Of a stretch of 64,000 bases of DNA, positions 1-64,000 are shown piece by piece; within the stretch, counting starts at the first letter, position 1, and every line of letters begins with the position of its first letter. The DNA comes from Naegleria gruberi (Eukaryota): NCBI GenBank assembly GCA_000004985.1, contig GG738861.1; one strand, written 5' to 3'. The position numbers were made by a program, and so were the translations under genes. Under the pieces are notes generated by a model. The model did no database searches and was not told the origin of the DNA. It saw only the letters and a list, made by a program, of their open reading frames with translations.

Positions 1-1938
1 TCATTTTAGAAAAGTGTGATGGCGAATCTCCAAATGCTTGTACCAGATGTAAGAAGAAGGGTATTCCATGTGGTATGTAGTTTGTGTGAAAATCATTTTA
101 AACTTATCATGTTAGTTTATTTACCACCTCAAAAGAGAGGTCCAAAGTCAAAGAAGAGAAAGGCAAATGATGGAGATGAGGAAGAATACACTGTAGAACA
201 ATTAACATGTGCTGCTGGATTGTGTGCCAACCAAAATCAACAAATCCAACAAATTCAACAACAACAAGCTCAACAACAATTTAATGCTCCTGTATATTTC
301 AATCAATCACCACCTCAACAAGCTCAACAAACTCAACAACAACAAATTGTACAACACCAAACTCAACAACCTCAAAAAATAGTTAGCTCTGTTGACTTGG
401 ACTCTTACATTACTGAAGCTATTTTCTCTTCCAATAAGAATACTAATCCATCTACTGCTCTTACCAATTTCTATTCACAACCGCAACAACCTAGTCCACT
501 TACAGGTCTCCAATTTGCAGTCAATGTTCATACAAGAACACTCGTCGATCAATTCTTAGAGTAAGTAGTATTTTCATGCATTCATGCATTAAACATTTCT
601 AGTTCTGTGACATGCCACTCCCTTGTAGATAGAAACATGTTGGATAATGCCCTCAATAAGGCTGTTATTTTTTCATCTGAACCAACTGGTTACCAACTCT
701 TAACAAATATTGTATGTGCAATGGGCGCTCAAAGATTAGAGGACAGAAAGAACTGTATTGAATTTTTCAATAGAGCAAGAAATCAAGCTAGTTACTTGTT
801 TGATAAGCCATCTAGGGAAGCTTCATGTGCTTTGAGTTTGATGGGTATTTATGCTTGTTCAGAAGGTGAAAGAATCAAAGGTCACATGTACAACAGAATT
901 GCTTTGGACATGTCTACGGACTTGTGTTCTTACCAAATTGAAACCGACAAGTATTACCAAACTCTTTCTGCTCTCTCATTGGCAACAACGTTCTCTAAAT
1001 GGTTGTTCGAGTTGAACATTCTCAAAGTTGAAGAAAATTCATTTGATTGCCTTCTTAAGAATGCCAATAATCCAAACCATCCTCAAATTCCATCCATTCG
1101 TGAACTTGTTAAAAATGTTAAAAACTATATTGGTTCTTCGAAGTGTATGCGCGAGATTGAAGAAATAGAAACCAAAATTGCCGATATGAGTCTTGTTAAG
1201 GGAAGTGAAGAAGTCTCTTTCACAGCCATTTTGGTTTACTACTTGTTGGTCTCAAGACTTGCCATGTTGACAAATAACCAAATCGAATATATCAAGATTT
1301 TGAGAAAATTAGAAACTATTGAAAAGTATATTGAATCAGAAAAGTTTAACAGAGATGATCTCCAAAAGAATGTGCACAGATTCTGTCTCTATTCTCTTAG
1401 ATCGGATATTTTGGTGAGATGTGGACTAGATAAGATGGGTTTACACTGTGCTACCAAGGCAACTGGTTTAGCAGCTAAGCCAACTTTCTGGAAGTCAGCA
1501 CCAGCTATTATTCTCTTCTTCCCTATCCTTATCAACATTAACCTTAGTGTTAATGATAGTAGTATGTCTATTGAAAATTACAAATCACTCAAGGTTATCA
1601 GCTCTAAATTTGTAGTTTTAAAATATACCCTATTTGATATGATTAATATCATGAATAAGAGATCAGAGTTTGCTGATCTCTTAGAGAGTGAAAGACAACA
1701 CGTTCCACAAGGTATTACAAATTCAAGTGGATATCTTCCATTCACTAATGATGTTCCTCAATGTGAATCATGTCCTCCACAGGATTGGAATACTAATATC
1801 TTTGACCAAAACAATAACAACGAGTCATGTTTCCCTAACTCTGATCTTACAGAATTATTGCAACAACTAGGAACTGTGAGCGATCATGAATCCTATCAGA
1901 ACAAGTTAGAATCGATATGGCAAACAATTGGTCAATAA
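1..1938 (+). CDS. Zn(II)2Cys6 (Gal4-type) binuclear-cluster transcription factor, 5' end cut by window edge. Exons 3..72, 116..560, 603..1938
   Basis: Frame-3 translation of 3..72 gives ILEKCDGESPNACTRCKKKGIPC (C-x7-C-x2-C-x6-C, the distal half of a Zn2Cys6 cluster). GTATGT donor at 73 and AG at 114-115 restore the frame into ORF 16..564 (basic PPQKRGPKSKKRK linker, then a Q-rich tract). GTAAGT at 561 and AG at 601-602 join in phase to ORF 607..1938. Domain identity is from memory, not a search. Confidence 0.55.
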
Positions 1939-2140
1939 TAAATATATTGTAAATATTCAAAATTATTAAACATAAGAGCTTTTCAGTTTTAATAGAAATA
2001 TCTGACTGTTCCAATTATTTCTAAATTTGTTATTGTAATATTTTGTAAATAATTTTCTGAATTTTCTCCCTTATCCATTAGTGGCAATTCATCTGTTTGG
2101 AATTATTACTCGTGTAAACCCTCCAATAATATCTTGAAAA

Positions 2141-4277
2141 CTATTTAAAATTCTTCCAAAATCTGTCTCCATAAGAGAAGAGTAATTCTGAATGAATATC
2201 AATATCTTTCAATGCATAAATCCCAATCCTGTAATCATGTGAATTGGTGTCATACACAATTTTGGGGATGCAATTATTGGTTTTTGAAGTTCTAACCTTT
2301 CCTTGTGCATCATTGAGGAATCTTGATTCATTTCCTTTTCTAAACGCGTCCACACTCATATTTTCATTCAGTTCGAACAAATAACTCGATTCATACATGT
2401 CATAGATTACTGATCTTCTATTCTCTTCCAATATGGATACAATCTCACCAACATACTCCACTATCAGCTCGTCCTTTTTAATAGGCTCCAGAGAGAATAA
2501 ACCTAAACCATGCAGCTGACTGAATCCTACTGCACACCGTTTCATAAAGTGTTTAGAAAAACTATTCTGGCAACTATTCTTACAGTCACAATATCCAAAA
2601 CACGATCTCTGATACTTTTTACATGTACACTTAGCCCCTGCACAGTTGTGATTTTTGAATCTATTCTTTTCTGTAAAGCAATTACACAACTCTGTACAAA
2701 AGGTTCCATTCTTTACACAATTACATTCTGAAACGTTCATTATTGCACACTGACACGGGTTATAGAGCATTGGTTTGTGAAGATTGGGAAAGATAACCTT
2801 CTCAGGGTTGATTTTCTTAACAATTTGAGTTTCTAACATATCCAACTCTTCGGGCGTTAAGAATGATTTTGCCACACCTCTCATAATGGCCAACTCTTCT
2901 ACCTTGTTCTTGGGTGGAGATTTCCTTCTTGCCATTCTAATTTTGAAATTAAAGAACCAATCACAGATGAATTTCTTAATTTCTCTGCATGGACGAATGT
3001 GATGTTCTGCCATCTGACAAAAGACATCTCTATTGGAACACTTTGAATTGTTCATATTTTCCAAAAATCGTTCTCCATAGATAAAAACAGTATTAAGGGC
3101 AATTTCCTTATCATATTTCGTCCAATGGTCGTATGAATCTGATATTGATTCATCCTCAACACAATGCAGATAGCACTCTGATGAGCATGGTTTAAGAGAG
3201 TATTTTTTGTTGACAAGCAATGAGTTTTGAGTTTTGAATAGCTTTTCTAAAATAGAGCCAATAGATAATTCATTATTATATTCAGGGGTGGCTCTAGCAT
3301 CTTCTGGATCTCTAATGCATGTATCATACTCCACTCTGTGAATAGCACAATCAAATTTCATGCACTTGTAACAAAATAGCTTGGCTGTAATACTCCATAT
3401 CGATTCTAGTGATCCATTCCTATAAAATTCCCACAATAAATAATAATAATAATATGATGGATAAACTCTCAATAATTCACGTGTTAACCTACTTTGATTG
3501 AGATTTTTGCTCATTTTCCCTCTTGAAAATTGAATAGCTCGATAATTGTTCCTGGAACAGTTCCATAATTTTCAGTCTAAACTTTTTCCTATCATATTGT
3601 AAGTGTTCCTCTGCCATGACAAATAGTTCTTGATTCTCATTTTCATACTCCCTCATAAAATCCTCAGCCAGTAATTTTAACACTTCATCATTTTCACCAT
3701 ATTTTTCACTAATTCTTTCTACCATTGTTCGGTAAATAGTTTCGGCCCACAAATCCAAATAATATTTCATAAACTTGGAATATCCACTCTTTTTTGCAGA
3801 ATTATTTCCATTTTCTATAAAACTCAAATCATCAAAGTATTTCGAATATGATTGATAATCCACACAAAAATCATCATCCTTATATGGAATAAAGTCAACT
3901 GAAGCCTGTTCCTTTGCCATCTTATTCTTACACAAATATTCATAGTAGGTGTATTGTAATTGAAACATGCTATCAGGATACTCAGTTACTGATTTGTTTC
4001 TTCCTCTAGTTTTTGTTTTTAAAGTGATGGAAACTTGTTCCATTCCCTCTTTCTGTTCTTTCAATTGTTGAGAGTGCATATTTAGACTCTTTTGGAAAAT
4101 GGCCAAGTCTTTCATTCTGTGTTCCGTTTTGAATACATCGATATCCTCCTCTACTTGTTCCGAATCAATTTTGTGATGAGTTCTCTCTCGTTTACCTGAT
4201 GACGATGATATCTGGTTGTGGTGATGATTTTCCTGATGATGCATGCCGTCATAGTGATGGTGTGGAAGTAGATGCAT
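2141..4277 (-). CDS. EZH/E(z)-like CXC + SET domain protein (PRC2 catalytic-subunit-like). Exons 4277..3493 and 3419..2141, about 687 aa
   Basis: C-terminal half has a Cys-rich CXC run (CQCAIMNVSECNCVKNGTFCTELCNCF...CAGAKCTCKKYQRSCFGYCDCKNSC) followed by a SET core (GLGLFSLEPIKKDELIVEYVGEI...GNESRFLN...HDYRIGIYALKDIDIHSELLFSYGDRFW), colinear with animal EZH2 as I recall it. Overlapping ORFs 3489..4277 and 2141..3514 join via GTAGGT donor at 3492 and TATAG acceptor at 3421-3420 (73-nt intron, phase 2). His-rich N-terminus. Start codon choice is uncertain. Confidence 0.55.
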
Positions 4278-4366
4278 TTTTTTGAATGATATTTAAAATG
4301 TTATTTATTACTACATAATTTTGTAACAATAGCATACTGATTGTTAACTATAAAGTATCTATTGAA

Positions 4367-6921
4367 TTATTGAGAATTTCCAATTAATTGATCAATGATA
4401 AAGGCATATCTGAAAGCAATTTCCTTATAACGACTGTATCTTCCTGAGCTACCTCCGTGACCTTGATCCATATTTGTCTTCATTAAAATCAAGTTGGTTT
4501 TTTGATTATTCTTCTTTGTAGCAAAGAAATGACGCATACTAGCAACATATTTAGCACCTTCCCAGTAATTAACTCTGGTATCATTGAAAGCGTGGTCAAT
4601 TAAAATGGCTGGATATTGTTTATCTACATTCTCATCTCTATCAATATTGTCGTATGGTGAATAAGAGTACATATAGTCAAAATAGGTCTTATCTTTTGGA
4701 TTACCCCACTCATCAAACTCAGTAACTGTGAGTGGAAGTGTCTCGTCCAACATGGTATTGATAACATCAACGAAAGGTACTTGCAAAATGGCAGCCTTAA
4801 ATAAATCAGGTCTTTCGTTTACAACAGCACCAATTAAAAGTCCACCTAATTATTATTATTTAAAAATTATCTCAATAAGAAATTATGATAAAAACTAACC
4901 TGCAGAACCTCCATAAATACACATACGATCCTTGTTAGTGTAGCCACTTTCAATCAAATGGGAAGCACTATCGATAAAATCAAAGAAAGTATTCTTCTTA
5001 TTCAATAATTTACCATCCTTATACCTAATATGGAAATAATAAAATAAATTAAAATAAAAAATAAAATAAAAATAATTACCATTTTCTTCCATTTTCAGCA
5101 CCTCCTCTAATAGCTGGAATAGCATAAATCATTCCTCTGTCGAGGAGACTGATAACAGAATAGGAGAAGTAAGCGTCCATACAACTATTTCCAATAGAGT
5201 TGAAATTGTGATAACATTAATAAAAATATGATTACAAATGACATACCTTCCATAAGAACCATATGCATAGAGTAAGAGAGGATTGGTTCCATCCAAAACG
5301 ATTGATTCATCTCCTGCCTTCTTCTTGTAGACTAAGCTGATTGGGATTTCAGTTTTACCATCTCTTGACTTGGCCACGATCTTTTCTTGTTTGTATTGAT
5401 TTTTATCAAATCCACCAAGAACTTCATCTTGCTTCAAAACAATGAACTCATTATTTTCCATGTCATAGTCATAAACTGTTGGCGGAGTTAAGAAGGAGGA
5501 ATATTCAATTCTGACCAATGAGGTTTCATATTCTCTGTTGTGGCTGACACTCAAATCATAACTTGGCTCTGGGAATACAACTTCCTATTTGTTGAATGAA
5601 TTCGAATGAGAACGCGAATCGAAAAGAAACATACCTTTGGTGGAGACTGTTTAGAAGGATCTAAAATAACCAACTTTGGAACACCATCTGCTCTACCAAA
5701 CAAGGCAATCTTGCTGGAGAATGAAATGAGATATTCACAATAGAATTTTTCATTGTATGGAACGAAATCCTCAGCACTGTCAAAGTCTGGATTTGAAATA
5801 GGAGTTCTGACAACTTTGAAATTTACATTTTCACCTTCATTGTGAATAATATAAAAGTAATCACCTTGATGTGAGACTGAAAATTCAACACCCTCTCTTC
5901 TAGGTCTATTACCAAATAATTTGAAAGTTCCAGTCTTTAAATCCTCACTCTTCAAATAGTGATACTCTGATGTAATATTTGAAGAAGATTCAATGAATAA
6001 ATATTGACCTGAAAGACTCTTTCTCACAGACACAAAATACTTTTCATCTTCATCAGTGAAGAGAAGTTCACAATTATCAACGAGAATTTCCTCACATTGT
6101 GATCTCTCATCTACAAGAGTATCAATATCAATATTAGCTCTATAAACCCTGTATGGTCTGTGTGTATGATCATAAGTTGTAAAGACAATGGTTTTAGAAT
6201 CAGAGCTGAATTCCAAAGAACGCCCACTTTTTTGAGATCTATCAATCTTATTTTTCAATAATTTTCCACATCTCAAATCCTTAATATACAAGTCATAATA
6301 TTCAGATCCATCGACATCAATAGAGTACGCTAAAAATTGTTCACATGGAGAAACCTTGAAAATGCCAATTGTCAAAAATGGGACTTTCAATTCCTCAACA
6401 AGTTGATTTTGATCTAACAAAATTTCTTCCTCTCCTCCAGCTGCTGGTTTTCTACAATAAATTGAGTATTGTTTTCCATCTTCAGTTTTGGAATAGTACA
6501 TGTAATTCTTATAACGATATGGAACACTTTCATCAGTTTGCTTAATTCTATTCTTAATTTCATTAAACAATACATCTTGAAGATTTTCAGTGTGATTCAT
6601 CTTTTGAGTGCAAAATTCATTCTCTGATTCCAAAAACTCTTTCACTTTCGGATTTGTTTTTTCTCTCAACCAAAAGTATGGATCATGCAATTCCAAACCA
6701 TGAATTGAAGTAGTACGATCAATTCTCTCAGCAATAACACTAGGATTCATCTTTTCTTTTTTTATGGTGGTGAAGTGATACAATTTGTTTGATCCCGTAT
6801 TAATTATCGTGTTGTTGTTCTTGTTGCTGGTCAATGATGATCTCCCTAACAAGGCAATGCAAAATTTTTTTCTTGTTATTTTAAGAATGGATTTGCGTGT
6901 TGTTGGGCAAATTGCTTTCAT
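4367..6921 (-). CDS. Oligopeptidase B-like prolyl-oligopeptidase-family serine peptidase (S9A). Exons 6921..5635, 5584..5247, 5184..5080, 5024..4900, 4845..4367
   Basis: N-terminal beta-propeller region (HDPYFWLREK...), then catalytic domain with LLDRGMIYAIPAIRGGAENGRKW, YKDGKLLNKKNTF, nucleophile motif MCIYGGSAGGLLIG and C-terminal WGNP...HAFNDTRVNYWEGAKYVA...DQGHGG. Four introns (50, 62, 55, 54 nt) all start GTATGT, GTAATT or GTTAGT and end AG, and phase arithmetic closes exactly (2334 nt = 778 codons). A more likely start is Met at 6750 (MNPSVIAER...). The 57 codons upstream could be a targeting extension. Confidence 0.75.
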
Positions 6922-7118
6922 TTTTTCATTCCTTTATTCAAATCCATAGATGGTCATCTATGAAGAATATCATGATGGAAAAGATGATGGAGGTGGAAAG
7001 ATCGAGACACACTTATTGTCATCCAAGTCTAGATCTTCGTGGGTTTCATTATTATTTTTCATAATCATCATCAAGAAGATTTTATTGTGTCTCGGAGGAA
7101 GATTATCAACATCAAAAA

Positions 7119-8267
7119 ATGAAGAAACTCTTCTCGAGCATTATCAAACCACCATGTACTGTGGATATTGAGTTGGATCCTTCGGAGAAGTTTAAAAACG
7201 CCATCATTGAAATGAATAATCCAAAAGATAGATTTGGATTGGAAGGTGTTGAACAAAAGCTTATGGTTTTTGATAGAGACGATCCTATTCAAGGAAAGGT
7301 TAAAGTTACTGTAGATAAGCCTTTTGATCACTTGGGAATTACTATTGAATTAATTGGAGAAATTGGTATGTTTTTAAACTTGTTTGATGGAATTTAATTA
7401 TTTGATGAAATTTATTATAATTATTATAATAATATTAAAATGTGAATTATAATCTTATTATCAATGATGCTGATAACGCCATCAAACAACTCTAACACTT
7501 GATTGTAAATAGTTTCATTTGTTGAAGGAAAGAATGTAACTACTTTCCTTTCAATTTCAAAGGAGCTTGCTCCAGCAACAGCACCAAACATGAACTTGTC
7601 CCGAGATGCCGAATATGAATTTTGCTTTAAGAGTGTGGACAAGGAATGGGACAGTTATCGTGGAATTAATGTTGATGTGAGATATTTCTTGAGAGTAACA
7701 GTTAATAGATCCATGAAAGTTATCAATACAATTGTGAAGGAACTCGAATTCTGGGTTCAAAAGATTGTGGAAAAACCAAGTAATGAAGATCCAGGTATTG
7801 GAATGGAAGTTGGTTTGGAAGGTATTGTCCTGTTAAGTATCAAATATCATAGTGTTTATCATGATCTTAAGAATGGGTGTATTTTGGGAGAATTACAATT
7901 CTTCTTGGTCAATGTTAAAATTGACAAGGCAGAAGTTAGTATCATCAGAAAGGAAACACTAATTGGTACACCAAGCTTGCAAGGAACAACACCACAAACT
8001 ACCACAAATAACGGATTAGTTGAAGGGCATTCGGAACAAGAAGTTCTTCACAAATTTGAAATTATTGATGGCACTCCAGCTAAAGATGAAAAGGTTCCAG
8101 TCAGACTTTTCCTTAAAGCTGTTGATCCATGGAAGATGACAAGTACATGTGAAAATGTCAACAACAAATTCAATGTTAAATATTTCATTCACTTGGCATT
8201 GTGTGACACCAAGGGAAGAAGATTCTTCAAACAACGAGAAATTGTACTCTATCGTAGTGGTATTTAA
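7119..8267 (+). CDS. VPS26: VPS26 retromer subunit. Exons 7119..7365 and 7513..8267, 333 aa
   Basis: Colinear over its whole length with VPS26 as I recall it. The 147-nt phase-1 intron (GTATGT at 7366, AATAG acceptor ending 7512) contains the in-frame TAA that splits the ORF track. The spliced junction GEI|VSFVEGKNVTTFLSISKELA aligns without gaps, 23 for 23 residues, to human GQIELFNDKSNTHEFVNLVKELA. Confidence 0.8.
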
Positions 8268-8272
8268 TAAAT

Positions 8273-9155
8273 TTATTTCCAACTTAATCCTGAAATACCA
8301 TGTAGTTGAGTGTGTAAAGATTTGGTATTAGCCCATCCACTATTTACATAGTTCAAATCTTCATCTTCAGCTAACTTTTTGTGTTCTTCTTGCTTTTTGT
8401 AATAGTAGGCCATCAATCGTTTTTGGTCAGCTTCAGAGACTGGTTCTTCTCTTGGAGGAGCTCCAGCCCCCTTTCTTCCAATTTTTGCAATAATTTGAGT
8501 CTTGTCATTCCTGCCAATTGATTTAGTATCCATAAGTTTCTTATCTCTTGGTAACTCCTTTCCACAAAACCAAAGTGTGCAAGTTTCTGGATCATACATT
8601 TCCTTCTAATGATTTTCAGTATTTCAGTAAATAAAAATCAATTAAAACCATTCAATAATTTAAACTTACAACTCTGAATTCATCACTGAAAATAAATGTA
8701 AGAGGATCGGATTGAGGGAGACCCATTGGATAGGCCATTGTCACAACACCCTTCACGTTCATTATACAATCAGTTAATTCCTTTTCAGTGGTTGAATCCT
8801 TTTTATCAGCTCTCTCATGTGAAAGAACTCTATTGCATTCCTCAATTACATTATTTACAGTTGTCAACAAGTTTTGATCAGTGATTTTAACTCCGAATGA
8901 TGGTTCATCCTTTTTCTTTGTGTTTTCATCTTCATCCAAAGATAACTCCTCAATTTTTGGAGTGTCTTCCTCTTCTTGTGGTAAAATTGGACCCTTATCC
9001 TTCAATCTAATCAGTTCGGAAACCAAATTCTTCAGTTTCACTCTCAAATTATTCAATTTTGCCAAATCCCTTATAATTGTGTCCAATTCAATATCATAGT
9101 GAGCTTCATGCATAAACATGTCCTTCTCGGAATGCTTGACTTTAATGTATACCAT
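8273..9155 (-). CDS. CFAP298: CFAP298 (C21orf59/Kurly) cilium-motility protein. Exons 9155..8670 and 8605..8273, 272 aa
   Basis: N-terminal MVYIKVKHSEKDMFMHEA...GVVTMAYPMGLPQSDP and C-terminal DKTQIIAKIGRKGAGAPPREEP...LMAYYYKKQEEHKKLAEDEDLNYVNSGWAN match remembered CFAP298 blocks (TKIIAKIQQRGQGAPAREP, LMLYYHRRQEELKRLEE). GTAAGT donor at 8669, CATTAG acceptor ending 8606, 64-nt phase-0 intron. Confidence 0.75.
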
Positions 9156-9256
9156 CCTCTATTTCTCAAGTTGTGCTATTTTTTATTGTTATCTTAATTA
9201 TCAACAACATACAACACTTTCCGAAAACCAACATTCATACAACGTTCCGTAGCAAA

Positions 9257-9270
9257 AATTGGCGCCATTT
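9257..9270. promoter_or_regulatory. E2F-like GGCGCC element (AATTGGCGCCATTT), 106 nt upstream of the CFAP298 ATG
   Basis: One of only six GGCGCC hexamers in the window. Intergenic, flanked by A/T runs. Confidence 0.4.
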
Positions 9271-9357
9271 TTCAATTTTGTAATGGTCCTCATTCATATT
9301 ATCCCATTTAAAACATATTAGAAATTGAGAAGCTATTATCATTGGAAAAGAATTGAT

Positions 9358-10470
9358 TTATTGTTGTGGATTAGTACGCCAAATAACATCAACTTCATCT
9401 GTTCTATATCTTTGAGTCACAGAACATTCTTTCAATGGATACAATTCGTATAAAAGTTTGGTATTTTCCAAAACAGCTTGAGCTCCACCATGTTCCTTAG
9501 CAATGGCATTGAAATGTAAAATACCTGCATAGGCAATCATGCAACCATTATCAATACAATATCTATCATCCATGGCATGAAGTATACCTCCAGTTCTTTC
9601 AGAAACCATTTGTTGCATCATTTGTTGTAAACGTTCATTACAACCAACTCCACCAACGATTAAGACATCATTTGAGTTACAGTGAGCCATGGCTCTTTCT
9701 GTAATTTCAACAAGCATGGCAAATATTGTTTCTTGAAGTGAAAAACACAAATCTTCAGCTGTACATTCACCCTTCTTTAACATTTCCAAACCAAATTTTT
9801 CCAGCCATGATAAAATTCCTGAAAAACTAACATCCATTCCCTTTACAACATATGGCAGTTCAATATATTTCAAATCTGATCCATCTTCATTCTTTTTACG
9901 AGCCAGTTGTTCAATATTATATCCTGGACTTGGATCATTTGATAAATTTATCAGACGAGCAAATCTATCCAAACAATTACCAACAGCAATATCAATAGTT
10001 TCTCCAAAAATTCTATATTTTCCCATACTATAAGCAATAACTTGAGTATTACCTCCACTAACATATAATACTATTGGATTATCAGCTTTACAAACAACTC
10101 TTCCCATTTCAATATGTCCAATACAGTGATTGACAGGAATGAGAGGCTTTTTCCAGAGTTGAGCCAAAGTTCTTGCTACTACAGCTACAACATGTAGACA
10201 AGCACCCATTCCAGGTCCTTTAGTATAACATAAACAATCAACATCATCCTTTGTTATGTTAGCTTCCTTCAAGGCATTTTCAACCATGGAGAGAATGTGT
10301 TCCTTGTGATGGATTGCTGTTTCTCTCGGTAAAAATCCTGTTCCTGGTGGTGTGATGTAGGTATGTCTCAGATTACTTAAAATCTCACCATCCAATGTTA
10401 CCACTCCGATAGCTAATTTATTGGCACTTCCTTCAAATCCGAGAGCAATGATTCGTTTATTGTCAGACAT
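9358..10470 (-). CDS. OSGEP: tRNA N6-adenosine threonylcarbamoyltransferase Kae1/OSGEP, single exon, 370 aa
   Basis: Near-colinear with human OSGEP throughout: [81 protein letters not shown], and C-terminal [11 protein letters not shown]. Confidence 0.88.
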
Positions 10471-10586
10471 TTTTTAATAATATTTTAATTTAAAATAATT
10501 ATTGGATGATTTTAAAAATAGAGTTCTTAGATGTTTCAGAGCAGTGAGGTTTATTGATCTATTTCTTTAGATTATGAATTAAGAAA

Positions 10587-11747
10587 TTAATTCTTGTTAG
10601 TTGTTGGAAGAACAGGATTGCTTTCCAAGCTCATCTTGTATTTAACATAACTGTACCAAGCAACACCAACAAGTGTCAAAAAGACACCAAGCAAGTTCTT
10701 GGCTGAGATGGCAGATGTGAACAAAATAATACCACCAACAAAGACCAAGACTGTCTTGAAATAACCAACAACGTTGACAGAGAGTGGAGAAGTCTTACCA
10801 GCAACAAGGAAGAAACTGAAATTAACAAAGAAAGCAGTGATACAACTAGAAATAATCCAAAAAAGATTATTTCCATTTCCCCAATCATATTCAGAAATAA
10901 CTTCAGTATCATCAAAGAATGGAATTGTAAAGGCCAACATTACAGCACTAGTAATACTTTGATAGAGTAAAACTTGGAGAGAGTTTGCCTTCAATTCCTT
11001 TTGCTTTTCAGTACCATAAATTGTGTACAAGGAATTAGAGACGACAGCAAGAATTGCCATGAATGTTCCGTAGTAATTCATTTCCATATCTGTGAAAACT
11101 GTGATAAAAGTACCTAAACAAACAGGAATGAGAGTGTACAAAATTCTCTTATCTTGTGATTTTCTATAGAAGAAATATTCAATGGCAATAATTGTAGGAG
11201 TACACATAATTTTCATAACCTTTGGTTTTGCAATAATTTAGTTGCACATAATAAATCCGAATCATATCATCATTAATTATTATTATTTAAATATTATCAA
11301 AGTTCAAATCATCATATCACCACAATAATAATAATAATTATTTAATTCTATCACTCCACAACACAAAATTGTAAAACAAACCTGATAGAAGGAGACACTA
11401 TTATAGGCCAAACTAATATTATTGAAAACAACATAACCACAGAAAGCCAAACTGATTGGTAAAATCTTAATAATTGGAAGTCTCTTTGGTTGGAAAATAC
11501 CCAACATGGCTGCAACTGCAGTGAATCCGAAGCAAAATACAAAGTGGAACACTGTGAGAGTTGTTCCCAAACCAACAAAGCCTAGATTTTGGAACAAGTG
11601 CTTGTTGATAAAGATCGTACCAACAGATGCGGCAATATTAAGAGAGATCGATCCAATCACACTGGTCATTGTTGGTTCAGATGGTGAATCCACAGTTGCA
11701 TCACTCTGAACTGAATGTTTTTCCTCTGACGGATTGTTTCTGTTCAT
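10587..11747 (-). CDS. SLC35/TPT-family (drug/metabolite transporter superfamily) nucleotide-sugar-type transporter. Exons 11747..11382 and 11219..10587, about 332 aa
   Basis: Multi-span hydrophobic protein with FINKHLF, a hydrophobic SVSFYQ|VMKIMCTPTIIAIEYF junction and C-terminal KTSPLSVNVVGYFK typical of the TPT/SLC35E group as I recall it. GTTTGT donor at 11381, CCAAAG acceptor ending 11220, 162-nt phase-0 intron. Confidence 0.55.
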
Positions 11748-11851
11748 TTTTTAATTTAATAAAGTTTCATCCAAACTTCAGTGCTTTGGATGACAACAAG
11801 GTACAGTATTTGATAGTTGTGGATGACAATATTTAATAGATTTGAGTTTAT

Positions 11852-14800
11852 TTAAAATAATTCAGAAGAAGAACCTTCAGTAATGTTGGTATGACACAGT
11901 GGACAATGTCTGTACTTGTAAATTTCATGCTCTACGGCTCTATGTTTACAGGTAGAACAAGTCCAGAAATCTTGATCTCCAATATTTCTACCACTCACAA
12001 TACAAGTATAGAATGGAGCATTGCAGGAGGCACATGACTGCTCGTAATCGAATGTTTCATTACTGCAGGTTGGACATGGTTTTGTTTCCAAATCTGTTGA
12101 GTTAACAGGGCTATCTCTGAAAATATCAATGGCCAATTGTTCATACTTTTCCTTATCGTGTTCTGATAAAGCATCCATTGATTCTAACTTGATGAAAGCT
12201 TTGGAGCAAACCTTGAATTCTCTAGCATAGAAACCTGCTAAAGCAAGGAGCGAGTACAATTCCTTTGGAACAAAGTATTCTTCATACGATGAAACCAGCC
12301 TCATTGTAGTATTCAAACAATCACTAAGTTTGAATTCGGTAAGTTGTTTTTGGGCAAGCAAGAAAAAGTGATAAGCCTCAGCTCCTCTCCATGGATTTTC
12401 AAAATTGGTAGAAGCATCATGAGAGAGCATGGTTTGAAGTGCCTTGTTTGGATTCATTCTTGTTGCTTGATCATTTAACAATCTGGCTCTATATCTATCA
12501 ATCTCCAAAGCTGAAAGAACATAGAATTTCTTTGCTCTCAGTGGATGTAATTTCATCTTTCCCTCTTCCTCACCAAGTTTGGCAAGAATCTTGGCTGACT
12601 CTGTATTTCTGTTAGCTTTTTGGTATAATTCGATTGCTGCTGTCATATCTCCTCTAGAAACTAGATGGTTGGCATACTTGTACAGAATATCTTCAATTTC
12701 ACTCATATTGTGCTTTTCAGCCAATGTAACAGCTTCATCCCATTGATTCAATTCAACACAAACGTCGATAGCTTGCTTGATCTTACCACCCTTGACGAGA
12801 GCTTGAATAGCTTGAGTACTCAAACCAACAGAAGCCAACTTTTCACCGATTGGATGTAAAAGTGGATTATTCTCTGGTAGGTCATCAACCATTCTTTCCA
12901 ATGACTCAAAGTCTCCAATCCTATAATAAGCTTCAATTAATTTTTCAAAGTTTCTTGCCTTAACATAAAATTGAATTGAACGTTCCCATTGTTGTCTCTC
13001 AGAATAGAAATCTCCCAAGTGATTAAACACATCAATCAACATTTCATCACTTCCATTCATTTCTCTGACAAGACTGAGAACTTTCTTCCAGTCCCCGTAT
13101 CTCTTTCTCAAATCGATGGCAAGATCCTTTCTATCGATGGAACGATAGATCTTTTCTGCTTCATCCAATCTGTGGAAGTATGCTTCTATTTCTGCCTTTT
13201 GCTTAGCTTCGTTATCCAATTGTTTGATTTGTTTTACAAAATATACACCATGGTAATCACCACATTGGATGTAAGCCTTGTAAGCCATATCCAATTCTAA
13301 TTCAGACATTGCTGCTTCTGCCAATAATCTCCACAATCTTGGGTGAGGATTATCTTTAACAAATTCGTTAGCATCCCTCAAGCTGACACTTCTGATAATT
13401 TCCTTTGTATCTCTCAACGAACGACTTTCATAAGTGATGGCACAGTCAGAATCTGGATTATCTGGATTTGCCATAATATCATCCATAAACACTGACTTAA
13501 TTTTAAGATTGTTGAAAGCACACATGTAAGCTGAGGTAACTACAGGTTCCTCAGGAGTTAAATCTCTGAATGTGTACATCTTGGTCTTTTCCATTATAGC
13601 AAATAATGATGGATTATCGTCAGCCCATCTCATATCCCAAACATCTTTCTTTTCCAAATCTGTTTTATCAGCCATGATATTACCCTTCTTTTTCTTCTTT
13701 TCGCTTTGTACCATTTGTTGGGCTGCAACAACAGAAGATAAACTGTAAACAGTGAAAGTACTGTTAATATCAATGAGTGACAATTTGGTGCAATCACAAT
13801 TGATAGCAATTTGGAGAGGTCTACACATGACAGAACATGATCCAAGATATGCCAAAGTTGGTAGAAGTGAATAAATATTCACAGTACCAGATTCTCTTGC
13901 AATAATAAGGAATTTCTCATTTGAAAATACAGCACAAATAGCGTCCTCGGTAGTAGTAAGTTCCAATTTTGTTTCATCTTCAATCTTTTTAAATTTGTTT
14001 TGATCAATGTGCATTAAATATTGTTCAGATTCTCCCTTAATATTCAATATGTTGCCTTGAGTATTTTGCTTTGCTCTATAATTCCAAACATAAACATTAC
14101 AATCAGAGCAAACAATTACGTGATACTTGGTCATGGTGACGAATTTTGGTTCAACAGATTGCGACTTTGTTTCCACTGGACTACCTATCGAGTTACAAAT
14201 AATTATGACGAATGCTTCCTTTGGTGTTTCTGTTTTGGTGAGCAAAACACAATTTTCTCCACAAGCACTCAAAGCTAATAATTTCTTAATGTACTTTACA
14301 TATTTTTGTCTAGTCTTGTGATTATAAAATACTACACATTGCTCTGGTCTTTCTAATTTGGTAAAGGCATATACTACAGTCTTTGAGAAATAGCCCCATC
14401 TATAACTTGGTCTGACATTGGCAAAGAAAATATTTGCATCTACACCTAGAGCCAATCTCAAACCAGATCCTTCCCAAGTTACACTCTTTACACCATTGCC
14501 AGGTACTTTGAGAGTCTTTAAATGTTTACCATAAGGGGAATAAAATTGAATGATACCCATTGGTTTTCCATCCAAGTCTTGTTGACCAGCAAGAGCTAAA
14601 ACAGTACCAGATGGATTCCATTTTGGTTCATTGATGAGCATACCAGCATCGATTAGGACTGGATCATCATCCAAGTCACCTCTCATCAATTGGCACCTTC
14701 CATTTCTATAACAAATTGCTAGTGTTGGAGCATTAAGATCTGGATAACCTTCTCTTCCATCATACCAGTCAACACCAGCCAAAATATTATTTGATTGAGG

Positions 14801-15520
14801 ATTCATATCTACACAAGTAATATTGATTGAATGCTAGAAGAGTAAGAAAATCTAGTGTAATTAAAATACTTACCAATTTGATTCCTGAATTGGCATCAAA
14901 TAACCAAACTTCTCCATTTCCAGTTCCGAAGAGCAAATATCTTGCATCGGGAGACCATTCAACATTAACCAATTGAGTTTTCAAACTCTTTCCCCAATTT
15001 CTATTTCCGTCCACTCCACCAACAATTACAGCACCTTTAAAAATTGTAAATATTTCAAAATCATTCGACAATTTCACTTACCATCATCGTAGACAATACA
15101 AATCTTTTGACCATCACTAGACCACTTTAAATCCTTCACCACTGATTTTTCTCTATTATTCAACATTTCCTCTTCCCATTCCTTCTTTTGCTTATTATAA
15201 TTCCAAACAATAATGAGACCACTAGCATCGCTAGAAGTTAATTTTTCATTTTCCTCATTCCAACTCACTCTCATTACATTGGATGGAAGCTGATCTTTAC
15301 TTTCCTTTCCGGAGTGGCCAGCAAGAGTTTGATTGAATTCTAAACTTGTTGGTGCTGTTACACCTCTTTGATTAATATCAGCCTTAGTTTCTAACTTTAA
15401 AACTTTTAATAAACCATTCTCACCTCCGCAAGCAATCCAACCATGATAGCCATTCCAAGATATGTGATTGAGCTTGAGCCCATTAGGTATGCTCACCTTC
15501 TTGTTCAAGTATACCCACAT
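11852..15520 (-). CDS. WDR35: WDR35 / IFT121 (IFT-A complex WD40-TPR protein). Exons 15520..15082, 15034..14874, 14833..11852, about 1193 aa
   Basis: N-terminus [44 protein letters not shown] matches human WDR35 ([44 protein letters not shown]) and is colinear after that (ICIVYDDG|[71 protein letters not shown]). C-terminal TPR region ends in a Cys-rich zinc-ribbon-like tail. Introns of 47 nt (GTAAGT...TTAAAG) and 40 nt (GTAAGT...TTCTAG). Phase totals close (3582 nt). Confidence 0.85.
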
Positions 15521-15664
15521 TGTATTTTAATATATACACAACTAGATAATAATAGTATCTTCTTGTACCCTTGAGTGATGATGTAGATTAGATGTTTTTA
15601 CTCCACCAGCCAAAAAAACAAGTGTCCTGTCGATACAATTTTTTTGTAGTTTTGTATGGTTACT

Positions 15665-15676
15665 ATTGGCGCCAAT
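15665..15676. promoter_or_regulatory. E2F-like element, perfect 12-bp palindrome ATTGGCGCCAAT, 148 nt upstream of the WDR35/IFT121 ATG
   Basis: GGCGCC core. Also reads as two inverted CCAAT boxes. Confidence 0.4.
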
Positions 15677-15854
15677 GTTGTGCACAAACAAAAAAAGCCA
15701 ATCCAATAGCACAATTCAATACAACCAATACTGCCTTTACTAAGATATTTAAAATGATTTTATAAAAATAATAATAGAACTGTTTCAATATTGTCATTTT
15801 ACCAGAATAATTTGGAATGTATTGAAATAAATAGGAATTTCTCAAATAATTTAT

Positions 15855-17642
15855 TTAAGGTCTACATCTACCCATGAAACGAGGATACAAGCAAGTTTGT
15901 CTGACAGTTCTAACTCTGTTATGTTCATTCTTCAACAACCATAACATGTATCTTTCAAGACCCAAACCATAACCACCGTGTGGGCATGTACCATATTTTC
16001 TTTGGTCACTGTACCAATAGTATGGTTCAGCGCTGATTCCTTCCTTCTTGTATCCATCCATCATCTTGTCATATGATTCCAAACGCATACTTCCACCAAT
16101 AACTTCACCAACACCTGGGAGCAAAACGTCGACAGATTCAGTCAAAGTTGGTTCATCTTCACATCTCTTCATGTAGAAGGCCTTCATGTCACCTGGGAAT
16201 TTAATCATCAAAACTGGTTCACCAATCTTTTCCAACATCTTTCTTTCTGGAGCATCAGTAATATCATCACCAAATTCGAACAATTCCTTAGTTTCTTCAT
16301 CTTTGTAAACTTCGTTATTTCTACAGAATTCAATACAATCAGCATAGGTCATTCTCTTGAATGGTCTCTTAAGCTTCACAGCATCAGGTGTAATAACCAA
16401 TTTATCAGCAGTTTCTTCACCGACAACAGCCAAATGTTGACTCTTTGACAAAACTCTTTCAGTAACATCACAAACCAAATCTTCCAAAGTATTCAATAAA
16501 TCTTCAAATGTAATGAATGGTCTTTCAGCTTCAACGTGAGTGAATTCACTCAAGTGACGTGGAGTGTCAGACTTTTCAGCACGATATGATTGAGCAATAC
16601 AGAAGCTGTCACCAAGAGCTGGAATAACAGTTTCCAAATACAATTGACTTGATTGAGTCAAATAAGCATCTTCTCCAAAGTAATCAAATTTGAAAAGAGT
16701 TGAACCACCTTCAACTTGAGTTTGAACCATAGTTGGAGGAGTAATTTCAGTATAACCACGTGAATAATAATGTTCACGGAAACATTGTAAAATAATTGAA
16801 CGCATCTTTAAAATAGCAGAGGTCTTTTCTCCTCTTAAAATCAAGTGTCTTTGATCGAGTAAAATGTTTGGATCCTTAACATCTTCACCGAAAGGAAGAC
16901 TTTCAGGTGATGATCCGACCAATTTCCAATAATCAGCAACAAGTTCAAAGCCCATTGGAGCTCTTGGATCAGCTTTAACTGTACCCTTGATTGTTACTGA
17001 TGATTCCAAGTGAAGAGTCAAAGCTTCATAAGTTTGACATAAAACACCGCTCAATACAGTTTGGAGGAAACCAGTACCATCTCTCAATGTGATGAAAAGC
17101 AAACCCTTTCCTTGAATTCTAAGTCTGTGGCACCAACCAGAGACTTGAACTCTCTTTCCTTCAAAATCTTTAACTTGATGAACTTTAATTCTGGTAGCTT
17201 CTGGGAGAGTTGTATCTTCTTCAAAGGAAATCTTCTTAGCTTCTTCAAGTTTTTGTTGTTGTTGTTTTTCCTTTTCGTTTGTCTTTTCGAGTTCCTTTTG
17301 CATCTTTTCAATTCTCTTGGAGAGTTTCTTGGTTTGTGATTTGGCCATTGGTCTGGTCTTTAAGAATGTACCAACAAGGTTACACAATTCAGCAGATTCA
17401 CCGCCTTGATCTAAACCGGCTTCTCTCAGAGAGTTTTCGTTAACTTCACCAGCGAAGGAAGTTTGTGTCTTTGCTTGTTCAATAATAGGAGTCAAGAGGG
17501 CTTCAATAACCTTTTCTTGTTCTTCGCTCCATTGTCCTAATGTTTCCTTTTCTTGTTCCAACTTTTTGTTGGCTTCAGTGAAGAAAGCAACCAACAATGA
17601 CTTTGGGAGAGCTTCTGACATTTTTTGAATTTTTTTCAACAA
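15855..17642 (-). CDS. NARS: Cytosolic asparaginyl-tRNA synthetase (class IIb), single exon, 595 aa with N-terminal extension
   Basis: C-terminal motif 3 and tail YGTCPHGGYGLGLERYMLWLL...RTVRQTCLYPRFMGRCRP matches the eukaryotic AsnRS tail as I recall it (PHGGYGLGLER...LYPRF..RC.P). About 170-aa Lys/Glu-rich N-terminal extension before the anticodon-binding OB fold (KRVQVSGWCHRLR). Real start may be the second Met (MSEAL) at 17621. Confidence 0.85.
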   Translation of the reverse strand: MLKKIQKMSEALPKSLLVAFFTEANKKLEQEKETLGQWSEEQEKVIEALLTPIIEQAKTQTSFAGEVNENSLREAGLDQGGESAELCNLVGTFLKTRPMAKSQTKKLSKRIEKMQKELEKTNEKEKQQQQKLEEAKKISFEEDTTLPEATRIKVHQVKDFEGKRVQVSGWCHRLRIQGKGLLFITLRDGTGFLQTVLSGVLCQTYEALTLHLESSVTIKGTVKADPRAPMGFELVADYWKLVGSSPESLPFGEDVKDPNILLDQRHLILRGEKTSAILKMRSIILQCFREHYYSRGYTEITPPTMVQTQVEGGSTLFKFDYFGEDAYLTQSSQLYLETVIPALGDSFCIAQSYRAEKSDTPRHLSEFTHVEAERPFITFEDLLNTLEDLVCDVTERVLSKSQHLAVVGEETADKLVITPDAVKLKRPFKRMTYADCIEFCRNNEVYKDEETKELFEFGDDITDAPERKMLEKIGEPVLMIKFPGDMKAFYMKRCEDEPTLTESVDVLLPGVGEVIGGSMRLESYDKMMDGYKKEGISAEPYYWYSDQRKYGTCPHGGYGLGLERYMLWLLKNEHNRVRTVRQTCLYPRFMGRCRP

Positions 17643-17909
17643 TTTAATTTTAATAATTAGATAATTGAATTTTGCTGATGATGATTATTTATAATAATAA
17701 ATAGGTTCGTTTTTAGGTGTGCATTAATGTGTTAGTAGTACAGAAATCCATCCATCTTCTTCTTAATAATAAACAAGTCTATAATTACATGATGTTTCTT
17801 TAGAGTTTATTAATTGATTGAACACATCCAATCAAATTAAATAATAATTATTAATAAAACCAATTCACATTAAAATCATTTAACAATAACAATTTTAAAA
17901 AAAATAACA

Positions 17910-18851
17910 ATGACATCCACTCTCTCAAAAGTTGCCACACAAACAGGCAACAAATTCCGAATGATTTTATTAAAGAATAAATCATTTCCAATTTTTGACA
18001 TGCTGAAAATTGAAGAAAGTATTATGAGATGTGACCCATGCAGAGAGAATGTCTATATTTTCACAAATGAAGGAAATGTTAACAAGAGCATTGTGGTTGG
18101 ATCGAGTGGAGATGTTGAAAAATTAGTCTACACAGACAATACACTCCGGGATGACATTCCAATTATTAAGAGATTTTCTGGAGGTGGAACAGTTTTGGTG
18201 GATAATAATACAGTTTTTGTTTCAATTGTTGGAAGTCATAAATTTCTGAAACACATGTCATTCGATCCAGTTTTGAGTGAAAAGATTAGTCAGAGAGAGA
18301 ATGATGATTCTCTTCAATATAAAGCCTATCCAGAGGAAATTATGAATTGGAGTTATGGATTCTACAAACCAGTTTTTTCTCATCCAGACTTGAATTTCCA
18401 ATTGAGAGAGAATGATTATATTTTCTTTGGAGGAAAAAAGTTTGGAGGAAATGCTCAATATATTACCGGAGGTAAATCTCAGAGATGGGTCCACCACACT
18501 TCATTCTTATGGGATATGAATAGTGAAAATATGGAAAAGTATCTGAAAATGCCACAGAAGAAACCTCAATACAGGTCCTCAAGATCTCACACTGATTTTC
18601 TCGTAACTCTCAGGGATAGTTTCTCCAAGTGTGACGGAACAGTTAGAGAACCTTCAGATTTTACCAACCTCGTACACAAGAGAGTGTTGGATCTTACCAC
18701 TAATGAATGGAAGGAAAATATTGATGAAGTTATTCAATTGGAATCATTCAACGATGTTGCTCATTTTGTAAAGGAAAATACAATGGTTAGAACTCAACTT
18801 GTGGATAAGGAAGAAATTTTGAAAATAATAGAAAGGAACAGAAACAATTAA
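17910..18851 (+). CDS. Lipoate-protein ligase / lipoyltransferase-like (BPL_LplA_LipB catalytic domain), 313 aa
   Basis: RFSGGGTVLVDNNTVFVSIV resembles the LplA R-x-SGGG-AV-xHD motif. FGGKKFGGNAQYITGGKSQRWVHHTSFL resembles the lipoyl-AMP-binding lysine block (K-x-xG-xAQ...HHG). Assignment is from memory of the family, not a search. Confidence 0.5.
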   Translation: MTSTLSKVATQTGNKFRMILLKNKSFPIFDMLKIEESIMRCDPCRENVYIFTNEGNVNKSIVVGSSGDVEKLVYTDNTLRDDIPIIKRFSGGGTVLVDNNTVFVSIVGSHKFLKHMSFDPVLSEKISQRENDDSLQYKAYPEEIMNWSYGFYKPVFSHPDLNFQLRENDYIFFGGKKFGGNAQYITGGKSQRWVHHTSFLWDMNSENMEKYLKMPQKKPQYRSSRSHTDFLVTLRDSFSKCDGTVREPSDFTNLVHKRVLDLTTNEWKENIDEVIQLESFNDVAHFVKENTMVRTQLVDKEEILKIIERNRNN

Positions 18852-19183
18852 GAATGTAATGGATTCGAATTGGTGTTTACTTTCCTTTGAAAAACACTGT
18901 ACAAGTAACTTGGACCTTAATAGGTTTCAATGTTGACAACATAAATAATGTTCTGTGCTAACCAACTTTTCAATTCCTTAAAAGGACTTGTTCATTCCTT
19001 CAAAAGTGCCAAGATTCATTGAAGGCAACTATTTGTAAGAGTGTCAACTGTATTGAGGGAGATATGAGAGAAGTGTTTTATAATTAGAAAACTTAGGTTG
19101 ATTTCTTTTCATTAAATTCAACTCAGTAAAAGAAAACAACAATCACAGCACTAACCTCAAGGAGTTAGTTTCCATAATTTATT

Positions 19184-19198
19184 TTTAGGCGCCAAAAA
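19184..19198. promoter_or_regulatory. E2F-like element TTTAGGCGCCAAAAA, about 585 nt upstream of the LKB1 ATG
   Basis: GGCGCC core in the 0.9-kb intergenic region between the lipoate-ligase-like gene and LKB1. A 14-bp palindrome AAGCAACGTTGCTT follows at 19251..19264. Confidence 0.3.
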
Positions 19199-19772
19199 TT
19201 ACAACACAGAACACCAAATTATTGAAAAAAATTGAAACCAACTCTCGTTGAAGCAACGTTGCTTTTCATACAATTTCTATCAGATTGTGCAGAAGAAGAA
19301 TATAATTTTTTTGAGTATTGTAAAGCAAAATAAGGAAGACAATACGTTTGGAAGCACACCTATTTTAAAGGATAAATTACCAAAAATATTCAACAAGACA
19401 CAAAAAGCGTTTGTGCACAAAGCCTTTGATTACCTCATCGTAATACTCAACTCAAATTTCAAAGTTATTTTATTTTACCTAATTTTCAAAAAACACCACA
19501 GTATTATTATTGCAATCATTTAACAAACTATTTGGAAACGTATTATTAATTGGATTCACTAATAGCTATCCAGTGTTCATATTAATATTTCATCTATTTA
19601 TTACACTCCGAGTTGATAACATCCATCACACCGATAAAAAATTGTACAACACCTCTTTCCTGCATTACGCACTGTGTTGGAAAACTTGATTTAAAAAGGA
19701 AACCATCAATATTCTACTCAGTATTATTACAATCTTGAGTTTCCTCTCTGACACAAACTCTCACCATTTAAT

Positions 19773-21874
19773 ATGATATCTGGCGTGAATAGCAGAAAAT
19801 CATCATCATCAACTGGTATCACACTACCTTCTTTTTCATCATCACCAAACCATCCAATGTCCTCTCTTTCGAATCCAAGCTCATCACCGATGACTTCCCC
19901 TCTCCATAATGCTCACCACCAACAACCATCTTTTTTGAGCCATTCTTCCCAACCAACTTATACGGCACCAACAACTATGAATACCAATGTAGCCATGATG
20001 GGAAGGACTCTTAGCAATACGAGCATTGCCAGCGATGATCTGAATGAAATAACGTATGGCCAAAAACAAAAACCACACAAACAAGTTAAACAATATATAC
20101 TCGGCGAAGTTCTTGGAGAAGGTAAGTTTTATTAATAGGAAAATAATGGAAAATTAACATGCTCTATTAAATCTTTATGATTAACATTATCAATTCTACT
20201 ACTATTTGATTCTACTACCAATAATATAACAATGTAAAAACAATGATAATATTTATGTGGATATTGTGGAAAATAGGAGCTTTTGGTAAGGTTCGGGAAG
20301 CCATTGATTCTAACTCACTGAAGAGAGTTGCCATCAAGATTATAAAACGAGACAAGCTCAAACGTATCAAGAATGGTGAAACACTTCTCAAGAATGAAAT
20401 TAACATTATGAGAAAATTAAAGTCTCACAAGAATATTATCAAACTTATCGAGGTCATACATGTGGAAGGAGGAGCTGCATCAGGACATTCATCTGTATCA
20501 TCAGTTAGTGGTGCTGGTAGAATGAGCATTTCTAACATATTTGTAAATCAGTCAGCATCAAGTACCGAGAAGGTACCAACAAATTCTCAGACACAACCAA
20601 ATGGAGCAAACACTTCTTTTAATTCAAAGAAAGCCAGAACGTATATGGTTATCGAATTTGCTGGTGCAGGAAGCTTGCAACAGTTAATGAATTCACAACC
20701 AAATAATCGTTTACCTGTAAATGAAGTTTGGCACTATTTTAGACAATTAATTGATGGATTAGAATATATGCACAGTCTGGGAATAATTCACAGAGATATC
20801 AAACCAGCTAATTTGATGATTACTCCAGATAGAGTTCTTAAAATTAGTGATTTTGGTACAGCAATTGAACTCGACCACTTCTCTCCAAGTGACGAATGTA
20901 CACAAAGCTTTGGTACACCTCATTTTCAATCGCCACAAATTGCTACAGGTTTGAAACAATTTTCAGGTTACAAGTTGGATATTTGGGCTTGTGGTGTTTC
21001 CTTATATGTATTGATTGTTGGAAAACAACCATTCCATGATGATGGTAATATTATGAATTTGTATGAACAAATTGCCTTAGGAAAATATGAAATACCTGAT
21101 TGGGTTGAAAACGATCTTAAGGTTCTCATTAAGGGAATGATGACAGTTGATGAAGATCAAAGATGGACTATTGAGGCCATTAAATCCAGTGAATGGTTTA
21201 ATACAACAAGATATAGTGATACAATGACTGATAGAAATTCTATCGACTCTCACCAATCGATTGGTCGTGAATCAACTAATTCTGCCAAGCTTTCTTCGGC
21301 CAACATTTCACGAACCAATTCTAGGGTTGGTGCAGCCAAGAAGATTCTTGTCGATAGATGGAAGAGTTTTACCTTACTTCCCTATTTGGCCAAAGCAGTT
21401 AATACTGAAGCTAGTGCCATGACTCCAACAACCACCCAACAACAACCTCTCTCAGCTAGAAGTACAACAAGTGTTAGTTCTGGAAATCTTGATCAATTGG
21501 AAAGAAAATCCATCGGACAAGTACCTCCACAACCAAGTACAACACCTCACAAGAGTCTCAATCTTAGTGATTATGCTACTCTTCAACAAGGAGGAGCAAA
21601 TATTGATTCAATGAGTATTGATGGAAGTAATGACAGTTTTGATCATCACAATACAAAGGATGGTATGTCTGACGATGGAAATGCAACTCCAAATGCTGAG
21701 AATGCTGATGACATTATGACCTTAAAGCTTACAACTCCAGCTGCCTCTAAAGGAACGTCAAAGGGATCAAAATCTTCAAAACGAAAGTTAAATGTTACCT
21801 CTTCTAATGCAAACAATACTGCTACAGAGAGTCAGAGCCAGGGAGAACAAGATAAAAAGTGCACCATCATGTAA
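19773..21874 (+). CDS. STK11: LKB1/STK11 serine/threonine kinase orthologue. Exons 19773..20121 and 20277..21874, about 648 aa
   Basis: Kinase core YILGEVLGEG|AFGKVREAIDSNSLKRVAIKII..LKRIKNGETLLKNEINIMRKL matches LKB1 ([42 protein letters not shown]). HRDIKPANLMIT, FGTPHFQSPQIATGL, KLDIWACGVSLY and a C-terminal SEWF also match. The 155-nt phase-1 intron (GTAAGT at 20122, AATAG acceptor ending 20276) restores the Gly-rich loop. Ser-rich N-terminal and C-terminal extensions. Confidence 0.8.
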
Positions 21875-22246
21875 AATAATTTATAATCTGGTGGAAAGTT
21901 ACACTTGGAGCTTAATGCTCTCATTTTTGAAAATGGCAGTCATTTCATTTTCTTTTGAATCAACAATGGATGCAAGTTTAAAGAATAAATGGATTGAACA
22001 AGCAATAAACTCAATACTGTAAAACCTTGTACGTAAGAAACAAGCGAGGGTAAATAAGTTATAAACGAACCAAATTACCAACCATACGCAGATAACTGAT
22101 TCACAAAGGCACTCAAATATTGATTTAATTTCATATAAGTTAGAGTGGAAACACCAAATTGAACTGGAATTTCACTTTCAATACCCATAAAATATCATCT
22201 TGAAATCAGCCTCTACTTCATTTTTATAAACTGTAATAACATCATC

Positions 22247-22441
22247 TCATAACTGTTCCCACCATTTGCTGTTGGAGCTATAATTGTCTAAGTAGAAAAG
22301 TTCAAAAACGGTTGAAGCAATCTCTTCATATTTTTCCCATCTGCCTGTATGAGCATTGATTTGAAAATTAATCATCTTTTGGTTCTCAGTAAAGTTCACT
22401 AAAAAACCATCAACATGTTGCTCATTTGGAAAGCACATCAT
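22247..22441 (-). CDS. Small hypothetical CDS. Probably the 3' exon of an unresolved short gene at about 22247..22664
   Basis: The reading frame stays open upstream of Met 22441 (…YSIVVFKKHYFISVNFDKNTKSKAIDGIMMCFPNEQHVDGF…) to a stop near 22549. A GTATGA donor near 22581 with a TATTAG acceptor near 22545 would join it in phase to the 22473..22664 frame, but that frame has no ATG, so the model is unresolved. Fold could be SNARE-like or longin-like. No secure homology. Confidence 0.2.
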   Translation of the reverse strand: MMCFPNEQHVDGFLVNFTENQKMINFQINAHTGRWEKYEEIASTVFELFYLDNYSSNSKWWEQL

Positions 22442-23496
22442 TATTCCATCAATAGCTTTGGATTTTGTGTTCTTATCGAAGTTTACTGAGATAAAGTAGT
22501 GTTTCTTGAAAACAACAATTGAATAAACTAATAATAGAAAGTATGCTCAAAAAAATTGTCATACTATGGTCCCACCCTTGCCCACCCTCTATTATTATTA
22601 GTTTATTCAAATCAAAGGTTCTAACCTTTGTCCTTAATACTTTGGAATGTGATTTTTTAACCAATCCTCAAATATTTTCTCAATTGATTGAAAGATTTCA
22701 CTTTATTTGTATTATTGAAAGATGATTGTTATCATCTTTTTATCTTTGTATTATTATTTGATATTTGACATCATTTATTGATGTTTTTTATCATGATTGG
22801 TGATCTAAAACCAATTGTTGGTGATCTAAAACCGACAGATCAACTTTATGTTGATTAGAAGGTATCTGATACCTTTCCCTTACTATTAGTAAGGCAATAT
22901 GTACTGAACATACCTCTTTTCTCATTCTCGTTTTGATTCGTAAGTGTCAAGACGGTTGAGTAGGTTTTTTAATTCTTAACTTTTTGGTTTTTACCGATTT
23001 TTTTTTTTTTCCTACAAGAGTAGGTTTTTTTATATGGGAGTTGTTTCTCCAAAAAACAACTTGGTTTATTGTCAGATTGCTTTAATTTAGTTTAGTTTTT
23101 GCTTTTTGTTAAGAAATCATAGTATGATTGTATTGATTAGTTTATTTAATTTCTGGACCTGCTGAATAAAGCTTAATGCCTAAAAACAGCAGTAACCAGG
23201 CTACAAACTACCTAAGAATAGGTAGAAGTTGTAGTGTGAGCTTTATATCCATTAGTTTATTTATTGTTGGTTTTTTTTTAAGAAACATAAATAATGTTCC
23301 CAATAAAGTTTGCTAGGAGATGAGTATTGTGTTTTTAGACACATCCAAGCAGTAAAGTTTGTACCTACAGTATAAGTGTTTCAATAGTAAACACACAAAA
23401 TAAAGTTCAAATAATATTTAGACAATTGAATATTAAAACTCAGAAACCACCTTAATAATGAAACAACCTGGAATCTGCTTTGAAGGATATAAATCT

Positions 23497-25245
23497 TTAT
23501 TGAGCAGGATCCATTTTGAGATGAAGATGATATAGTATATTGTTTCCTTTGTGGAGTTCTTTTTTTGTTGAATAATAAGTAAGGTTGTTAATTAATGTTG
23601 CTTCTTGAGCAAGAATGTTCATCAGGGATCGCTGATTGCTACTTGGGTTAAGTAGTTTTGATAGAATGGAATATGATGAAGAAACGAAACTGTTTGCTTC
23701 ATCAATAGCAATAATAAAAGCTTGTGTTTCTTTAGTTTCTTTAAGCCCAAAATAATAACGATTATCTTTTAACAAATCTCCTATTTGCATAATAAGGTAA
23801 CCAGTATAGTCTCTTAAAGATTTTGAGTTGCAGTATTCATACTTTAGTAATTCTTTAAAAACTAATACACTTGCCAACTTGTCATTTGCTTGCATGTATG
23901 CTAAGTAAGGATAAAGTCCACCAAAATCTTTAAAAACATCCCTATTATTTTTGGCATGTTGGATGACTTTTAAAACATAAATCAGTCTTGCAATAAATAC
24001 CATCTGCACTATTTGATGAACACTTGCATACAAATCAATAAGGGTCTTTGATATCAAAACAGAATATGCTTCTCTCATCAACTCGTCGGCTACTATTGTA
24101 TCAACAGGCTCGCTCTTTAATGTACAGCTTAAATATATACCTGATACTGTTGACATTAATCTATTAATTGTTCTTAAACATTATTAATAGCTTGTTAGTT
24201 AGAAAATAAAAAGTACTTACCTGGTCTTACCGATGCCTGATGATTCTATTTCAATTTTTTCAAGTAATTTTTGTGTTAAATTTAATGGTAATTCTATATT
24301 TTTCCAACCAGTCATTATTAATCTTGCTCTTTCATAAAATTCTTCAACACACTCATACACCATTTTCCTTGTTAAATCTTTTTCTGAAAAATTGTTAATT
24401 TCATTCAATAGTTTCTTTGATAATTCAAATACGATAGAGTCACCCAATAACATCCCATGAGGAATGGTAATAATGAATCTCTCTAAATAATCAGTTATCT
24501 TTTTGTTACATTCCATGTTGGCACCAACAATGCTGCCTTTTTCAATCTTTAAATTATCAATTTCAAACTTGGTCAAACCAACACCGCCTTCATTAACAGG
24601 TTTACTAAGTTGCTCTCTAATTTTTTCAACTTCCCACAAATGATAGAGTCTTGTTTTGTATAAATCATCAACCCAATTTACAACAATATCCAATGTATCC
24701 AACAAGTCAACTGTTAAAGTATGGCCCGAGTTTTGGTATTTTGATTTGAGTTTTTGATAGGCATAATCTGTTCCCTTTTGTAAACCAACAACAATACAGG
24801 CAAGAGATTTACCATTAAAACTAGCCTTATATAATAGCTCGACATTACGAACGGTCAAACCGGCTCCTCCATTCTTCTGGTCAGTGCAAAGTAAGGCGCA
24901 TACTTCTTCTTTAGACCATAAATCATATTCCATTGGGTTTAATTTTGCGTAGGGTGATTCGGAAGTAGTAGGTATGGAATTTTGTTTTTGGTTAGAAATG
25001 TTATTATTACCCGTTGGAGTAGTGGAATAGTTTTTGGTGGAGTTATTGAATTGTGCTGCAAAATTGTTCTTAACTAAATAATAACAACTATTACAATTGT
25101 TCTTGTTATTAACTACAGATCTCCTAGAGTGAATATTCAAGTTTCCGATGGAGTTGTTAAATTGTTGAGTTTGAATGGTAGTTGGTTTTAAGGTAATTCG
25201 TTTTGATATTTTGTTAAACCATTTATTTTTCGTGAGCGATTTCAT
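23497..25245 (-). CDS. Hypothetical protein, two exons (25245..24221 and 24172..23497), about 566 aa
   Basis: ORFs 24217..25245 and 23497..24156 join via GTAAGT donor at 24220, branch-like CTAACTAAC, and TTTAAG acceptor ending 24173 (48-nt phase-2 intron). An alternative AATAG acceptor 12 nt downstream is also in frame. Low-complexity N-rich N-terminus. No domain I recognise. Confidence 0.45.
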
Positions 25246-25654
25246 GATGTATTTTTTGTATTTTTTTTAATATGTTGTTTCTTCTCATACATTTAATAGA
25301 GCAAAATTAGAAAATTTGAAATTCTGGCTTCAGCTACATCAACAGAAAGCTGGGTTCTAAACTTGGATAAAAAATTACATGTTATTTGCACACTTAAAGA
25401 GCTAGACTTTATTAATTAGGAATTAAGAAACCTTCCAAGATTTATTGTAGAGTTTATGGAATTTTGACAACATAATTCTGGGGTTTTACTACAAGATTTG
25501 AATTATGTGACTATTTCTTACGAGTGTTTTGAGTCAAACGTACAAGTTGTTACAATAGTTTACCTTTAAATTTAGAACCTATTCATTCTATTTATTGAAG
25601 TAAAGGCAAATGAGCCATCAAATAATAGAATTCTTTTAAAACAAATTTAAAAAA

Positions 25655-26764
25655 ATGAAAAACAAACCTCAACAACAAAGAGGGCTCGGATTGGATGCAT
25701 ATAATTCCGATAATGAAGAAGGTGAATCCTCTTCATCATCTAATGCACCTTCGGAGGATTATAAATCAAAGAAAAAAGGAGTTGCCAATAAGAGGAGTCA
25801 AGAGGAAATTAAAAACAAAATTGTTACATTAACTAAAAAACGAAAACAAGACGTTGGAAGTAGCGAACAAAATTGTACAATTTCAAAAATTGATGATAGT
25901 TTCGATTCCTTCAAAACCTATATTTATTTACCTTGTAAATTTTTGGATGATTCCACGTCATTAATTGAGATGTTACTGAGGGATGTTCTTTATAGAGATC
26001 CGTATAATTTATTATTATTTTCACCTTGTACTACAGATCCGTTCTTTGTTGGACATCATGTGAGTCTTTCAAAGACATTTAATGTTAAAAAGAATTTAGC
26101 TTCTGAATTTAGACTCTCTTTGGGAGAGGTAATGCGAGTAAATACACGCCTTCCAATCAAGATTGCATTTAAAAGTATAAGCATGTATTTGGGATCCAAT
26201 GTAGCAGCAAAATCAGATATTACACCGACATATGCTATTTATTTAGCATTTGACTTGACAGATGAATACGAAGAAAGAATTGTATCTTCTCTTTCAAAAG
26301 CATTCTGTACCAAAGGTGATTATTTCGATAATGGAATGCATGCCTTAATTGACGAGGAAAGCTTATGGTTTTCCAAACTTCACGTATCGTTCGCATGTAG
26401 ATTATTCAAAGATAGGGAATCACAGGTTGAATATTACAAGGAATGCCTCACAAATATCAGCAAAATTGACTACCAGGATAATAGTGACTATCCAACATCT
26501 TTCAAAATTTGTTCCATTAACACAGCTGTACAACACATGGTTGGATCTGATCTTTCACAATCTAAAGAAAATAGAATAAGTGTCACAGATGCACGAAAGA
26601 AAATACTCTCCACAACACAAGTCGAAACAATTGAGATTGTAATGGGTTCCAAAACATTCAGCGTCGACATTCCTCATTTGGAAGAGCCTCAAATGATCAA
26701 AGAAACTTGGCAAATAACTTTGAGTATTAATAGGTCGGAAAGTGATTCAGATTCGGATGGTTAA
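25655..26764 (+). CDS. USB1: USB1/Mpn1-like 2H phosphoesterase (U6 snRNA phosphodiesterase-like), 369 aa
   Basis: Two H-x-S motifs about 110 aa apart (VGHHVSLSKTF and SKLHVSFACRLF), the signature of 2H phosphoesterases and of Usb1 in particular. Acidic Ser-rich N-terminus with a basic patch (KKRKQ). Confidence 0.5.
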   Translation: MKNKPQQQRGLGLDAYNSDNEEGESSSSSNAPSEDYKSKKKGVANKRSQEEIKNKIVTLTKKRKQDVGSSEQNCTISKIDDSFDSFKTYIYLPCKFLDDSTSLIEMLLRDVLYRDPYNLLLFSPCTTDPFFVGHHVSLSKTFNVKKNLASEFRLSLGEVMRVNTRLPIKIAFKSISMYLGSNVAAKSDITPTYAIYLAFDLTDEYEERIVSSLSKAFCTKGDYFDNGMHALIDEESLWFSKLHVSFACRLFKDRESQVEYYKECLTNISKIDYQDNSDYPTSFKICSINTAVQHMVGSDLSQSKENRISVTDARKKILSTTQVETIEIVMGSKTFSVDIPHLEEPQMIKETWQITLSINRSESDSDSDG

Positions 26765-27071
26765 TAAATACGTTTGTCTTCACATTGTTCGATTAATCCC
26801 CTTTTCAGAAGTAAGGATGAAATTCGAAAGGCTTTCTATATTCAGACGCAAGATATTTCAACTTGATATTCAACTTGTTTCTGCTCATTGATACTGTAGT
26901 TTTATTAATAGTCCAACACCTTGCCCAACATTGTTGAGAGGAAACCTGAATTGTTTAACAACTAATCTTGCATGTTTATTGTAAAGTCAATGCGCACGTA
27001 ATAATAGTTTAGCCGCCAGATTCTGAAATAAAAAGCCTACTGCCCTTTCTCCAATTCGATAATCAAAAAAA

Positions 27072-30000
27072 ATGGTCACACTAATTGTCAATCCTGCCAA
27101 TAGGGATTGGTTGCCACCTTCTATTGTTGGTGGGCTATCAACCTCGGAAGCAGAAATGTTTGTCGATAAAAATTCTTCATGTGGATGTTCCTGCTCCTCA
27201 TGTCAATGTACCTCCGTTATCAAGGGATATTTTGATGATAGTGAGGAGGTGAGTGCAAATGCAGTTGCATCATCACCAGGTTGTGGATGTTCTTCATCAT
27301 GTTGCGGAACTTTAAATTCTGTTAATGCTGATAATACTTCTTCTTCTGTTAGTGGTAGTAATAGTTGTAGTACTACTAATAGTAGTGGAGGTGGTGGTGG
27401 TTGCATTGCTAATTGTTTCATGAAGAGAATTAGACAAATTTATCACTTTGAAATTGTTTTGGTTCGTAGAAAGAATGAAAATATGAATGCTTTGGAAATT
27501 ATTGAAAGTTTAAAGGATCAAGCATTCATTTCCATTGCTGAAAATGAACAAGAATTGAAGGTCTATGTTTCTGGATATGTTTCCTTGTTTGAATTGATGA
27601 GAAATTTGTATGAAAATAACAAGAAACAATTTCGTATCAAGAGTGCAAGAACTATGAAAGTTCACCAAGTTAAATTTGATGATTCCTGTAAGATGAAATG
27701 TAGAGGATGCAGTTCTCGTGTTGAAAAGGCTTTTGCTGATATGGATGATATTGCTCATTTGTATTGTGATTTAGATGATCAAACTGTCATCTTCTTTTTC
27801 AATAAGGAGAATACTAGATCTTTGATTAATGATATTCTTACAAATGATTTGAAAAAGACTTTTAATATTTTGAATACTGATATTGAAATTCAAAATCATC
27901 CATCTCAAGATGACAATACTTCTCTCACTTTGAAAGTTGAAGGAATGAGATGTGGAGGTTGTAGCTCAAAGGTTAAAAAATTGTTAAAAGAGAGCTATGG
28001 TACTGAAAATGTTGATATTGATCTCAATTCTAAAAAGGTAATTGTTAGAGGTGTTGATGCCAAATTAGAATCAAAGATTATTGAAGATATTGAAATGTTG
28101 GGCTTTACTTGTTCCAGATTTTCTGAATACAAGGAACACAACATTACTGTTAATGGTATGAAATGTGGAGGATGTAAGAATAAGATTACCAAAGCTCTTG
28201 AATCTGATGAAAAGATTCACTTTGTGGATGTTAATTTGGAAAGCAAACTCGTTAGTGTTCAATGTGATTATGAGGAACCTGGTCCAATTATTCAAAAAAT
28301 TGAAGAGCTTGGTTTTACTTGTGAAGGAAAGGTAGAAATTTATTCTGTAAAGACTTCCAAATCTGTTCCAACTTCTTCCTACAGAAAGGAAGTTGAGGAG
28401 GATCGTTCCTTCTATCAACCATCACCAACAAGTGAAATGAATCAATACTCTGCTATTGATCTACACGAAGATGGTGATGAAGAAATTGAGATGCATGATG
28501 TGAGATTACTCTCCAATAAGGAGGGTGCCAATGTACCTCATGATGAATCAGCTGAACACTCATCTAATAAGAAGTGTGTTCTCTCCATTGACGGAATGAG
28601 TTGTGCCTCATGTGTTTCCAAGATTGAGAGAAATGTTAGAGAATTGAACGGTGTCAGCAAGTGCTCAGTCAATCTCATCATGCAAAAAGGTGAAATTTTA
28701 TATGATGAGTCTGTCATTTCAGAACGTGAGTTGATAAAGAAGGTCGAATCTCTTGGTTTTCAAGTTACCAGTCTAACTGATCAGCTCAATAATGAAAAGA
28801 ACAAGCTCATGGTTAGTATCGGCACATCAAGTAAGGAATCTTTTGTTGATTTCCTCACTGGTGTTAAAGGAGTTTTTGATATTGGACAAAGTGTTGAAGA
28901 TGGTAATCCTAACAATACCATTCTTACCATTCTATTCGATGATAAGACAACCAAATGCAGAACTATCTTTGACCAGCTTGTTCATAAAGCTGCAGAAGGT
29001 CAATTGGGTGAGGTCAAGATTGTTAAATCTTCCTTGATGAAGAACCAGATGGATACTCTCCAAAGAAAACATGAAATTAGAAAATGGGCTTTTTATTTTG
29101 GATTTTCTGCTCTATTGACCATTCCTGCAATGGTTCTCATGATGTTATTTGGTAATATTCATTACACCAAGATGGCACTCATGAATGAGGTCTTCCCTGG
29201 CTTATCTATCATGAGCTTGGTCATGTTTTTACTTGTTACTCCAGTTCAAATCATTGGTGGATATCCGTTCTATCTCCTCTCTTTGAAAGCATTGAAATCC
29301 TTCTCTTTGGATATGAATGTTCTCATTGCTATTGCTACTACTGAGGCTTATGGTTACTCTCTCTTTACCAATATTTACAATTTGAGTGTTGGAAAGATTA
29401 CAATTGAACATGATTACTTTGAGACAGCTGCTGCATTGATCATGTTCTTGTCACTTGGTAGATTGTTAGAAAGTGTTGCCAAGGGAAAGACCTCATCTGC
29501 CCTAGTTACTCTTTTGGATCTTCAACCAAGTGTTGCCATTCTCGTTGGTGAAAATAATACTGAGAGCGAAATTGATGTTGATCTAGTTCAAGAGGGTGAT
29601 ATTTTGAAAGTCATTCGTGCCTCAAAGGTTCCTGTCGATGGTGTTATTGTCTCTCTCGATGGTGATGCCCTCGTTGATGAACAAATGATTACTGGTGAAT
29701 CAATGCCAGTCACTAAGAAAGTTGGTTCTGAAGTTATTGGTGGCACTGTCAATGTTGGTGATACCTATTTCTTTATGAGAGCTACTCGTGTTGGCTCCGA
29801 TAGTACTCTCTCTGGAATAGCCAAACTTGTTGAACAAGCCCAAACTGACAAGCCACAAATTCAAGGATTGGCTGATAAGGTCTCTGCTTGGTTTGTTCCA
29901 CTTGTTATCATTCTCAGTCTTGTAGTATTTGCTGTTTGGGCCATTTTGGGAGCTTTTAACTTGTATCCAAAGGAGTGGAGAGCTGACGATATGAGCCCTT

Positions 30001-31139
30001 ACATTTTTGCACTCCTATTGAGTACATCGACTGTTATCATTTCTTGTCCGTGTGCTCTTGGATTGGCTGTTCCAACTGCAACAATGGTTGGTACTGGATT
30101 AGGTGCTAAACATGGTATTCTCATTAAGGGAGGAAGTCCAATTGAAATTGTCAAGAAGGCCACATGTGTAACCTTTGATAAGACTGGTACTTTAACAAAG
30201 GGAGAGTTGGTTGTTGATCAAATTGAAATGTTTGACACTGATGTTTCAGATGATGATATTTTCAGATGGACAGCAGTTGCCGAGTCAAGCAGTGAACACC
30301 CAATTGGTAAGGCCATTGTCAAGTATTGTAAGCAACATTCAAGTCATAGTGAGGATACATTTGTAAAGACATCTGGAACCATGTCTGAATTTAGTGCAGT
30401 TTCTGGAAGAGGTCTCACTTGCATTATTGAGGGAAAGAGAGTTGATATTGGAAATGAACAATTCATGTATGATCAACATGTGAACATGATGTCATTCAGC
30501 GATTCTAGTCGTTATCAAACTCTAGTATTTGTTTCAATTGACAAAAAGTTGAAGGCTCTTTTCAGTTTATCAGATGAAGTCAGAGAAGAATCCTATCAAG
30601 TTGTTAGTGAATTACAAAAGAAGGGTCTCAAAGTTTACATGCTCACCGGCGATAATCAATGTGTAGCCAATTTTGTTGGTGACAAATTGGGTATTCCACA
30701 AGAAAATATCTTTTCACAACTCACTCCAGTTGGAAAGACCAACAAGGTTAAGGAATTACAAGAATCCAAGGAAATTGTCATTATGATTGGAGATGGTATC
30801 AATGATTCACCATCTCTCATTCAGGCTGATGTTGGTATCTCAGTTGGTCAGGGAACAGATGTTGCCATTGAATGTGCTCAAATTATCTTGATGAAAAATG
30901 ATTTGAGAGCTCTCCTCTCCACCATTTCACTCTGCAGAAGTATCTATAATAGAATTGTTATGAATTTTGTTTGGGCATTTGGATATAATATTATTGCCAT
31001 TCCATTTGCTGCTGGTATTTTCTTCCCATTGATTCAAGTTATGATCCCACCTTGGGTTGCAGGTATTGCCATGGTTTCATCTTCTATTTGTGTATTGCTT
31101 TCTTCTCTTTCTTTGAGATTTCACAAGATGAAATATTAA
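27072..31139 (+). CDS. Copper-transporting P1B-type ATPase (ATP7/CCC2-like), single exon, 1355 aa
   Basis: Four HMA metal-binding repeats (MKCRGCSSRVEKAF, GMRCGGCSSKVKK, GMKCGGCKNKITK, GMSCASCVSKIERN). Membrane CPC motif ISCPCALGLAVPTA. Phosphorylation site DKTGTLTKG. ATP-binding GDGINDSP. TGES actuator motif (ITGESMPV). N-terminus carries extra Cys clusters (CGCSCSSCQCTSV, GCGCSSSCCG). Confidence 0.92.
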   Translation: MVTLIVNPANRDWLPPSIVGGLSTSEAEMFVDKNSSCGCSCSSCQCTSVIKGYFDDSEEVSANAVASSPGCGCSSSCCGTLNSVNADNTSSSVSGSNSCSTTNSSGGGGGCIANCFMKRIRQIYHFEIVLVRRKNENMNALEIIESLKDQAFISIAENEQELKVYVSGYVSLFELMRNLYENNKKQFRIKSARTMKVHQVKFDDSCKMKCRGCSSRVEKAFADMDDIAHLYCDLDDQTVIFFFNKENTRSLINDILTNDLKKTFNILNTDIEIQNHPSQDDNTSLTLKVEGMRCGGCSSKVKKLLKESYGTENVDIDLNSKKVIVRGVDAKLESKIIEDIEMLGFTCSRFSEYKEHNITVNGMKCGGCKNKITKALESDEKIHFVDVNLESKLVSVQCDYEEPGPIIQKIEELGFTCEGKVEIYSVKTSKSVPTSSYRKEVEEDRSFYQPSPTSEMNQYSAIDLHEDGDEEIEMHDVRLLSNKEGANVPHDESAEHSSNKKCVLSIDGMSCASCVSKIERNVRELNGVSKCSVNLIMQKGEILYDESVISERELIKKVESLGFQVTSLTDQLNNEKNKLMVSIGTSSKESFVDFLTGVKGVFDIGQSVEDGNPNNTILTILFDDKTTKCRTIFDQLVHKAAEGQLGEVKIVKSSLMKNQMDTLQRKHEIRKWAFYFGFSALLTIPAMVLMMLFGNIHYTKMALMNEVFPGLSIMSLVMFLLVTPVQIIGGYPFYLLSLKALKSFSLDMNVLIAIATTEAYGYSLFTNIYNLSVGKITIEHDYFETAAALIMFLSLGRLLESVAKGKTSSALVTLLDLQPSVAILVGENNTESEIDVDLVQEGDILKVIRASKVPVDGVIVSLDGDALVDEQMITGESMPVTKKVGSEVIGGTVNVGDTYFFMRATRVGSDSTLSGIAKLVEQAQTDKPQIQGLADKVSAWFVPLVIILSLVVFAVWAILGAFNLYPKEWRADDMSPYIFALLLSTSTVIISCPCALGLAVPTATMVGTGLGAKHGILIKGGSPIEIVKKATCVTFDKTGTLTKGELVVDQIEMFDTDVSDDDIFRWTAVAESSSEHPIGKAIVKYCKQHSSHSEDTFVKTSGTMSEFSAVSGRGLTCIIEGKRVDIGNEQFMYDQHVNMMSFSDSSRYQTLVFVSIDKKLKALFSLSDEVREESYQVVSELQKKGLKVYMLTGDNQCVANFVGDKLGIPQENIFSQLTPVGKTNKVKELQESKEIVIMIGDGINDSPSLIQADVGISVGQGTDVAIECAQIILMKNDLRALLSTISLCRSIYNRIVMNFVWAFGYNIIAIPFAAGIFFPLIQVMIPPWVAGIAMVSSSICVLLSSLSLRFHKMKY

Positions 31140-31235
31140 AATTGAAATATAAACTGACTTGTCTTTCATCTCAACTTTTTATGTTAATAATTTTAGTTAA
31201 GTTTGAAAGAAGCTATCTAATTAAGCAAGTAAACT

Positions 31236-31242
31236 AAAAAAA
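31236..31242 (-). terminator. Pol III terminator T-run (T7) 8 nt downstream of the tRNA-Lys 3' end
   Basis: Plus-strand AAAAAAA at 31236..31242 is a T7 run on the tRNA strand, immediately after GTTGCAA following the discriminator base. Confidence 0.7.
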
Positions 31243-31249
31243 TTGCAAC

Positions 31250-31322
31250 CGCCCCACGTGGGGCTCGAACCCACGACCGTTGGATTAAAAGTCCAACGCT
31301 CTACCGACTGAGCTAGCGGGGC
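31250..31322 (-). tRNA. tRNA-Lys (anticodon UUU), 73 nt, no intron
   Basis: Reverse complement of 31250..31322 is GCCCCGCTAGCTCAGTCGGTAGAGCGTTGGACTTTTAATCCAACGGTCGTGGGTTCGAGCCCCACGTGGGGCG. It folds as a cloverleaf: 7-bp acceptor stem with one G-U, D-arm GCTC/GAGC, anticodon stem TTGGA/TCCAA with loop CTTTTAA (anticodon TTT), T-arm GTGGG-TTCGAGC-CCCAC, discriminator G. Close to the canonical eukaryotic tRNA-Lys(UUU) as I recall it. Confidence 0.88.
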
Positions 31323-31507
31323 TGCTCTCTTGTGGTTAATTTTGTTTCAAAATAAATAAGTGTTAACATTGTAATAGATTTCTGCCCAATGTGGCATGTA
31401 TTTTTTATTAAGGATATTTTGCGTTGTCAACACGATGTGTTTGAGCGGCCTACCCAATTACCAGCAATTTCTGTCCAACTTTTCTCATCAACAATACAGA
31501 ATAAAAA

Positions 31508-32069
31508 ATGCTTAAGGGGACAGCATCTATTGAGGAGTTAGAATCGAGGCTTCCTCCAGAAACATTGAAGGTATATCGCGAAGCTTTCAGTGTCTATGAT
31601 ATAAACGGTGATGGAGTTATCGAAACTCATGAGTTGGTTCAAGTGATGAAGAATATTGGTGCTTCCATGACAGAGAACGATCTACATAATCTCCTTCAAG
31701 AAGCTGGAGTTGGTGATAATGTGGATTTTCATGCCTTTTTGCAAATCATGTTCTCTACATCTGGTGATGCAACCGATGATATTGAGCAAAGCATTAGAGC
31801 CTCATTCAGAGTTTTGGATGCCGACGGTGATGGCTTAATAGGAATTGAAGAGTGTAAGTTATATAACTACCAAAATTATTTTTAAGAATCTATTCATCCT
31901 CTTGCCAAATATTAATATTTCCAACTATTCTTACTCATTAGTAAAACTCATGCTTCAAAAACTAGGAGAAGAAATAAGCGACGCTCAATTGGAACAAGTG
32001 ATATCAATGGCAGATAAGGATAAGGACGGAAAGATCAATATTGATGACTTTATCAGGATTATGAAGTAA
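31508..32069 (+). CDS. Calmodulin-like four-EF-hand calcium-binding protein. Exons 31508..31853 and 31942..32069, about 157 aa
   Basis: EF-hand loops DINGDGVIETHE, DADGDGLIGIEE and DKDKDGKINIDD. GTAAGT donor at 31854 and CATTAG acceptor ending 31941 (88-nt phase-1 intron) remove the in-frame stop and give ...GIEELKLMLQKLGEEISDAQLEQVISMADKDKDGKINIDDFIRIMK. Confidence 0.7.
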
Positions 32070-32184
32070 ATTAAGTGAATGTCCCTATTGTATTATTAAA
32101 AAAATAAAAACAAATTTATGAGATTCTAAAGGATAGGAGCTGTGGGCTTCCTTATGTGTGCAATTTCACTCTTAACAACAAAAA

Positions 32185-32695
32185 ATGACGCAACAAACAC
32201 CTTCAAATAAAAACACTGGATCGGAACAACAACAGACAAAAAGCAAGACAAATAATAATGCTTCTCTTCATCAACATACAATGAATTTTCTATATCAGGC
32301 TTCTAATTTTATGGCACATAAAGGCTTGAATATTGGAGATCAATTTCCTTCGGGAACAAACACAGGAGATATTCAATTGAGTAAACACTATTCAAACAAT
32401 ATGAAGAGGATTGCAAAGAAGAATGTTTTGAGATTGTATGTAATAATATATTTATGTGGAATTTAAATTTTGAAATAATTGAATATTCAATTATTAAACA
32501 AATAGACATCCGAATGTAAAGAGAAGTTTGTGTAAAAAGTGTGGAATGATTTTTATACCTGGAAAGACTTGTACCATCACAGAAGTTGTCAATCCAGATA
32601 ACAATCAAATGTTTACGGAATATAAATGTAATTCATGCCAACACTCAAGAAGATATTTAATTTCTGCCATCAAGAATCAGGTCAATAAGAAGTAA
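32185..32695 (+). CDS. RPP21: RNase P/MRP protein subunit Rpp21/Rpr2-like. Exons 32185..32435 and 32506..32695, about 146 aa
   Basis: Exon 1 MNFLYQASNFMAH...MKRIAKKNVLRL and exon 2 HPNVKRSLCKKCGMIFIPGKTCTITEV...YKCNSCQHSRRYLI give the Rpr2 pattern: conserved N-terminal helix plus a C-x2-C...C-x2-C zinc ribbon. GTATGT donor at 32436, CAAATAG acceptor ending 32505, 70-nt phase-2 intron. Confidence 0.55.
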
Positions 32696-32994
32696 AAAAT
32701 ATTCATGACATTAGGAGAAACTGGAGATGTGACAATTCTAGAGAATGTAATTTGAATAATTGGGGTCGATTGATTATCAAACTGAAATGATTTCTAAAAA
32801 CAATGATTTTAATGTCTTAATAAAATGAGTTGACTATTTGAGAAGTACATTGTCATGAATGGAAACGATATGATTGTTCCAATAATCCAACAATAAAATG
32901 TTTCTCAATTTTGGACAACAAGCATCCAAATATAATTGGTACTAGAATTACAACATTAGAGTGTTCAACCGTTATATAAAATTTTGAAACCCCA

Positions 32995-33009
32995 AAATGG
33001 CGCCTTTTC
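32995..33009. promoter_or_regulatory. E2F-like element AAAATGGCGCCTTTT, 43 nt upstream of the SPEF1 ATG
   Basis: GGCGCC core with symmetric A/T flanks. Confidence 0.4.
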
Positions 33010-33041
33010 GTTACAGTTTTTTAATCTTTTTATTTTAAAAA

Positions 33042-34107
33042 ATGCAACGATTTCAAAGGGACGGTCCCCCTCAATCACCACCAGCTTCATCGCGAGGAAG
33101 GGATGCCCAACAACAGCAACAACAACAACACGATACCAGCATGGAGTCTCCGTTCGATGAAGAAGAATTACAATTATTGTATTCATGGGTCGATGAAATA
33201 CCCTTATCAAGGCCAAAAAAGAATATTGCCAGAGATTTTAGTGATGGTGTAATGATGGCCGAAGTGGTCAAACATTTCTTCCCTAAACTTGTCGATCTTC
33301 ATAATTATAGCTCTACTTCAAGTTCCAAACAAAAAATCTACAATTGGAACACCCTAGATCGTAAGTACTATCCTCAATATTTAATGGCATATACATTAAT
33401 ACCTGTTTTCAGAAAAGGTTTTTCAGAAAATTGGATTTTCTGTTGACCCAAAGGAAATTGATGACATGGTCAAGTGTAAGCCTTTTGCAGCAGAAAGAAT
33501 GCTCAAAACCTTTCAAATCAAAGTAACTCAGATACAACAACGAAAAGCTACTCAACAAGTAACCCAACCAACAAAGCCAGCAACAAGCAATACATCAAAA
33601 GACTCTATTCCATCATCTTCAGCCTCAAGTAGAGTAATAACCAAGAGACCTGCATCTGCCTCTTCTGTAAGAACTAGGGAACAATCAAGACCTTCATCAG
33701 CTCATATCAATCGTGGTGGAGAACAAAAAGTGGAGAGACCAACATTAGTGGAGAGAAAAAACTTGGTCGAAAGGAATGAAAGGAAAAGTGACATGCATTT
33801 GGAGAGAGTGGAAAGAGACTTTGATGAAGATATGGATGCAGTCTCTCATCACAGTAGTAGGGCAAGAAATAGAGATCATTTCCTGGAACAACAACCACCA
33901 ATCGATGATGAAACTTTGTACAATAACAAACAACACATGAATATGCCTGTCTTTGAAGAATCGGAATTGATAAAGGAAAAAGATGCTAAAATTCATGAAT
34001 TAGAGGAGACAGTCAAACTGTTAGAATCAAAGATTAACAAATTACAATTATTAATTCGTTTGAAAGATTCCAAAATTCAAGCTCTCAGCAATAAAATCAA
34101 AACCTAG
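33042..34107 (+). CDS. SPEF1: SPEF1/CLAMP-type calponin-homology (DUF1042) microtubule-binding flagellar protein. Exons 33042..33360 and 33413..34107, about 337 aa
   Basis: EEELQLLYSWVDEIPLSRPKKNIARDFSDGVMMAEVVKHFFPKLVDLHNYSSTSSSKQKIYNWNTLD|QKVFQKIGFSVDPKEIDDMVKCKPFAAERMLKTFQIKV is colinear with human SPEF1 (LHQLYLWVDNIPLSRPKRNLSRDFSDGVLVAEVIKFYFPKMVEMHNYVP...NWGHLNRKVLKRLNFSVPDDVMRKIAQCAPGVVELVL). GTAAGT at 33361, TTTTCAG acceptor ending 33412, 52-nt phase-1 intron. C-terminal coiled-coil tail. Confidence 0.75.
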
Positions 34108-34455
34108 GACAGAACATTGCAATAAAAAAATGCTTACTTCACTACACAAGTTAAAATTCGGCTGTCCATCCATTCTCAACAAGACATCAAGTGGTAATTG
34201 TTGGATAACTTCAACAACGAATAGCAATAGGTAAGGAAAATTAGATAAATCTAGAAGTGTTGACTGCAATTACAATTAAATTGTGTGGATTCTTTTTCGT
34301 TGGTTTCGTTGCTATTGTTTGTCGTTTTCCGAAATGAATTGAAATCATCTTGAAAAAAATAACCTCAACACAACAGACGACAACATCTTGTTGGATTTTT
34401 AAAGACTTTTACATCAACAACAAATCGTTCTTTTTCACAACAAACAATTAAAACA

Positions 34456-35226
34456 ATGGCCTCACTCGATCAACAACAATTAGTTTTCATGGAATCCGAA
34501 GACTGTATTCTCGTTACAGAAAATGATGAAGAAAAGGGAAGAGCTTCCAAGAAGCATTGTCATATCTGGACAAATATTGATGCTACAGTTGGAGATGACA
34601 CTGTTCCTTGTCTTCATAGAGCCTTCTCTGTCTTTTTATTCAACTCTAAGGGACAATTGTTGCTTCAACAAAGAGCCACTGAAAAGATTACCTTCCCAGA
34701 CTATTGGACCAACACTTGTTGTTCACATCCTCTCTTTAACTTGGATTCTGAACGTGAAATGAAGGGACAAATGGGTGTTCGTAATGCTGCTCATAGAAAG
34801 CTTGAACACGAACTCGGAATTCCACAATCTGCTATCGATCCACAAAGATTTAATTATTTGACTAGAATTCTCTACAAGTCACCAAGTGGTAATCCACAAG
34901 ATTCTCAATGGGGTGAACATGAAGTTGACTATTGTTTGTTCTACGTTTTGAATGCTGAAGAAGATGCTCAATTTGATGAATATTTAAAGTCAATGAATTT
35001 GAATGAAGTTCGTGCTGTCAAATTTGTTGATGCCAGTGAATTGTTACACATGTTGGATGTTTTGAATGAAGAAAAGAAGGAAATTGAAATTACTCCATGG
35101 TTCAAATTGATTTGTAGAAGATTCTTATTCAAGTGGTGGGATGCTCTTTTGGTTGGAATGAAGAGTGGAGATTTCTCTGCTTTGGATGCCTTGAAAGATT
35201 TTACCACTGTTCACAAATTAAACTAA
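34456..35226 (+). CDS. IDI1: Isopentenyl-diphosphate delta-isomerase (type I, Nudix fold), single exon, 256 aa
   Basis: CLHRAFSVFLFNSKGQLLLQQRATEKITFPDYWTNTCCSHPL, then HELGIP and WGEHEVDYCLF. These are classic IDI1 blocks (catalytic Cys and Glu environment). Confidence 0.9.
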   Translation: MASLDQQQLVFMESEDCILVTENDEEKGRASKKHCHIWTNIDATVGDDTVPCLHRAFSVFLFNSKGQLLLQQRATEKITFPDYWTNTCCSHPLFNLDSEREMKGQMGVRNAAHRKLEHELGIPQSAIDPQRFNYLTRILYKSPSGNPQDSQWGEHEVDYCLFYVLNAEEDAQFDEYLKSMNLNEVRAVKFVDASELLHMLDVLNEEKKEIEITPWFKLICRRFLFKWWDALLVGMKSGDFSALDALKDFTTVHKLN

Positions 35227-35373
35227 GCAATTTTACAACTCTATTTAAAAACTAAGCAAATAAATTATCAATTATTTAATTCAATCCAAAACTCAATTTA
35301 CCATATAGTTGTGTGAATTATAAATTTTTATTGACAGTTAAAAACCTATTATTATTTATTTACACTTTATAAT

Positions 35374-37850
35374 TTATTCAGACTTAGTTTCTTCTGCTTT
35401 CTCTTTTTCTAATTGTTTTTGTAATTCCTTCTTTTCAATAAATTCACGGAACTTTTGCTCCTTGTCAGCAAAAGGTGATGGACCAACAAGTTCTCTAAAT
35501 TGTTCAATATTCATTGTTTCGTGTTTGAGTAAATATTGAGCAACAGTTTCCAAAAGGTCCTTCTTTTCAGTCAAAATTTTAGTAGTTCTTTCCAAAGCAT
35601 CTTGAATGATCAAATTAACTTCTCCATCAATCTTTTCAGCAGTATCTTCACTGTATGGTTTTTGGAAAGCCATTGATGAATCACCTGGAATTGGATAACT
35701 GACTGGACCAACAACGTCACTCATACCAAAGCTACTGACAGCAGCATAGGCAATTCTAGTAACCTTTTGTAAATCATCTTGAGCACCAGTTGACAAGTGA
35801 TTGAAAATAATCTTTTCAGCAACTCTACCACCAAGAGCTTGGGTAATGTAATCCATAAGGTGGTCCTTAGTTCTGATAAAGTATTCCTTTGGAACGTATT
35901 GAGCATAACCAAGAGCCTTACCTCTTGGAATAATGGAAATCTTCAAAAGTGGATCAGAGTTCTTACAGAACCATGAGGCCAAAGCGTGACCAGCTTCGTG
36001 ATAAGCGATAACCTTCTTTTCCTTTTGAGTAATTGGAGCAGTTCTCTTTTCAATACCACCAATAACTCTATCAATGGCACGTTCCATATCTTCCATATCA
36101 ACTTCCTTCTTACCTTCACGGGCAGCAAAGATAGCACCTTCATTACAAACGTTGGCAATATCAGCACCAGTAAATCCAGGAGTCAATTCAGCCAATCTTG
36201 GAATATTTTCTTCCAAATTTTCAACCTTCTTAATCTTTCTCAAATGTACTTTGAAAACATCTTCTCTTCCCTTTTGATCTGGTTTATCGACAGTGATTTG
36301 TCTATCAAATCTACCTGGACGTAATAAGGCTCTATCCAATCCATCAACATCAACGTTTGTTGAGGCAAGAACAATGACATTTTGATTTTCATTGAAACCA
36401 TCCATTTCAACAAGCAATTGATTGAGAGTATTTTCTCTTTCATCATTACCACCACCATACATTGAGTTACCTCTTGGTCTACCAATAGCATCAATTTCAT
36501 CGATAAAGATAATGGCTTCACCAGTTTCTCTGGCCTTCTTGAAGAGATTACGAACTCTAGCAGGACCAACACCAACAAACATTTCAACAAAGTCAGAACC
36601 AGACATGCTATAGAATGGAACATTGGATTCTCCAGCTACAGCTTTAGCCAATAAAGTCTTACCTGTACCTGGTGGACCCATCAAAATGGCACCTCTTGGA
36701 ATCTTGGCACCCAACTTTTTGTAATGATCTGGCTTTTTAAGGAATGAAACAAATTCTTGAATTTCAGCTTTAGCTTCATCCATACCAGCTACATCATTAA
36801 AAGTGACCTTGACTTTTTGTTTTACAGCTTCTGGAGTCTTTGTGATACCTCCCAAACCTGGCATACCTCTAGCAGTTGCAGTGAATGACCACAACAAAAT
36901 ACCTGCCAAGAACAATGTGAAAGGACTTGGTAAAAGAGAGTGCCAATCCAAAGATCCTGTGTAAACAATTTTAGGACTCATTGATGGTGGAATTCCCTTT
37001 TCAATTTCTCCATCTTGAAGTCTTGATTCAAATGCATCAACATTAATCATTTGGAAGTAATAATTAAATCCACTACTTGGTCCCCAAATTGATCCTTTTT
37101 GTTTTTCTCCAGAGTGACCAACAATAATTGGGACCTTCTTTTCTTCCTGTGAAGGATCCTTATGTTCTTCCTGTGTCTTTCCGTAAACAAAAGATCCAGC
37201 ATTCAATTCATCCTTCAAATAGACATAGACTTCATTAGTTCTCAAGTCATATTCCATGTGATCCAAGTTAGTGTTACCTAAAAATCTTTCTACAAATTCT
37301 TGGAATGTAATTTCCTTGTTTTGTTTTTTACCTTGACTTGGTCCAGCAGGTGTCAAGTATAACAATAAATATGTACTTAAAACAAGAGCCACAATTATTC
37401 TGAGTTTTTTAGATTTGGCATCTTGCTTTTCACCACTTTCATCGTCATCTTCCTTATTTTCCTTTTCATCTTCATCATTCTATTCCGAATTGTATAATAA
37501 TATAGATTCATCAATTAGTGATAATAAAATTCAATTATTATTGTTGAATAAAATTAGATCAATATTTCTCTTAAGAAACTAACCTTCTCATTCTTTTTAT
37601 AATTTCTATAATTTGTATGGAATTGTCTTATTATTGATGAAGTAGGTAAAGTTACTATATTTCCATTCTTTTTGAATCGTAACATTGGTAATGATGACAA
37701 TATATATTCTGTTTGTTTTTGTTGAAAATAACGCTGTTGAGTTTGTGGTATTAAATTACTAGTAGAAGCATTCAAAGGATTTGAGCCCGCCGAAAGCAAT
37801 GAAGCAGCTTGCTTCACCAAGGCCTTTCTTTGTTTTCCAATTCTTTGCAT
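35374..37850 (-). CDS. Mitochondrial m-AAA-type FtsH metalloprotease (AFG3/paraplegin-like). Exons 37850..37584 and 37479..35374, about 790 aa
   Basis: AAA module [27 protein letters not shown] region [20 protein letters not shown] zinc site [11 protein letters not shown]. FtsH-type N-terminal transmembrane region. Upstream exon encodes a basic, presequence-like N-terminus ([20 protein letters not shown]...) and joins via GTTAGT donor at 37583 and GGAATAG acceptor ending 37480 (104-nt phase-0 intron). Confidence 0.8.
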
Positions 37851-38357
37851 TTTTTTTTAGAATATATTTTGCGAATTGTGTCAGAGCAACATAGGGAAGC
37901 AGTCTTTGATGGAGGTAAAACACAACAAGAGTCTCCGCTTTGTGCTCCTCTTGAAAGGAAAAAACTGTAGATGAGCAGTGTTGTGAGCTTAAAAACAATC
38001 AAAATGAATGGACGACGCACATTTTGGATTTTGTCAAAGATGAGCAGTTGGTTGAAGAGGATGTCAAGAGGATCTTTGTTTTTGATTGATTTAATGTGTT
38101 GGTGGTCCTTTTCTTGATAATATCATCCATGGTTTGCTTGAAGGATGTTGATTAGTTTTTGGAAACTCAAAATATTGGAAGAAACCTTAATATTACAAAA
38201 GACTGAAAATTTGAGGTATTAATCTTTTACTTGAGTTATTAAAGAGGCAAAAGTAAATCCTTGTGTGAAACCATCCATCCATTAGTATCCATAAATTCAC
38301 CCTCAATTACGTGTATGTTATTATTTCTTTAGAGTCCAGATTGACTTTCAATCAAGT

Positions 38358-39269
38358 CTAATCTAATGAAGTACGTGATAATTCATCAATGTGTTCAACA
38401 GCAAACTTGGCACATCCTTCTTGTGTAATGTGTTGCAAATCAGTGACACAGGCCAAAACTCCAAAAACATTTTCACTCTCCAAATTCTTCTTCATTCTAC
38501 TTTGTTCGACGCATGAACTGACAGATTTATGACAAGACAAAATCATTCCCTTAAAGAAATTCTCAAAACTGGTAGCACTACAACGATCAGTAGCAACAGC
38601 AACAGAAAATTCTTCATTCTTTGCTGGAATTGTATTCTTTTGGGCCTTCATACATGAAATAAAACGCTGTTGGGCTTCCTTATTAAAAGTGTCAAATAAT
38701 TTCTTTGTTTCTTCATTGGAGGATGAATTTTTAATTCCTCCATTGTGTTCCTTTAAATCTCTCAAAGTTTTTGTAAAGGTTGGCATGATGGAATTCATTC
38801 CTCCTTCGGAAAGTTTGGATAACATTTGGTGCTTCTTTTGTACTCTTTGAACAATACTACTATCACTAGCAAAACAATCAGCCATTGCTCCAAAGGTTTT
38901 TTGTGTGAATGCTTCATCATTGTTGAAACGAGGATTAGGAATCCATGTGGAAACTTGTTCAGGATCTTGTGGATTCCAAGTTTCTTCCTTTGTACGAACA
39001 ATAATATCCAATTTAGAAAGACAAGTTGATGGAACAGAAGATGATTTTCTATTGAGTAACAAATTATTTTCAAAAGATGATGATTCTTGTTCTCTCACCA
39101 CTGATAATGTATCCATACAGGCAAAATAAAAGAATTCAGCCGCATCACTTCCGAGCCTTGATTGTAATTGCATCTTCATGGCTTGGCAAGTAGAGAGGTT
39201 TTCCGTAATTTGAAAAAGCTCCCTCGTTTGTGAGGCTTCGAGAGGAGTGGTAGCATTGCTTGGAGCCAT
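38358..39269 (-). CDS. Hypothetical protein, 303 aa, single ORF
   Basis: Long ORF with ATG. No motif I recognise. Composition and codon usage are like neighbouring genes. Confidence 0.4.
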   Translation of the reverse strand: MAPSNATTPLEASQTRELFQITENLSTCQAMKMQLQSRLGSDAAEFFYFACMDTLSVVREQESSSFENNLLLNRKSSSVPSTCLSKLDIIVRTKEETWNPQDPEQVSTWIPNPRFNNDEAFTQKTFGAMADCFASDSSIVQRVQKKHQMLSKLSEGGMNSIMPTFTKTLRDLKEHNGGIKNSSSNEETKKLFDTFNKEAQQRFISCMKAQKNTIPAKNEEFSVAVATDRCSATSFENFFKGMILSCHKSVSSCVEQSRMKKNLESENVFGVLACVTDLQHITQEGCAKFAVEHIDELSRTSLD

Positions 39270-39502
39270 TTTTTTGCTTGTCCTTTTCTTCTGGTGGTTG
39301 TTGCACTATACGATGACGCAACAAGAATCATCAGCAGCAGCCAATTTTTTGGCTTTTGCAATGCTGAGAATTTTCATCGAGTTGAACATTGATCATTCCA
39401 ATTGTCTTGACTTGAATTATTTTAATTTTTCTTAATTGGTTCTCATTGAAATTTGTAACTTCAATGAAACCAATTAATTGAAGTCTTTCTTCAATATTGT
39501 AA

Positions 39503-41234
39503 TTGAAAAAAATGCAACAACAAGAAGGAAGAAACGTAGACTTTCCCGAATCACTGATAAAACTCTATGCTTTGGATTTGATTTCCTTTGCGAGTGAGAG
39601 TTTGGGAAGAAATTTATCATCGGAAGTAAAATCATTAAATATCAATTCGAGTATTGATGATTTCCAAGAGGCTTGTATTCAAGTGGGTACATTGTGGAGA
39701 AATAATTGTGCAAGTGGTGGAGAGGAATTTCAAAACAAGTTGATGAATGAAGGAATTTTGTTTTTCTGTTTACAAATTTTAAAGAATTATTTTGATAATA
39801 TGGAACGGTGGGAAGAATTTGATTCGAGAAAGACTGCTCTAATTCTTTTTCAAGTATTGGCTAATGCCATGACTGGAAACAAGCCAATTCAAATTTATTT
39901 GTACGAAATTTCGGATTGCATTTTCTTTAAAGAGATTATTCCAAAGGCATTATTGTTGGGAAAGATTTTTACAAATGTTGCTTGCATGTCAATTTATAAT
40001 AGTATTGCAAAGGGAAATTTACAAATAGAGTATGTTTTTATTGTTTTTTTTGAGGATCAATGGATTCATTATTGGAATGTTAAAGATTTGAATTTTTCAG
40101 CAATAGAGAACTCATGATTCAACTTTTGGAGAGATTGTACGAAACTAAACATACCAAGGAATGGGTGTAAGTTGTTTTAAAAAAACCTTGATGGAAATTC
40201 CATTTTTTATTCACAGATTTTTGATTTACAAAAAGTATTTCCTTAGTAAGGCCTATTTGAATGAAGAGAGTGAAGATTTCTTTTTCCATGGAGAGGAAAC
40301 TTGTAGACTCATGCTGGAAGAAATTGAAAAATCAGCTGATGAAGCTCTCTTATTGGACTTGTTGGAAATTATTGATCAATTCTCGAATGAGGAAGTCCAA
40401 GCTAAGGAACCAACACCAGCAGCTGGTACTTACAAATCATTGATTGAATTCTGTGTTCAAATTATTAATATTTTAAGAGAAAAGTTTCTTCCTGGAGAGA
40501 CTGGTACTATTGGTATACTGACCTATAAGCAATTTGAGTGTTTATTTGTTTCTTTGGAGTGTCTCTCTAACTTGAGCAGTCTTTTGATATTGTCATCTGC
40601 AAAATCTGCAGAAATTGAATTGAGAACTGAATGTATGGCCGCAATGTTGAGTAAGTTTGTTTTTGAAATTCTTTTAATAACCTCTAAAGCTCTCCTTGGA
40701 TTGTCATGTGCTGTTAAGGAGTTGAAACAGGAAGGTTCTGGACTTTGCATTGACATTTTCGAACATGCAGGTCTTTTAGTATTTGAAGATGAAGAGGATG
40801 AAGAAAAGAAGGGGATGTATTTGGGATACAAGACTCTTCTCATTAGAACTATTGCAAACTTGACATTCAAATCTAGAGAAATCCAAGACTTTGTGAGAGA
40901 ACAAGAAGGCCTTCCATTATGTTTGAGTTGTTGTGGTGTTCAAGAACAACATCCATGTAAGTATTTTTTACCATCAATTTTTAACCTTTGTAAAGACTTG
41001 AGAGAATGGGGTGTATTTTGTGTGAGAAATTTGTGTGAAGATAATGAGGAAAATCAAAAGTTTATCAAAGATATGAATTTGGAAGGTATCGATGCTCAGT
41101 CAGAGGAAATTTTGGCCAAGCAAGGATTTAAGGCCAACGTTCAAAATGGTAAAATTAATTTGGAAAAGATTGATAAGAGTGAACAAGGTGAAGAAAAGAA
41201 ACCAGAAGAACCAGAAGAATCAAAACAATTATAA
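39503..41234 (+). CDS. ATXN10: Ataxin-10 family protein. Exons 39503..40029, 40101..40166, 40217..41234, about 536 aa
   Basis: C-terminal block LREWGVFCVRNLCEDNEENQKFIKDMNLEGI matches the conserved ataxin-10 domain as I recall it (REW.I.AIRNL.E.N..NQ..I). Armadillo-like helical repeats upstream. Introns of 71 nt (GTATGT at 40030, TTTCAG acceptor ending 40100) and 50 nt (GTAAGT at 40167, TCACAG acceptor ending 40216), both phase 2. Totals close (1611 nt). Confidence 0.65.
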
Positions 41235-41249
41235 TTTATCGAATAATAA

Positions 41250-43040
41250 TTAGAGATTTGCGAGTTGACCATTAAGGAAGGAATTGAACAACAAGATAGC
41301 AACCTCTGGTTGATAAGTTGGTACCATGTGACCTGTTTTTGTAAATTTTGAGTTACTATTAAATAATCATAATTAAACATACCAGCATTCTTAACTGTGG
41401 CAAAGAACATGTTTCTACTTGGATTATAACCCTTAATATAACCAACAACTTGCTTGTTAATGAAATATGGATGGTATGGAATGGTGAGAGGGAAGCCAAA
41501 TTTTTGGACAGCTCTTTCAGTGGATGGATATGGGCAACATGAATCAACCTAATATTTCAAATGAAAACAATAACATTATTTCAATAATAAAGTTAAAACT
41601 TACGTCACCAGAATAAATAAGAGTATAGAAATTAGGATCATATTGATAAATTTCTTGATAGATTGGAATCATTGAGTTGACCATATCGTTATATTGAAGA
41701 ACAGTTGAACAAACATCCCAGAACTTGGTGTTTTCAGATGCTGAAATACCATGAACAGCAAGTTGGACATCTCTTCTATTGAAATAATTGGAAATACCAG
41801 TAACATTCATGCATGGAATGTAGGTTTGAGAATCAGAGACTCTTCTTACAACCTTCTTACCAGCTTGCAAGGCAAGTTGATGAGTGAAACAAGCACCTCC
41901 AACAGATGGCTTTCCAATACAGTCAGCATAAATATTGTATGGGTTAATTGGTCCAATATTATTTCTAATGTCATTAATAATATTTTGACATTGAGCAGAA
42001 GGAGTATTAAAGTTTGGACATTGTTTTTGATAGAGATCAAATTCTTCACTTCCAACCAAAGCATGATGGAACATGAATGGGAAATAGGCATTAGCATCCA
42101 AATCATTATCCATTGTTGGATTACCAACACTCAATCCTTTGAATGAAATCTTCTTTTGACTGTTAGTATTGTACTTTAAAATTTCTCTGGCGAGCAATGG
42201 AACATAATTACCACCTGAAAATAGTCAATTTAGATCGACAAATATTTTGTTGAAACATACCATAGCTTTCACCACTGACAAAGAATGGATTTGATGAAAA
42301 TTCAGGGAATAATTCAGTAAAGAATCCAATCAAAAATCTCAAATTATCAGTTGCAGTTTCATTGTCACCTGATGGATAGTTGGTACTATTGACAGGATTA
42401 GCAGTACTAAAACCGACCTATTATATTATTATTAAAATTGCATTTTCAACAAAGCATCATTCCACACATTGAATTATTTGCATTTCAAGTTGTCCAATAT
42501 TCCAATAAATAAAATTAACATTTAACTATACATACACCATACGGTTGTTCCAAATAAATAATATTAGCTTGTTGATTCCATGAATGTGGATTCTCAATAA
42601 TTGAATTTCCTGATGGTGTAAAGAGGAATGGACCATTTTCTGTCATTAAAGCCAAAAGTCCTGAACAACCTGGACCTCCCGTTAACCACAACACAACTAT
42701 TCCAAAAGTAAATATTATATAATACAACATCATCATCATGATCCAGAGCATCATCATCAACAATGACCATTCCCAACTAACTATATTATAAACAAAACAT
42801 ACCTGGATCTTTAGCAGGATTTCTCTTTGAAGTAACAAACCAGTAAAACAACTTTTTGGCTGGTTGTTGTCCGGTTGGAATATCGACAAAGCCTGTATAT
42901 TGCTTACTTGTCATTCGACCATTGCAGAGTGGGAGATAGGTGAGTTCATATTTTGAGGAGGCACTCTCTACGTGACCACTCAAACTCCGAATCATCAAAA
43001 TGAAGAAAACGGAAGCAAGAAGAGAAAGCAATAATTTCAT
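41250..43040 (-). CDS. Secreted serine carboxypeptidase (S10 family). Six exons: 43040..42803, 42696..42536, 42417..42261, 42214..41604, 41548..41383, 41332..41250, about 471 aa
   Basis: Signal peptide [20 protein letters not shown]|[18 protein letters not shown]|VGFS. Catalytic serine block FFVSGESYG|GNYVP. LIYSGD|VDSCC. Catalytic histidine block KNAG|HMVP. Five introns (106, 118, 46, 55, 50 nt), all GTATGT or GTAAGT to AG. Phases and length total close exactly (1416 nt). Confidence 0.8.
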
Positions 43041-43150
43041 TTTTTTTCAAATCACTTCCCGCCAATATTATTTTATATTTAATATAATAATACTATTTAA
43101 TAATATTAAAAATCACATTGTTACAATTTCTTATTTTAATAAAAAATTAA

Positions 43151-46100
43151 ATGATTTTCAATCATGAAAAAGCCAAAATTCTATTAAAATTTCTCCATTT
43201 ACCTCTCACATTCTCTCCAAAGCCTCCAGCTACTCTTTCTCAAACTCTACAATGGACTTTGGAAAGATACTACAATTTACCACTCTATGGAAAGAAGATC
43301 AACATTGCTAACAATACTAATAATACTCTCAATTCAAAGAGTGAACATACAATTTCCGAGCACTCTTCCAAAGCAAATGATGATCATCAATTAAATAATA
43401 ATAATATTATTTATAATGAATTTAATAATTATGAATGGAAAAGTTATGAGGAAATTTATTGTCAGGCTCAAGAATTTCAAATTTATTTGGAGGAGAATTG
43501 TAGTGTGGAGGTTGGTGATTTGGTGTTGATTTGTTGTCCAACGAGTGAAGAGTGGGTGATTGCAGATTTGGCATGTGCAATGGCTGGTCTTGTCTCAATT
43601 CCAGTGGATCCTATGCTTGGTGTTTTGAAAATCAAACAGATTTGTGAGTTGACCAAACCAAAGGCTATTTTGTGTTTGGACTCAACCTTGTTTGATGGTG
43701 TAAAGTTGGATTGCTCTGTAAACATTGTGAAAATTGGACCATTACAGAAGAGAAGTAATTTTGATTCGAAACTGATTGCAAATCTGTCTGAAAAGGAAGA
43801 CGAAACCTATTTATTTACATTGCAACCAACTAGTGGATCAACTGGCAATGTTAAACTCACAAAAAGGACTCGCTCTAATTGGCTTAAAAGAGAAGGAAAT
43901 AGAGAAACCATTCTTCTTATCAATTCCTTATCCAGTCCTTCTTCACGTTCTTGGTTGTGGACTAATCTAATGCAAGGTGGTAAGGTGGCAGAATCTTCAT
44001 TGGAAACTTTAATATCAGACAGTCAAATTGTTCACCCAACCCAGGTTTCTTCCACTCCCATAGTTTGGGATCACATTTCCTCAGTGGTACGAAAGGGAAC
44101 AATCAAACCAACAGCATCCCTGGATGGAACAATATCGTGGATGAATACTCTTTTTGGTCCAAAATGTAGAGCTGTTACAAATACAGGTGCAGGATTGAGT
44201 CAATCAACAAGAGAATTGATGACATCGTTGTTTGGATCTGCTTTTGGAGATGGATATGGTAGTAGTGAAACAGGTGGAATTGCAATTAATGGTAAACTAT
44301 TACCAGGAGTTCAAATTAAATTAGTAGATGTACCAGAAATGGGCTATTACTCAACCGATATTCCATATCCAAGAGGAGAGCTCTATGTGAAAACTAGTAC
44401 CATGTTTGATGGTTATTTAAATGATGAGAAAACCTATCAAGGAAAATATCAAGAATGGTTTCCAACAGGTGACATTATTCAATTATTATCACCTGATGAA
44501 ATTCAAGTTATCGATAGAAAGAGTTTTACAATGAAACTGAAGAATGGAAAATTTGTTTCATCAACTTCAATAGAAAATTCTCTAAAGAGCTCAAAGTTGT
44601 TACAAGTAATTGTAATTGTGGAACAATATTCTGGAAAAGTAATTTCAGTTGTAGTGCCTAATTGGGACTTGTTCAAAGTCTTTTTGAAAGAAAAAGGAGT
44701 GGAAGGCTTGAGCAAAAGTGAAATGTGCTCCTCTGAAAAATGTAGAAACGAAGTATTGAAAGAGTTGAAAAGAATTCAATTATCAGAAGGATGTAATCCA
44801 GATGAAATTCTAAGAGGTGTTTTAATTAAGGAGAATTTATTTAGTGTAGAGGATGGTTCTCTCAATCCTTCTTTAAAGATTTCCAAGTTAGAGCTTGTTT
44901 CTAAATTTTCAAAGGAATTTCAGGAACTGAACAGTAATAATGTTGCAGAGAATGAAAATGATTCAATAGAGAAATATTTGAAAATTTTGAAAGATATTTT
45001 TGGCCACGAAGTGTCAATGGGCAACCATTGGACAGAACTGGGTACAAATAGTATTACTGTTACGATGATTGCCAACAAGTTAAATTCAACATTTGATAGC
45101 CAAATATCATCAAGCCAAATTTACAGATCTATCACAGTGGAAAATCTAGCATTTGAATTATTTAACAATACAAATGCAACTCATCATATAGAAGAGAGAA
45201 CACTATTATTACAGGATATTCAATCTGTTCTTCCACAAACAGATGGAACCAATAGAGCAGTTCCACCGGCTCCACCTCAAACAGTCTTTATGACTGGTTC
45301 GAGTGGCTTTCTTGGAGCCTATATACTGGATAATTTGACAAAACTTGGTGTTAAGGTTATATGTCTAATTCGCTCCAGTCCTGAAAAGTTTTATTCAAGA
45401 ATGGAATATTATGGAATTTCACCCAACAAGAATCTAATTGAACTTGTTAAAGGAGACATTTCAAAACCTCTTTTTGGATTATCAGTCATTGAATTTAATA
45501 ATATAAGAGAAAAGACCCACTCTATTATTCATAGCGCATCTAATGTAAATTGGCTTCTTCCTTACTCTGCTCTTCGTCATACGAATACACTTCCTGTGAA
45601 AACAATAATGCTTCTATCAAATTCAAATATTCCAATCCATTACATTTCTAGCATTGCTTGTGCAGAGCCTGGATCGTGTGAAACTCTTATACCAGACATT
45701 CCACATGACCCTGCATCTATGGGTTACGGTACTTCAAAATGGGCCTCTGAATACCTTCTATCACGCTATTCTAAACAAGACCAAGGTTCGGTTGTTATTT
45801 ACAGACCTGGTCATCTAGTTCCAACATCTGTCGATCAGGTGGTTGGACTGAATGAGAATGACTTTGTTTCTGTACTGATTTCTGGGTGTATTAAAGCAAA
45901 AGCATTTCCACCATATAGTGGAGCTGTGGAATGGACAAGTGTTGGAACAACTGCTAGTTTAATAGTACAATCTGTTATGAAACAAAAAGGTCCACTACCA
46001 TCAGAATTTAATATTTTCTCTCCATTGTCTACCAATTATGAAGATTTATATCAAGCTATATTATTGGAGGGATATGAGCTTAAAAAGTGTAATAAGGATG

Positions 46101-46318
46101 AATGGAACAATATTCTAAAACAGAAAGATAATCCTCTTAACAGTGTTTCTTTTCTACTCGTTGATGGATTGAAAGGAACTAATTTATCAAAACGATTTAC
46201 TTCATCTAATATCAAATATCTAGAAAGAGACCTTTCATGGCCAGCAATTTCAATCCAGAATATTAGAAATTGGATTAGTCACTTGCAAAGAATCAAGCTT
46301 ATTCCTCCACCAAAATGA
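43151..46318 (+). CDS. NRPS-like adenylation-thiolation-thioester reductase (A-T-R) enzyme, carboxylic-acid or aminoadipate reductase-like, single exon, 1055 aa
   Basis: Adenylation core motifs in order: LACAMAGLVSIPVDP, LQPTSGSTGNVK (A3), YGSSETG (A5), GELYVKTSTMFDGYL (A6), WFPTGD (A7), NPSLKISKLEL (A10 Lys). Carrier-like segment WTELGTNSITVTMIANKL. C-terminal Rossmann reductase with VFMTGSSGFLGAYIL, ICLIRS and catalytic YGTSKWASE (Y-x3-K). Confidence 0.8.
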   Translation: MIFNHEKAKILLKFLHLPLTFSPKPPATLSQTLQWTLERYYNLPLYGKKINIANNTNNTLNSKSEHTISEHSSKANDDHQLNNNNIIYNEFNNYEWKSYEEIYCQAQEFQIYLEENCSVEVGDLVLICCPTSEEWVIADLACAMAGLVSIPVDPMLGVLKIKQICELTKPKAILCLDSTLFDGVKLDCSVNIVKIGPLQKRSNFDSKLIANLSEKEDETYLFTLQPTSGSTGNVKLTKRTRSNWLKREGNRETILLINSLSSPSSRSWLWTNLMQGGKVAESSLETLISDSQIVHPTQVSSTPIVWDHISSVVRKGTIKPTASLDGTISWMNTLFGPKCRAVTNTGAGLSQSTRELMTSLFGSAFGDGYGSSETGGIAINGKLLPGVQIKLVDVPEMGYYSTDIPYPRGELYVKTSTMFDGYLNDEKTYQGKYQEWFPTGDIIQLLSPDEIQVIDRKSFTMKLKNGKFVSSTSIENSLKSSKLLQVIVIVEQYSGKVISVVVPNWDLFKVFLKEKGVEGLSKSEMCSSEKCRNEVLKELKRIQLSEGCNPDEILRGVLIKENLFSVEDGSLNPSLKISKLELVSKFSKEFQELNSNNVAENENDSIEKYLKILKDIFGHEVSMGNHWTELGTNSITVTMIANKLNSTFDSQISSSQIYRSITVENLAFELFNNTNATHHIEERTLLLQDIQSVLPQTDGTNRAVPPAPPQTVFMTGSSGFLGAYILDNLTKLGVKVICLIRSSPEKFYSRMEYYGISPNKNLIELVKGDISKPLFGLSVIEFNNIREKTHSIIHSASNVNWLLPYSALRHTNTLPVKTIMLLSNSNIPIHYISSIACAEPGSCETLIPDIPHDPASMGYGTSKWASEYLLSRYSKQDQGSVVIYRPGHLVPTSVDQVVGLNENDFVSVLISGCIKAKAFPPYSGAVEWTSVGTTASLIVQSVMKQKGPLPSEFNIFSPLSTNYEDLYQAILLEGYELKKCNKDEWNNILKQKDNPLNSVSFLLVDGLKGTNLSKRFTSSNIKYLERDLSWPAISIQNIRNWISHLQRIKLIPPPK

Positions 46319-46703
46319 ATTCATCTTTTCGTACAGGTCTCAATATTTCTTCCTCTAAATAATATCCATCCAAAGAAATCAAATCATCAAAAACATTAGT
46401 TTCAGCAACAATAACTCCCTTCCCTTCAGGTAGAAATTCAATATATTCCAACCAATTAATGAAACCATAACCATAAATTCTGCAAGGTTCCATATGATAA
46501 TTACTTGGCCCACTATAATTTTCAATTTGATCACAACATGTGACAATGTCAATATCATTCAACCTATTTTTCCATTCAATATATGGTGTAGGTTGCTTTG
46601 CAACTCCAAATTCTAGTCTTTGAGAATCGATATACTTCTCCATCTCTAAACTTGTTGGTGGTTTCTGATATTTCAATAGTTCTGATCTGATTCTACAATC
46701 CAT
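46299..46703 (-). CDS. Hypothetical small protein, 134 aa
   Basis: ORF with ATG. Its 3' end overlaps the last 20 nt of the convergent A-T-R gene. No motif I recognise (…EPCRIYGYGFINWLEYIEFLPEGKGVIVAE…). Confidence 0.35.
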   Translation of the reverse strand: MDCRIRSELLKYQKPPTSLEMEKYIDSQRLEFGVAKQPTPYIEWKNRLNDIDIVTCCDQIENYSGPSNYHMEPCRIYGYGFINWLEYIEFLPEGKGVIVAETNVFDDLISLDGYYLEEEILRPVRKDEFILVEE

Positions 46704-47158
46704 TCTTCCTCTTCACTCCCCTAGTGTAATCCTCCCACGCTTTCGACACACATCTCAATGCTCATAGATTCATACAAATTGAAAATATTATCGGGATTTC
46801 TATCATAATAGCCAAAGAGGAGAGTTCCATTCAATGCCTTTCCTAATTCTTCCATTGTTAAATATACTCGCCCAGTTCGTCTTGATAGTGAACTTGGATC
46901 AAACGGTTAGACTGTCAACCTTCATCACTGAACTTGTCTACCTTAAACACTGCTCCGAAATATTACTTTAGCTCCTTAATTCGATTTATAATACAAAATT
47001 GTTAAATTGAAAATTAATCCAATTAGGGTAATTCCAAAGTTTCACCATCAAAAAAAAATTTGAAAAACGTTAAAAAAATTATTTTCACAACTCGTGAGGA
47101 GTATCATCAAGTGTTGTTGTTAATAATTATCATCATTATATCGGAATAATTCATCATC

Positions 47159-48748
47159 ATGAAGAGAAAAATTGAAAAAAATCAAGCCATGAAGAGAAAA
47201 CAACAAAAGAAAGCCAAGGCTGTTCCAAAAAGAACAGCAGAAGAAGAAAAAGCCTATCAAGAATATTTGCAAAATTTAAATCTGATGGACCACTTGAATG
47301 CAGAGTATAGTAGTGAGGAAGGTGTTCAAAAGGCTAAAAAGACCTTTGGAGAAAACAAGCCATTCCCATACTTGCATTTGAAGAACTTTTTCAAGGATTT
47401 GGAATTTGTAAAGGATGTCAAGCAAGAAACTCTTGCACTTAAATATTGGGAAAAGAACAATGATTTGTATCACTTTTTACAAACTAAAGATCTTCAAAAG
47501 AATGCCATTGTTGAAGAGAATGAACATTTACGTAAATTGAGAGATGTTTTATATAGTCCAAGTTTTAGAGGATGGTTGGAAGAAGTTTGCAGTCTTAAGG
47601 AACGTGGAATTAAATTGAATCCATCCATTGATATGTTTGTTTCATGTTATCGTGATACACATCACTTGTTGTGTCATGATGACGAATTGGAAAAACGTAG
47701 AATTGCTTATATTATTTATCTAGTTCCAGAAGATTGGTCCGAAGCTGATGGTGGACATCTTGATTTGTATAATTGTGATCCAAAACAAATGGATCAACCA
47801 GTTAGTATTGGTGGTTCAGTTCTTCCATCATTTAACAGTATTTCCTTCTTTGAAGTTTCTACAATTTCCTATCACAGAGTTCGTGAAGTTTTACGTGCTA
47901 TTGATATGGAGGAAGATCGTATTGCTATTACTGGTTGGCTGTATAGTGATACTCTTGTTGAAAGACCTGATTATACTATTGAAGATATTGCTCCACTTAC
48001 ATATGAAGAAGTTTCAACTGTTGAAACACCTGCTGCTCATTTGGATGTTGCATATTGGTTAGGTGAATCATATGTTAAGGAAGATATCAGAAAGGCTGTT
48101 AATGAACAATTTTGTAATGAATCATCTATTGAATTGAGATCATTCTTGAGCGCTCAAAAATTCGATACTTTATACGAAGAATTCAAATCATTGAAGGAAG
48201 ACCAATTCGATTTTACAATTCCAGCCAATAGAAGACACTTTTTGAGATTGAATTCTGAAAAATTGGAAAAGAGCTCTGAATTGAGCAAGTTTTATGAATT
48301 TGCCAAATCTCAAGTTTTCGTTGATTATTTGAAGGAAATTACCTCACTTCCAATTAAGAAGATTAATCTTCAAGGAAGAAGATTCAGACCTGGTGATTAT
48401 GCTCTTGTTCAAAATACTCCAGTTGACGAAGTTCGTTTGGATGTCTTGTTTAGATTGTGTCCAAAGGATTGGGACTTTGATTTTGGTGCAGGTGTAACGT
48501 ATATGGATGAAGAAGAAGAACTCTTGTCCATCCTTCCAGAACCTAATACCATCTCGATTGTTTTGAGAGATACTGGTGTTCAAACATTTGTCAAGTATGT
48601 GACACATCATGCTCCAGGTGATGTTTATGACTTTTTACTCACTTGTGAAACTGAAATTCCAGAAGGAAGTGAAGGTGACTGGGATGATGATGAAGAGGGT
48701 GAAGAAGGCGAAGAAGAAGGTGCTGAAGAAGCAGAAGAAGAGGAATAA
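47159..48748 (+). CDS. OGFOD1: OGFOD1/Tpa1/Ofd1-type 2-oxoglutarate-Fe(II) prolyl hydroxylase, single exon, 529 aa
   Basis: Double-stranded beta-helix iron-site region CYRDTHHLLCHDDELEKRRIAYIIYL (H-x-D...RR.A.I.YL), as in OGFOD1/Tpa1. Second degenerate DSBH domain downstream. Acidic Glu/Asp tail. Basic KR-rich N-terminus. Confidence 0.7.
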   Translation: MKRKIEKNQAMKRKQQKKAKAVPKRTAEEEKAYQEYLQNLNLMDHLNAEYSSEEGVQKAKKTFGENKPFPYLHLKNFFKDLEFVKDVKQETLALKYWEKNNDLYHFLQTKDLQKNAIVEENEHLRKLRDVLYSPSFRGWLEEVCSLKERGIKLNPSIDMFVSCYRDTHHLLCHDDELEKRRIAYIIYLVPEDWSEADGGHLDLYNCDPKQMDQPVSIGGSVLPSFNSISFFEVSTISYHRVREVLRAIDMEEDRIAITGWLYSDTLVERPDYTIEDIAPLTYEEVSTVETPAAHLDVAYWLGESYVKEDIRKAVNEQFCNESSIELRSFLSAQKFDTLYEEFKSLKEDQFDFTIPANRRHFLRLNSEKLEKSSELSKFYEFAKSQVFVDYLKEITSLPIKKINLQGRRFRPGDYALVQNTPVDEVRLDVLFRLCPKDWDFDFGAGVTYMDEEEELLSILPEPNTISIVLRDTGVQTFVKYVTHHAPGDVYDFLLTCETEIPEGSEGDWDDDEEGEEGEEEGAEEAEEEE

Positions 48749-48968
48749 ATTATTTAACTTTAAATTGACCTACAGTATTTTAATCTTACAAATAATTTGT
48801 TTTATTGAATTAATTACTGGCTCTTCAAATGTATGGTGGAAGATTTGCAGTTTAAAAAACAGATGGAATCTATTGATAAAGTTAAGGAATGTTAACAAAT
48901 TCTGAATGAAATTTGATAATTGTAATTTCTTGAAAGTTTAATCTTTACAATTTCAATTATTTAAAAAA

Positions 48969-49370
48969 ATGTCTAAAAAGCCATCAGCAACAACAACTAC
49001 AGAATCAAGTACAGATTATGAAATACGAAGACCTAAACACGATATCAAATGGTACATTTCCTACTATCGATTCAAATCGAAACAATTCCTCACCAATCAC
49101 TGGAAGAAAATTCTCATCCTCTTATCGTGGCTCGGAATTGGTTATTTATCACATCAATATGAATTCATGATCGTCTTTGCCATATTTACAACTATTGGAT
49201 TAATATTCTACAATTTGGATTGGCGAGAAAAGAGCAAGGAAGAACGAGAACGTACTCTATCAGCCTGGAGTGTTTTCAATAAGGGTTTCAAATCAATTCC
49301 GGGAACATTTACTGCTGAAGAACAAATTAATACCATGACTGGTGGAGCACTCAATCATAGACGACATTAA
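48969..49370 (+). CDS. SAYSvFN-domain membrane protein, 133 aa
   Basis: Two predicted TM helices followed by RTLSAWSVFNKGF, matching the SAYSVFN signature of that small conserved family. Confidence 0.55.
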   Translation: MSKKPSATTTTESSTDYEIRRPKHDIKWYISYYRFKSKQFLTNHWKKILILLSWLGIGYLSHQYEFMIVFAIFTTIGLIFYNLDWREKSKEERERTLSAWSVFNKGFKSIPGTFTAEEQINTMTGGALNHRRH

Positions 49371-49526
49371 TATATTTGATTATAATTATTTAAATTATTC
49401 AAATTAATTAATAATTAATTCTTTGTAAAAAACCTGAGTAACATCATCGGATCAAAAAACACGTTTTTCTTCATCTAATTATAAAAAAATACGACAACAT
49501 CAAAGTATCTAGATAATCATTACACG

Positions 49527-50228
49527 ATGGAAACTGCAAATCTCTTTCAAACACTAACAAATTTTGCTCCTCTCTCTAGAGAAGTTAAACAACATTTAAC
49601 TGATGTATATACAATCTTGGCTGGTTTAGTTGCTGTTGCAGCATTCGGATGTTGGTTCCAAATTAATTATGATATCAGTGCATCATTTGCTGGAATTATG
49701 ATTCCAGTGTTTGCTTTATTGTTAACCTTCTCACAACCACAATTTGGTGTATCTGTGTTTAAACAATATTATAGATTGGGACTTTTGGTAACTCTTGGTC
49801 TTATGCAAGGAATTGCTACTGGACCTGTAGTCAATTATGCTTTGGATTTGAACGAAACAGTTGTTTTACAAGCTTTCGTATTAACATGTGTTATCTTTGG
49901 ATGTTTTACAGTTGCTGCCATGATGAATGAGCGTAGAGATTATTTATATCTTTCTGGATTCATTTCTTCATTGAGTTTAATCTTGCTCTTCAATTCATTG
50001 TTCAGATTTTCTTTCAATTTGACTTTATATGGAGGTTTAATTTTATTTGTATTGTACATTCTCTATGATACTCAAATGATTATTAGAAAGGTTGAACTTG
50101 TTGGAGCCAAAAATTCAGATGCCATTTCTCACTCACTCGAATTATTTATTGACTTTGCTCAATTATTTATCAGAATTTTGGTTTTATTATCAGACAAGGA
50201 AGAAAATAAGAAAAAGAAGAAGAATTAA
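49527..50228 (+). CDS. TMBIM6: Bax inhibitor-1 (TMBIM6), single exon, 233 aa
   Basis: Seven hydrophobic segments. LYGGLILFVLYILYDTQMIIRKVELVGAKNSDAISHSLELFIDFAQLFIRIL matches BI-1 ([42 protein letters not shown]). Lys-rich EENKKKKKN tail as in BI-1. Confidence 0.8.
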   Translation: METANLFQTLTNFAPLSREVKQHLTDVYTILAGLVAVAAFGCWFQINYDISASFAGIMIPVFALLLTFSQPQFGVSVFKQYYRLGLLVTLGLMQGIATGPVVNYALDLNETVVLQAFVLTCVIFGCFTVAAMMNERRDYLYLSGFISSLSLILLFNSLFRFSFNLTLYGGLILFVLYILYDTQMIIRKVELVGAKNSDAISHSLELFIDFAQLFIRILVLLSDKEENKKKKKN

Positions 50229-50366
50229 TAAATTAATGTAAATACTTATTGCAAAAAAAAAAGAATGCAAGAGAATGTTCTTTATTAACGCATGTTGTCG
50301 AATATGTTTGCCAGTCTATATATCCGTTTGCCATCTTAATCGATAAGATTGGTCGCATAGAGATTA

Positions 50367-52298
50367 CTACAACACTTTACAGCCAACACGATAAACATCC
50401 CAACCGTCACTTTCAACCGAATCAATTATTCCATAAACTTGTTCAGAATTACCTCGGTTTTTAATATAATCCATAACACTTTGTTTCAATAAAAATCTTA
50501 TGGAAGGTGTATCCTTGAGAGAGTTTCTTGTATTTAGCACAAACTCATCTCCCATCTTATTGAATACACACTTCAATCCAATCAAATCATTCACTCTGTT
50601 AATCTTGTTGAGTGCTATTTGATTTTCAGGGTAAAACACTTGATTAGATTTCTTAATAGTTGTAGGTTTGAATATTGTAGTTACTGTTGTAATAGAAGTA
50701 TTAACCTCCAACCCAAATAAATCTCCAAATATTTGACAGCAGATATGTCCACTGATAGCAATATATTCTTGAGGAGTCCAATATGAGAATGTAAAATAAA
50801 TATGTATAGTATTGTTAACCTGTCCAATTGGTGCTCTCAAGAAAAGCTCTACATTTTTGTTTTCTTCCTTTCTTAACTCTATATCAATTGGAATATATGA
50901 TGAATTGGATGAATCTTTCATTCTCAAGGGAAGGGTCAAAATACTACCACGTAACTTTACCTTAATGGTTTTTTCGTAATTGACTAGTTTAAGAAAATCT
51001 GCTCTATAGCCATTATCAATATCACTATTATCACTCAACCATTCTTCATAAAGTACTGGGTATGACTCCTTGTAGAGAGGATTATAGTCGTGTGGAGTAG
51101 TGAAAGAAAATTCTTCAGAATCAATTTCGAATTCAATAGTATCTCCTGAAATATTGTGGTTAATATCAATTTCCTTTAAATTTCCGAAATTATTAATTAT
51201 AAAGTGAGAGGTCTTGTCTGTACTCTTCTTATATAACTCGTAGAATTCCTCTAATTTGATTTTACAGGCATGATTATACTTTTTACCATTCATATGTTTG
51301 GAAAAGTTTGTGGAATCCAAGTTGTGTGTTTTACAGAACTGATTTTGAGACTTGCCTAATCCCAACCAGGCAACATTGAACAATTCTTTTAGATGTTCAC
51401 TTGTGGGTTTTTCAACAATTTTAGTAACTGAAACACCTGATATTTTAGCATTAGTAACTTTTTGTTCAACAACAATTTCAATTACTTCATTGTTATCAAT
51501 CCTGTTTAAAATATTAACACAATCTCTAATTGATTTAGCAGGGTAACAAGATCTTCCAATAAGGAGACATTGCTTACTCAATTCCTCAAAGAAGTGATCT
51601 TTAGTTACCACAACAAAACTATGATTGACAGTTGGGTAAAAGGCACGTAATGACGAGTGTAAAGATCCTAACAGCAGCGATATGCAAGTATCAGCTGCAT
51701 CTTTGGTGTTAGTGATGGAGTGCATTATTGAAATGAATTCTTTTGTTTCATAACTCATGATTGCATCATTCACAACACCATTAGCAAAGACAATTACTAC
51801 ATGCAGTAAATTTTTCTTTTTTTCATAATGCTCTATCAATTCAGGTAGACTCAAGTCATTTGACAGATTGTCTCCATCAATAAACACAATGGCTTTTCTA
51901 TGAATTTGTTTGGCATCATCTATAATTTTCTTTCTGATTTCTTCCCAATTTTTTGCAATATGATAATCATACAAGAATCTAGCATAATCTTTCGACTTGA
52001 TTTCCCATTGTAATTTTTCCCATGCATACAGTTTCAGGAGGGCAAATCGAGCAGTAACGTACTTTTCACTTCTTTGCAAAAAATTAGAGAACAAATCCAA
52101 TTTAAAGCCTTGGAGCTTAGCGAAAGAAATTCTGTCCTCTTCCGTAGTAAATCGGCTACAAAAATATTGTATCAGCGTTTCCGATGATGCTTCTTGTAAT
52201 AAAGTCTTTTGTTCTGATGAGAGAAGTGTTCCCACCACGGAAGTGGAGCTATTTTTACTGTTTTTATGGGTACCCAGCATTGATAGGTTGCGTCGCAA
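50367..52298 (-). CDS. NYN (PIN-like) domain protein, putative RNA-binding or RNase, 643 aa
   Basis: KAIVFIDGDNLSND...LLHVVIVFANG...ITNTKDAADTCISLLLGSLH resembles the NYN fold of limkain/MARF1-type proteins (VF.D.EN ... G.KNAAD.AL..D). No identity for the rest. Confidence 0.45.
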   Translation of the reverse strand: MRRNLSMLGTHKNSKNSSTSVVGTLLSSEQKTLLQEASSETLIQYFCSRFTTEEDRISFAKLQGFKLDLFSNFLQRSEKYVTARFALLKLYAWEKLQWEIKSKDYARFLYDYHIAKNWEEIRKKIIDDAKQIHRKAIVFIDGDNLSNDLSLPELIEHYEKKKNLLHVVIVFANGVVNDAIMSYETKEFISIMHSITNTKDAADTCISLLLGSLHSSLRAFYPTVNHSFVVVTKDHFFEELSKQCLLIGRSCYPAKSIRDCVNILNRIDNNEVIEIVVEQKVTNAKISGVSVTKIVEKPTSEHLKELFNVAWLGLGKSQNQFCKTHNLDSTNFSKHMNGKKYNHACKIKLEEFYELYKKSTDKTSHFIINNFGNLKEIDINHNISGDTIEFEIDSEEFSFTTPHDYNPLYKESYPVLYEEWLSDNSDIDNGYRADFLKLVNYEKTIKVKLRGSILTLPLRMKDSSNSSYIPIDIELRKEENKNVELFLRAPIGQVNNTIHIYFTFSYWTPQEYIAISGHICCQIFGDLFGLEVNTSITTVTTIFKPTTIKKSNQVFYPENQIALNKINRVNDLIGLKCVFNKMGDEFVLNTRNSLKDTPSIRFLLKQSVMDYIKNRGNSEQVYGIIDSVESDGWDVYRVGCKVL

Positions 52299-52516
52299 TT
52301 GGATATTTTTTATGAGGTCAAAATCACGTTTGGAATTTAATAATAATTAATTAAATATTCATTGTTAATTTTATTCGAAAACGTGCTTTATATATCATGA
52401 ACACGTGTTCATGCATCACCAGGTTTTACAGTGTTTTTTTTTAATTTCAACAATTCCATTCGTAACACTCACGTTGTGGACTTGCAATCACGTTTCTAAT
52501 GAGAAAATTATTTGGC

Positions 52517-55030
52517 TTAGCCATCAAGTGGCGTGTGAAGCTTTATTCTCGGAGTATTTGCTACTTCCTGGTCAATCTTTGTTTCAATTTCAGCTCTCTT
52601 AACGTGCATTTGTTTCGATGGTCTGTATGCCATCTTGTGACATTTGTGAGTAATGGCATTTGGATTTGGAATTAGCTTGAAAATTTCCTCAACCTTTTCA
52701 GTGTTTTTGACAAATGAATAGGCAAGAAGTAAACAATTCCATTCGTCTATTCCTGGAGTTGCAGGTGTTCCATGCACTGCAAATGTTTGTGGGAATCTGT
52801 CGAAGAGTTGTTGCACCTTTTCATGGAGTCCCTTAAAAGCGCAAACATTCATAATACTGACATAGAGCTTTCTACTACAGTCCTTTCCGTCCTTATATTT
52901 CTCAATAACTTGGTCAAAGTATTCCAACATTTTCCCAATTGCGTTCTGATCAGCATAACATCTAATCATGATGGCATGAGTCATTGCATTTGGTTTGTTT
53001 TCTGGTCTAATCATTTTACTGAATAAAGCTTCAACATTGGAGAACATCTTCTTTCTCAAATAGCCCAGCATGAGAGTGTTATAGTTTACTGTAACTGGCT
53101 TGTCAATGCAATTGAAAATTTGATTCATTCTCGTAACTCTTGGAGGAGTTTTGGTCATTTCAGCGTTATTCAAGAATGCCATCAAATATTGGTTATAGTC
53201 GAGTGGGGAAATTGTTTGTTTCACATTCTTTGGATTGCTCTTTTCAAAGTCAGCAAGAGCTTCAAAATATTGTTTAGATTTTGCAATATTTCCTGAGGTG
53301 GCATATGCCTTAATAAGACAAGCAAAATGGCATCTATCCAAATGTTCTTTTGGTATTTGTGAAAGTGCTTCTTCCATAGAAGGATAATCCTTTGAAAGAA
53401 GATACTGTTCCATGGTACGAAGGTGTTGATAGGATTCCTTTGCAACATACTTGAGTTTGATTGATCTAATAAGATTACTATCTCTCAAAAATTGAATGGA
53501 TGAAAGAGTAGATGGGGAAAAGACTGTTGACTCCTTATATTTCTTATTAACTTCTGCAATGACTTCATCTAACAATGTATATTCTTTGGTTTGAATATAT
53601 GTATTGACAATGATTTCATATGTTGTCTTGGATAGAACATGCATTTCTCTAGCAGTTGCATAGACAGCCTTCACTGTATTGTAACGTTTGGCTCTGAGGT
53701 AAATTCCCATCAAGGTGTTATAATTTTCAATGGATGGTTCATCGATGATTTTAAAGATTTCTTTGGCCTTTTCCATTTCTCCCTTCTTTTCAAACATTTC
53801 CATGAGAATATTCCAGCTTTCTTCGTCAGGTTTTGGAATGTATTTGAACATGGAGTGAATTTCGTCATATCTACCCTGTTCCAAATATACTTCCAGCATT
53901 ATATTGAACGAGGATGTATTCTTGTGTGGAATTTCTTGGAATAATTTTTCAACTCTATCAAATACTTTTTGTCTTGCAAATATACTCATTAGAATATTAT
54001 AGTGGAAAGTATTTGGGAATTCAATAGAATAAAAGTACCTCTCAACTGGTTCCAAATTTGAACCACTTTCTTCTGCTAATTTTCTCAACTTGACTGAATG
54101 CTTTTTCAATACATTCAAATCAAACATTCTTTCAAAAATGTGTGGATCGCTAGAATCGTGTTTGATTTCTTCTTCTTCTTCCTCTTGTTCGTCTTGTTTA
54201 ACAATTTCTTCATTTAAATCTTCCTCGAAATTTACTATCTTTTCCATTTCTGGAGCAGCTGATTCCAACCCACTGGAGTAAAGTGATTGTGTCTTACTTT
54301 GAGCTTGTTTGAATTTTTTCTTGACAATTTCATCTGCTGGTTCACGTCTAGATAAGAGATCCAATAAATCATCTTCCTCTCTTTCTTTTATAACTTCATT
54401 ATCTTCTTTAATTTTCACTCTGGTAATATCATTAATTTCTCTATCAGAAAATATCCTTGAAGGTTCTTTTGGTTTGACAATACCTGCCACAGATTTTTCT
54501 CTTGCAACAAAACCAGTTAATTTTGACAGGGCTCCACCTCCGAATAAAGAACTGGCTTGCTTCTTTGCCTTTAAAGATTTCACACTTGAAGTAGAACCAG
54601 AGAAGGTTGTATTCAATTCATGTTCAAAAGAACTTTCAGAGTCCATTTCTTCCAATTGTTTTTTAGAAAAGCTCTTTGGCATATTGTTGAGAGCATGTTG
54701 TTGTTTTTGAACCTCCAACGGATCGGAAAATATGGCATTATCCATCAATTTTTGTTCTTTCAATTCTCTTCTTGATGCTTTTGGTTTTCCCGACGAGGAT
54801 TTTACCTTCTTACCAAGTGAGGCCATACTTGTATGAAAAGAATGATAATAACTAATATTGTTTTTATAAAATTGATGTGTTGTTGTTGTACTGCCACTCC
54901 TCTTCTTGAGAGCTGTTGTTGTTGCTGACTCTGCAACCTTCTTCGATAAAGCCTTGTTGAATAATAAACAAGTTGACGATGATGATGAGAATGTGTTCAT
55001 TTTTTTTTCAAATAGGAACGAACACAACAA
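52517..55030 (-). CDS. Pentatricopeptide-repeat (PPR) protein, probably organellar RNA-binding, 837 aa
   Basis: Many 35-aa helical repeats with the PPR signature (YNILMSIFARQKVFDRVEKLF, SWNILMEMFEKKGEMEKAKEIF, NYNTLMGIYLRAKRY, NYNTLMLGYLRKKMFSNVEALF, THAIMIRCYADQ). Ser/Lys-rich N-terminus could be a presequence. Confidence 0.65.
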   Translation of the reverse strand: MLCSFLFEKKMNTFSSSSSTCLLFNKALSKKVAESATTTALKKRSGSTTTTHQFYKNNISYYHSFHTSMASLGKKVKSSSGKPKASRRELKEQKLMDNAIFSDPLEVQKQQHALNNMPKSFSKKQLEEMDSESSFEHELNTTFSGSTSSVKSLKAKKQASSLFGGGALSKLTGFVAREKSVAGIVKPKEPSRIFSDREINDITRVKIKEDNEVIKEREEDDLLDLLSRREPADEIVKKKFKQAQSKTQSLYSSGLESAAPEMEKIVNFEEDLNEEIVKQDEQEEEEEEIKHDSSDPHIFERMFDLNVLKKHSVKLRKLAEESGSNLEPVERYFYSIEFPNTFHYNILMSIFARQKVFDRVEKLFQEIPHKNTSSFNIMLEVYLEQGRYDEIHSMFKYIPKPDEESWNILMEMFEKKGEMEKAKEIFKIIDEPSIENYNTLMGIYLRAKRYNTVKAVYATAREMHVLSKTTYEIIVNTYIQTKEYTLLDEVIAEVNKKYKESTVFSPSTLSSIQFLRDSNLIRSIKLKYVAKESYQHLRTMEQYLLSKDYPSMEEALSQIPKEHLDRCHFACLIKAYATSGNIAKSKQYFEALADFEKSNPKNVKQTISPLDYNQYLMAFLNNAEMTKTPPRVTRMNQIFNCIDKPVTVNYNTLMLGYLRKKMFSNVEALFSKMIRPENKPNAMTHAIMIRCYADQNAIGKMLEYFDQVIEKYKDGKDCSRKLYVSIMNVCAFKGLHEKVQQLFDRFPQTFAVHGTPATPGIDEWNCLLLAYSFVKNTEKVEEIFKLIPNPNAITHKCHKMAYRPSKQMHVKRAEIETKIDQEVANTPRIKLHTPLDG

Positions 55031-55226
55031 TATTTTGATTGAAGTTTAATTTACTATTGATTTTGATTGTTATTAATATGATTTTATTCTTAAATTTTTT
55101 GTAGACAAATATTACATCGTAGTCGTGATGGATTGTTTTATATCATTTCGCAGTGATGGTTACCATCGATGATAAATAAATTATTTGGTTTGTGATGATA
55201 CAAAAAGTAGTGGGTAGAGCAAAATT

Positions 55227-55240
55227 GAAGGCGCCAAAAA
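55227..55240. promoter_or_regulatory. E2F-like element GAAGGCGCCAAAAA in the divergent PPR/GCN5 promoter, 32 nt upstream of the GCN5 ATG
   Basis: GGCGCC core. The 231-nt bidirectional intergenic region lies between the PPR start (55030, minus) and GCN5 start (55262, plus). Confidence 0.35.
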
Positions 55241-55261
55241 TATTTTTATTTTTAAAAAAAA

Positions 55262-56929
55262 ATGCCTCAGCTTGGTAAACGGAAGGCCAAGAAGGAAGAA
55301 ACTGATAGTAGTGGTTCGGATAGTGAAGATCAAGGAGGAGAGGAAATGACTTGTCTGGAAAATCCTCCAATTTCCGAGATTTTGTGGAATTTTTTAATTG
55401 TAAATTATGAGCAGACTGATATGAAGAAACAAGCAACAAATGTTTGCAAGATCATTTTAAAAACGTTAAAATCAGAAAAATTACCAAAACCCGAGGAAAA
55501 TGATGGAAAATATAAGGAAGTATATTCAAAGTACACAAAACTGGATCAGGAGGCTAAACTGAATATTGTTGACATTTTCGGAAGAAGTTTACTGGAGAAA
55601 CAATTTGATCACCTATTCCAAGTGATCACTAAGGAGTATATATTTAAAGATTTTAGTGCCGAGAGTATGTTTGAATTATTAAAGAAGGAAATTGATGATT
55701 CCACATCAATAATATTCAGACCTGATTTTGATGATCTGTACTCTGGTGTAGATCAATCAAAATCTGAAAAGCTTTCAAAACCTTCTAAAAAATCAGGAAA
55801 TAACAATAGAAAGCAAAACAATCAAACTGATGATGAAAGATGCTCCAGAGTTGTTATGGTCACAACTTCTACTCAAATATTGGGGCCTGATCTCGGTTCA
55901 TCTGCATCAGGTTCTTCAAATAAGGGAAATGAACAGACTGCTCTTCGTTTTGAAATCGTTTTCAATGATGGATCAGTTGATAGCTTGCAAAAACTATTGG
56001 CTGCCAAGAACATTTATGGTAAACAATTGCCAAAGATGCCTAAGGATTACATTGCCAGATTGGTTTTTGACAGAAGTCACAGAACCATTGTAGGTTTACA
56101 AAATGGACAAATTGTAGGTGGTATCAGTTTTAGACCATTCTTTCCACAAGGATTTTCTGAAATTGCTTTCTGTGCCATTACAGGTAACGAACAAGTTAAA
56201 GGTTATGGTACAAAACTTATGAACCATTTAAAGGACTATTGTCAAACGATTGGTTGTTATAGATTTTTAACATATGCGGACAACTTTGCCATTGGTTATT
56301 TCAAGAAACAAGGTTTTACAAAAGAAATTTCACTAGACGAAAAGAGATATAAGGGCTACATTAAGGATTACGATGGAGGTACACTCATGGAATGTGTGAT
56401 AAGAACAGACATTAATTATTTGGACGTACCAATTATGATTGTAAAACAAAAGCAAGCACTCCAACTAAAGCTGAAAGAAGTTTCCAACTCTGACAAGGTT
56501 TATCCAGGTATTAAATTATTTAAAAATGGTGGCAAGATAAATGGCCCAGAAGATGTGCCTGGCCTTCAAGAGATTGGTTATCAACAAGAAACCAGATCAA
56601 GAGATCACAAACTTCATGCTGCATTTGTGGAGGTGTTGGAAAAACTAAAACGACATGAACATTCTTGGCCATTCTTAGAGCCAGTTGATCCAGAAGAAGT
56701 TCCAGATTATTACGATGTTATCAAGTTACCAATTGATTTATCGACAATTGAACAACGTTTGAAAAAGGATTACTATCGTACTAAGGATATATTTGTAAGC
56801 GATGTCAGATTAATCTTTGAGAATTGCAGAACTTACAACTCTGAACAAACAGAATATTATTCTGCTGCTAACAAATTAGAGGAATACTTTAAAACAATTA
56901 TGAGCAAGATTTTACAACAGAAAAATTAA
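55262..56929 (+). CDS. GCN5: GCN5/KAT2 histone acetyltransferase with C-terminal bromodomain, single exon, 555 aa
   Basis: HAT core [29 protein letters not shown] (matches GCN5 [27 protein letters not shown]). YFKKQGF. Bromodomain [37 protein letters not shown]...[13 protein letters not shown]. Confidence 0.88.
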   Translation: [555 protein letters not shown]

Positions 56930-56984
56930 ATTATTACTATTTCATTAATTCTTTCGTATTTACATTTATTAAGTTTTCATCCAA

Positions 56985-58383
56985 TTAATACAACTTATTG
57001 ACCTTTCCAACAAATAACACCACATCATCTCTCTTCAACACAAACGCAAATGGACGATCAATAACAAAATCTCTCTGATCCAACTCATCCACAATCGAAG
57101 TCGTCCGTCCAACAATAATAGAAGCAGTAGCAGCAGCTGCCTCAGTTCCCAATTCATCGACACGAATGTAGGCCTTGTGGAAGATTTTATCAATCCACAA
57201 TTGCATGAGAGGTTTCATTGGGTGATCGGGTTGGATCATGGCTGAGAAGTTGGCAGCCTCTCTTTCGAAGGAGGTTATCATTTTGAAATCACCATTCTCG
57301 TCCTTGAGAATATTGGAAAGTTCAGATTCAAATTCGAGTTTAAATTTTGGAATTCTAACGAGACGCATATTAGTTTGAGTGGTTGTAAAGACGGGAGTCG
57401 AGCTGGAGAGTGAGTTGGCAATGAATTGGTCAAAATTCTTATCAGTTGCAGCTGAGAATGGAAGATTAAATTTGGAAACAATAAAAGTCATTTGATAATT
57501 GGTGTTGGAATAGGGCAAGGTCAACCAATTGTATTCATCGTTATCGCCAAACATTTCGAAAACATCCCTCTTGATCATGTATGGAACTTGTTGTTGAAGA
57601 ATTTCATTGGTGATTCTACAAGTTTCGAATATGTGAAAAAATACACTTATATACTTACGAAAGTTGCTTAAATGAGGCATTTGTTGTCATATCCTTACTG
57701 AATGGAGATTGCCACTCTCCTAAAAAGTAAATTGCATTTACCAACACTAACTTGGTATCACTTGTAATTGCACCCACAGGAATCAACTCTTTAATAAGCT
57801 GATTCGTTCTATCCGAAACAAATGAATTAATATCAACTCTTTCAGCCTCTGCATTCCCAGAAAAATCAGCCGATTTCACATTCGAGTGAAAATCATCTCT
57901 TATCAATTGTAAATAATCATAACTCAATGGATAACTCTTCTCAATGTAAATTCCATTGGCAACACTGAGAATTGAATCATTTGTTGTGGTGATGAGAGAA
58001 CTCCACTCATGAGAATAATCCTTAATAGATTGTTCGAATTGAGTGACATTCTCAGGTTGATTTAGAGAAAGGAAGGAAGTATCTTGTGGAAAACCAAGTG
58101 CAAGTGCAATTTCATTAAAGGTTTCATTTCTGGCACCAATCATGGTCATGGAGAGGACGGTATGAATGGAAAATGGTGAGTAGACAAGATTTTGAGGTGC
58201 TTGTTGATTTGAAGTGCTGCTGTTGTTGGTTGGAATGAGAAAAGATTGATAGAGTTTTGAACTGAAAACAGAGATTGCACGTGGAATTTGGAATTGTTGG
58301 CAACTGACTCCTAATATAAAAACAGATAATAGGTAAATCAAAAAGATTAAACGTTGAGTCATTTTGTTGAAAGATATTTTCAT
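56985..58383 (-). CDS. Secreted serpin (serine protease inhibitor). Exons 58383..57659 and 57615..56985, about 451 aa
   Basis: Signal peptide (LIFLIYLLSVFILGVSC). NAIYFLGEWQSPF breach motif. Hinge and reactive-centre loop ELGTEAAAATASIIVGRT. Shutter VIDRPFAFVL. Frame-shifted ORFs joined by GTAAGT donor at 57658 and CTTGTAG acceptor ending 57616 (43-nt phase-2 intron). Confidence 0.75.
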
Positions 58384-58475
58384 TTCCTTTTGATTTTTGG
58401 TAATGCCTTTATAGAAAATGGGCCTCTTCCATTTTGGGTGATTTGCTGTTTGTGTCTTTTTGATTTATTAATAAA

Positions 58476-61400
58476 TTAATTTTCATCAGTCACTATTTGT
58501 CTGGATAACATTGGGTGGTTTTTTACACATTTCACTCTGGAAGCAAATGTTAGAGTAGAGATTGTCTCAGAAACACTCTTTTTATCTGGTGATACGTTGG
58601 CAAACATGAGAGTTTTGGAATTGCCTCCAATCATATCTTGTAACATGAGAGTGAGTTTAGAATTTCTATATGGAATGTGCTTTTGGTGAGTAGAGAGGGC
58701 TGCAATCACATCTCCCAATGCTGAGAGACTCTTATTAATATGCTGAGCTTCTTTAAATCTATCACCAATGGAATTCGATCTGGAAACTCGCTCAGAACCA
58801 GCCAAATCAACAAAGGCAATCTTACTTTCCTTTTTGAATAGTCTTCCTTGTGGGTTGAGAGAGGTTGGTTGAGTATATCCTTCCATACTGATTTTGATAG
58901 TAAAGATAGTGTGTGACCTTGAGGACTGATCATTCATGTCAGTTTTGGAAATTTGCTTTACCTCATTTCCAAATTCCAATAATCTAACCAAATCATTTGG
59001 ATGATACACATCTACTTCGATACAGTTTGTGACAGACATCTTACCGTTCTTTGATTGTCTGAGTTGTGGAGGCTTTCTCTTATCTGTGGCCTTAAATTGA
59101 TTCTCTGAATCTTGATATTTTTCAAAGAGATCGTTCAAAGTGTCAAGATACAATTCAACCATGCTGCATGAGATGGAGAAAGCCTCAGTCCTTGAGCACA
59201 TTTGTTTTTCTAAAGAATAGAACAGATAGTCAGCTGTTCTTTGAATTAATCCACATTGGTTAGATTGATCCTCCCCATGAATGGTAAAGGTTTTACCACT
59301 TCCCGTTTGGCCATAAGCAAAAATACACAAATTGTAGCCATCAAGTGCGCTCTGAAGCATTGGTTTCACGTGCTCAAAAACATCCTCTTGGGAAATGTTT
59401 TCATCAAGCACCTTAAAGAAGTCATACTCTTTCAGTCCTAGATTTTGACTTCCAACAGTGATAGTTGTATCATCTTTAATGTCTATCCTTCCATTTGAAA
59501 GGTCAGTCGCCTGTTCATCCCCTATTAAAGGCCTCATTCTTACTATTACTCGAATATTTCCCTTCATATCTTCCACAAGATTGTGCAAGGACTTTCTCTT
59601 TTTAACTTCCTCTTCGAATAAATTTCTAAGAGCATTATAATCTGAATAGAGGTCATTATACCTCTTTTCAATTAAAGCTCGCTCCTTTGCAGCTTCCATT
59701 ATTAAACTTGCAGTATCATAATCACCTCTCATTAATTTTCCAATTTGATTCTTTAAATTTTCAATTGCATATTCTGCAGAATCAACAAACTTCTTATCTG
59801 ACTCTATCTTTTGATTAGCAACTTCAAGCTCTGTTTCTATTTGGTCAATGATATTCTGAGATTCTATCCTTTCTTGTTGTTGAACCAATTTCAGAATTTC
59901 TATTTCTTCCGCCCAATTTCTTAAAATTGTATCCTTCTCTCTATTCCATGCTACTTGTTTTTCAATTTCAAACTTGTTTCTCCAAACTTGAGATTCTTGA
60001 ACTAGTTCATTTTTCAATTGCGTTGCAGAATTCTCCATCTGCACAATTTTCCCATCTCTTTCCCTGATGCTAGCTTGCAGTTCGGCCAGTTGTTGCTTGA
60101 GTTTTGTAATGTCTTCTGAAGCTGCTCCTCCTCTTGTTCCGTAAGGTGTTTTTTGTATATCTTTCTCTGATAACAATTCCTTCCTTAGCCTTGTATTTTC
60201 AGTCATTAACTCCTGCCTATCTTCATTTGCCTTTTGTAGAATCTCCTTCTTTTCAGAAGCATACTTCCTTGACAGTTTCAATTTCTCGTCATTCATTTGA
60301 TTTTGAAAATGTTTTTCAAGAGCCATTCTTATGGTTTTTTCTCTCTCAGCCTCAACATCTGACATTTTGAATCTAGGAGAAAAGACTGAGTCTCTAGGAG
60401 GGCTGCTTGAAAATGATACAATATAGGAGGAGGTATTCATACTCATGTTATTCCTTGGTTCAGTCTTGGTTGCTTCATTATCTCTAGTGGGATTAATAAA
60501 ACTGTTGATAAAAGAATCATCCAGATCATATTCTTCATTTCGATCCTCAGATTGTGAAGAAGATAACTTTGGAGAAAGTTGTTTTGCAATAGGTGAAGGG
60601 GATTTCGAATCGTTTTGGTATGGTTGATTTGGGGAGGATAATTGTTGAGGAGGAGAGTCGTGTTGAAGGGGTTGCTTACTTGGTGAAGTGAGCTTGTTTG
60701 GAGACGGAGTTTTTGGAGGTCTTGGTTGCTCTTCTTCGAGAAGCATTTCATCATTTTGTTGTTGATTTACCTTATTCGGAGACTGCCTCTTTTCGATTTG
60801 ATTTTCATATTGCTTTCTTTGAGAAATATGGACAAGAATGAGCACAGTTTTATCTGACAAGCTCAAAGATGATCCTGTTACATGGTCCTCGAGCGGTTTA
60901 GAAACTGAGATTTCTTGTGTAGGTACAGAGGCGTAAAGTACTTGCTCCTCAACTGGTACATTTACAACTCGGTGAAGATTGGATTTAATCTTGTAAACCT
61001 TCAATTTGTTCACATCCTTATATTTGATCAGAATTTTGTAATTCTTTTGTGTAATTGTCGAAAAAACTGTAAATGAAAATTTCTCTTCACCTTGATTTGA
61101 AATAGCAGGTTGGGCGACAACTTTTTCTACCTTTTCAGGTGACACTTTCAAATTTTCTTTAGTAATTGTTTGTGGAATAATATTAGGATTTTGAGGTTGT
61201 AGAACGGAGGGTGTTTTCTTTTTGGTGACAAGTTCAAAAGATACCTTCTTGGAAGGTGTCTTATTAGGAGTCTTTCCTTGATGGGTTGGTGCTTCCACAT
61301 TCTCATCATTAGACTTATTGTACAGCATCTTCTTTAAGCCACCAAAACTTGTCTTGTTTGGAGTGATGACACCGTTTGTTGATGTGGTAAGAGATGATTT

Positions 61401-61853
61401 GTTAGTGTTGGAAGGAGTTAGAGTTGAGGAAGATTTGGTGATTGGGAGAGGGGAGGATTGATTCGCCAAATCATTTAATATCGAGAGTGTATCTTGTTCA
61501 GGTTTTTGTTGCACTTGTTGATCGGAATTTATCATCATCACACCACCAGCCTTAGTATTGTTATTCTTGTTGGGAATATTGGAGGGAATGATGAGTGAAG
61601 ATTCTCTGATCCATGAGCCTGATGATGGTGTCGATGAGGAATTATTGATTGTATTTGAAGAGGGTAAACTTGATGTAGACTTCCTCAATGCCCAAATGTT
61701 AGCCTTGTTGGGTGTTGTACTTCCGGAGACTACTCTTGTTGTGGAAGAGGGACGTTGCATCCTTTTTTTATGAGATGAATTTTCGTTTTTACTTTTTGGC
61801 GCCAAATAAAAGGAGGCAATTTTCAAGTAATAAGAATACCCAACTTCTAACAA
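58476..61853 (-). CDS. Kinesin-14 (C-terminal motor; KIFC/Ncd/Kar3 class), single exon, 1125 aa from first ATG. Likelier start is Met 61760
   Basis: C-terminal motor with RVIVRMRP, P-loop FAYGQTGSGKTFT, switch I SSRSHTIF, switch II VDLAGSER, and a minus-end-type neck just before it. Long coiled-coil stalk. Ser/Thr-rich N-terminal tail. An E2F-like GGCGCC element at 61798 lies 38 nt upstream of the MQRPSS Met but inside the ORF if 61853 is used, which favours 61760 as the start. Confidence 0.85.
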   Translation of the reverse strand: MLEVGYSYYLKIASFYLAPKSKNENSSHKKRMQRPSSTTRVVSGSTTPNKANIWALRKSTSSLPSSNTINNSSSTPSSGSWIRESSLIIPSNIPNKNNNTKAGGVMMINSDQQVQQKPEQDTLSILNDLANQSSPLPITKSSSTLTPSNTNKSSLTTSTNGVITPNKTSFGGLKKMLYNKSNDENVEAPTHQGKTPNKTPSKKVSFELVTKKKTPSVLQPQNPNIIPQTITKENLKVSPEKVEKVVAQPAISNQGEEKFSFTVFSTITQKNYKILIKYKDVNKLKVYKIKSNLHRVVNVPVEEQVLYASVPTQEISVSKPLEDHVTGSSLSLSDKTVLILVHISQRKQYENQIEKRQSPNKVNQQQNDEMLLEEEQPRPPKTPSPNKLTSPSKQPLQHDSPPQQLSSPNQPYQNDSKSPSPIAKQLSPKLSSSQSEDRNEEYDLDDSFINSFINPTRDNEATKTEPRNNMSMNTSSYIVSFSSSPPRDSVFSPRFKMSDVEAEREKTIRMALEKHFQNQMNDEKLKLSRKYASEKKEILQKANEDRQELMTENTRLRKELLSEKDIQKTPYGTRGGAASEDITKLKQQLAELQASIRERDGKIVQMENSATQLKNELVQESQVWRNKFEIEKQVAWNREKDTILRNWAEEIEILKLVQQQERIESQNIIDQIETELEVANQKIESDKKFVDSAEYAIENLKNQIGKLMRGDYDTASLIMEAAKERALIEKRYNDLYSDYNALRNLFEEEVKKRKSLHNLVEDMKGNIRVIVRMRPLIGDEQATDLSNGRIDIKDDTTITVGSQNLGLKEYDFFKVLDENISQEDVFEHVKPMLQSALDGYNLCIFAYGQTGSGKTFTIHGEDQSNQCGLIQRTADYLFYSLEKQMCSRTEAFSISCSMVELYLDTLNDLFEKYQDSENQFKATDKRKPPQLRQSKNGKMSVTNCIEVDVYHPNDLVRLLEFGNEVKQISKTDMNDQSSRSHTIFTIKISMEGYTQPTSLNPQGRLFKKESKIAFVDLAGSERVSRSNSIGDRFKEAQHINKSLSALGDVIAALSTHQKHIPYRNSKLTLMLQDMIGGNSKTLMFANVSPDKKSVSETISTLTFASRVKCVKNHPMLSRQIVTDEN
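61793..61807. promoter_or_regulatory. E2F-like element TTTTTGGCGCCAAAT (contains canonical TTTGGCGCCAAA), about 38 nt upstream of the likely kinesin-14 start Met 61760
   Basis: Exact match to the palindromic E2F/DP consensus TTTSGCGCSAAA. Confidence 0.4.
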
Positions 61854-61904
61854 TGATTGCTTAATATTATATTATTTTAATATCATTTTATATTTTACAA
61901 TTGT

Positions 61905-63389
61905 TTAAATATTATCCTCAAAGGATTCTTCAATCAGGACTAATCTGCTAATGTTGATTGGTTGAGCTTCTGGTGTTGATTTCTTTTCAACTAGAGGCTT
62001 TAATTCCTTCTTCTCATAGAGATGAGCATAGTTTTTCTTGTGATCCTTTTGGAGCGACTCCAATAATGATGTGAAATTCTCCTTAAATCCTTCAACATCT
62101 CTAGGCAGTGTATTGAAAAAATTGGAAATACTCTTCTTCTTTGTTGTCATGATATTGTCTAATTTGGAAATAAATTGTTTCACTTGTGAAAGACTCTTCT
62201 TGTACTTGTTATCAAAATCCTGTATGACATTATTTTGCTGTTGAGTTAATGAAATCAAATGAGTTTTCCTCATCTTTTCCAATTCTCTCTTTCCAGATAA
62301 AATTCTTTGACTCAACACTTCAATTTCTTGTCTATGTCTACTCTCCACGAACACCAATTTCTTTTTTAATTTTTCCTCTTGATTCTTCTCGAATTGCTCA
62401 ATTTCTTTAATTTCTAAAGGCAGTAATTGTTTTCTAGCAGCTTCAGCTTGTCGATACTCCTTTGATTTGACCAGTGTTACAATTTTGGCTCTTTGGTCAA
62501 GAACATTCTTAGAGAACTTTGGTTTATGCACATGGAGTTGAGATCGAAGAACTCTTTCAGTTTGTGCTAGTTCAGATTTTTGTCTTTCAATAGTATTTTT
62601 CAATAATTCCTTAGATTGATTCTCGAATAACTTTTGCTTTTGATCCCATGTGATATCAAATGCGTCCATATCCATGGCCAACACTGACATGATTTCAATT
62701 CTTAATAATTCTCCTAATTTTACAAATGACAATTCTATTTTACCTGCTTCCTTCCTGTATACATCAACAATTTTCTGATGGACTTGTTCTGCTTGAACAA
62801 AATAACCTTCCTCTTCAAGAACCAATCGCTGTTCTTCTAATTCTTCAATCAATAAGCTTAATTGGTCTTGAGTGAATAAAATATCGTTTGGATCTTGAAC
62901 TATTGAATGTCTGATCGGATTCACCAATGGTTTTCTCTCAGACTTTGGTGATGTGATAGTTGATGGTGTTTCATCTCTATAAGAACTCACAGAAGAAGGT
63001 GATAAATCGACTGGAGCTGCAGAAGTCTTCGATGGTGTGACGATCGATGTATTAGTATTGGTTGAGGAGGATGGTAATTCTGAGGTCGGTTTTGTTGGTA
63101 CAGATGATGAAACCTTTTTAACAGGTTCTCCAGAAAGCTGTTGAGCAACAACTTTTGCCTTCTTTTCTTGTTCTTTTATCGTTCCATTCAGAAGGGCAAT
63201 CTCCTTCTTTAACTTTTCAATCTTATCTTCATCACTCATATCCAATTCTTCTTCAGTTACCTTACCCATCATAATCCCAGCCAATTCATCATTATCCCTC
63301 CAAAGTGTAACATCATCTTCGAGTATTATTTCACCACTATCATCATAATTTTGTTCCCTCTCGGCAGCAATTAAGCTCTCACTCTCCAT
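61905..63389 (-). CDS. Hypothetical coiled-coil protein, 494 aa
   Basis: Acidic N-terminus, Ser/Thr/Pro-rich linker, then about 300 aa of heptad-rich Lys/Glu sequence. No catalytic motif. Confidence 0.45.
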   Translation of the reverse strand: MESESLIAAEREQNYDDSGEIILEDDVTLWRDNDELAGIMMGKVTEEELDMSDEDKIEKLKKEIALLNGTIKEQEKKAKVVAQQLSGEPVKKVSSSVPTKPTSELPSSSTNTNTSIVTPSKTSAAPVDLSPSSVSSYRDETPSTITSPKSERKPLVNPIRHSIVQDPNDILFTQDQLSLLIEELEEQRLVLEEEGYFVQAEQVHQKIVDVYRKEAGKIELSFVKLGELLRIEIMSVLAMDMDAFDITWDQKQKLFENQSKELLKNTIERQKSELAQTERVLRSQLHVHKPKFSKNVLDQRAKIVTLVKSKEYRQAEAARKQLLPLEIKEIEQFEKNQEEKLKKKLVFVESRHRQEIEVLSQRILSGKRELEKMRKTHLISLTQQQNNVIQDFDNKYKKSLSQVKQFISKLDNIMTTKKKSISNFFNTLPRDVEGFKENFTSLLESLQKDHKKNYAHLYEKKELKPLVEKKSTPEAQPINISRLVLIEESFEDNI

Positions 63390-63763
63390 TATTATTATTT
63401 GTATATTTTACCTAGTTGTATATTATATCTGTAAGTTATCAGCAGTAAACAACAATTTTATATTGCTCCACTTTGGCCTCAATCCCTTAGAAAACACAAG
63501 CAATATAGTAAAAGTTGATGCGTTCTTTCCCTCTCTTAATGGAAGTTAAGGTTTTATAATTTTTTTTTAAAAAATGTAACTGTTACGCAAGCCTTTGCAA
63601 AGAATCAAACTCTCAATGATGAGCATGTACTGTAGTAACTAACAAACTTAATTCAAAAAACATGAGAGAAGAAATTATTTCATATGGAAGATAATTATGA
63701 TTGGAAAAATCAAAACCTTCAAGTACTGGAAGACGATTATTATAATCAATTTAATTCAAAAAA

Positions 63764-64000
63764 ATGTCTCTCTTCTCTTCCTTCTTTACATCACAGCAGG
63801 AACAAGTACAACAAGAGTTTAATCTTGGTGTTCAACCATTACGATCGAGAAAGTGGATACATTTTAATTGGTCACATATTTTGTTCATTGATGGTGAATT
63901 TCATCCGACCGAATGTTTACCGAAAGATGTTTTCAAGGAAATTTTACAATTTAACGATATGGAAATGTTGATAAATCAAATATTTTCTCTCTTGTTTGTG
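63764..64000 (+). CDS. Putative F-box-like protein, 5' portion only (runs off window end)
   Basis: ATG at 63764 opens a frame-2 ORF with no stop before 64000 (MSLFSSFFTSQQEQVQQEFNLGVQPLRSRKWIHFNWSHILFIDGEFHPTECLPKDVFKEILQFNDMEMLINQIFSLLFV). LP.DV..EIL.F.D...L resembles an F-box. Weak. Confidence 0.3.
   Translation, partial: MSLFSSFFTSQQEQVQQEFNLGVQPLRSRKWIHFNWSHILFIDGEFHPTECLPKDVFKEILQFNDMEMLINQIFSLLFV

Follow-up and report, generated by a model that had tools for sequence, protein, structure and literature searches.

The locus examined here raises the question whether an enzyme of the E(z)/EZH2 type can manage without the histidine of the NHS cofactor motif of its SET domain, or whether the protein encoded in Naegleria gruberi has become a pseudo-enzyme. 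The analysed window is a 64-kb stretch of DNA, for which an initial annotation had proposed an EZH-type CXC-SET protein with an apparently incomplete motif in the interval 2141-3419. This interval was found to correspond exactly to the second of two coding exons on the minus strand, stop codon included. The gene is built from the following parts, obtained from the list of open reading frames and reconstruction of the splice:

3493..4277, minus strand: coding exon 1, residues 1-261 plus 2 nt
3420..3492, minus strand: intron of 73 nt, phase 2, GTAGGT...TATAG
2141..3419, minus strand: coding exon 2, residues 262-687, with the stop codon at 2141-2143

Splicing of both exons yields a protein of 687 aa. 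The proposed junction 3493/3419 is corroborated by the orthologues: The product of exon 1 is colinear with the N. lovaniensis and N. fowleri proteins, the colinearity continues across the junction, and the only intron of the N. lovaniensis orthologue (61 nt) is located at the same codon and in the same phase as the 73-nt intron. The flanking genes are not the same as in N. lovaniensis, so synteny lends no support. Translation can start from the ATG at 4277, and a further in-frame ATG at 4244 (M12) is likely the start used by JGI. In JGI model 66167 the SET domain spans 555-668, equal to the residues 566-679 found here minus 11, and the gene is almost certainly this N. gruberi model. The window also carries an ORF for a 1355-aa ATPase.

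The catalytic part of the protein comprises:

2168..2509, minus strand: SET domain, residues 566-679 (Pfam PF00856, E 3.4e-16)
2171..2173, minus strand: codon TAT of Y678 within ELLFSY, by alignment the counterpart of the catalytic Tyr726 of EZH2

The Pfam SET score of 60 bits lies well above the cut-off of 22.4. Along the translation HGLGLF (GxG entry), EYVGE, YLFEL, RFLNDAQGKVRTSKTNNC, YRIGIYA and, followed by the stop at the C-terminus, ELLFSYGDRFWKNFK are encountered. In an AF2 model of the SET domain computed without ligand the core exhibits pLDDT values of 84-94; it superposes on the MLL1 SET domain with an rmsd of 2.3 Å, and a Foldseek search with the model returned EZH1/EZH2 on top. 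GxG (G566-L-G568) and YxG (E-Y584-V-G586) are intact and invariant in 195 related sequences. Similar to EZH2, the protein retains both glycines of GxG, Y584 (EZH2 Y641), F610 (F667), A620 (A677), R628 (R685), F629 (F686), N631 (N688), E673, F676 (F724) and Y678 (Y726). The ELxF/YxY motif is present as well, with E673-L-L-F676-S-Y678 pairing with E721..F724-D-Y726 of EZH2, and among the 177 aligned sequences covering the Y678 column none deviates from Tyr. Apart from the exchanges described below, the catalytic and SAM-site residues are invariant across all five heterolobosean sequences, and no other region of the protein is conserved as well as the SET domain (mean pairwise identity 0.60-0.64, compared to 0.31-0.56 elsewhere). 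Behind Y678 only the nine residues GDRFWKNFK follow before the stop. They contain no Cys, and a Cys-rich post-SET region is thus missing as in EZH. The tail "YGDxFW" is common to heterolobosean and fungal EZH-like proteins.

The deviation from EZH2 is concentrated in the cofactor motif, where RFANHSVNPNC of the human enzyme is paired with RFLNDAQGKVRTSKTNNC:

2306..2314, minus strand: codons AAT GAT GCA for N631-D632-A633, opposite N688-H689-S690 of EZH2; invariant in 5/5 heterolobosean sequences
2285..2305, minus strand: insertion QGKVRTS (residues 634-640) in the pseudoknot loop, between N-D-A and N-N-C (phmmer, hhalign)

According to both the phmmer and the hhalign alignments, the Asn of NHS is retained, His is replaced by Asp and Ser by Ala, and seven extra residues follow. 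The SET consensus RFxNH(S/C)xxPN is consequently not matched, although R628, F629 and N631 are in place. The earlier statement that the canonical NHS is lacking is therefore accurate for His and Ser and for the enlarged loop, but not for the Asn. In comparison to EZH2, the protein further shows Leu instead of W624. The arrangement of N-D-A with an insert of 7-8 residues is shared by N. gruberi, N. lovaniensis, N. fowleri, Willaertia magna and one metagenomic relative, so that RFxNHSxxPNC reads RFxNDA plus 7-8 variable, mostly basic residues plus NNC in this lineage. The length of the insert is conserved among orthologues and its sequence is variable (mean identity 0.34); in the AF2 model the loop is devoid of regular secondary structure and has a lower pLDDT of about 72. 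Its conservation in both Naegleria and Willaertia marks the change as a genuine trait of the lineage rather than an error of annotation. The substitution is old, common to both genera, and accompanied by the loop insertion.

In solved SET-domain structures, the residue at the His position contacts the SAM adenine via its backbone. Within the 195 related SET domains this position is occupied by H (151), D (15), N (6), S (3) and A (2). As D, N, S or A occur there in about 13% of the domains, the His is the least constrained residue of the motif; the columns of N631, Y584 and Y678 are invariant. Asp arises independently in other EZH proteins that bear the MCSS motif, for example P0188 and Lophiotrema P0178. 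Fungal relatives without His comprise Verruconis (N-S-I), Lophiotrema (N-D-V), Massariosphaeria (N-A-A), Pycnora (N-N-S) and Paraphysoderma (N-D-G), but, in contrast to the five heterolobosean sequences, these do not have the insert of 7-8 residues. The recurrence of D, N, S and A in the alignment suggests that the position is tolerant. PR/SET (PRDM) domains, which possess a SET-related fold, do not conserve the NH motif, and yet some of them, such as PRDM9, are active. They form another subfamily, and the N. gruberi protein differs from them by retaining the remaining canonical SET motifs and an EZH-specific N-terminus. To our knowledge, no SET enzyme with N-D at the cofactor site has been demonstrated to be active. 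A search for a characterised E(z) with N-D gave no example; both Paramecium Ezl1 and the Ezh2 of Chaetomium thermophilum (5KJH/5KKL; RYINHA) have the canonical NH.

The protein is a Naegleria-type E(z), present as a single orthologue, and we consider it most likely an active SAM-dependent H3 lysine methyltransferase with a remodelled cofactor pocket. Asp could stand in for His in the structural hydrogen bond of the pseudoknot, and the extra loop could alter the shape of the pocket or form a lid over it. The conservation of the other catalytic residues in all five sequences, together with the reported H3K27me3 ChIP signal described below, argues by inference against a dead enzyme.

Such a dead E(z), retained for scaffolding or for binding chromatin while H3K27me3 stems from another SET protein or from an antibody artefact, is rather unlikely in our estimation, but several observations speak for it. 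The His of RxxNH is regarded as essential: H689A, an exchange of His for Ala, is the standard catalytically dead allele of human EZH2 (e.g. PMC6342284), and the equivalent H526A sharply lowers the activity of Paramecium Ezl1 (PMC6586856). Additionally, the pseudoknot-forming loop is larger by 7-8 residues, H3K27me3 has been seen in species without any EZH (10.1101/2021.11.30.470311), and roles of PRC2 that do not depend on methyltransferase activity have been described (10.1101/2023.07.04.547679). Nevertheless, the other SAM-site and lysine-channel residues, the catalytic Tyr included, are invariant across five diverged lineages, in the region of the protein that is conserved best. Dead SET-type domains usually lose SAM-site and lysine-channel residues. 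The tolerance suggested for the His position also speaks against a loss of function, as does the fact that this is the sole E(z) orthologue reported in the genome (PMC9018016).

If the enzyme is active, the question of partners and substrate follows. The initial annotation had held a PRC2-type gene in a unicellular flagellate to be worth checking; its presence is not new, as Sharaf et al. 2022 (PMC9018016) listed for N. gruberi one orthologue each of E(z) and ESC and two p55-type WD40 proteins, the JGI models being 63593 for ESC and 66932 and 68293 for p55. The survey recovered neither Su(z)12 nor a VEFS protein, which sets the N. gruberi complement apart from that of human PRC2. Our search for PRC2 partners within the 64-kb window gave none. 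The reported ESC/EED and p55 orthologues would serve as partners of E(z), which would probably be the writer of the transposon H3K27me3 and possibly of H3K9me3 too. ChIP signals of both marks are described on N. gruberi transposons (10.1101/2025.03.17.643675; PMC12344493). The H3K27me3 signal was obtained with an antibody and overlaps H3K9me3 completely, wherefore a cross-reaction between two ARKS epitopes is possible. N. gruberi H3 carries ARKS at both K9 and K27, with AARKS at K27. The H3 peptide containing K27 reads KSAKQPSTGGLKKPHR.

Several parallels exist to the E(z)-like enzyme Ezl1 of the ciliate Paramecium, by which transposons receive H3K9me3 as well as H3K27me3. Both are protist E(z) proteins, and both belong to the full-length clade II of Sharaf et al. 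(PMC9018016). In N. gruberi, H3K9me3 and H3K27me3 likewise co-occur and are restricted to transposons (10.1101/2025.03.17.643675). Furthermore, Tyr replaces F665 of EZH2 in both proteins (Y608 in N. gruberi, Y502 in Ezl1). In contrast, Ezl1 has the canonical RxxNH, and Gly at the position of A677, where the N. gruberi protein has Ala. A more far-reaching proposal is that E(z) is active without the SET His, Asp and the lineage-specific loop building the SAM pocket, and that a minimal PRC2 made up of E(z), ESC and p55, with Su(z)12 missing, would place H3K9me3 and H3K27me3 on transposons. In this full form we regard the proposal as doubtful. If true, this complex would be to discobans what Ezl1 is to ciliates and would offer a view of the ancestral role of PRC2 in transposon silencing.

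The resemblance to E(z) could in principle be superficial, the protein belonging instead to another SET subfamily of the ASH1/NSD/SET2 kind with an AWS-type Cys array. The SET domains of ASH1L, NSD and SET2 match it too, with E values of 1e-16 to 1e-10, and its clade changes when the tree of Sharaf et al. (PMC9018016) is based on SET alone. In addition, Pfam reported SET alone for the full protein at E<=1; the CXC (PF18264), MCSS, SANT and EED-binding models gave no match, so that a profile-profile comparison was required. This comparison and the pairwise searches revealed four further regions:

3852..3989, minus strand: SAL/SRM-like block, "...YTYYEYLCKNKMAKEQASVDFIPYKDDDF...", residues 97-142; gapless alignment to the EZH2-type block
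3338..3373, minus strand: MCSS-type zinc motif CYKCMKFDCAIH, C-x2-C-x3-DC-x2-H, residues 278-289
2951..3031, minus strand: SANT2-like block "RDVFCQMAEHHIRPCREIKKFICDWFF", residues 392-418; aligned by hhalign to "NYCVIAQSLIGKTCQQVYEF" of the EZH profile
2534..2764, minus strand: CXC-like cysteine array, residues 481-557, 15 Cys; phmmer match to EZH2 520-605, hhalign probability 100

With phmmer, human EZH2/EZH1 were the best matches in the PDB (E 2e-22 over CXC and SET), compared to 6e-16 for ASH1L, and hhalign of the CXC-SET part against the EZH-family profile gave a probability of 100 and an E value of 2e-53. The EZH-type CXC-SET assignment of the initial annotation is thereby confirmed by profile alignment. 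The CXC array is shorter than that of EZH2 (74 vs about 83 residues), and overall identity to EZH2 is low. However, 14 of its Cys columns are invariant in the alignment of three Naegleria species, and the Cys columns are likewise invariant in the heterolobosean and fungal alignments. Further evidence comes from outside CXC-SET: Residues 1-469 match the EZH N-terminal profile with a probability of 97.9, an E value of 5e-13 and a score of 105.7, compared to a maximum of 20.5 in 100 column shuffles, and the alignment is colinear (34-420 with 39-629). It includes the MCSS motif, in which CYKCMKFDCAIH pairs with LFCRRCFKYDCFLH of EZH2 and which was found in 58 of the EZH-family proteins retrieved. 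A long N-terminal helix is predicted at 39-82, albeit in a poor full-length AF2 model (11-sequence alignment, pLDDT 46.7, pTM 0.28) that is unusable for SAL-SET packing or the EED-binding helix.

The order SAL/SRM-like, MCSS, SANT2-like, CXC and SET is the same as in human EZH2/EZH1 and Drosophila E(z), which also lack a Cys-rich post-SET region; fungal EZH2/KMT6 and Dothideomycete EZH-like proteins share the CXC-SET layout, the MCSS motif and the "YGDxF(W/F)" tail. Given the homology of its N-terminal half to that of EZH, the N. gruberi protein is a true member of the E(z) family. With EZH2/EZH1 as best match by sequence and by fold and with EZH-specific blocks in the N-terminal part, membership in another subfamily is very improbable. 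It had been considered beforehand that a different subfamily might account for a naturally divergent motif; the motif is indeed naturally divergent, but within E(z).

A normal NHS might also be concealed by an artefact, be it an overlooked micro-exon, as the initial annotation had allowed, an overlooked intron, a frameshift or a faulty assembly. This has nothing in its favour except the oddity of the sequence itself and is scarcely credible: The motif region is a single continuous ORF of 457 codons, none of the enumerated GT..AG removals around it yields NH and the in-frame ones delete conserved SET residues, none of the His codons sought in other frames around the motif gives NH, a 21-nt intron would be far shorter than the 61-73 nt introns of this gene, and four orthologues from independent assemblies share N-D-A and the insert.

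The presence of E(z) in Naegleria has already been published and used as an argument that PRC2 predates the last eukaryotic common ancestor. In the literature searched, it appears to be unreported that the sole discoban E(z) of its genome has lost the very His whose exchange defines "catalytically dead" EZH2. The scope of this finding is narrow. If the protein is inactive, a pseudo-enzyme underlies the case for functional H3K27 methylation in Discoba, and a different writer is required for the H3K27me3 signal that has been reported. If it is active, E(z) enzymes can depart from the RxxNH rule, and SET proteins should be declared "inactive" from their motifs only with care.

The product of the Naegleria gruberi E(z) gene carries a SET domain at residues 566-679 (Pfam, E 3.4e-16). 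Human EZH2 and EZH1 were the top matches among all PDB sequences (E 2e-22, residues 481-678, CXC and SET), followed by ASH1L (E 6e-16). The landmarks named in the initial annotation, a GxG entry (HGLGLF), YRIGIYA and ELLFSYGDRFW, were all found in the translation. In the PDB-match alignment as well as in a profile-profile alignment, EZH2 'RFANHS-------VNPNC' stands opposite 'RFLNDAQGKVRTSKTNNC'. The NHS motif had been described as apparently missing; this holds for the His and the Ser, EZH2 His689 being replaced by Asp632 and Ser690 by Ala633, but not for the Asn, since EZH2 N688 is retained as N631. Seven extra residues (634-640) precede the conserved N-N-C. All equivalents of EZH2 Y641, F667, A677, R685, F686 and F724, and that of the catalytic Y726, are kept. 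One of the motifs that define the wider SET superfamily is not matched by this protein.

It is unlikely that the altered motif is an artefact. The stretch lies within one long open exon; every GT..AG removal around it was enumerated, and none yields an NH motif, the in-frame ones deleting conserved SET residues. The altered motif and the insert are common to four orthologues of independent source, with the following motif stretches:

N. lovaniensis orthologue: RFVNDAQGPVKAKTAKNNC
N. fowleri orthologue: RFVNDADRPVKFKGAKNNC
Willaertia magna KAL9652876.1: RFINDADGVVKLKKTKNNC
metagenomic relative: RYLNDANGKVQSSSLSNNC

A missed micro-exon, considered initially, is ruled out by these three observations. 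When 1.84 billion representative proteins were searched exhaustively with HMMER, only three close relatives were found at E<1e-120, the best match beyond them being 4e-27; judged from this drop, they form with the N. gruberi protein an isolated heterolobosean clade. Throughout this clade N-D-A is unchanged, the insert is stable in length (7-8 residues) and not in sequence (mean identity 0.34), and SET is the best-kept region (identity 0.60-0.64 vs 0.31-0.56 elsewhere). The deposited N. fowleri model departs after '...RIGIFALEKIK'; the catalytic-Tyr motif SELLFSYGD, found in all other orthologues, is absent from it, probably through a 3'-end gene-model error and not a true loss.

Since Pfam reported no domain other than SET, the EZH layout was tested directly. 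Residues 278-289 (CYKCMKFDCAIH) form the MCSS zinc motif C-x2-C-x3-DC-x2-H, which is specific to EZH proteins and was found in 58 of the relatives retrieved. With CXC-SET removed, the N-terminal part of a heterolobosean alignment (5 sequences, 469 columns) was compared with that of an EZH-family alignment (37 sequences), giving a probability of 97.9, E 5e-13 and a score of 105.7 (top score 20.5 in 100 column shuffles). This colinear alignment pairs the MCSS motif, a SANT2-like block and a SAL/SRM-like block, in which 'YTYYEYLCKNKMAKEQASVDFIPYKDDDF' is aligned to an EZH-family stretch of 29 residues. The CXC-SET part matches the EZH family with probability 100 and E 2e-53 in profile-profile alignment. 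In its AF2 model the SET core is confident (pLDDT 84-94), CXC is weak, and the insert is an unstructured loop of lower confidence; Foldseek against the PDB placed EZH1/EZH2 in PRC2 first (E 4e-13), and the SET core can be superimposed on that of MLL1 with 2.3 A. These results make the protein a true member of the E(z)/EZH family, as initially assigned, and membership in a different SET subfamily is unlikely.

The SET domains of all relatives fetched, 195 in number, were aligned; the D632 column holds His in 151, Asp in 15, Asn in 6, Ser in 3 and Ala in 2, Asp being the commonest substitute. G566, G568, Y584, F610, N631, E673 and Y678 are effectively invariant. Given these counts and the invariance of the other residues, no position of the cofactor motif is less constrained in this family than the His. 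Non-His residues occur in independent lineages, some with the MCSS motif too:

EukProt protein: KFANDSSSNPNC
Lophiotrema: N-D-V
Pycnora: N-N-S
Massariosphaeria: N-A-A
Verruconis: N-S-I
Paraphysoderma: N-D-G

The Dothideomycete and lichen-fungus EZH-like proteins (P0003, P0005, P0019, P0082, P0095, P0178) include several without the motif His (N-S-I, N-A-A, N-N-S, N-D-V); NH is kept in the Baudoinia and Chaetomium proteins. The N..C segment, typically 8-9 residues, spans 15-16 in heteroloboseans, among the longest of the set, and the combination of a non-His residue with the insert is specific to Heterolobosea. All characterised enzymes checked, human EZH2, Chaetomium Ezh2 (RYINHA) and Paramecium Ezl1, have NH, in contrast to N-D here. 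The divergence is a conserved, lineage-specific variant within a known family.

The window is AT-rich (34% GC), with genes of ordinary eukaryotic type and short introns. The minus-strand reading frame 2141-3514 (457 codons) encloses the interval 2141-3419, and a second one (3489-4277, 262 codons) lies upstream. Splicing 4277-3493 to 3419-2141 takes out a 73-nt intron (GTAGGT...TATAG) and gives the 687-aa protein. Across the junction the protein runs colinearly with its N. lovaniensis and N. fowleri orthologues (IFKRENEQKSQSK before and NGSLESIW after it, vs IFKREREQKTQQC and NGSLEAMW), and the sole N. lovaniensis intron (61 nt) has the identical codon and phase, so the 3493/3419 splice first proposed is right. 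The predicted N-terminus is His-rich (4215-4277, minus strand: MHLLPHHHYDGMHHQENHHHNQ). The start at 4277 is uncertain because published JGI coordinates fit the second Met (M12, 4244). The stop of the upstream gene, on the same strand, lies only ~90 bp (4278-4366) from the E(z) start codon at 4277, which leaves room only for an extremely short promoter or for one that overlaps the 3' end of that neighbour. Other genes noted in the window are:

1-1938, plus strand, Zn(2)-Cys(6) gene starting before the window, C-terminal half of a fungal-type binuclear cluster (…CDGESPNACTRCKKKGIPC)
4367-6921, minus strand, oligopeptidase B / prolyl oligopeptidase, several introns of ~50-70 nt
11852-14806, minus strand, IFT121/WDR35, intraflagellar transport, fitting a flagellate
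43151-46315, plus strand, Lys2 / carboxylic-acid-reductase-type adenylating reductase (1055-aa ORF; AMP-binding, PP-binding, NAD_binding_4)
47159-48745, plus strand, OGFOD1/Ofd1-type 2OG-Fe(II) oxygenase
55262-56926, plus strand, GCN5-type acetyltransferase with C-terminal bromodomain, a second chromatin-modifier gene

In the first of these, Zn_clus matches at E 6e-6 on guessed splicing; it is followed by a linker rich in Gln, another small intron and an ORF of 443 aa without Pfam match. As this family is generally considered fungal, its occurrence in a genome of heterolobosean type merits attention.

The PRC2-type gene is no newcomer, as it is already catalogued as the single N. gruberi E(z) orthologue (jgi|Naegr1|66167, scaffold_17, architecture 'SET', SET 555-668; Sharaf et al. 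2022, PMC9018016); 555-668 equals our 566-679 if M12 starts translation. For N. gruberi the same study lists a single ESC orthologue and two WD40 proteins of p55 type, but neither a Su(z)12 nor a VEFS protein; it calls the four SET motifs 'substantially conserved' in all clades and leaves the Naegleria His loss unmentioned (PMC9018016). Other studies of this gene were not found in the literature searched for Naegleria with E(z)/PRC2, and EED, SUZ12 or RbAp48 are not encoded within the 64-kb window. In N. gruberi H3, K9 and K27 each lie in an ARKS context. By ChIP, one heterochromatin state with H3K9me3 and H3K27me3 is reported to cover transposons only (10.1101/2025.03.17.643675), and 5mC coincides with such regions (PMC12344493).

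In solved SET-domain structures the motif His position touches the SAM adenine via its backbone, and its side chain serves as a structural hydrogen-bonding partner within the pseudoknot. Each of Asp, Asn and Ser could take over this part; the inserted loop, mostly basic, would adjoin the cofactor site and, with the short YGDxFW tail, may cap the pocket. These roles of Asp and loop, like partners and substrate, are ones that we infer. Together with the backbone contact, the invariance of all other catalytic and cofactor residues over five diverged lineages, the SET domain as most constrained region, the recurrence of D, N and S at this position and the status as sole E(z) reported from a genome with H3K27me3 signal lead us to lean towards a methyltransferase that is active, its cofactor pocket being remodelled. 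Against these points, the main argument for a pseudo-enzyme is that His-to-Ala at this position is the standard dead allele of EZH2 (PMC6342284) and cripples Paramecium Ezl1 (PMC6586856); we consider this reading less probable. The protein departs from the 'invariant NH' rule of the E(z) family in a clean and testable way; the finding is of modest interest and falls in a taxon used as an argument for ancient PRC2.

What the first reader, a model, noticed from the sequence alone, without database searches (positions are those of the whole stretch)
9257..61807. Rare palindromic GGCGCC (E2F-like) element recurs six times, always intergenic, mostly just upstream of an ATG, including all three cilium genes
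The window is AT-rich, so a specific GC-only hexamer should turn up only about once in 64 kb on chance alone, yet GGCGCC occurs six times (9261, 15668, 19188, 32999, 55230, 61798). None lies inside coding sequence. Each sits in an A/T-flanked TTGGCGCCAA-like context: ATTGGCGCCAAT is a perfect 12-mer palindrome, and TTTGGCGCCAAA is an exact E2F/DP site. Five are 32-148 nt upstream of a start codon. The downstream genes are WDR35/IFT121, CFAP298 and SPEF1 (all three recognisable cilium genes in the window), plus kinesin-14 and GCN5. The sixth is upstream of LKB1. This looks like a shared cis-regulatory module, possibly cell-cycle or E2F-type control co-opted for flagellar or basal-body and mitotic genes, or a lineage-specific ciliogenesis element.
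Basis: seen in the sequence. Interest (0 to 1): 0.72.

Follow-up and report, generated by a model that had tools for sequence, protein, structure and literature searches.

The report
E2F-type promoter sites in Naegleria
Six copies of a rare GC-only word sit just upstream of six Naegleria gruberi genes, including all three recognisable cilium genes. They look like binding sites for the cell-cycle factor E2F/DP, and one of them is conserved in front of a cilium-transport gene across related amoebae.

Summary
GGCGCC occurs six times at the stated coordinates, against 0.56 expected by shuffling. All six lie in the 15.6% of the window that is non-coding (0.09 expected), where it is the most enriched hexamer.

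The window is Naegleria gruberi, scaffold_17:192001-256000. The downstream genes are CFAP298, IFT121/WDR35, SPEF1, GCN5, kinesin-14 and an LKB1-like kinase. The kinase site is 579 nt from the start codon, but that stretch has no ATG, so it is probably a 5' leader.

The IFT121 site is conserved. It is the only GGCGCC in 5.6-23.7 kb of N. fowleri, N. lovaniensis and an uncultured Naegleria, and lies 78-133 nt upstream of IFT121. Willaertia has GGCGCT and Acrasis has TTTGGCGC at the same promoter.

N. gruberi encodes E2F, DP, an E2F7/8-like protein and Rb. Its E2F recognition helix is identical to human E2F4. A CDK1 promoter fragment carries ATTGGCGCG.

The best reading is transcription-start-proximal E2F-type sites. 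The cilium link is suggestive: 3 of 3 cilium genes, with IFT121 induced about 1000-fold in differentiation. It rests on few genes and is not positionally conserved at CFAP298. No genome-wide test was possible.

The parts
9258..9269 (.). Site 1, ATTGGCGCCATT. It lies 105 nt upstream of the CFAP298 ATG (9155, - strand) and 92 nt downstream of the Kae1 stop.
   Evidence: It is retained in a near-identical environmental strain despite nearby indels.
15665..15676 (.). Site 2, ATTGGCGCCAAT, a perfect 12-nt palindrome. It lies 147 nt upstream of the IFT121/WDR35 ATG (15520, - strand).
   Evidence: An orthologous site is present in N. fowleri, N. lovaniensis and Naegleria sp., with variants in Willaertia and Acrasis.
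15640..15651 (-). AACTACAAAAAA block, 14 nt downstream (in the gene's direction) of site 2. It is a second conserved block of the IFT121 promoter, possibly the transcription start region.
   Evidence: It is exact in N. fowleri, Naegleria sp. and Willaertia, and present in N. lovaniensis.
19185..19196 (.). Site 3, TTAGGCGCCAAA (TTTGGCGC on the - strand), at the start of the ATG-free leader of the LKB1-like kinase gene.
19194..19772 (+). 579-nt stretch with no ATG between site 3 and the kinase start codon. This is the inferred 5' UTR.
   Evidence: 0 ATG observed against 9.4 expected, P=8e-5
32996..33007 (.). Site 4, AATGGCGCCTTT, 37 nt upstream of the SPEF1-like (CH_2) ATG at 33042. Its flanks do not fit the E2F T-run.
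55227..55238 (.). Site 5, GAAGGCGCCAAA (TTTGGCGC on the - strand). It lies 26 nt upstream of the GCN5 ATG (55262, +) and about 230 nt upstream of the divergent PPR gene.
61795..61806 (.). Site 6, TTTGGCGCCAAA, two overlapping consensus E2F sites. It lies 37 nt upstream of the kinesin-14 ATG (61760, - strand).
43056..43066 (+). Possible seventh E2F-like site, TTCCCGCCAAT, about 95 nt upstream of the ATG of the AMP-binding/reductase gene (43151, +).
   Evidence: This is a single occurrence and was not followed further.
8273..9155 (-). CFAP298 gene (two exons seen)
11852..15520 (-). IFT121/WDR35 gene (jgi_32701, NAEGRDRAFT_32701)
19773..21874 (+). LKB1-like protein kinase gene
33042..34107 (+). 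SPEF1-like gene (CH_2 domain)
55262..56929 (+). GCN5 histone acetyltransferase gene
58476..61760 (-). Kinesin-14 gene (XP_002678643.1)

Best explanation
The GGCGCC words are the cores of E2F-family binding sites, consensus (T/A)TTGGCGC(C/G). They sit at or just upstream of the transcription start of a subset of Naegleria gruberi promoters.

Shown:
- They are strongly over-represented and confined to non-coding DNA that contains a promoter.
- The IFT121 copy is conserved across Heterolobosea while its surroundings have diverged.
- The organism encodes one typical E2F, one DP, one two-domain E2F7/8-like protein and an Rb homologue, and the E2F recognition helix is the same as in human E2F4.

Inferred:
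- An E2F-DP heterodimer (or the atypical E2F) binds the palindromic core.
- With Rb it switches these promoters on or off.
- The same factor therefore couples cell-cycle genes (CDK1, probably kinesin-14) and genes of the flagellar programme (IFT121, CFAP298, SPEF1). Amoebae switch that programme on de novo when they differentiate into flagellates.

Whether the sites act as activators during differentiation or as repressor sites in growing amoebae is not determined.
For: Statistics:
- 6 observed against 0.56 expected in the whole window.
- 6 against 0.09 in non-coding DNA, the top hexamer of 1,611.
- All TTTSSCGC matches are non-coding.

Position:
- The sites are 26-147 nt from the ATG for five genes.
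- The sixth has an ATG-free 579-nt leader.

Conservation at IFT121:
- N. fowleri L005:9868, TTTGGCGCCATG, 133 nt upstream, the only GGCGCC in 23.7 kb.
- N. lovaniensis L011:9887, CTTGGCGCCTTT, 114 nt upstream, the only one in 23.7 kb.
- Naegleria sp. L008:349, GTTGGCGCCATC, 78 nt upstream, the only one in 5.6 kb.
- Willaertia: GGCGCT, 40 nt upstream.
- Acrasis: TTTGGCGCAA, 12 nt upstream.
- The five-way alignment has 40% mean identity, with the invariant columns at the motif.

The factor:
- NgruE2F, NgruDP, NgruDEL and NgruRB sequences are in the supplement of PMC4862756.
- E2F, DP and DEL are exact matches to NCBI N. gruberi proteins.
- They carry E2F_TDP, CC-MB and DP domains.
- The helix [24 protein letters not shown] is identical to E2F4 in the DNA complex 1CF7.

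Canonical target:
- The only GCGC in a 1.9-kb contig from a strain near-identical to N. gruberi is ATTGGCGCG, 97 nt upstream of CDK1/cdc2.
- A Willaertia small SWIM zinc-finger gene has TTTGGCGCT 64 nt upstream.

Expression:
- IFT121 rises by log2 8-10.4 in differentiation, and neighbouring Kae1 by 1.3 or less.

Context:
- A 2025 review states that RFX, FOXJ1 and XAP5 are absent from Naegleria and that its cilia-gene regulators are unknown.
Against: - No binding data exist.
- Only three of the six sites match TTTSSCGC exactly. Two have ATT, and the SPEF1 site (AATGGCGCCTTT) has A-rich 5' and T-rich 3' flanks, the reverse of an E2F site.
- CFAP298 is not positionally conserved. N. fowleri has TGGCGCGA at a different relative place, and N. 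lovaniensis has only TGGCGG.
- N. fowleri and N. lovaniensis loci show a lower density: one promoter site per roughly 45 kb.
- Only one canonical cell-cycle promoter could be examined, and only 120 nt of it.
- GCN5 and the LKB1-like kinase are not obvious members of either gene set.
- IFT121 upstream regions of 59 non-heterolobosean metagenomic contigs show no enrichment, but most of these are transcripts, so the test is weak.
Confidence: 0.6

Rival explanations
1. The palindrome TGGCGCCA is the site of a different, possibly lineage-specific, dimeric transcription factor that drives the flagellar differentiation programme. The resemblance to E2F sites is coincidental.
For: - The invariant part is the GGCGCC palindrome rather than the T-run.
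- Half of the sites lack TTT, and the SPEF1 site has reversed flanks.
- All three cilium genes in the window carry it.
- IFT121 is differentiation-specific, not mitotic.
- The regulators of Naegleria cilia genes are unknown.
Against: - In Acrasis the conserved word is TTTGGCGCA, where the palindrome is broken but the E2F half-site is intact. In Willaertia it is GGCGCT.
- CDK1 carries ATTGGCGCG, not the palindrome.
- Three window genes with the site are not cilium genes.
- A factor with the right, fully conserved recognition helix exists.
Confidence: 0.22
2. The element is a general core-promoter or start-site-positioning word used by a class of TATA-less promoters. It carries no regulatory information specific to any gene set, and the cilium-gene association is a small-sample accident.
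For: - The sites lie very close to start codons (26-147 nt).
- The IFT121 site sits at a roughly fixed short distance upstream of a conserved AACTACAAAAAA block that could be the initiator.
- The target genes are functionally mixed.
- The same composite occurs at an unrelated Willaertia kinase gene family.
Against: - Only about 6 of roughly 35 promoters in the window carry it.
- Housekeeping neighbours (Kae1, AsnRS, FtsH and others) do not.
- Deep conservation at one particular orthologous promoter argues for gene-specific use.
Confidence: 0.13
3. Chance, base composition, surviving CpG islands, or remnants of a repeat or mobile element.
For: - The genome is CpG-depleted (observed/expected 0.38 in coding, 0.62 in non-coding), so non-coding DNA is relatively CpG-richer.
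Against: - 0 of 100 shuffles reach 6.
- P=5.6e-10 in non-coding DNA.
- No other GC-only hexamer exceeds 2 copies.
- The flanks beyond about 3 nt are unrelated, so this is not a repeat family.
- The site is conserved in orthologous position in other species.
Confidence: 0.02

Closest known systems
Canonical E2F/DP sites (TTTSSCGC), especially overlapping inverted pairs at the start site such as TTTCGCGCCAAA in the mammalian DHFR promoter (from my own knowledge)
   Same: Same word: TTTGGCGCCAAA at 61795 is two overlapping consensus sites. The GC core is palindromic with A/T flanks. The sites are orientation-independent and lie close to the transcription start in promoters without an obvious TATA box. 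One occurs at a CDK1 promoter.
   Different: The organism is a heterolobosean amoeboflagellate in which no promoter element has been described. Half of the sites have weakened T-runs. Targets include IFT, axonemal-assembly and central-pair genes. No binding evidence exists.
E2F4/E2F5 with Multicilin (MCIDAS) or GEMC1 in vertebrate multiciliated cells (PMC12183034)
   Same: An E2F factor is re-used outside the division cycle to drive mass or de novo basal-body formation and ciliogenesis. Naegleria also builds basal bodies de novo in a non-dividing cell.
   Different: Per the review, the Multicilin/GEMC1 complexes activate basal-body duplication genes and FOXJ1/RFX. Here the sites are directly on IFT121, CFAP298 and SPEF1. 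Multicilin/GEMC1 homologues were not searched for in Naegleria. Nothing shows that Naegleria E2F is active during differentiation.
RFX X-box (GTTGCCATGGCAAC) regulon of animal and choanoflagellate cilium genes
   Same: A short palindromic promoter-proximal word shared by cilium genes; functionally analogous if the cilium link holds.
   Different: The sequence is different. RFX is reported absent from Naegleria (PMC12183034). The window holds only chance-level X-box matches, both in coding sequence.
CDE/CHR bipartite elements bound by the DREAM complex
   Same: A GC-rich E2F-like element next to a second conserved block close to the start site (IFT121: TTGGCGCC followed by AACTACAAAAAA).
   Different: The second block is not a CHR (TTYGAA). 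No TTYGAA lies at fixed spacing at any of the six sites; only SPEF1 has TTTGAA, 16 nt upstream.

Membership tests
E2F/DP binding site | Sequence matches TTTSSCGC, or overlapping inverted copies | tested here: inconclusive
   Exact at 3 of 6 sites (19189, 55231, and 61795/61799). Two sites have ATTGGCGC. One (32999) has no T-run on either strand.
E2F/DP binding site | The organism encodes E2F and DP with the RRXYD recognition helix | tested here: met
   N. gruberi E2F (NAEGRDRAFT_54558), DP (50903), DEL-like (71591) and Rb. E2F_TDP, CC-MB and DP domains are present. The helix is identical to E2F4 in 1CF7.
E2F/DP binding site | Promoter-proximal location, close to the transcription start | tested here: met
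   All six are in promoter-containing intergenic DNA. Five are 26-147 nt from the ATG and one heads an ATG-free 579-nt leader. Start sites themselves were not mapped.
E2F/DP binding site | Present at canonical cell-cycle target genes | tested here: inconclusive
   ATTGGCGCG lies 97 nt upstream of CDK1 in a 1.9-kb contig from a strain near-identical to N. gruberi. The E2F and DEL loci were not retrievable, and no replication-gene promoter was available.
E2F/DP binding site | Conserved in orthologous promoters | tested here: met
   Met for IFT121 in six heterolobosean genomes. CFAP298 is equivocal. The other four could not be tested.
E2F/DP binding site | Physical binding by E2F/DP, and Rb-dependent regulation | not testable with these tools
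   Needs EMSA, DAP-seq or ChIP.
Cilium-gene regulon element (analogue of the X-box) | Enriched at cilium genes genome-wide relative to other genes | not testable with these tools
   Only the window could be examined: 3 of 3 cilium genes among about 35 genes. The N. gruberi genome is not in the gene-position index.
CDE/CHR (DREAM) element | CHR TTYGAA at fixed short spacing downstream of the GC-rich element | tested here: not met
   No TTYGAA at fixed spacing at any of the six sites.
RFX X-box | Match to GTTGCCATGGCAAC near cilium genes | tested here: not met
   Two 3-mismatch matches, both in coding sequence, against 1.89 expected by chance.

The most novel reading that the evidence does not exclude
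E2F/DP, or the E2F7/8-like protein, is a direct regulator of the de novo basal-body and flagellum programme of Naegleria. Under this reading, coupling of E2F to ciliogenesis, known only from vertebrate multiciliated cells, is ancient or arose convergently. It would supply the missing cilia-gene transcription factor in a lineage that lacks RFX, FOXJ1 and XAP5.
Probability: 0.27. Interest if true: 0.8.

Novelty: new member of a known kind. Interest (0 to 1): 0.58.

Why it matters
How ciliated eukaryotes outside animals switch on hundreds of cilium genes is an open question. A 2025 review states that Naegleria lacks RFX, FOXJ1 and XAP5, and that other, unidentified factors must do the job (PMC12183034).

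Naegleria is the classic system for synchronous, de novo basal-body and flagellum assembly. A short, conserved, E2F-type word on IFT121 (and on CFAP298 and SPEF1 in this window) gives a concrete factor and a concrete site to test.

If it holds, it would parallel the re-use of E2F4/5 in vertebrate multiciliated cells. It would also tie the flagellar programme to cell-cycle machinery in a very distant lineage.

If the cilium link fails, what remains is the first described promoter element of Naegleria, an ordinary E2F site. That is useful for annotation but not surprising.

Tried and rejected
1. A chimeric 2,779-aa query, meant to retrieve orthologues of SPEF1, kinesin-14, GCN5, LKB1, CFAP298 and several cell-cycle proteins in one search, failed. 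Low-complexity candidates filled the list and nothing scored. This used the last homologue search, so the SPEF1, GCN5, kinesin-14 and LKB1 promoters could not be compared across species.

2. Look-ups of the N. gruberi E2F and DEL loci found no record, because the N. gruberi assembly is not in the gene-position index. CDK1 was found only on a 1.9-kb environmental contig.

3. A metagenome scan with an IFT121 alignment returned 80 loci, none above 46% identity. Most are intron-less transcripts with 50-400 nt of leader. E2F-like words are not enriched upstream. The result is uninformative rather than negative.

4. The expression table of the Kennard et al. preprint is stored only in part. It holds IFT121 and Kae1 but none of the other window genes, nor E2F, DP or DEL. 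Fritz-Laylin and Cande 2010, and the journal version of Kennard et al., are not held.

5. Ten window ORFs without Pfam hits were searched against all PDB sequences, which include axoneme structures. Nothing matched, so no hidden known cilium gene was found. The EF-hand gene at 31508 is calmodulin-like.

6. Neighbouring genes in the N. lovaniensis and N. fowleri loci that might have been cilium genes are not: one is importin-alpha, one is calmodulin-like, and one is an LRR protein.

7. The X-box and CHR comparisons were negative.

8. A repeat or mobile-element origin was rejected because the flanks are unrelated.

Full report
**1. The observation**

GGCGCC occurs exactly six times, at 9261, 15668, 19188, 32999, 55230 and 61798. 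Dinucleotide-preserving shuffles give a mean of 0.56 and never reach six. The window is 34% G+C and strongly CpG-depleted: 757 CG observed against 1,859 expected. No other GC-only hexamer occurs more than twice.

I masked all stop-to-stop ORFs of 100 codons or more, which left 15.6% of the window as non-coding. All six copies lie there, where an order-2 Markov model expects 0.09 (P=5.6e-10). GGCGCC is the most enriched of 1,611 hexamers in that fraction, and GCGCCA ranks second because of the same six sites. Every match to the E2F consensus TTTSSCGC (four matches at three sites) and to the looser TTSSCGCS (eight matches at six places) is non-coding.

The 12-mers are:
- ATTGGCGCCATT
- ATTGGCGCCAAT
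- TTAGGCGCCAAA
- AATGGCGCCTTT
- GAAGGCGCCAAA
- TTTGGCGCCAAA

Beyond these bases the flanks are unrelated, so this is not a repeat family.

**2. Organism and genes**

The 984-aa ORF at 11852-14806 is 100% identical to NAEGRDRAFT_32701 of Naegleria gruberi. The published coordinates of that gene (scaffold_17:203852-207520) and of Kae1 (201358-202470) place the window at scaffold_17:192001-256000.

Pfam confirms the genes downstream of the sites:
- CFAP298
- WDR35/IFT121
I confirmed only the kinase domain.
- a CH_2 (SPEF1-type) protein
- GCN5 (GNAT plus bromodomain)
- a C-terminal-motor kinesin, identical to the NCBI protein named kinesin-14

The gaps from the motif to the ATG are 105, 147, 579, 37, 26 and 37 nt. 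The 579 nt before the kinase gene contain no ATG, where 9.4 are expected (P=8e-5), while the 300 nt upstream of the motif contain three. That stretch is therefore most likely a 5' UTR that begins near the motif.

No site lies in any of the seven convergent intergenic regions. One lies between divergent genes, so it cannot be a 3'-end signal.

**3. Conservation**

Gene order AsnRS then IFT121 is conserved. This let me read the IFT121 promoter in five further genomes.

| Genome | Locus and position | Sequence | Distance upstream of the ATG |
|---|---|---|---|
| N. fowleri | L005:9868 | TTTGGCGCCATG | 133 nt |
| N. lovaniensis | L011:9887 | CTTGGCGCCTTT | 114 nt |
| Uncultured Naegleria (83% protein identity) | L008:349 | GTTGGCGCCATC | 78 nt |
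| Willaertia magna (26% G+C) | L006:8064 | TTAGGCGCT (other strand) | 40 nt |
| Acrasis kona | L007:9989 | TTTGGCGCAA | 12 nt |

In each of the three Naegleria loci this is the only GGCGCC in the fetched DNA (23.7, 23.7 and 5.6 kb).

The five-way alignment has 40% mean column identity, with the invariant columns at the motif. A second conserved block, AACTACAAAAAA, follows 7-30 nt downstream in the Naegleria species and Willaertia. The same composite, TTTCGCGCC-N6-AACTACAA, heads two duplicated promoters of an unrelated Willaertia kinase gene family.

CFAP298 is less clear. N. fowleri has TGGCGCGA about 80 nt upstream, but on the other side of a conserved GTTGTATGA block. N. lovaniensis has only TGGCGG. 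The SPEF1, GCN5, kinesin-14 and LKB1-like promoters could not be compared, because my multiplexed homologue search failed.

**4. Is there an E2F?**

The supplement of Medina et al. 2016 (PMC4862756) lists N. gruberi E2F, DP, a DEL (E2F7/8-type) protein and Rb. The E2F, DP and DEL sequences are exact matches to NCBI N. gruberi proteins. They carry E2F_TDP with CC-MB, E2F_TDP with DP, and two E2F_TDP domains respectively.

The E2F DNA-binding domain aligns to human E2F4 in the E2F4-DP2-DNA crystal structure 1CF7, with an identical recognition helix [24 protein letters not shown]. Conserved specificity for TTTSSCGC is therefore a reasonable inference, though not shown.

I chose three cell-cycle loci beforehand (E2F, DEL-like and CDK1), and only CDK1 could be fetched. 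It sits on a 1.9-kb environmental contig from a strain near-identical to N. gruberi. The only GCGC in that contig is ATTGGCGCG, 97 nt upstream of the ATG. I estimate a chance probability of about 1e-3 from base composition.

A Willaertia small SWIM zinc-finger gene has TTTGGCGCT 64 nt upstream. It may be a Sws1-type recombination factor, but that assignment is my inference.

**5. The cilium link**

All three recognisable cilium genes among about 35 genes carry the site (hypergeometric P of about 0.003, but the categories were defined after the fact). Ten ORFs without Pfam hits match nothing in the PDB, which includes axoneme structures.

In the time courses of Kennard et al. (bioRxiv 10.1101/2024.01.08.573270, Data S2):
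- IFT121 rises by log2 8.1-10.4 during differentiation and is not scored as mitotic.
- Neighbouring Kae1 changes by 1.3 or less.
- The same study reports five kinesin-14 paralogues, two mitotic and three differentiation-specific. Which one lies here is not in the stored part of the table.
- Several cell-cycle genes in that table (MCM4, Apc6, GCP3) are scored as up in differentiation, and Aurora also rises about 2.4 log2 at 40 min. This is compatible with E2F activity at that time but does not demonstrate it.

A 2025 review states that RFX, FOXJ1 and XAP5 are absent from Naegleria and that its cilia-gene regulators are unknown. No paper in the library mentions GGCGCC in a Naegleria promoter context or links E2F to Naegleria gene regulation.

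**6. Interpretation**

That these are functional, start-site-proximal promoter elements is well supported; I put this at about 0.85. That the factor is E2F/DP or the E2F7/8-like protein is the best-supported identity, at about 0.6. The support is:
- the exact consensus at three sites
- the half-site rather than the palindrome being kept in Acrasis and at CDK1
- a factor with an unchanged recognition helix

The weak points are the degraded T-runs, the reversed flanks at SPEF1, and the absence of any binding data.

That the element defines a ciliogenesis regulon is a hypothesis resting on three genes in one window and one deeply conserved promoter. It could equally mark a broader E2F gene set that happens to include some cilium genes.

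The rivals are a different palindrome-binding factor (0.22), a generic core-promoter word (0.13), and chance or repeat origin (0.02).

**7. Novelty and verdict**

E2F sites are textbook, and E2F4/5 use in vertebrate multiciliated cells is known. What is new is the lineage: this appears to be the first promoter element described for Naegleria. Also new is the direct, conserved placement on an IFT gene in a protist that lacks the known cilia-gene factors.

I rate it a new member of a known kind, of moderate to good interest. It turns an open question into a simple genome-wide count and a gel-shift experiment.

Noticed in passing
window 15640-15651 (-); L005 9899-9910; L008 370-381; L006 8076-8087 and 17788-17799; L011 about 9930: AACTACAAAAAA follows the E2F-like site in the IFT121 promoter of four Naegleria genomes and Willaertia. 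In Willaertia the same composite (TTTCGCGCC-N6-AACTACAA) heads two duplicated promoters of an unrelated kinase gene family. It could be the initiator region or a second factor's site.
   Followed up: partly
window 19194-19772: A 579-nt stretch upstream of the LKB1-like kinase start codon has no ATG (9.4 expected). This implies an unusually long 5' UTR for this compact genome.
   Followed up: partly
window 31250-31322 (-): A tRNA-Lys(UUU) gene lies between the copper ATPase and a calmodulin-like gene. It accounts for three of the five CCCACG hexamers that scored as enriched in non-coding DNA.
   Followed up: yes
window 43056-43066: TTCCCGCCAAT, an E2F-like word of the CCCGCC type, lies about 95 nt upstream of the AMP-binding/NAD_binding_4 reductase gene (43151, +) in a divergent intergenic region.
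   Followed up: no
whole window: CpG is strongly depleted (observed/expected 0.38 in coding, 0.62 in non-coding), whereas GpC is not (0.80 and 0.99). This would fit cytosine methylation in N. gruberi. The six motif CpGs are among only 124 non-coding CpGs.
   Followed up: partly
L003 11255-15139 (N. lovaniensis PYSW02000016.1): The deposited gene model fuses CFAP298 with the downstream RING/WD40 (RFWD3-like) gene into one 1,201-aa product. In N. fowleri (L009) they are two genes. This is probably an annotation error.
   Followed up: no
L004 14718 and 17556 (Willaertia magna): There are two copies of the perfect E2F word TTTCCCGCCAAA. One is about 125 nt inside the annotated 5' end of a Band_7 gene, so the start codon of that model may be wrong.
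   Followed up: no
L061 and L091 (metagenome contigs, 56% G+C): Each has CCGAGGCGCC twice, about 60 nt apart, roughly 100-165 nt upstream of an IFT121 homologue from an unidentified GC-rich protist.
   Followed up: no
L001, L002 and L012 (ENA ERZ929261 / run ERR1078381): A public metagenome holds contigs of a strain almost identical to N. gruberi NEG-M. The proteins are identical and the intergenic DNA differs by small indels. The N. gruberi reference assembly itself is not in the gene-position index.
   Followed up: partly

Follow-up and report, generated by a model that had tools for sequence, protein, structure and literature searches.

An intron-less gene for a large multidomain reductase in the protist Naegleria gruberi raises two questions, namely which class of enzyme it encodes and whether it was acquired from bacteria. 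The first-pass annotation, made from the letters of the 64-kb window alone (the whole stretch of 64,000 nucleotides from contig GG738861.1 that was analysed), had placed a CAR/NRPS-like gene with adenylation, carrier and reductase domains (A-T-R) at 43151-46318 and had considered it possibly horizontally acquired, which would be unusual for a protist. The ORF list bears out the gene itself, with an uninterrupted reading frame of 1055 aa from ATG to stop at exactly 43151..46318 (+) and an in-frame TAA immediately 5' of the ATG. The product is 100% identical to the N. gruberi "predicted protein" NAEGRDRAFT_66188 (XP_002678527.1, D2VBE7), and the CDS is accordingly complete and intron-less. Literature searches found no mention of this locus tag or its accession numbers, and nothing on Naegleria or protist carboxylic acid reductases (CARs); one study reports fatty acyl-AMP ligases (FAALs) in two Naegleria species (PMC12820801).

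Close to the N-terminus, an Asn-rich low-complexity insert (aa 54-91; 43310..43423, +) is unique to N. gruberi in the alignment, being missing in all aligned relatives, and is predicted to be disordered in the AlphaFold model (pLDDT <50). It is treated here as a coding low-complexity insert. An intron at this place was considered and rejected, as no plausible GT..AG pair removes the insert and retains the conserved YEW motif. The N-terminal region also features a PTS2-like stretch, KILLKFLHL, which agrees with the consensus in its loose form only and lacks conservation in relatives; a peroxisomal location might be read from it.

A domain search, as proposed in the first-pass annotation, detected all three parts of the A-T-R architecture, and the motif strings quoted there were all found, LGTNSI (aa 630-635), TGSSGFLG (aa 715-722) and YGTSK(WASE), the last starting at aa 859. 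The adenylation (ANL) domain of the CAR/ACSL type covers aa ~92-595 (43424..44935, +), with the Pfam AMP-binding model matching at aa 88-423 (E 3.8e-34) and CAR A and A-PCP structures as the best PDB matches in sequence and fold. It is followed by the carrier (T/PCP) domain at aa ~603-672 (44957..45166, +), where the Pfam PP-binding match at aa 613-667 is marginal (E 7.8e-5; 23.3 bits, cut-off 20.8) and the phosphopantetheine motif LGTNS is atypical. Nevertheless, this weak match is backed by the four-helix bundle of the AlphaFold model, in which Ser634 (codon 45050-45052) starts helix 2, and by the invariance of Ser634 in the alignments. The C-terminal thioester reductase (SDR) domain at aa ~711-1050 (45281..46300, +) is matched by NAD_binding_4 (PF07993; aa 715-925, E 3e-31, 108.9 bits against a cut-off of 20.1) and by TIGR01746, which spans model positions 1-370 of 371 at 180.7 bits, below its cut-off of 213.35. 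The R domain of MxaA is its fold match. The GxxGxxG motif within TGSSGFLG, Arg741, Tyr859 and Lys863 are kept, with the motif, Tyr859 and Lys863 being invariant. Further downstream, the Naegleria R domain reads "RPG" with Gly887, where actinobacterial CARs have "R-x-D"; the Asp of the latter, which we take to be SrCAR D998, is reportedly implicated in stopping the reduction at the aldehyde. The ability of CAR R domains to over-reduce has been shown (PMC10168641).

As judged from sequence and predicted fold, the protein is closest to the FadD9-type CARs. The best PDB sequence matches are the CARs of Segniliparus, Nocardia and Mycobacterium (E 7e-46 to 2e-43), and the AF2 model finds CAR A-PCP didomains as best Foldseek matches (E ~1e-35). 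Likewise, the best NCBIfam model is NF041592 (carboxylic acid reductase), although its 244.4 bits do not reach the equivalog cut-off of 1300. Features of this class that are present include the A-T-R order in one polypeptide (Pfam; AF2 model with Foldseek), the carrier Ser634, the GxxGxxG motif and the Tyr859/Lys863 pair (Y844 and K848 in NcCAR), while the His of the PxxH motif and the Glu of the L-S-x-G-E motif are replaced by Ser262 and Lys467, respectively. Type I CARs, which are bacterial and of the FadD9 type (EC 1.2.1.30; Nocardia iowensis, Segniliparus rugosus, Mycobacterium marinum and M. abscessus; PDB 5msc, 5msp, 5mso and 6oz1), share with the Naegleria protein the domain order, an ACSL-like A domain with the A10 Lys, a DS/NS-type phosphopantetheine Ser and an SDR domain with TGxxGxxG and Tyr/Lys. 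However, they are only 23-26% identical to it, and the actinobacterial CARs carry ~30 extra residues upstream of A3 which it does not have. The fungal CARs of types II-IV (Neurospora crassa NcCAR, PDB 8aep) and Lys2 have the A-T-R logic in common with it, and the Ser, Tyr and Lys essential in the fungal CAR are found in the same places (PMC5826065), but both are much more distant (NcCAR R domain E 6e-12, Lys2 ~1e-14). Nor is the protein an amino-acid NRPS module, with TIGR01733 (NRPS amino-acid adenylation) at 57.7 bits against a cut-off of 317, and Pro263 takes the alpha-amino-binding A4 position, which is Asp in Lys2 and in NRPS modules. The CAR/NRPS-like kind proposed at first sight is supported.

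The adenylation site itself differs from that of characterized CARs. The A3 P-loop TSGSTGNVKL (aa 227-236; 43829..43858, +) closes with Lys-Leu where Lys-Gly is usual ("PKL" for the "PKG" of type I CARs), and in the site table this Leu occurs only in the Naegleria clade, in the eukaryotic "LQ" group and in one short fragment. According to the alignments, Ser262-Pro263 (43934..43939, +) occupies the place of the essential CAR His (NcCAR H237, NiCAR H300, SruCAR H315, MabCAR3 H301), for which a role has been described (PMC5826065, PMC11606446), and Ser262 stands there in 6/6 full-length members of the clade. Lys467 (44549..44551, +), within KLKNGKFV and invariant in the clade, takes the place of the essential Glu of the xGE motif (NcCAR E433, SruCAR E533). 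Finally, the clade-invariant T343-N344-T345-G-A motif (44177..44191, +) lies at pocket positions, mapped with the group table and through an alignment to 6oz1, which read x-x-G-(S/G)-A in most relatives (G393 and G395 in MabCAR3). A substrate call from the pocket residues mapped through 6oz1 gave no reading, as these positions differ too much between family members. The catalytic A10 Lys576 (44876..44878, +), by comparison, is invariant across all full-length relatives.

These replacements are the hallmarks of a small group, as the N. gruberi protein and its ~8 closest relatives form a clade with 100% bootstrap in which Ser262-Pro263, Lys467, the A3 "PKL" and TNTGA are found and the other catalytic residues of adenylation, carrier and reductase domains are kept. 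For the closest relatives, the metagenome contigs are eukaryotic and also carry genes for Ras, Kelch, F-box, actin or ZPR1; no named Naegleria species and no other heteroloboseans turned up in the clade. No gene neighbourhood is conserved among the relatives compared (L001, L002/L008, L005 and L013), whose neighbours all differ. At E below 1e-30, the relatives comprise 453 representatives. The next relatives come from Balamuthia, Protostelium, Rhizamoeba, Heterostelium, Pelomyxa, Thecamonas, chytrids and Symbiodinium, with actinobacterial CARs more distant and one Planctomycetes MAG sequence placed among these eukaryote-rich relatives. The profile affinity of the clade is highest for the amoebozoan-type group (480-593 bits), followed by the LQ group (402-514), bacterial CARs (272-382) and Lys2/NRPS (97-163). 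The amoebozoan-type group comprises uncharacterised A-T-R proteins of amoebozoans and other protists with the same architecture (Balamuthia KAL6055781.1, Protostelium, Rhizamoeba, Heterostelium PPL_02983 and Thecamonas XP_013758931.1), which unlike the Naegleria protein retain the canonical Gly/His/Glu signature. Long N-terminal extensions are present in many of them, P0007 for instance having a ZZ finger. The LQ group (Pelomyxa KAH3756747.1, Symbiodinium CAE7561362.1, Rhizophlyctis KAJ3040666.1 and Irineochytrium KAJ3192990.1) resembles the Naegleria clade in the rare "PKL" and in the loss of both His and Glu, but has Gln and a hydrophobic residue in place of Ser-Pro and Lys, and a shorter A4 loop. 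Neighbour-joining (NJ) trees bootstrapped for the whole protein, for the A domain and for the T+R columns did not settle which group is sister to the Naegleria clade. The best of these trees place the LQ group there, with a support of only 15-30%, whereas no more than 10-14% of the bootstrap replicates have actinobacterial CARs in that position.

Taken together, the gene probably encodes a native, stand-alone carboxylate reductase of the CAR-like kind, whose small clade is eukaryotic and falls into the FadD9/CAR branch of the A-T-R enzymes. Domain architecture, conserved catalytic residues, fold, native composition and eukaryotic relatives are shown by the analysis, whereas activity, substrate and product are inferred. 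Most likely, the protein would be an active ATP- and NADPH-dependent carboxylate reductase with an altered active site. A trans-acting PPTase encoded outside the window would convert Ser634 into its phosphopantetheinyl form, and the adenylation domain would activate a free carboxylic acid, other than an alpha-amino acid, with ATP to the acyl-adenylate. The acyl group would then be transferred onto the phosphopantetheine thiol and carried as a thioester to the C-terminal SDR domain, where NADPH would release it reductively as an aldehyde, possibly with further reduction to the alcohol. As the His/Glu pair is replaced and the pocket carries Thr-Asn-Thr, the acid substrate, or the positioning of its carboxylate, probably differs from that in actinobacterial CARs. 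By default, a fatty acid or another aliphatic acid would be assumed, since long-chain acyl-CoA synthetases are the closest relatives outside the reductases.

A further-reaching proposal regards the clade as a mechanistically distinct type of carboxylate reductase, the fifth beside the one bacterial and three fungal types of the present classification. Ser-Pro and Lys would here stand in for His and Glu, with the Thr-Asn-Thr motif positioning a different class of acids, e.g., small polar, hydroxylated or dicarboxylic rather than aromatic or fatty ones. This is a tentative and rather unlikely reading. If it held true, free-living amoeboflagellates and a few other protists would gain an aldehyde-forming step outside the known pathways.

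An unlikely alternative is an impaired or repurposed adenylation domain which no longer activates free acids itself, so that the protein would act as a carrier-reductase loaded in trans, for instance from an acyl-CoA or by another ligase, or would serve a non-enzymatic role. The exchanges H237A and E433A each abolish the activity of NcCAR (PMC5826065), and with both residues absent here, adenylation may work differently, poorly or on an unexpected substrate. The A3 Gly-to-Leu change points in the same direction, and a homologue with a large internal deletion in another eukaryote indicates that the family can decay. Nevertheless, the P-loop core, Glu373, Asp441, Arg456 and Lys576 are invariant in a clade of ~40% overall identity, which indicates purifying selection on the ATP/acyl-adenylate chemistry, and the invariance of the Ser-Pro, Lys and TNTGA replacements themselves resembles a remodelled site and not a decaying one. 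NRPS adenylation domains, moreover, function without the His/Glu pair. Across the family, His and Glu co-vary (106 sequences with H/E, 39 with neither and 34 mixed), which suggests alternative working solutions. Thus, an active enzyme with a remodelled site is preferred.

The origin suspected initially, by which bacteria would have passed on an NRPS-like enzyme of secondary metabolism in a recent horizontal transfer, is very improbable. It could appeal to actinobacterial CARs as the best-characterised homologues, to the patchy eukaryotic distribution with a clade that holds neither named Naegleria species nor other heteroloboseans, to the Planctomycetes MAG sequence and to the intron-less state of every clade member seen. 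The latter, emphasized in the first-pass annotation, carries no information for this gene, as the window contains 22 further ORFs of 250 aa or more that are likewise uninterrupted. The comparison of codon usage and GC3 with other genes of the window, also proposed there, gave native values (GC3 of 0.25, where the window averages 0.29 with an SD of 0.03; RSCU correlation of 0.92 against a mean of 0.88) with no sign of import, and the GC content is native as well. Neighbouring genes in the window are eukaryotic housekeeping genes, and neither a biosynthetic cluster nor a PPTase was found among its 23 large ORFs. The two adjacent genes described beforehand are both present, a 134-aa ORF at 46299..46703 (-), which overlaps the 3' end of the A-T-R gene by 20 bp, and an S10 carboxypeptidase at 41544..43040 (-), which is spread over several frames; an Ofd1 gene is a further neighbour. 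Signature peptides of the clade, used to look for carriers among giant viruses and prokaryotes, were not found in the GTDB representative genomes (185,579 bacterial and archaeal species) or IMG/VR, a weak negative with two short patterns per scan. Together with the eukaryotic contigs of the closest relatives and the low profile scores and bootstrap values of actinobacterial CARs, these results leave the transfer claim unsupported and favour a native gene. Still, an ancient transfer may have occurred at the base of the wider family. In the N. gruberi genome, horizontal transfer should not be concluded from a gene being intron-less and having best-characterised homologues that look bacterial.

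An identity as alpha-aminoadipate reductase (Lys2) in a lysine pathway of the fungal type, with an N-terminus annotated wrongly, for which the common A-T-R core and the partial match of TIGR03443 over the T-R region could speak, is effectively refuted, as this model reaches 116.5 bits against a cut-off of 1030, the extra N-terminal condensation-like domain of Lys2 (PF00668) has no Pfam match in the 1055-aa protein and the in-frame stop lies directly 5' of its ATG, Pro263 replaces the Lys2 Asp, the clade's profile affinity to Lys2/NRPS is the lowest among the tested groups and Lys2 proteins match at E 1e-11 to 1e-16 compared to ~1e-48 for CARs; the lack of the Lys2 N-terminal extension had been recognized correctly from the start.

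CARs are widely used biocatalysts for aldehyde production. The A-T-R enzymes of protists form a broad uncharacterised set, and a small clade therein dispenses with the His/Glu pair that is reported to be essential in CARs. If this clade is active, the pair would not be a universal requirement, and the clade would supply an active-site template not available so far and possibly extend the range of substrates. Naegleria is reported to favour lipids as its fuel, and for the biology of this organism the gene flags an unexplained step which may form an aldehyde or alcohol.

The gene at 43151..46318 (+) is a single ATG-to-stop frame of 1055 aa in the ORF list of the window, its ATG being immediately preceded by an in-frame TAA. 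Its product is 100% identical to the N. gruberi 'predicted protein' NAEGRDRAFT_66188 (XP_002678527.1 = EFC45783.1 = UniProt D2VBE7), which is already annotated, uncharacterised, and for which no mention was found in the searchable literature. The first-pass annotation had described an intron-less adenylation, carrier and thioester-reductase (A-T-R) protein, and this was borne out by Pfam matches to AMP-binding (aa 88-423, E 3.8e-34), PP-binding (aa 613-667, E 7.8e-5; 23.3 bits against a cut-off of 20.8) and NAD_binding_4 (aa 715-925, E 3e-31) as well as by the motifs LGTNSI at the carrier phosphopantetheine site (aa 630-635) and TGSSGFLG (aa 715-722) and YGTSK (aa 859-863) in the R domain. Despite its marginal Pfam score the carrier domain was accepted because Ser634 is kept in every full-length relative aligned and because aa 605-672 form a four-helix bundle in the AlphaFold2 model (mean pLDDT 76.7), with Ser634, the canonical phosphopantetheine site, at the N-terminus of helix 2. 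The Asp-to-Asn exchange in LGTNS is specific to N. gruberi, the closest relatives featuring LG(L/I)DS and carboxylic acid reductases (CARs) LGGDS; elsewhere in the family His, Asn, Ser, Gly, Thr and Lys occur at this position. Besides, the peptide KILLKFLHL (aa 9-17, window 43175-43201) agrees with the peroxisomal PTS2 consensus in its loose form, [RK][LVI]x5[HQ][LA], for which the chance of a fit near the N-terminus is ~0.5% given the protein composition; it neither fits the stricter consensus nor is conserved in relatives.

Regarding the enzyme class, the top NCBIfam model was carboxylic acid reductase NF041592 (244 bits) and the second the thioester-reductase domain TIGR01746 (181 bits), with the Lys2 model TIGR03443 at 116 bits and the amino-acid adenylation model TIGR01733 at 58 bits, all four under their curated cut-offs. 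The best PDB sequence matches were the CARs of Segniliparus rugosus, Nocardia iowensis and Mycobacterium marinum (E 7e-46 to 2e-43). Likewise, in a Foldseek search with the model the CAR A-PCP didomains 5mss and 5msw ranked first (E ~1e-35), the R domain being matched by the MxaA terminal reductase, and among relatives without a reductase domain, eukaryotic long-chain acyl-CoA synthetases (ACSLs) come closest. Moreover, Pro263 occupies the residue after the A4 position in the alignment, which in Lys2 and in NRPS/PKS-NRPS modules is Asp, the residue by which amino-acid A domains bind the alpha-amino group. Taken together, these observations point to a CAR/FadD9-type A-T-R enzyme predicted to activate a carboxylic acid and not an alpha-amino acid, in line with one of the classes named in the first-pass annotation. 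A Lys2 identity is ruled out by the TIGR03443 score below cut-off and by Pro263 instead of Asp. Nevertheless, the protein differs from the curated CAR family in three tested criteria, i.e., the NF041592 score cut-off and the His and Glu discussed below; it lacks the ~30 extra residues of actinobacterial CARs upstream of the A3 motif, and fungal CAR types are, like Lys2, far from it.

CAR activity is abolished when Ala replaces either the PxxH-motif His (NcCAR H237 = NiCAR H300 = SruCAR H315) or the Glu in the L-S-x-G-E motif (NcCAR E433 = SruCAR E533) (PMC5826065). At these sites the N. gruberi protein, like every close relative of it, has Ser262-Pro263 and Lys467, respectively. Within the Naegleria clade, formed by the N. 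gruberi protein and its roughly eight closest relatives, the A3 loop additionally ends in Lys-Leu instead of the usual Lys-Gly, and the pocket segment at MabCAR3 G393-S394-G395 is an invariant Thr-Asn-Thr. Gly, His and Glu are mostly kept in the rest of the family, among others in ACSLs, bacterial CARs and most amoebozoan-type proteins. Across this ACSL/CAR/A-T-R family, His and Glu co-vary strongly: among the 179 sequences with both positions aligned (from a 196-sequence alignment), 106 feature both, 39 neither and 34 are mixed (Fisher odds ratio 14.8, p = 2e-13, uncorrected for phylogeny). This would fit a functional pair replaced as a unit more than once. All other catalytic residues, namely the P-loop core, Glu373, Asp441, Arg456, the A10 Lys576, Ser634 and, in the R domain, the Rossmann motif, Arg741, Tyr859 and Lys863, are invariant although the clade is only ~40% identical, a pattern that speaks for a functional enzyme whose site is altered and against one in decay. 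A further eukaryote-only, uncharacterised set, the 'LQ' group (P0098, P0115, P0116, P0130, P0142, P0147, P0164, P0166, P0167, P0176, P0186 and P0189; Pelomyxa, Symbiodinium and the chytrids Rhizophlyctis and Irineochytrium), shares the A3 'PKL' and carries Gln plus Val/Ile/Leu instead of the CAR His and Glu; some of its proteins bear the automatic name 'carboxylic acid reductase'.

In the proposed mechanism, a trans-acting PPTase would prime Ser634, a non-amino carboxylic acid would be converted to the acyl-adenylate at the expense of ATP, and the acyl group would be thioesterified to the phosphopantetheine arm and released reductively with NADPH as an aldehyde, perhaps then reduced to the alcohol. 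The architecture, fold and conserved catalytic residues of this mechanism are present in the protein. No substrate can be predicted, since the residues at the pocket positions, mapped by way of 6oz1, differ greatly among family members. From the ACSL affinity, the default guess would be an aliphatic acid, fatty or other, and a smaller or more polar acid would also be compatible with the clade-invariant polar residues Ser300, Thr-Asn-Thr and Lys467. Concerning the product, the R domain features 'RPG' (Gly887) where actinobacterial CARs have 'R-x-D', whose Asp occurs in 21/196 sequences, confined to actinobacterial CARs, and is reportedly involved in stopping the reduction at the aldehyde stage. 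Over-reduction by CAR R domains can occur in any case (PMC10168641), so that the product may be either an aldehyde or an alcohol.

When 1.84 billion representatives were searched exhaustively with phmmer, a tight group of ~8-10 sequences (461-781 bits) was retrieved, followed by a gap down to 290 bits; many of the relatives are metagenome or SRA-assembly proteins. Several of the tight group lie on eukaryotic contigs: L001 (GC 32%; split Ras genes, RNase PH, Kelch), L008 (GC 50%, DNA 90% identical to L002; F-box gene, Tag1_C/DUF3712 gene) and L013 (GC 44%; actin, ZPR1, RagA). The next-best named matches belong to Amoebozoa (Balamuthia, Protostelium, Rhizamoeba, Heterostelium, several Pelomyxa paralogues), Thecamonas, the chytrids Rhizophlyctis and Irineochytrium, and Symbiodinium, with one Planctomycetes MAG sequence among them; an A-T-R enzyme is hence less unusual for a protist than assumed at first. 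HMMs built per group scored 480-593 bits (amoebozoan-type), 402-514 bits ('LQ'), 272-382 bits (actinobacterial CAR) and 97-163 bits (Lys2/NRPS) against the Naegleria clade. In neighbour-joining trees with simple corrected distances, bootstrapping recovered the clade as monophyletic (99-100%), with N. gruberi and P0003 paired at 100%; its sister group was not resolved by these bootstraps: the 'LQ' group takes this place in the best trees at only 15-30%, and just 10-14% of replicates include actinobacterial CARs in the sister group. Given the patchy distribution, a transfer may have taken place long ago at the base of the wider family, or the gene may have spread from eukaryote to eukaryote; the apparent lack of an orthologue in other Naegleria is only suggestive.

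Horizontal acquisition, as considered in the first-pass annotation, is not supported, and a recent bacterial import into Naegleria is unlikely, in view of the eukaryotic relatives and contigs, the low CAR affinity and the native composition. GC is flat across the reductase region, and comparison with other window genes gave no foreign signal (GC3 0.25 against a mean of 0.29, SD 0.03, over 23 ORFs; RSCU correlation 0.92 against a mean of 0.88). Intron-lessness, initially regarded as an oddity beside spliced neighbours, is the local norm because 22 other window ORFs of at least 250 aa are equally uninterrupted. Scans with clade-specific peptide patterns retrieved no relative, whether from IMG/VR or from the 185,579 prokaryotic species covered by representative genomes, both being weak negatives. 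Elsewhere in the window, GC dips to about 0.30 at ~22000-26000 compared with about 0.34 in the remainder.

Among the relatives, P0003, the closest one, on L001, shows an R-domain frameshift at the 'YRPGHLV' motif (L001 ~3860-3880), reflecting either an assembly error or a pseudogene; 300 bp downstream there is a separate fragment of ~50 aa that resembles R-domain residues 808-860 (L001 4700-4849). The clade homologue at L013 2314-4052 (SRR22388312), from another eukaryote, lacks the equivalent of aa ~398-747, which runs from the C-terminal half of the A domain through the carrier domain into the beginning of the R domain, and is probably a decayed copy. P0007 (L007, SRR8274964; 1187 aa) carries a ZZ-type zinc finger N-terminal to the A-T-R core, a eukaryotic domain combination of which, to our knowledge, no description exists.

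The reductase gene is separated by an AT-rich spacer of 110 bp from a divergent S10 serine carboxypeptidase gene (41544-43040, (-)) with a signal-peptide-like first exon, whose split over at least three frames indicates introns. On the other side, a convergent 134-aa ORF (46299-46703, (-)) without Pfam match overlaps its coding 3' end by 20 bp, followed by an Ofd1/Tpa1-type 2-oxoglutarate/Fe(II) oxygenase (47159-48748, (+); 2OG-FeII_Oxy_4 and Ofd1_CTDD) with a long acidic Glu/Asp tail. Otherwise, the window contains unremarkable eukaryotic genes, including IFT121/WDR35, Asn-tRNA synthetase, kinesin, FtsH, a PPR protein, a GCN5-type acetyltransferase with bromodomain, a copper P-type ATPase and Kae1/TsaD; no PPTase, PKS, NRPS or tailoring enzyme was found within it.

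Judged from sequence, the Naegleria protein is predicted to work like a CAR and to belong to a eukaryotic, uncharacterised clade of CAR-like enzymes whose active site is distinctive. Enzymologists could find this variant site of interest, as well as the wide range of A-T-R enzymes in protists.
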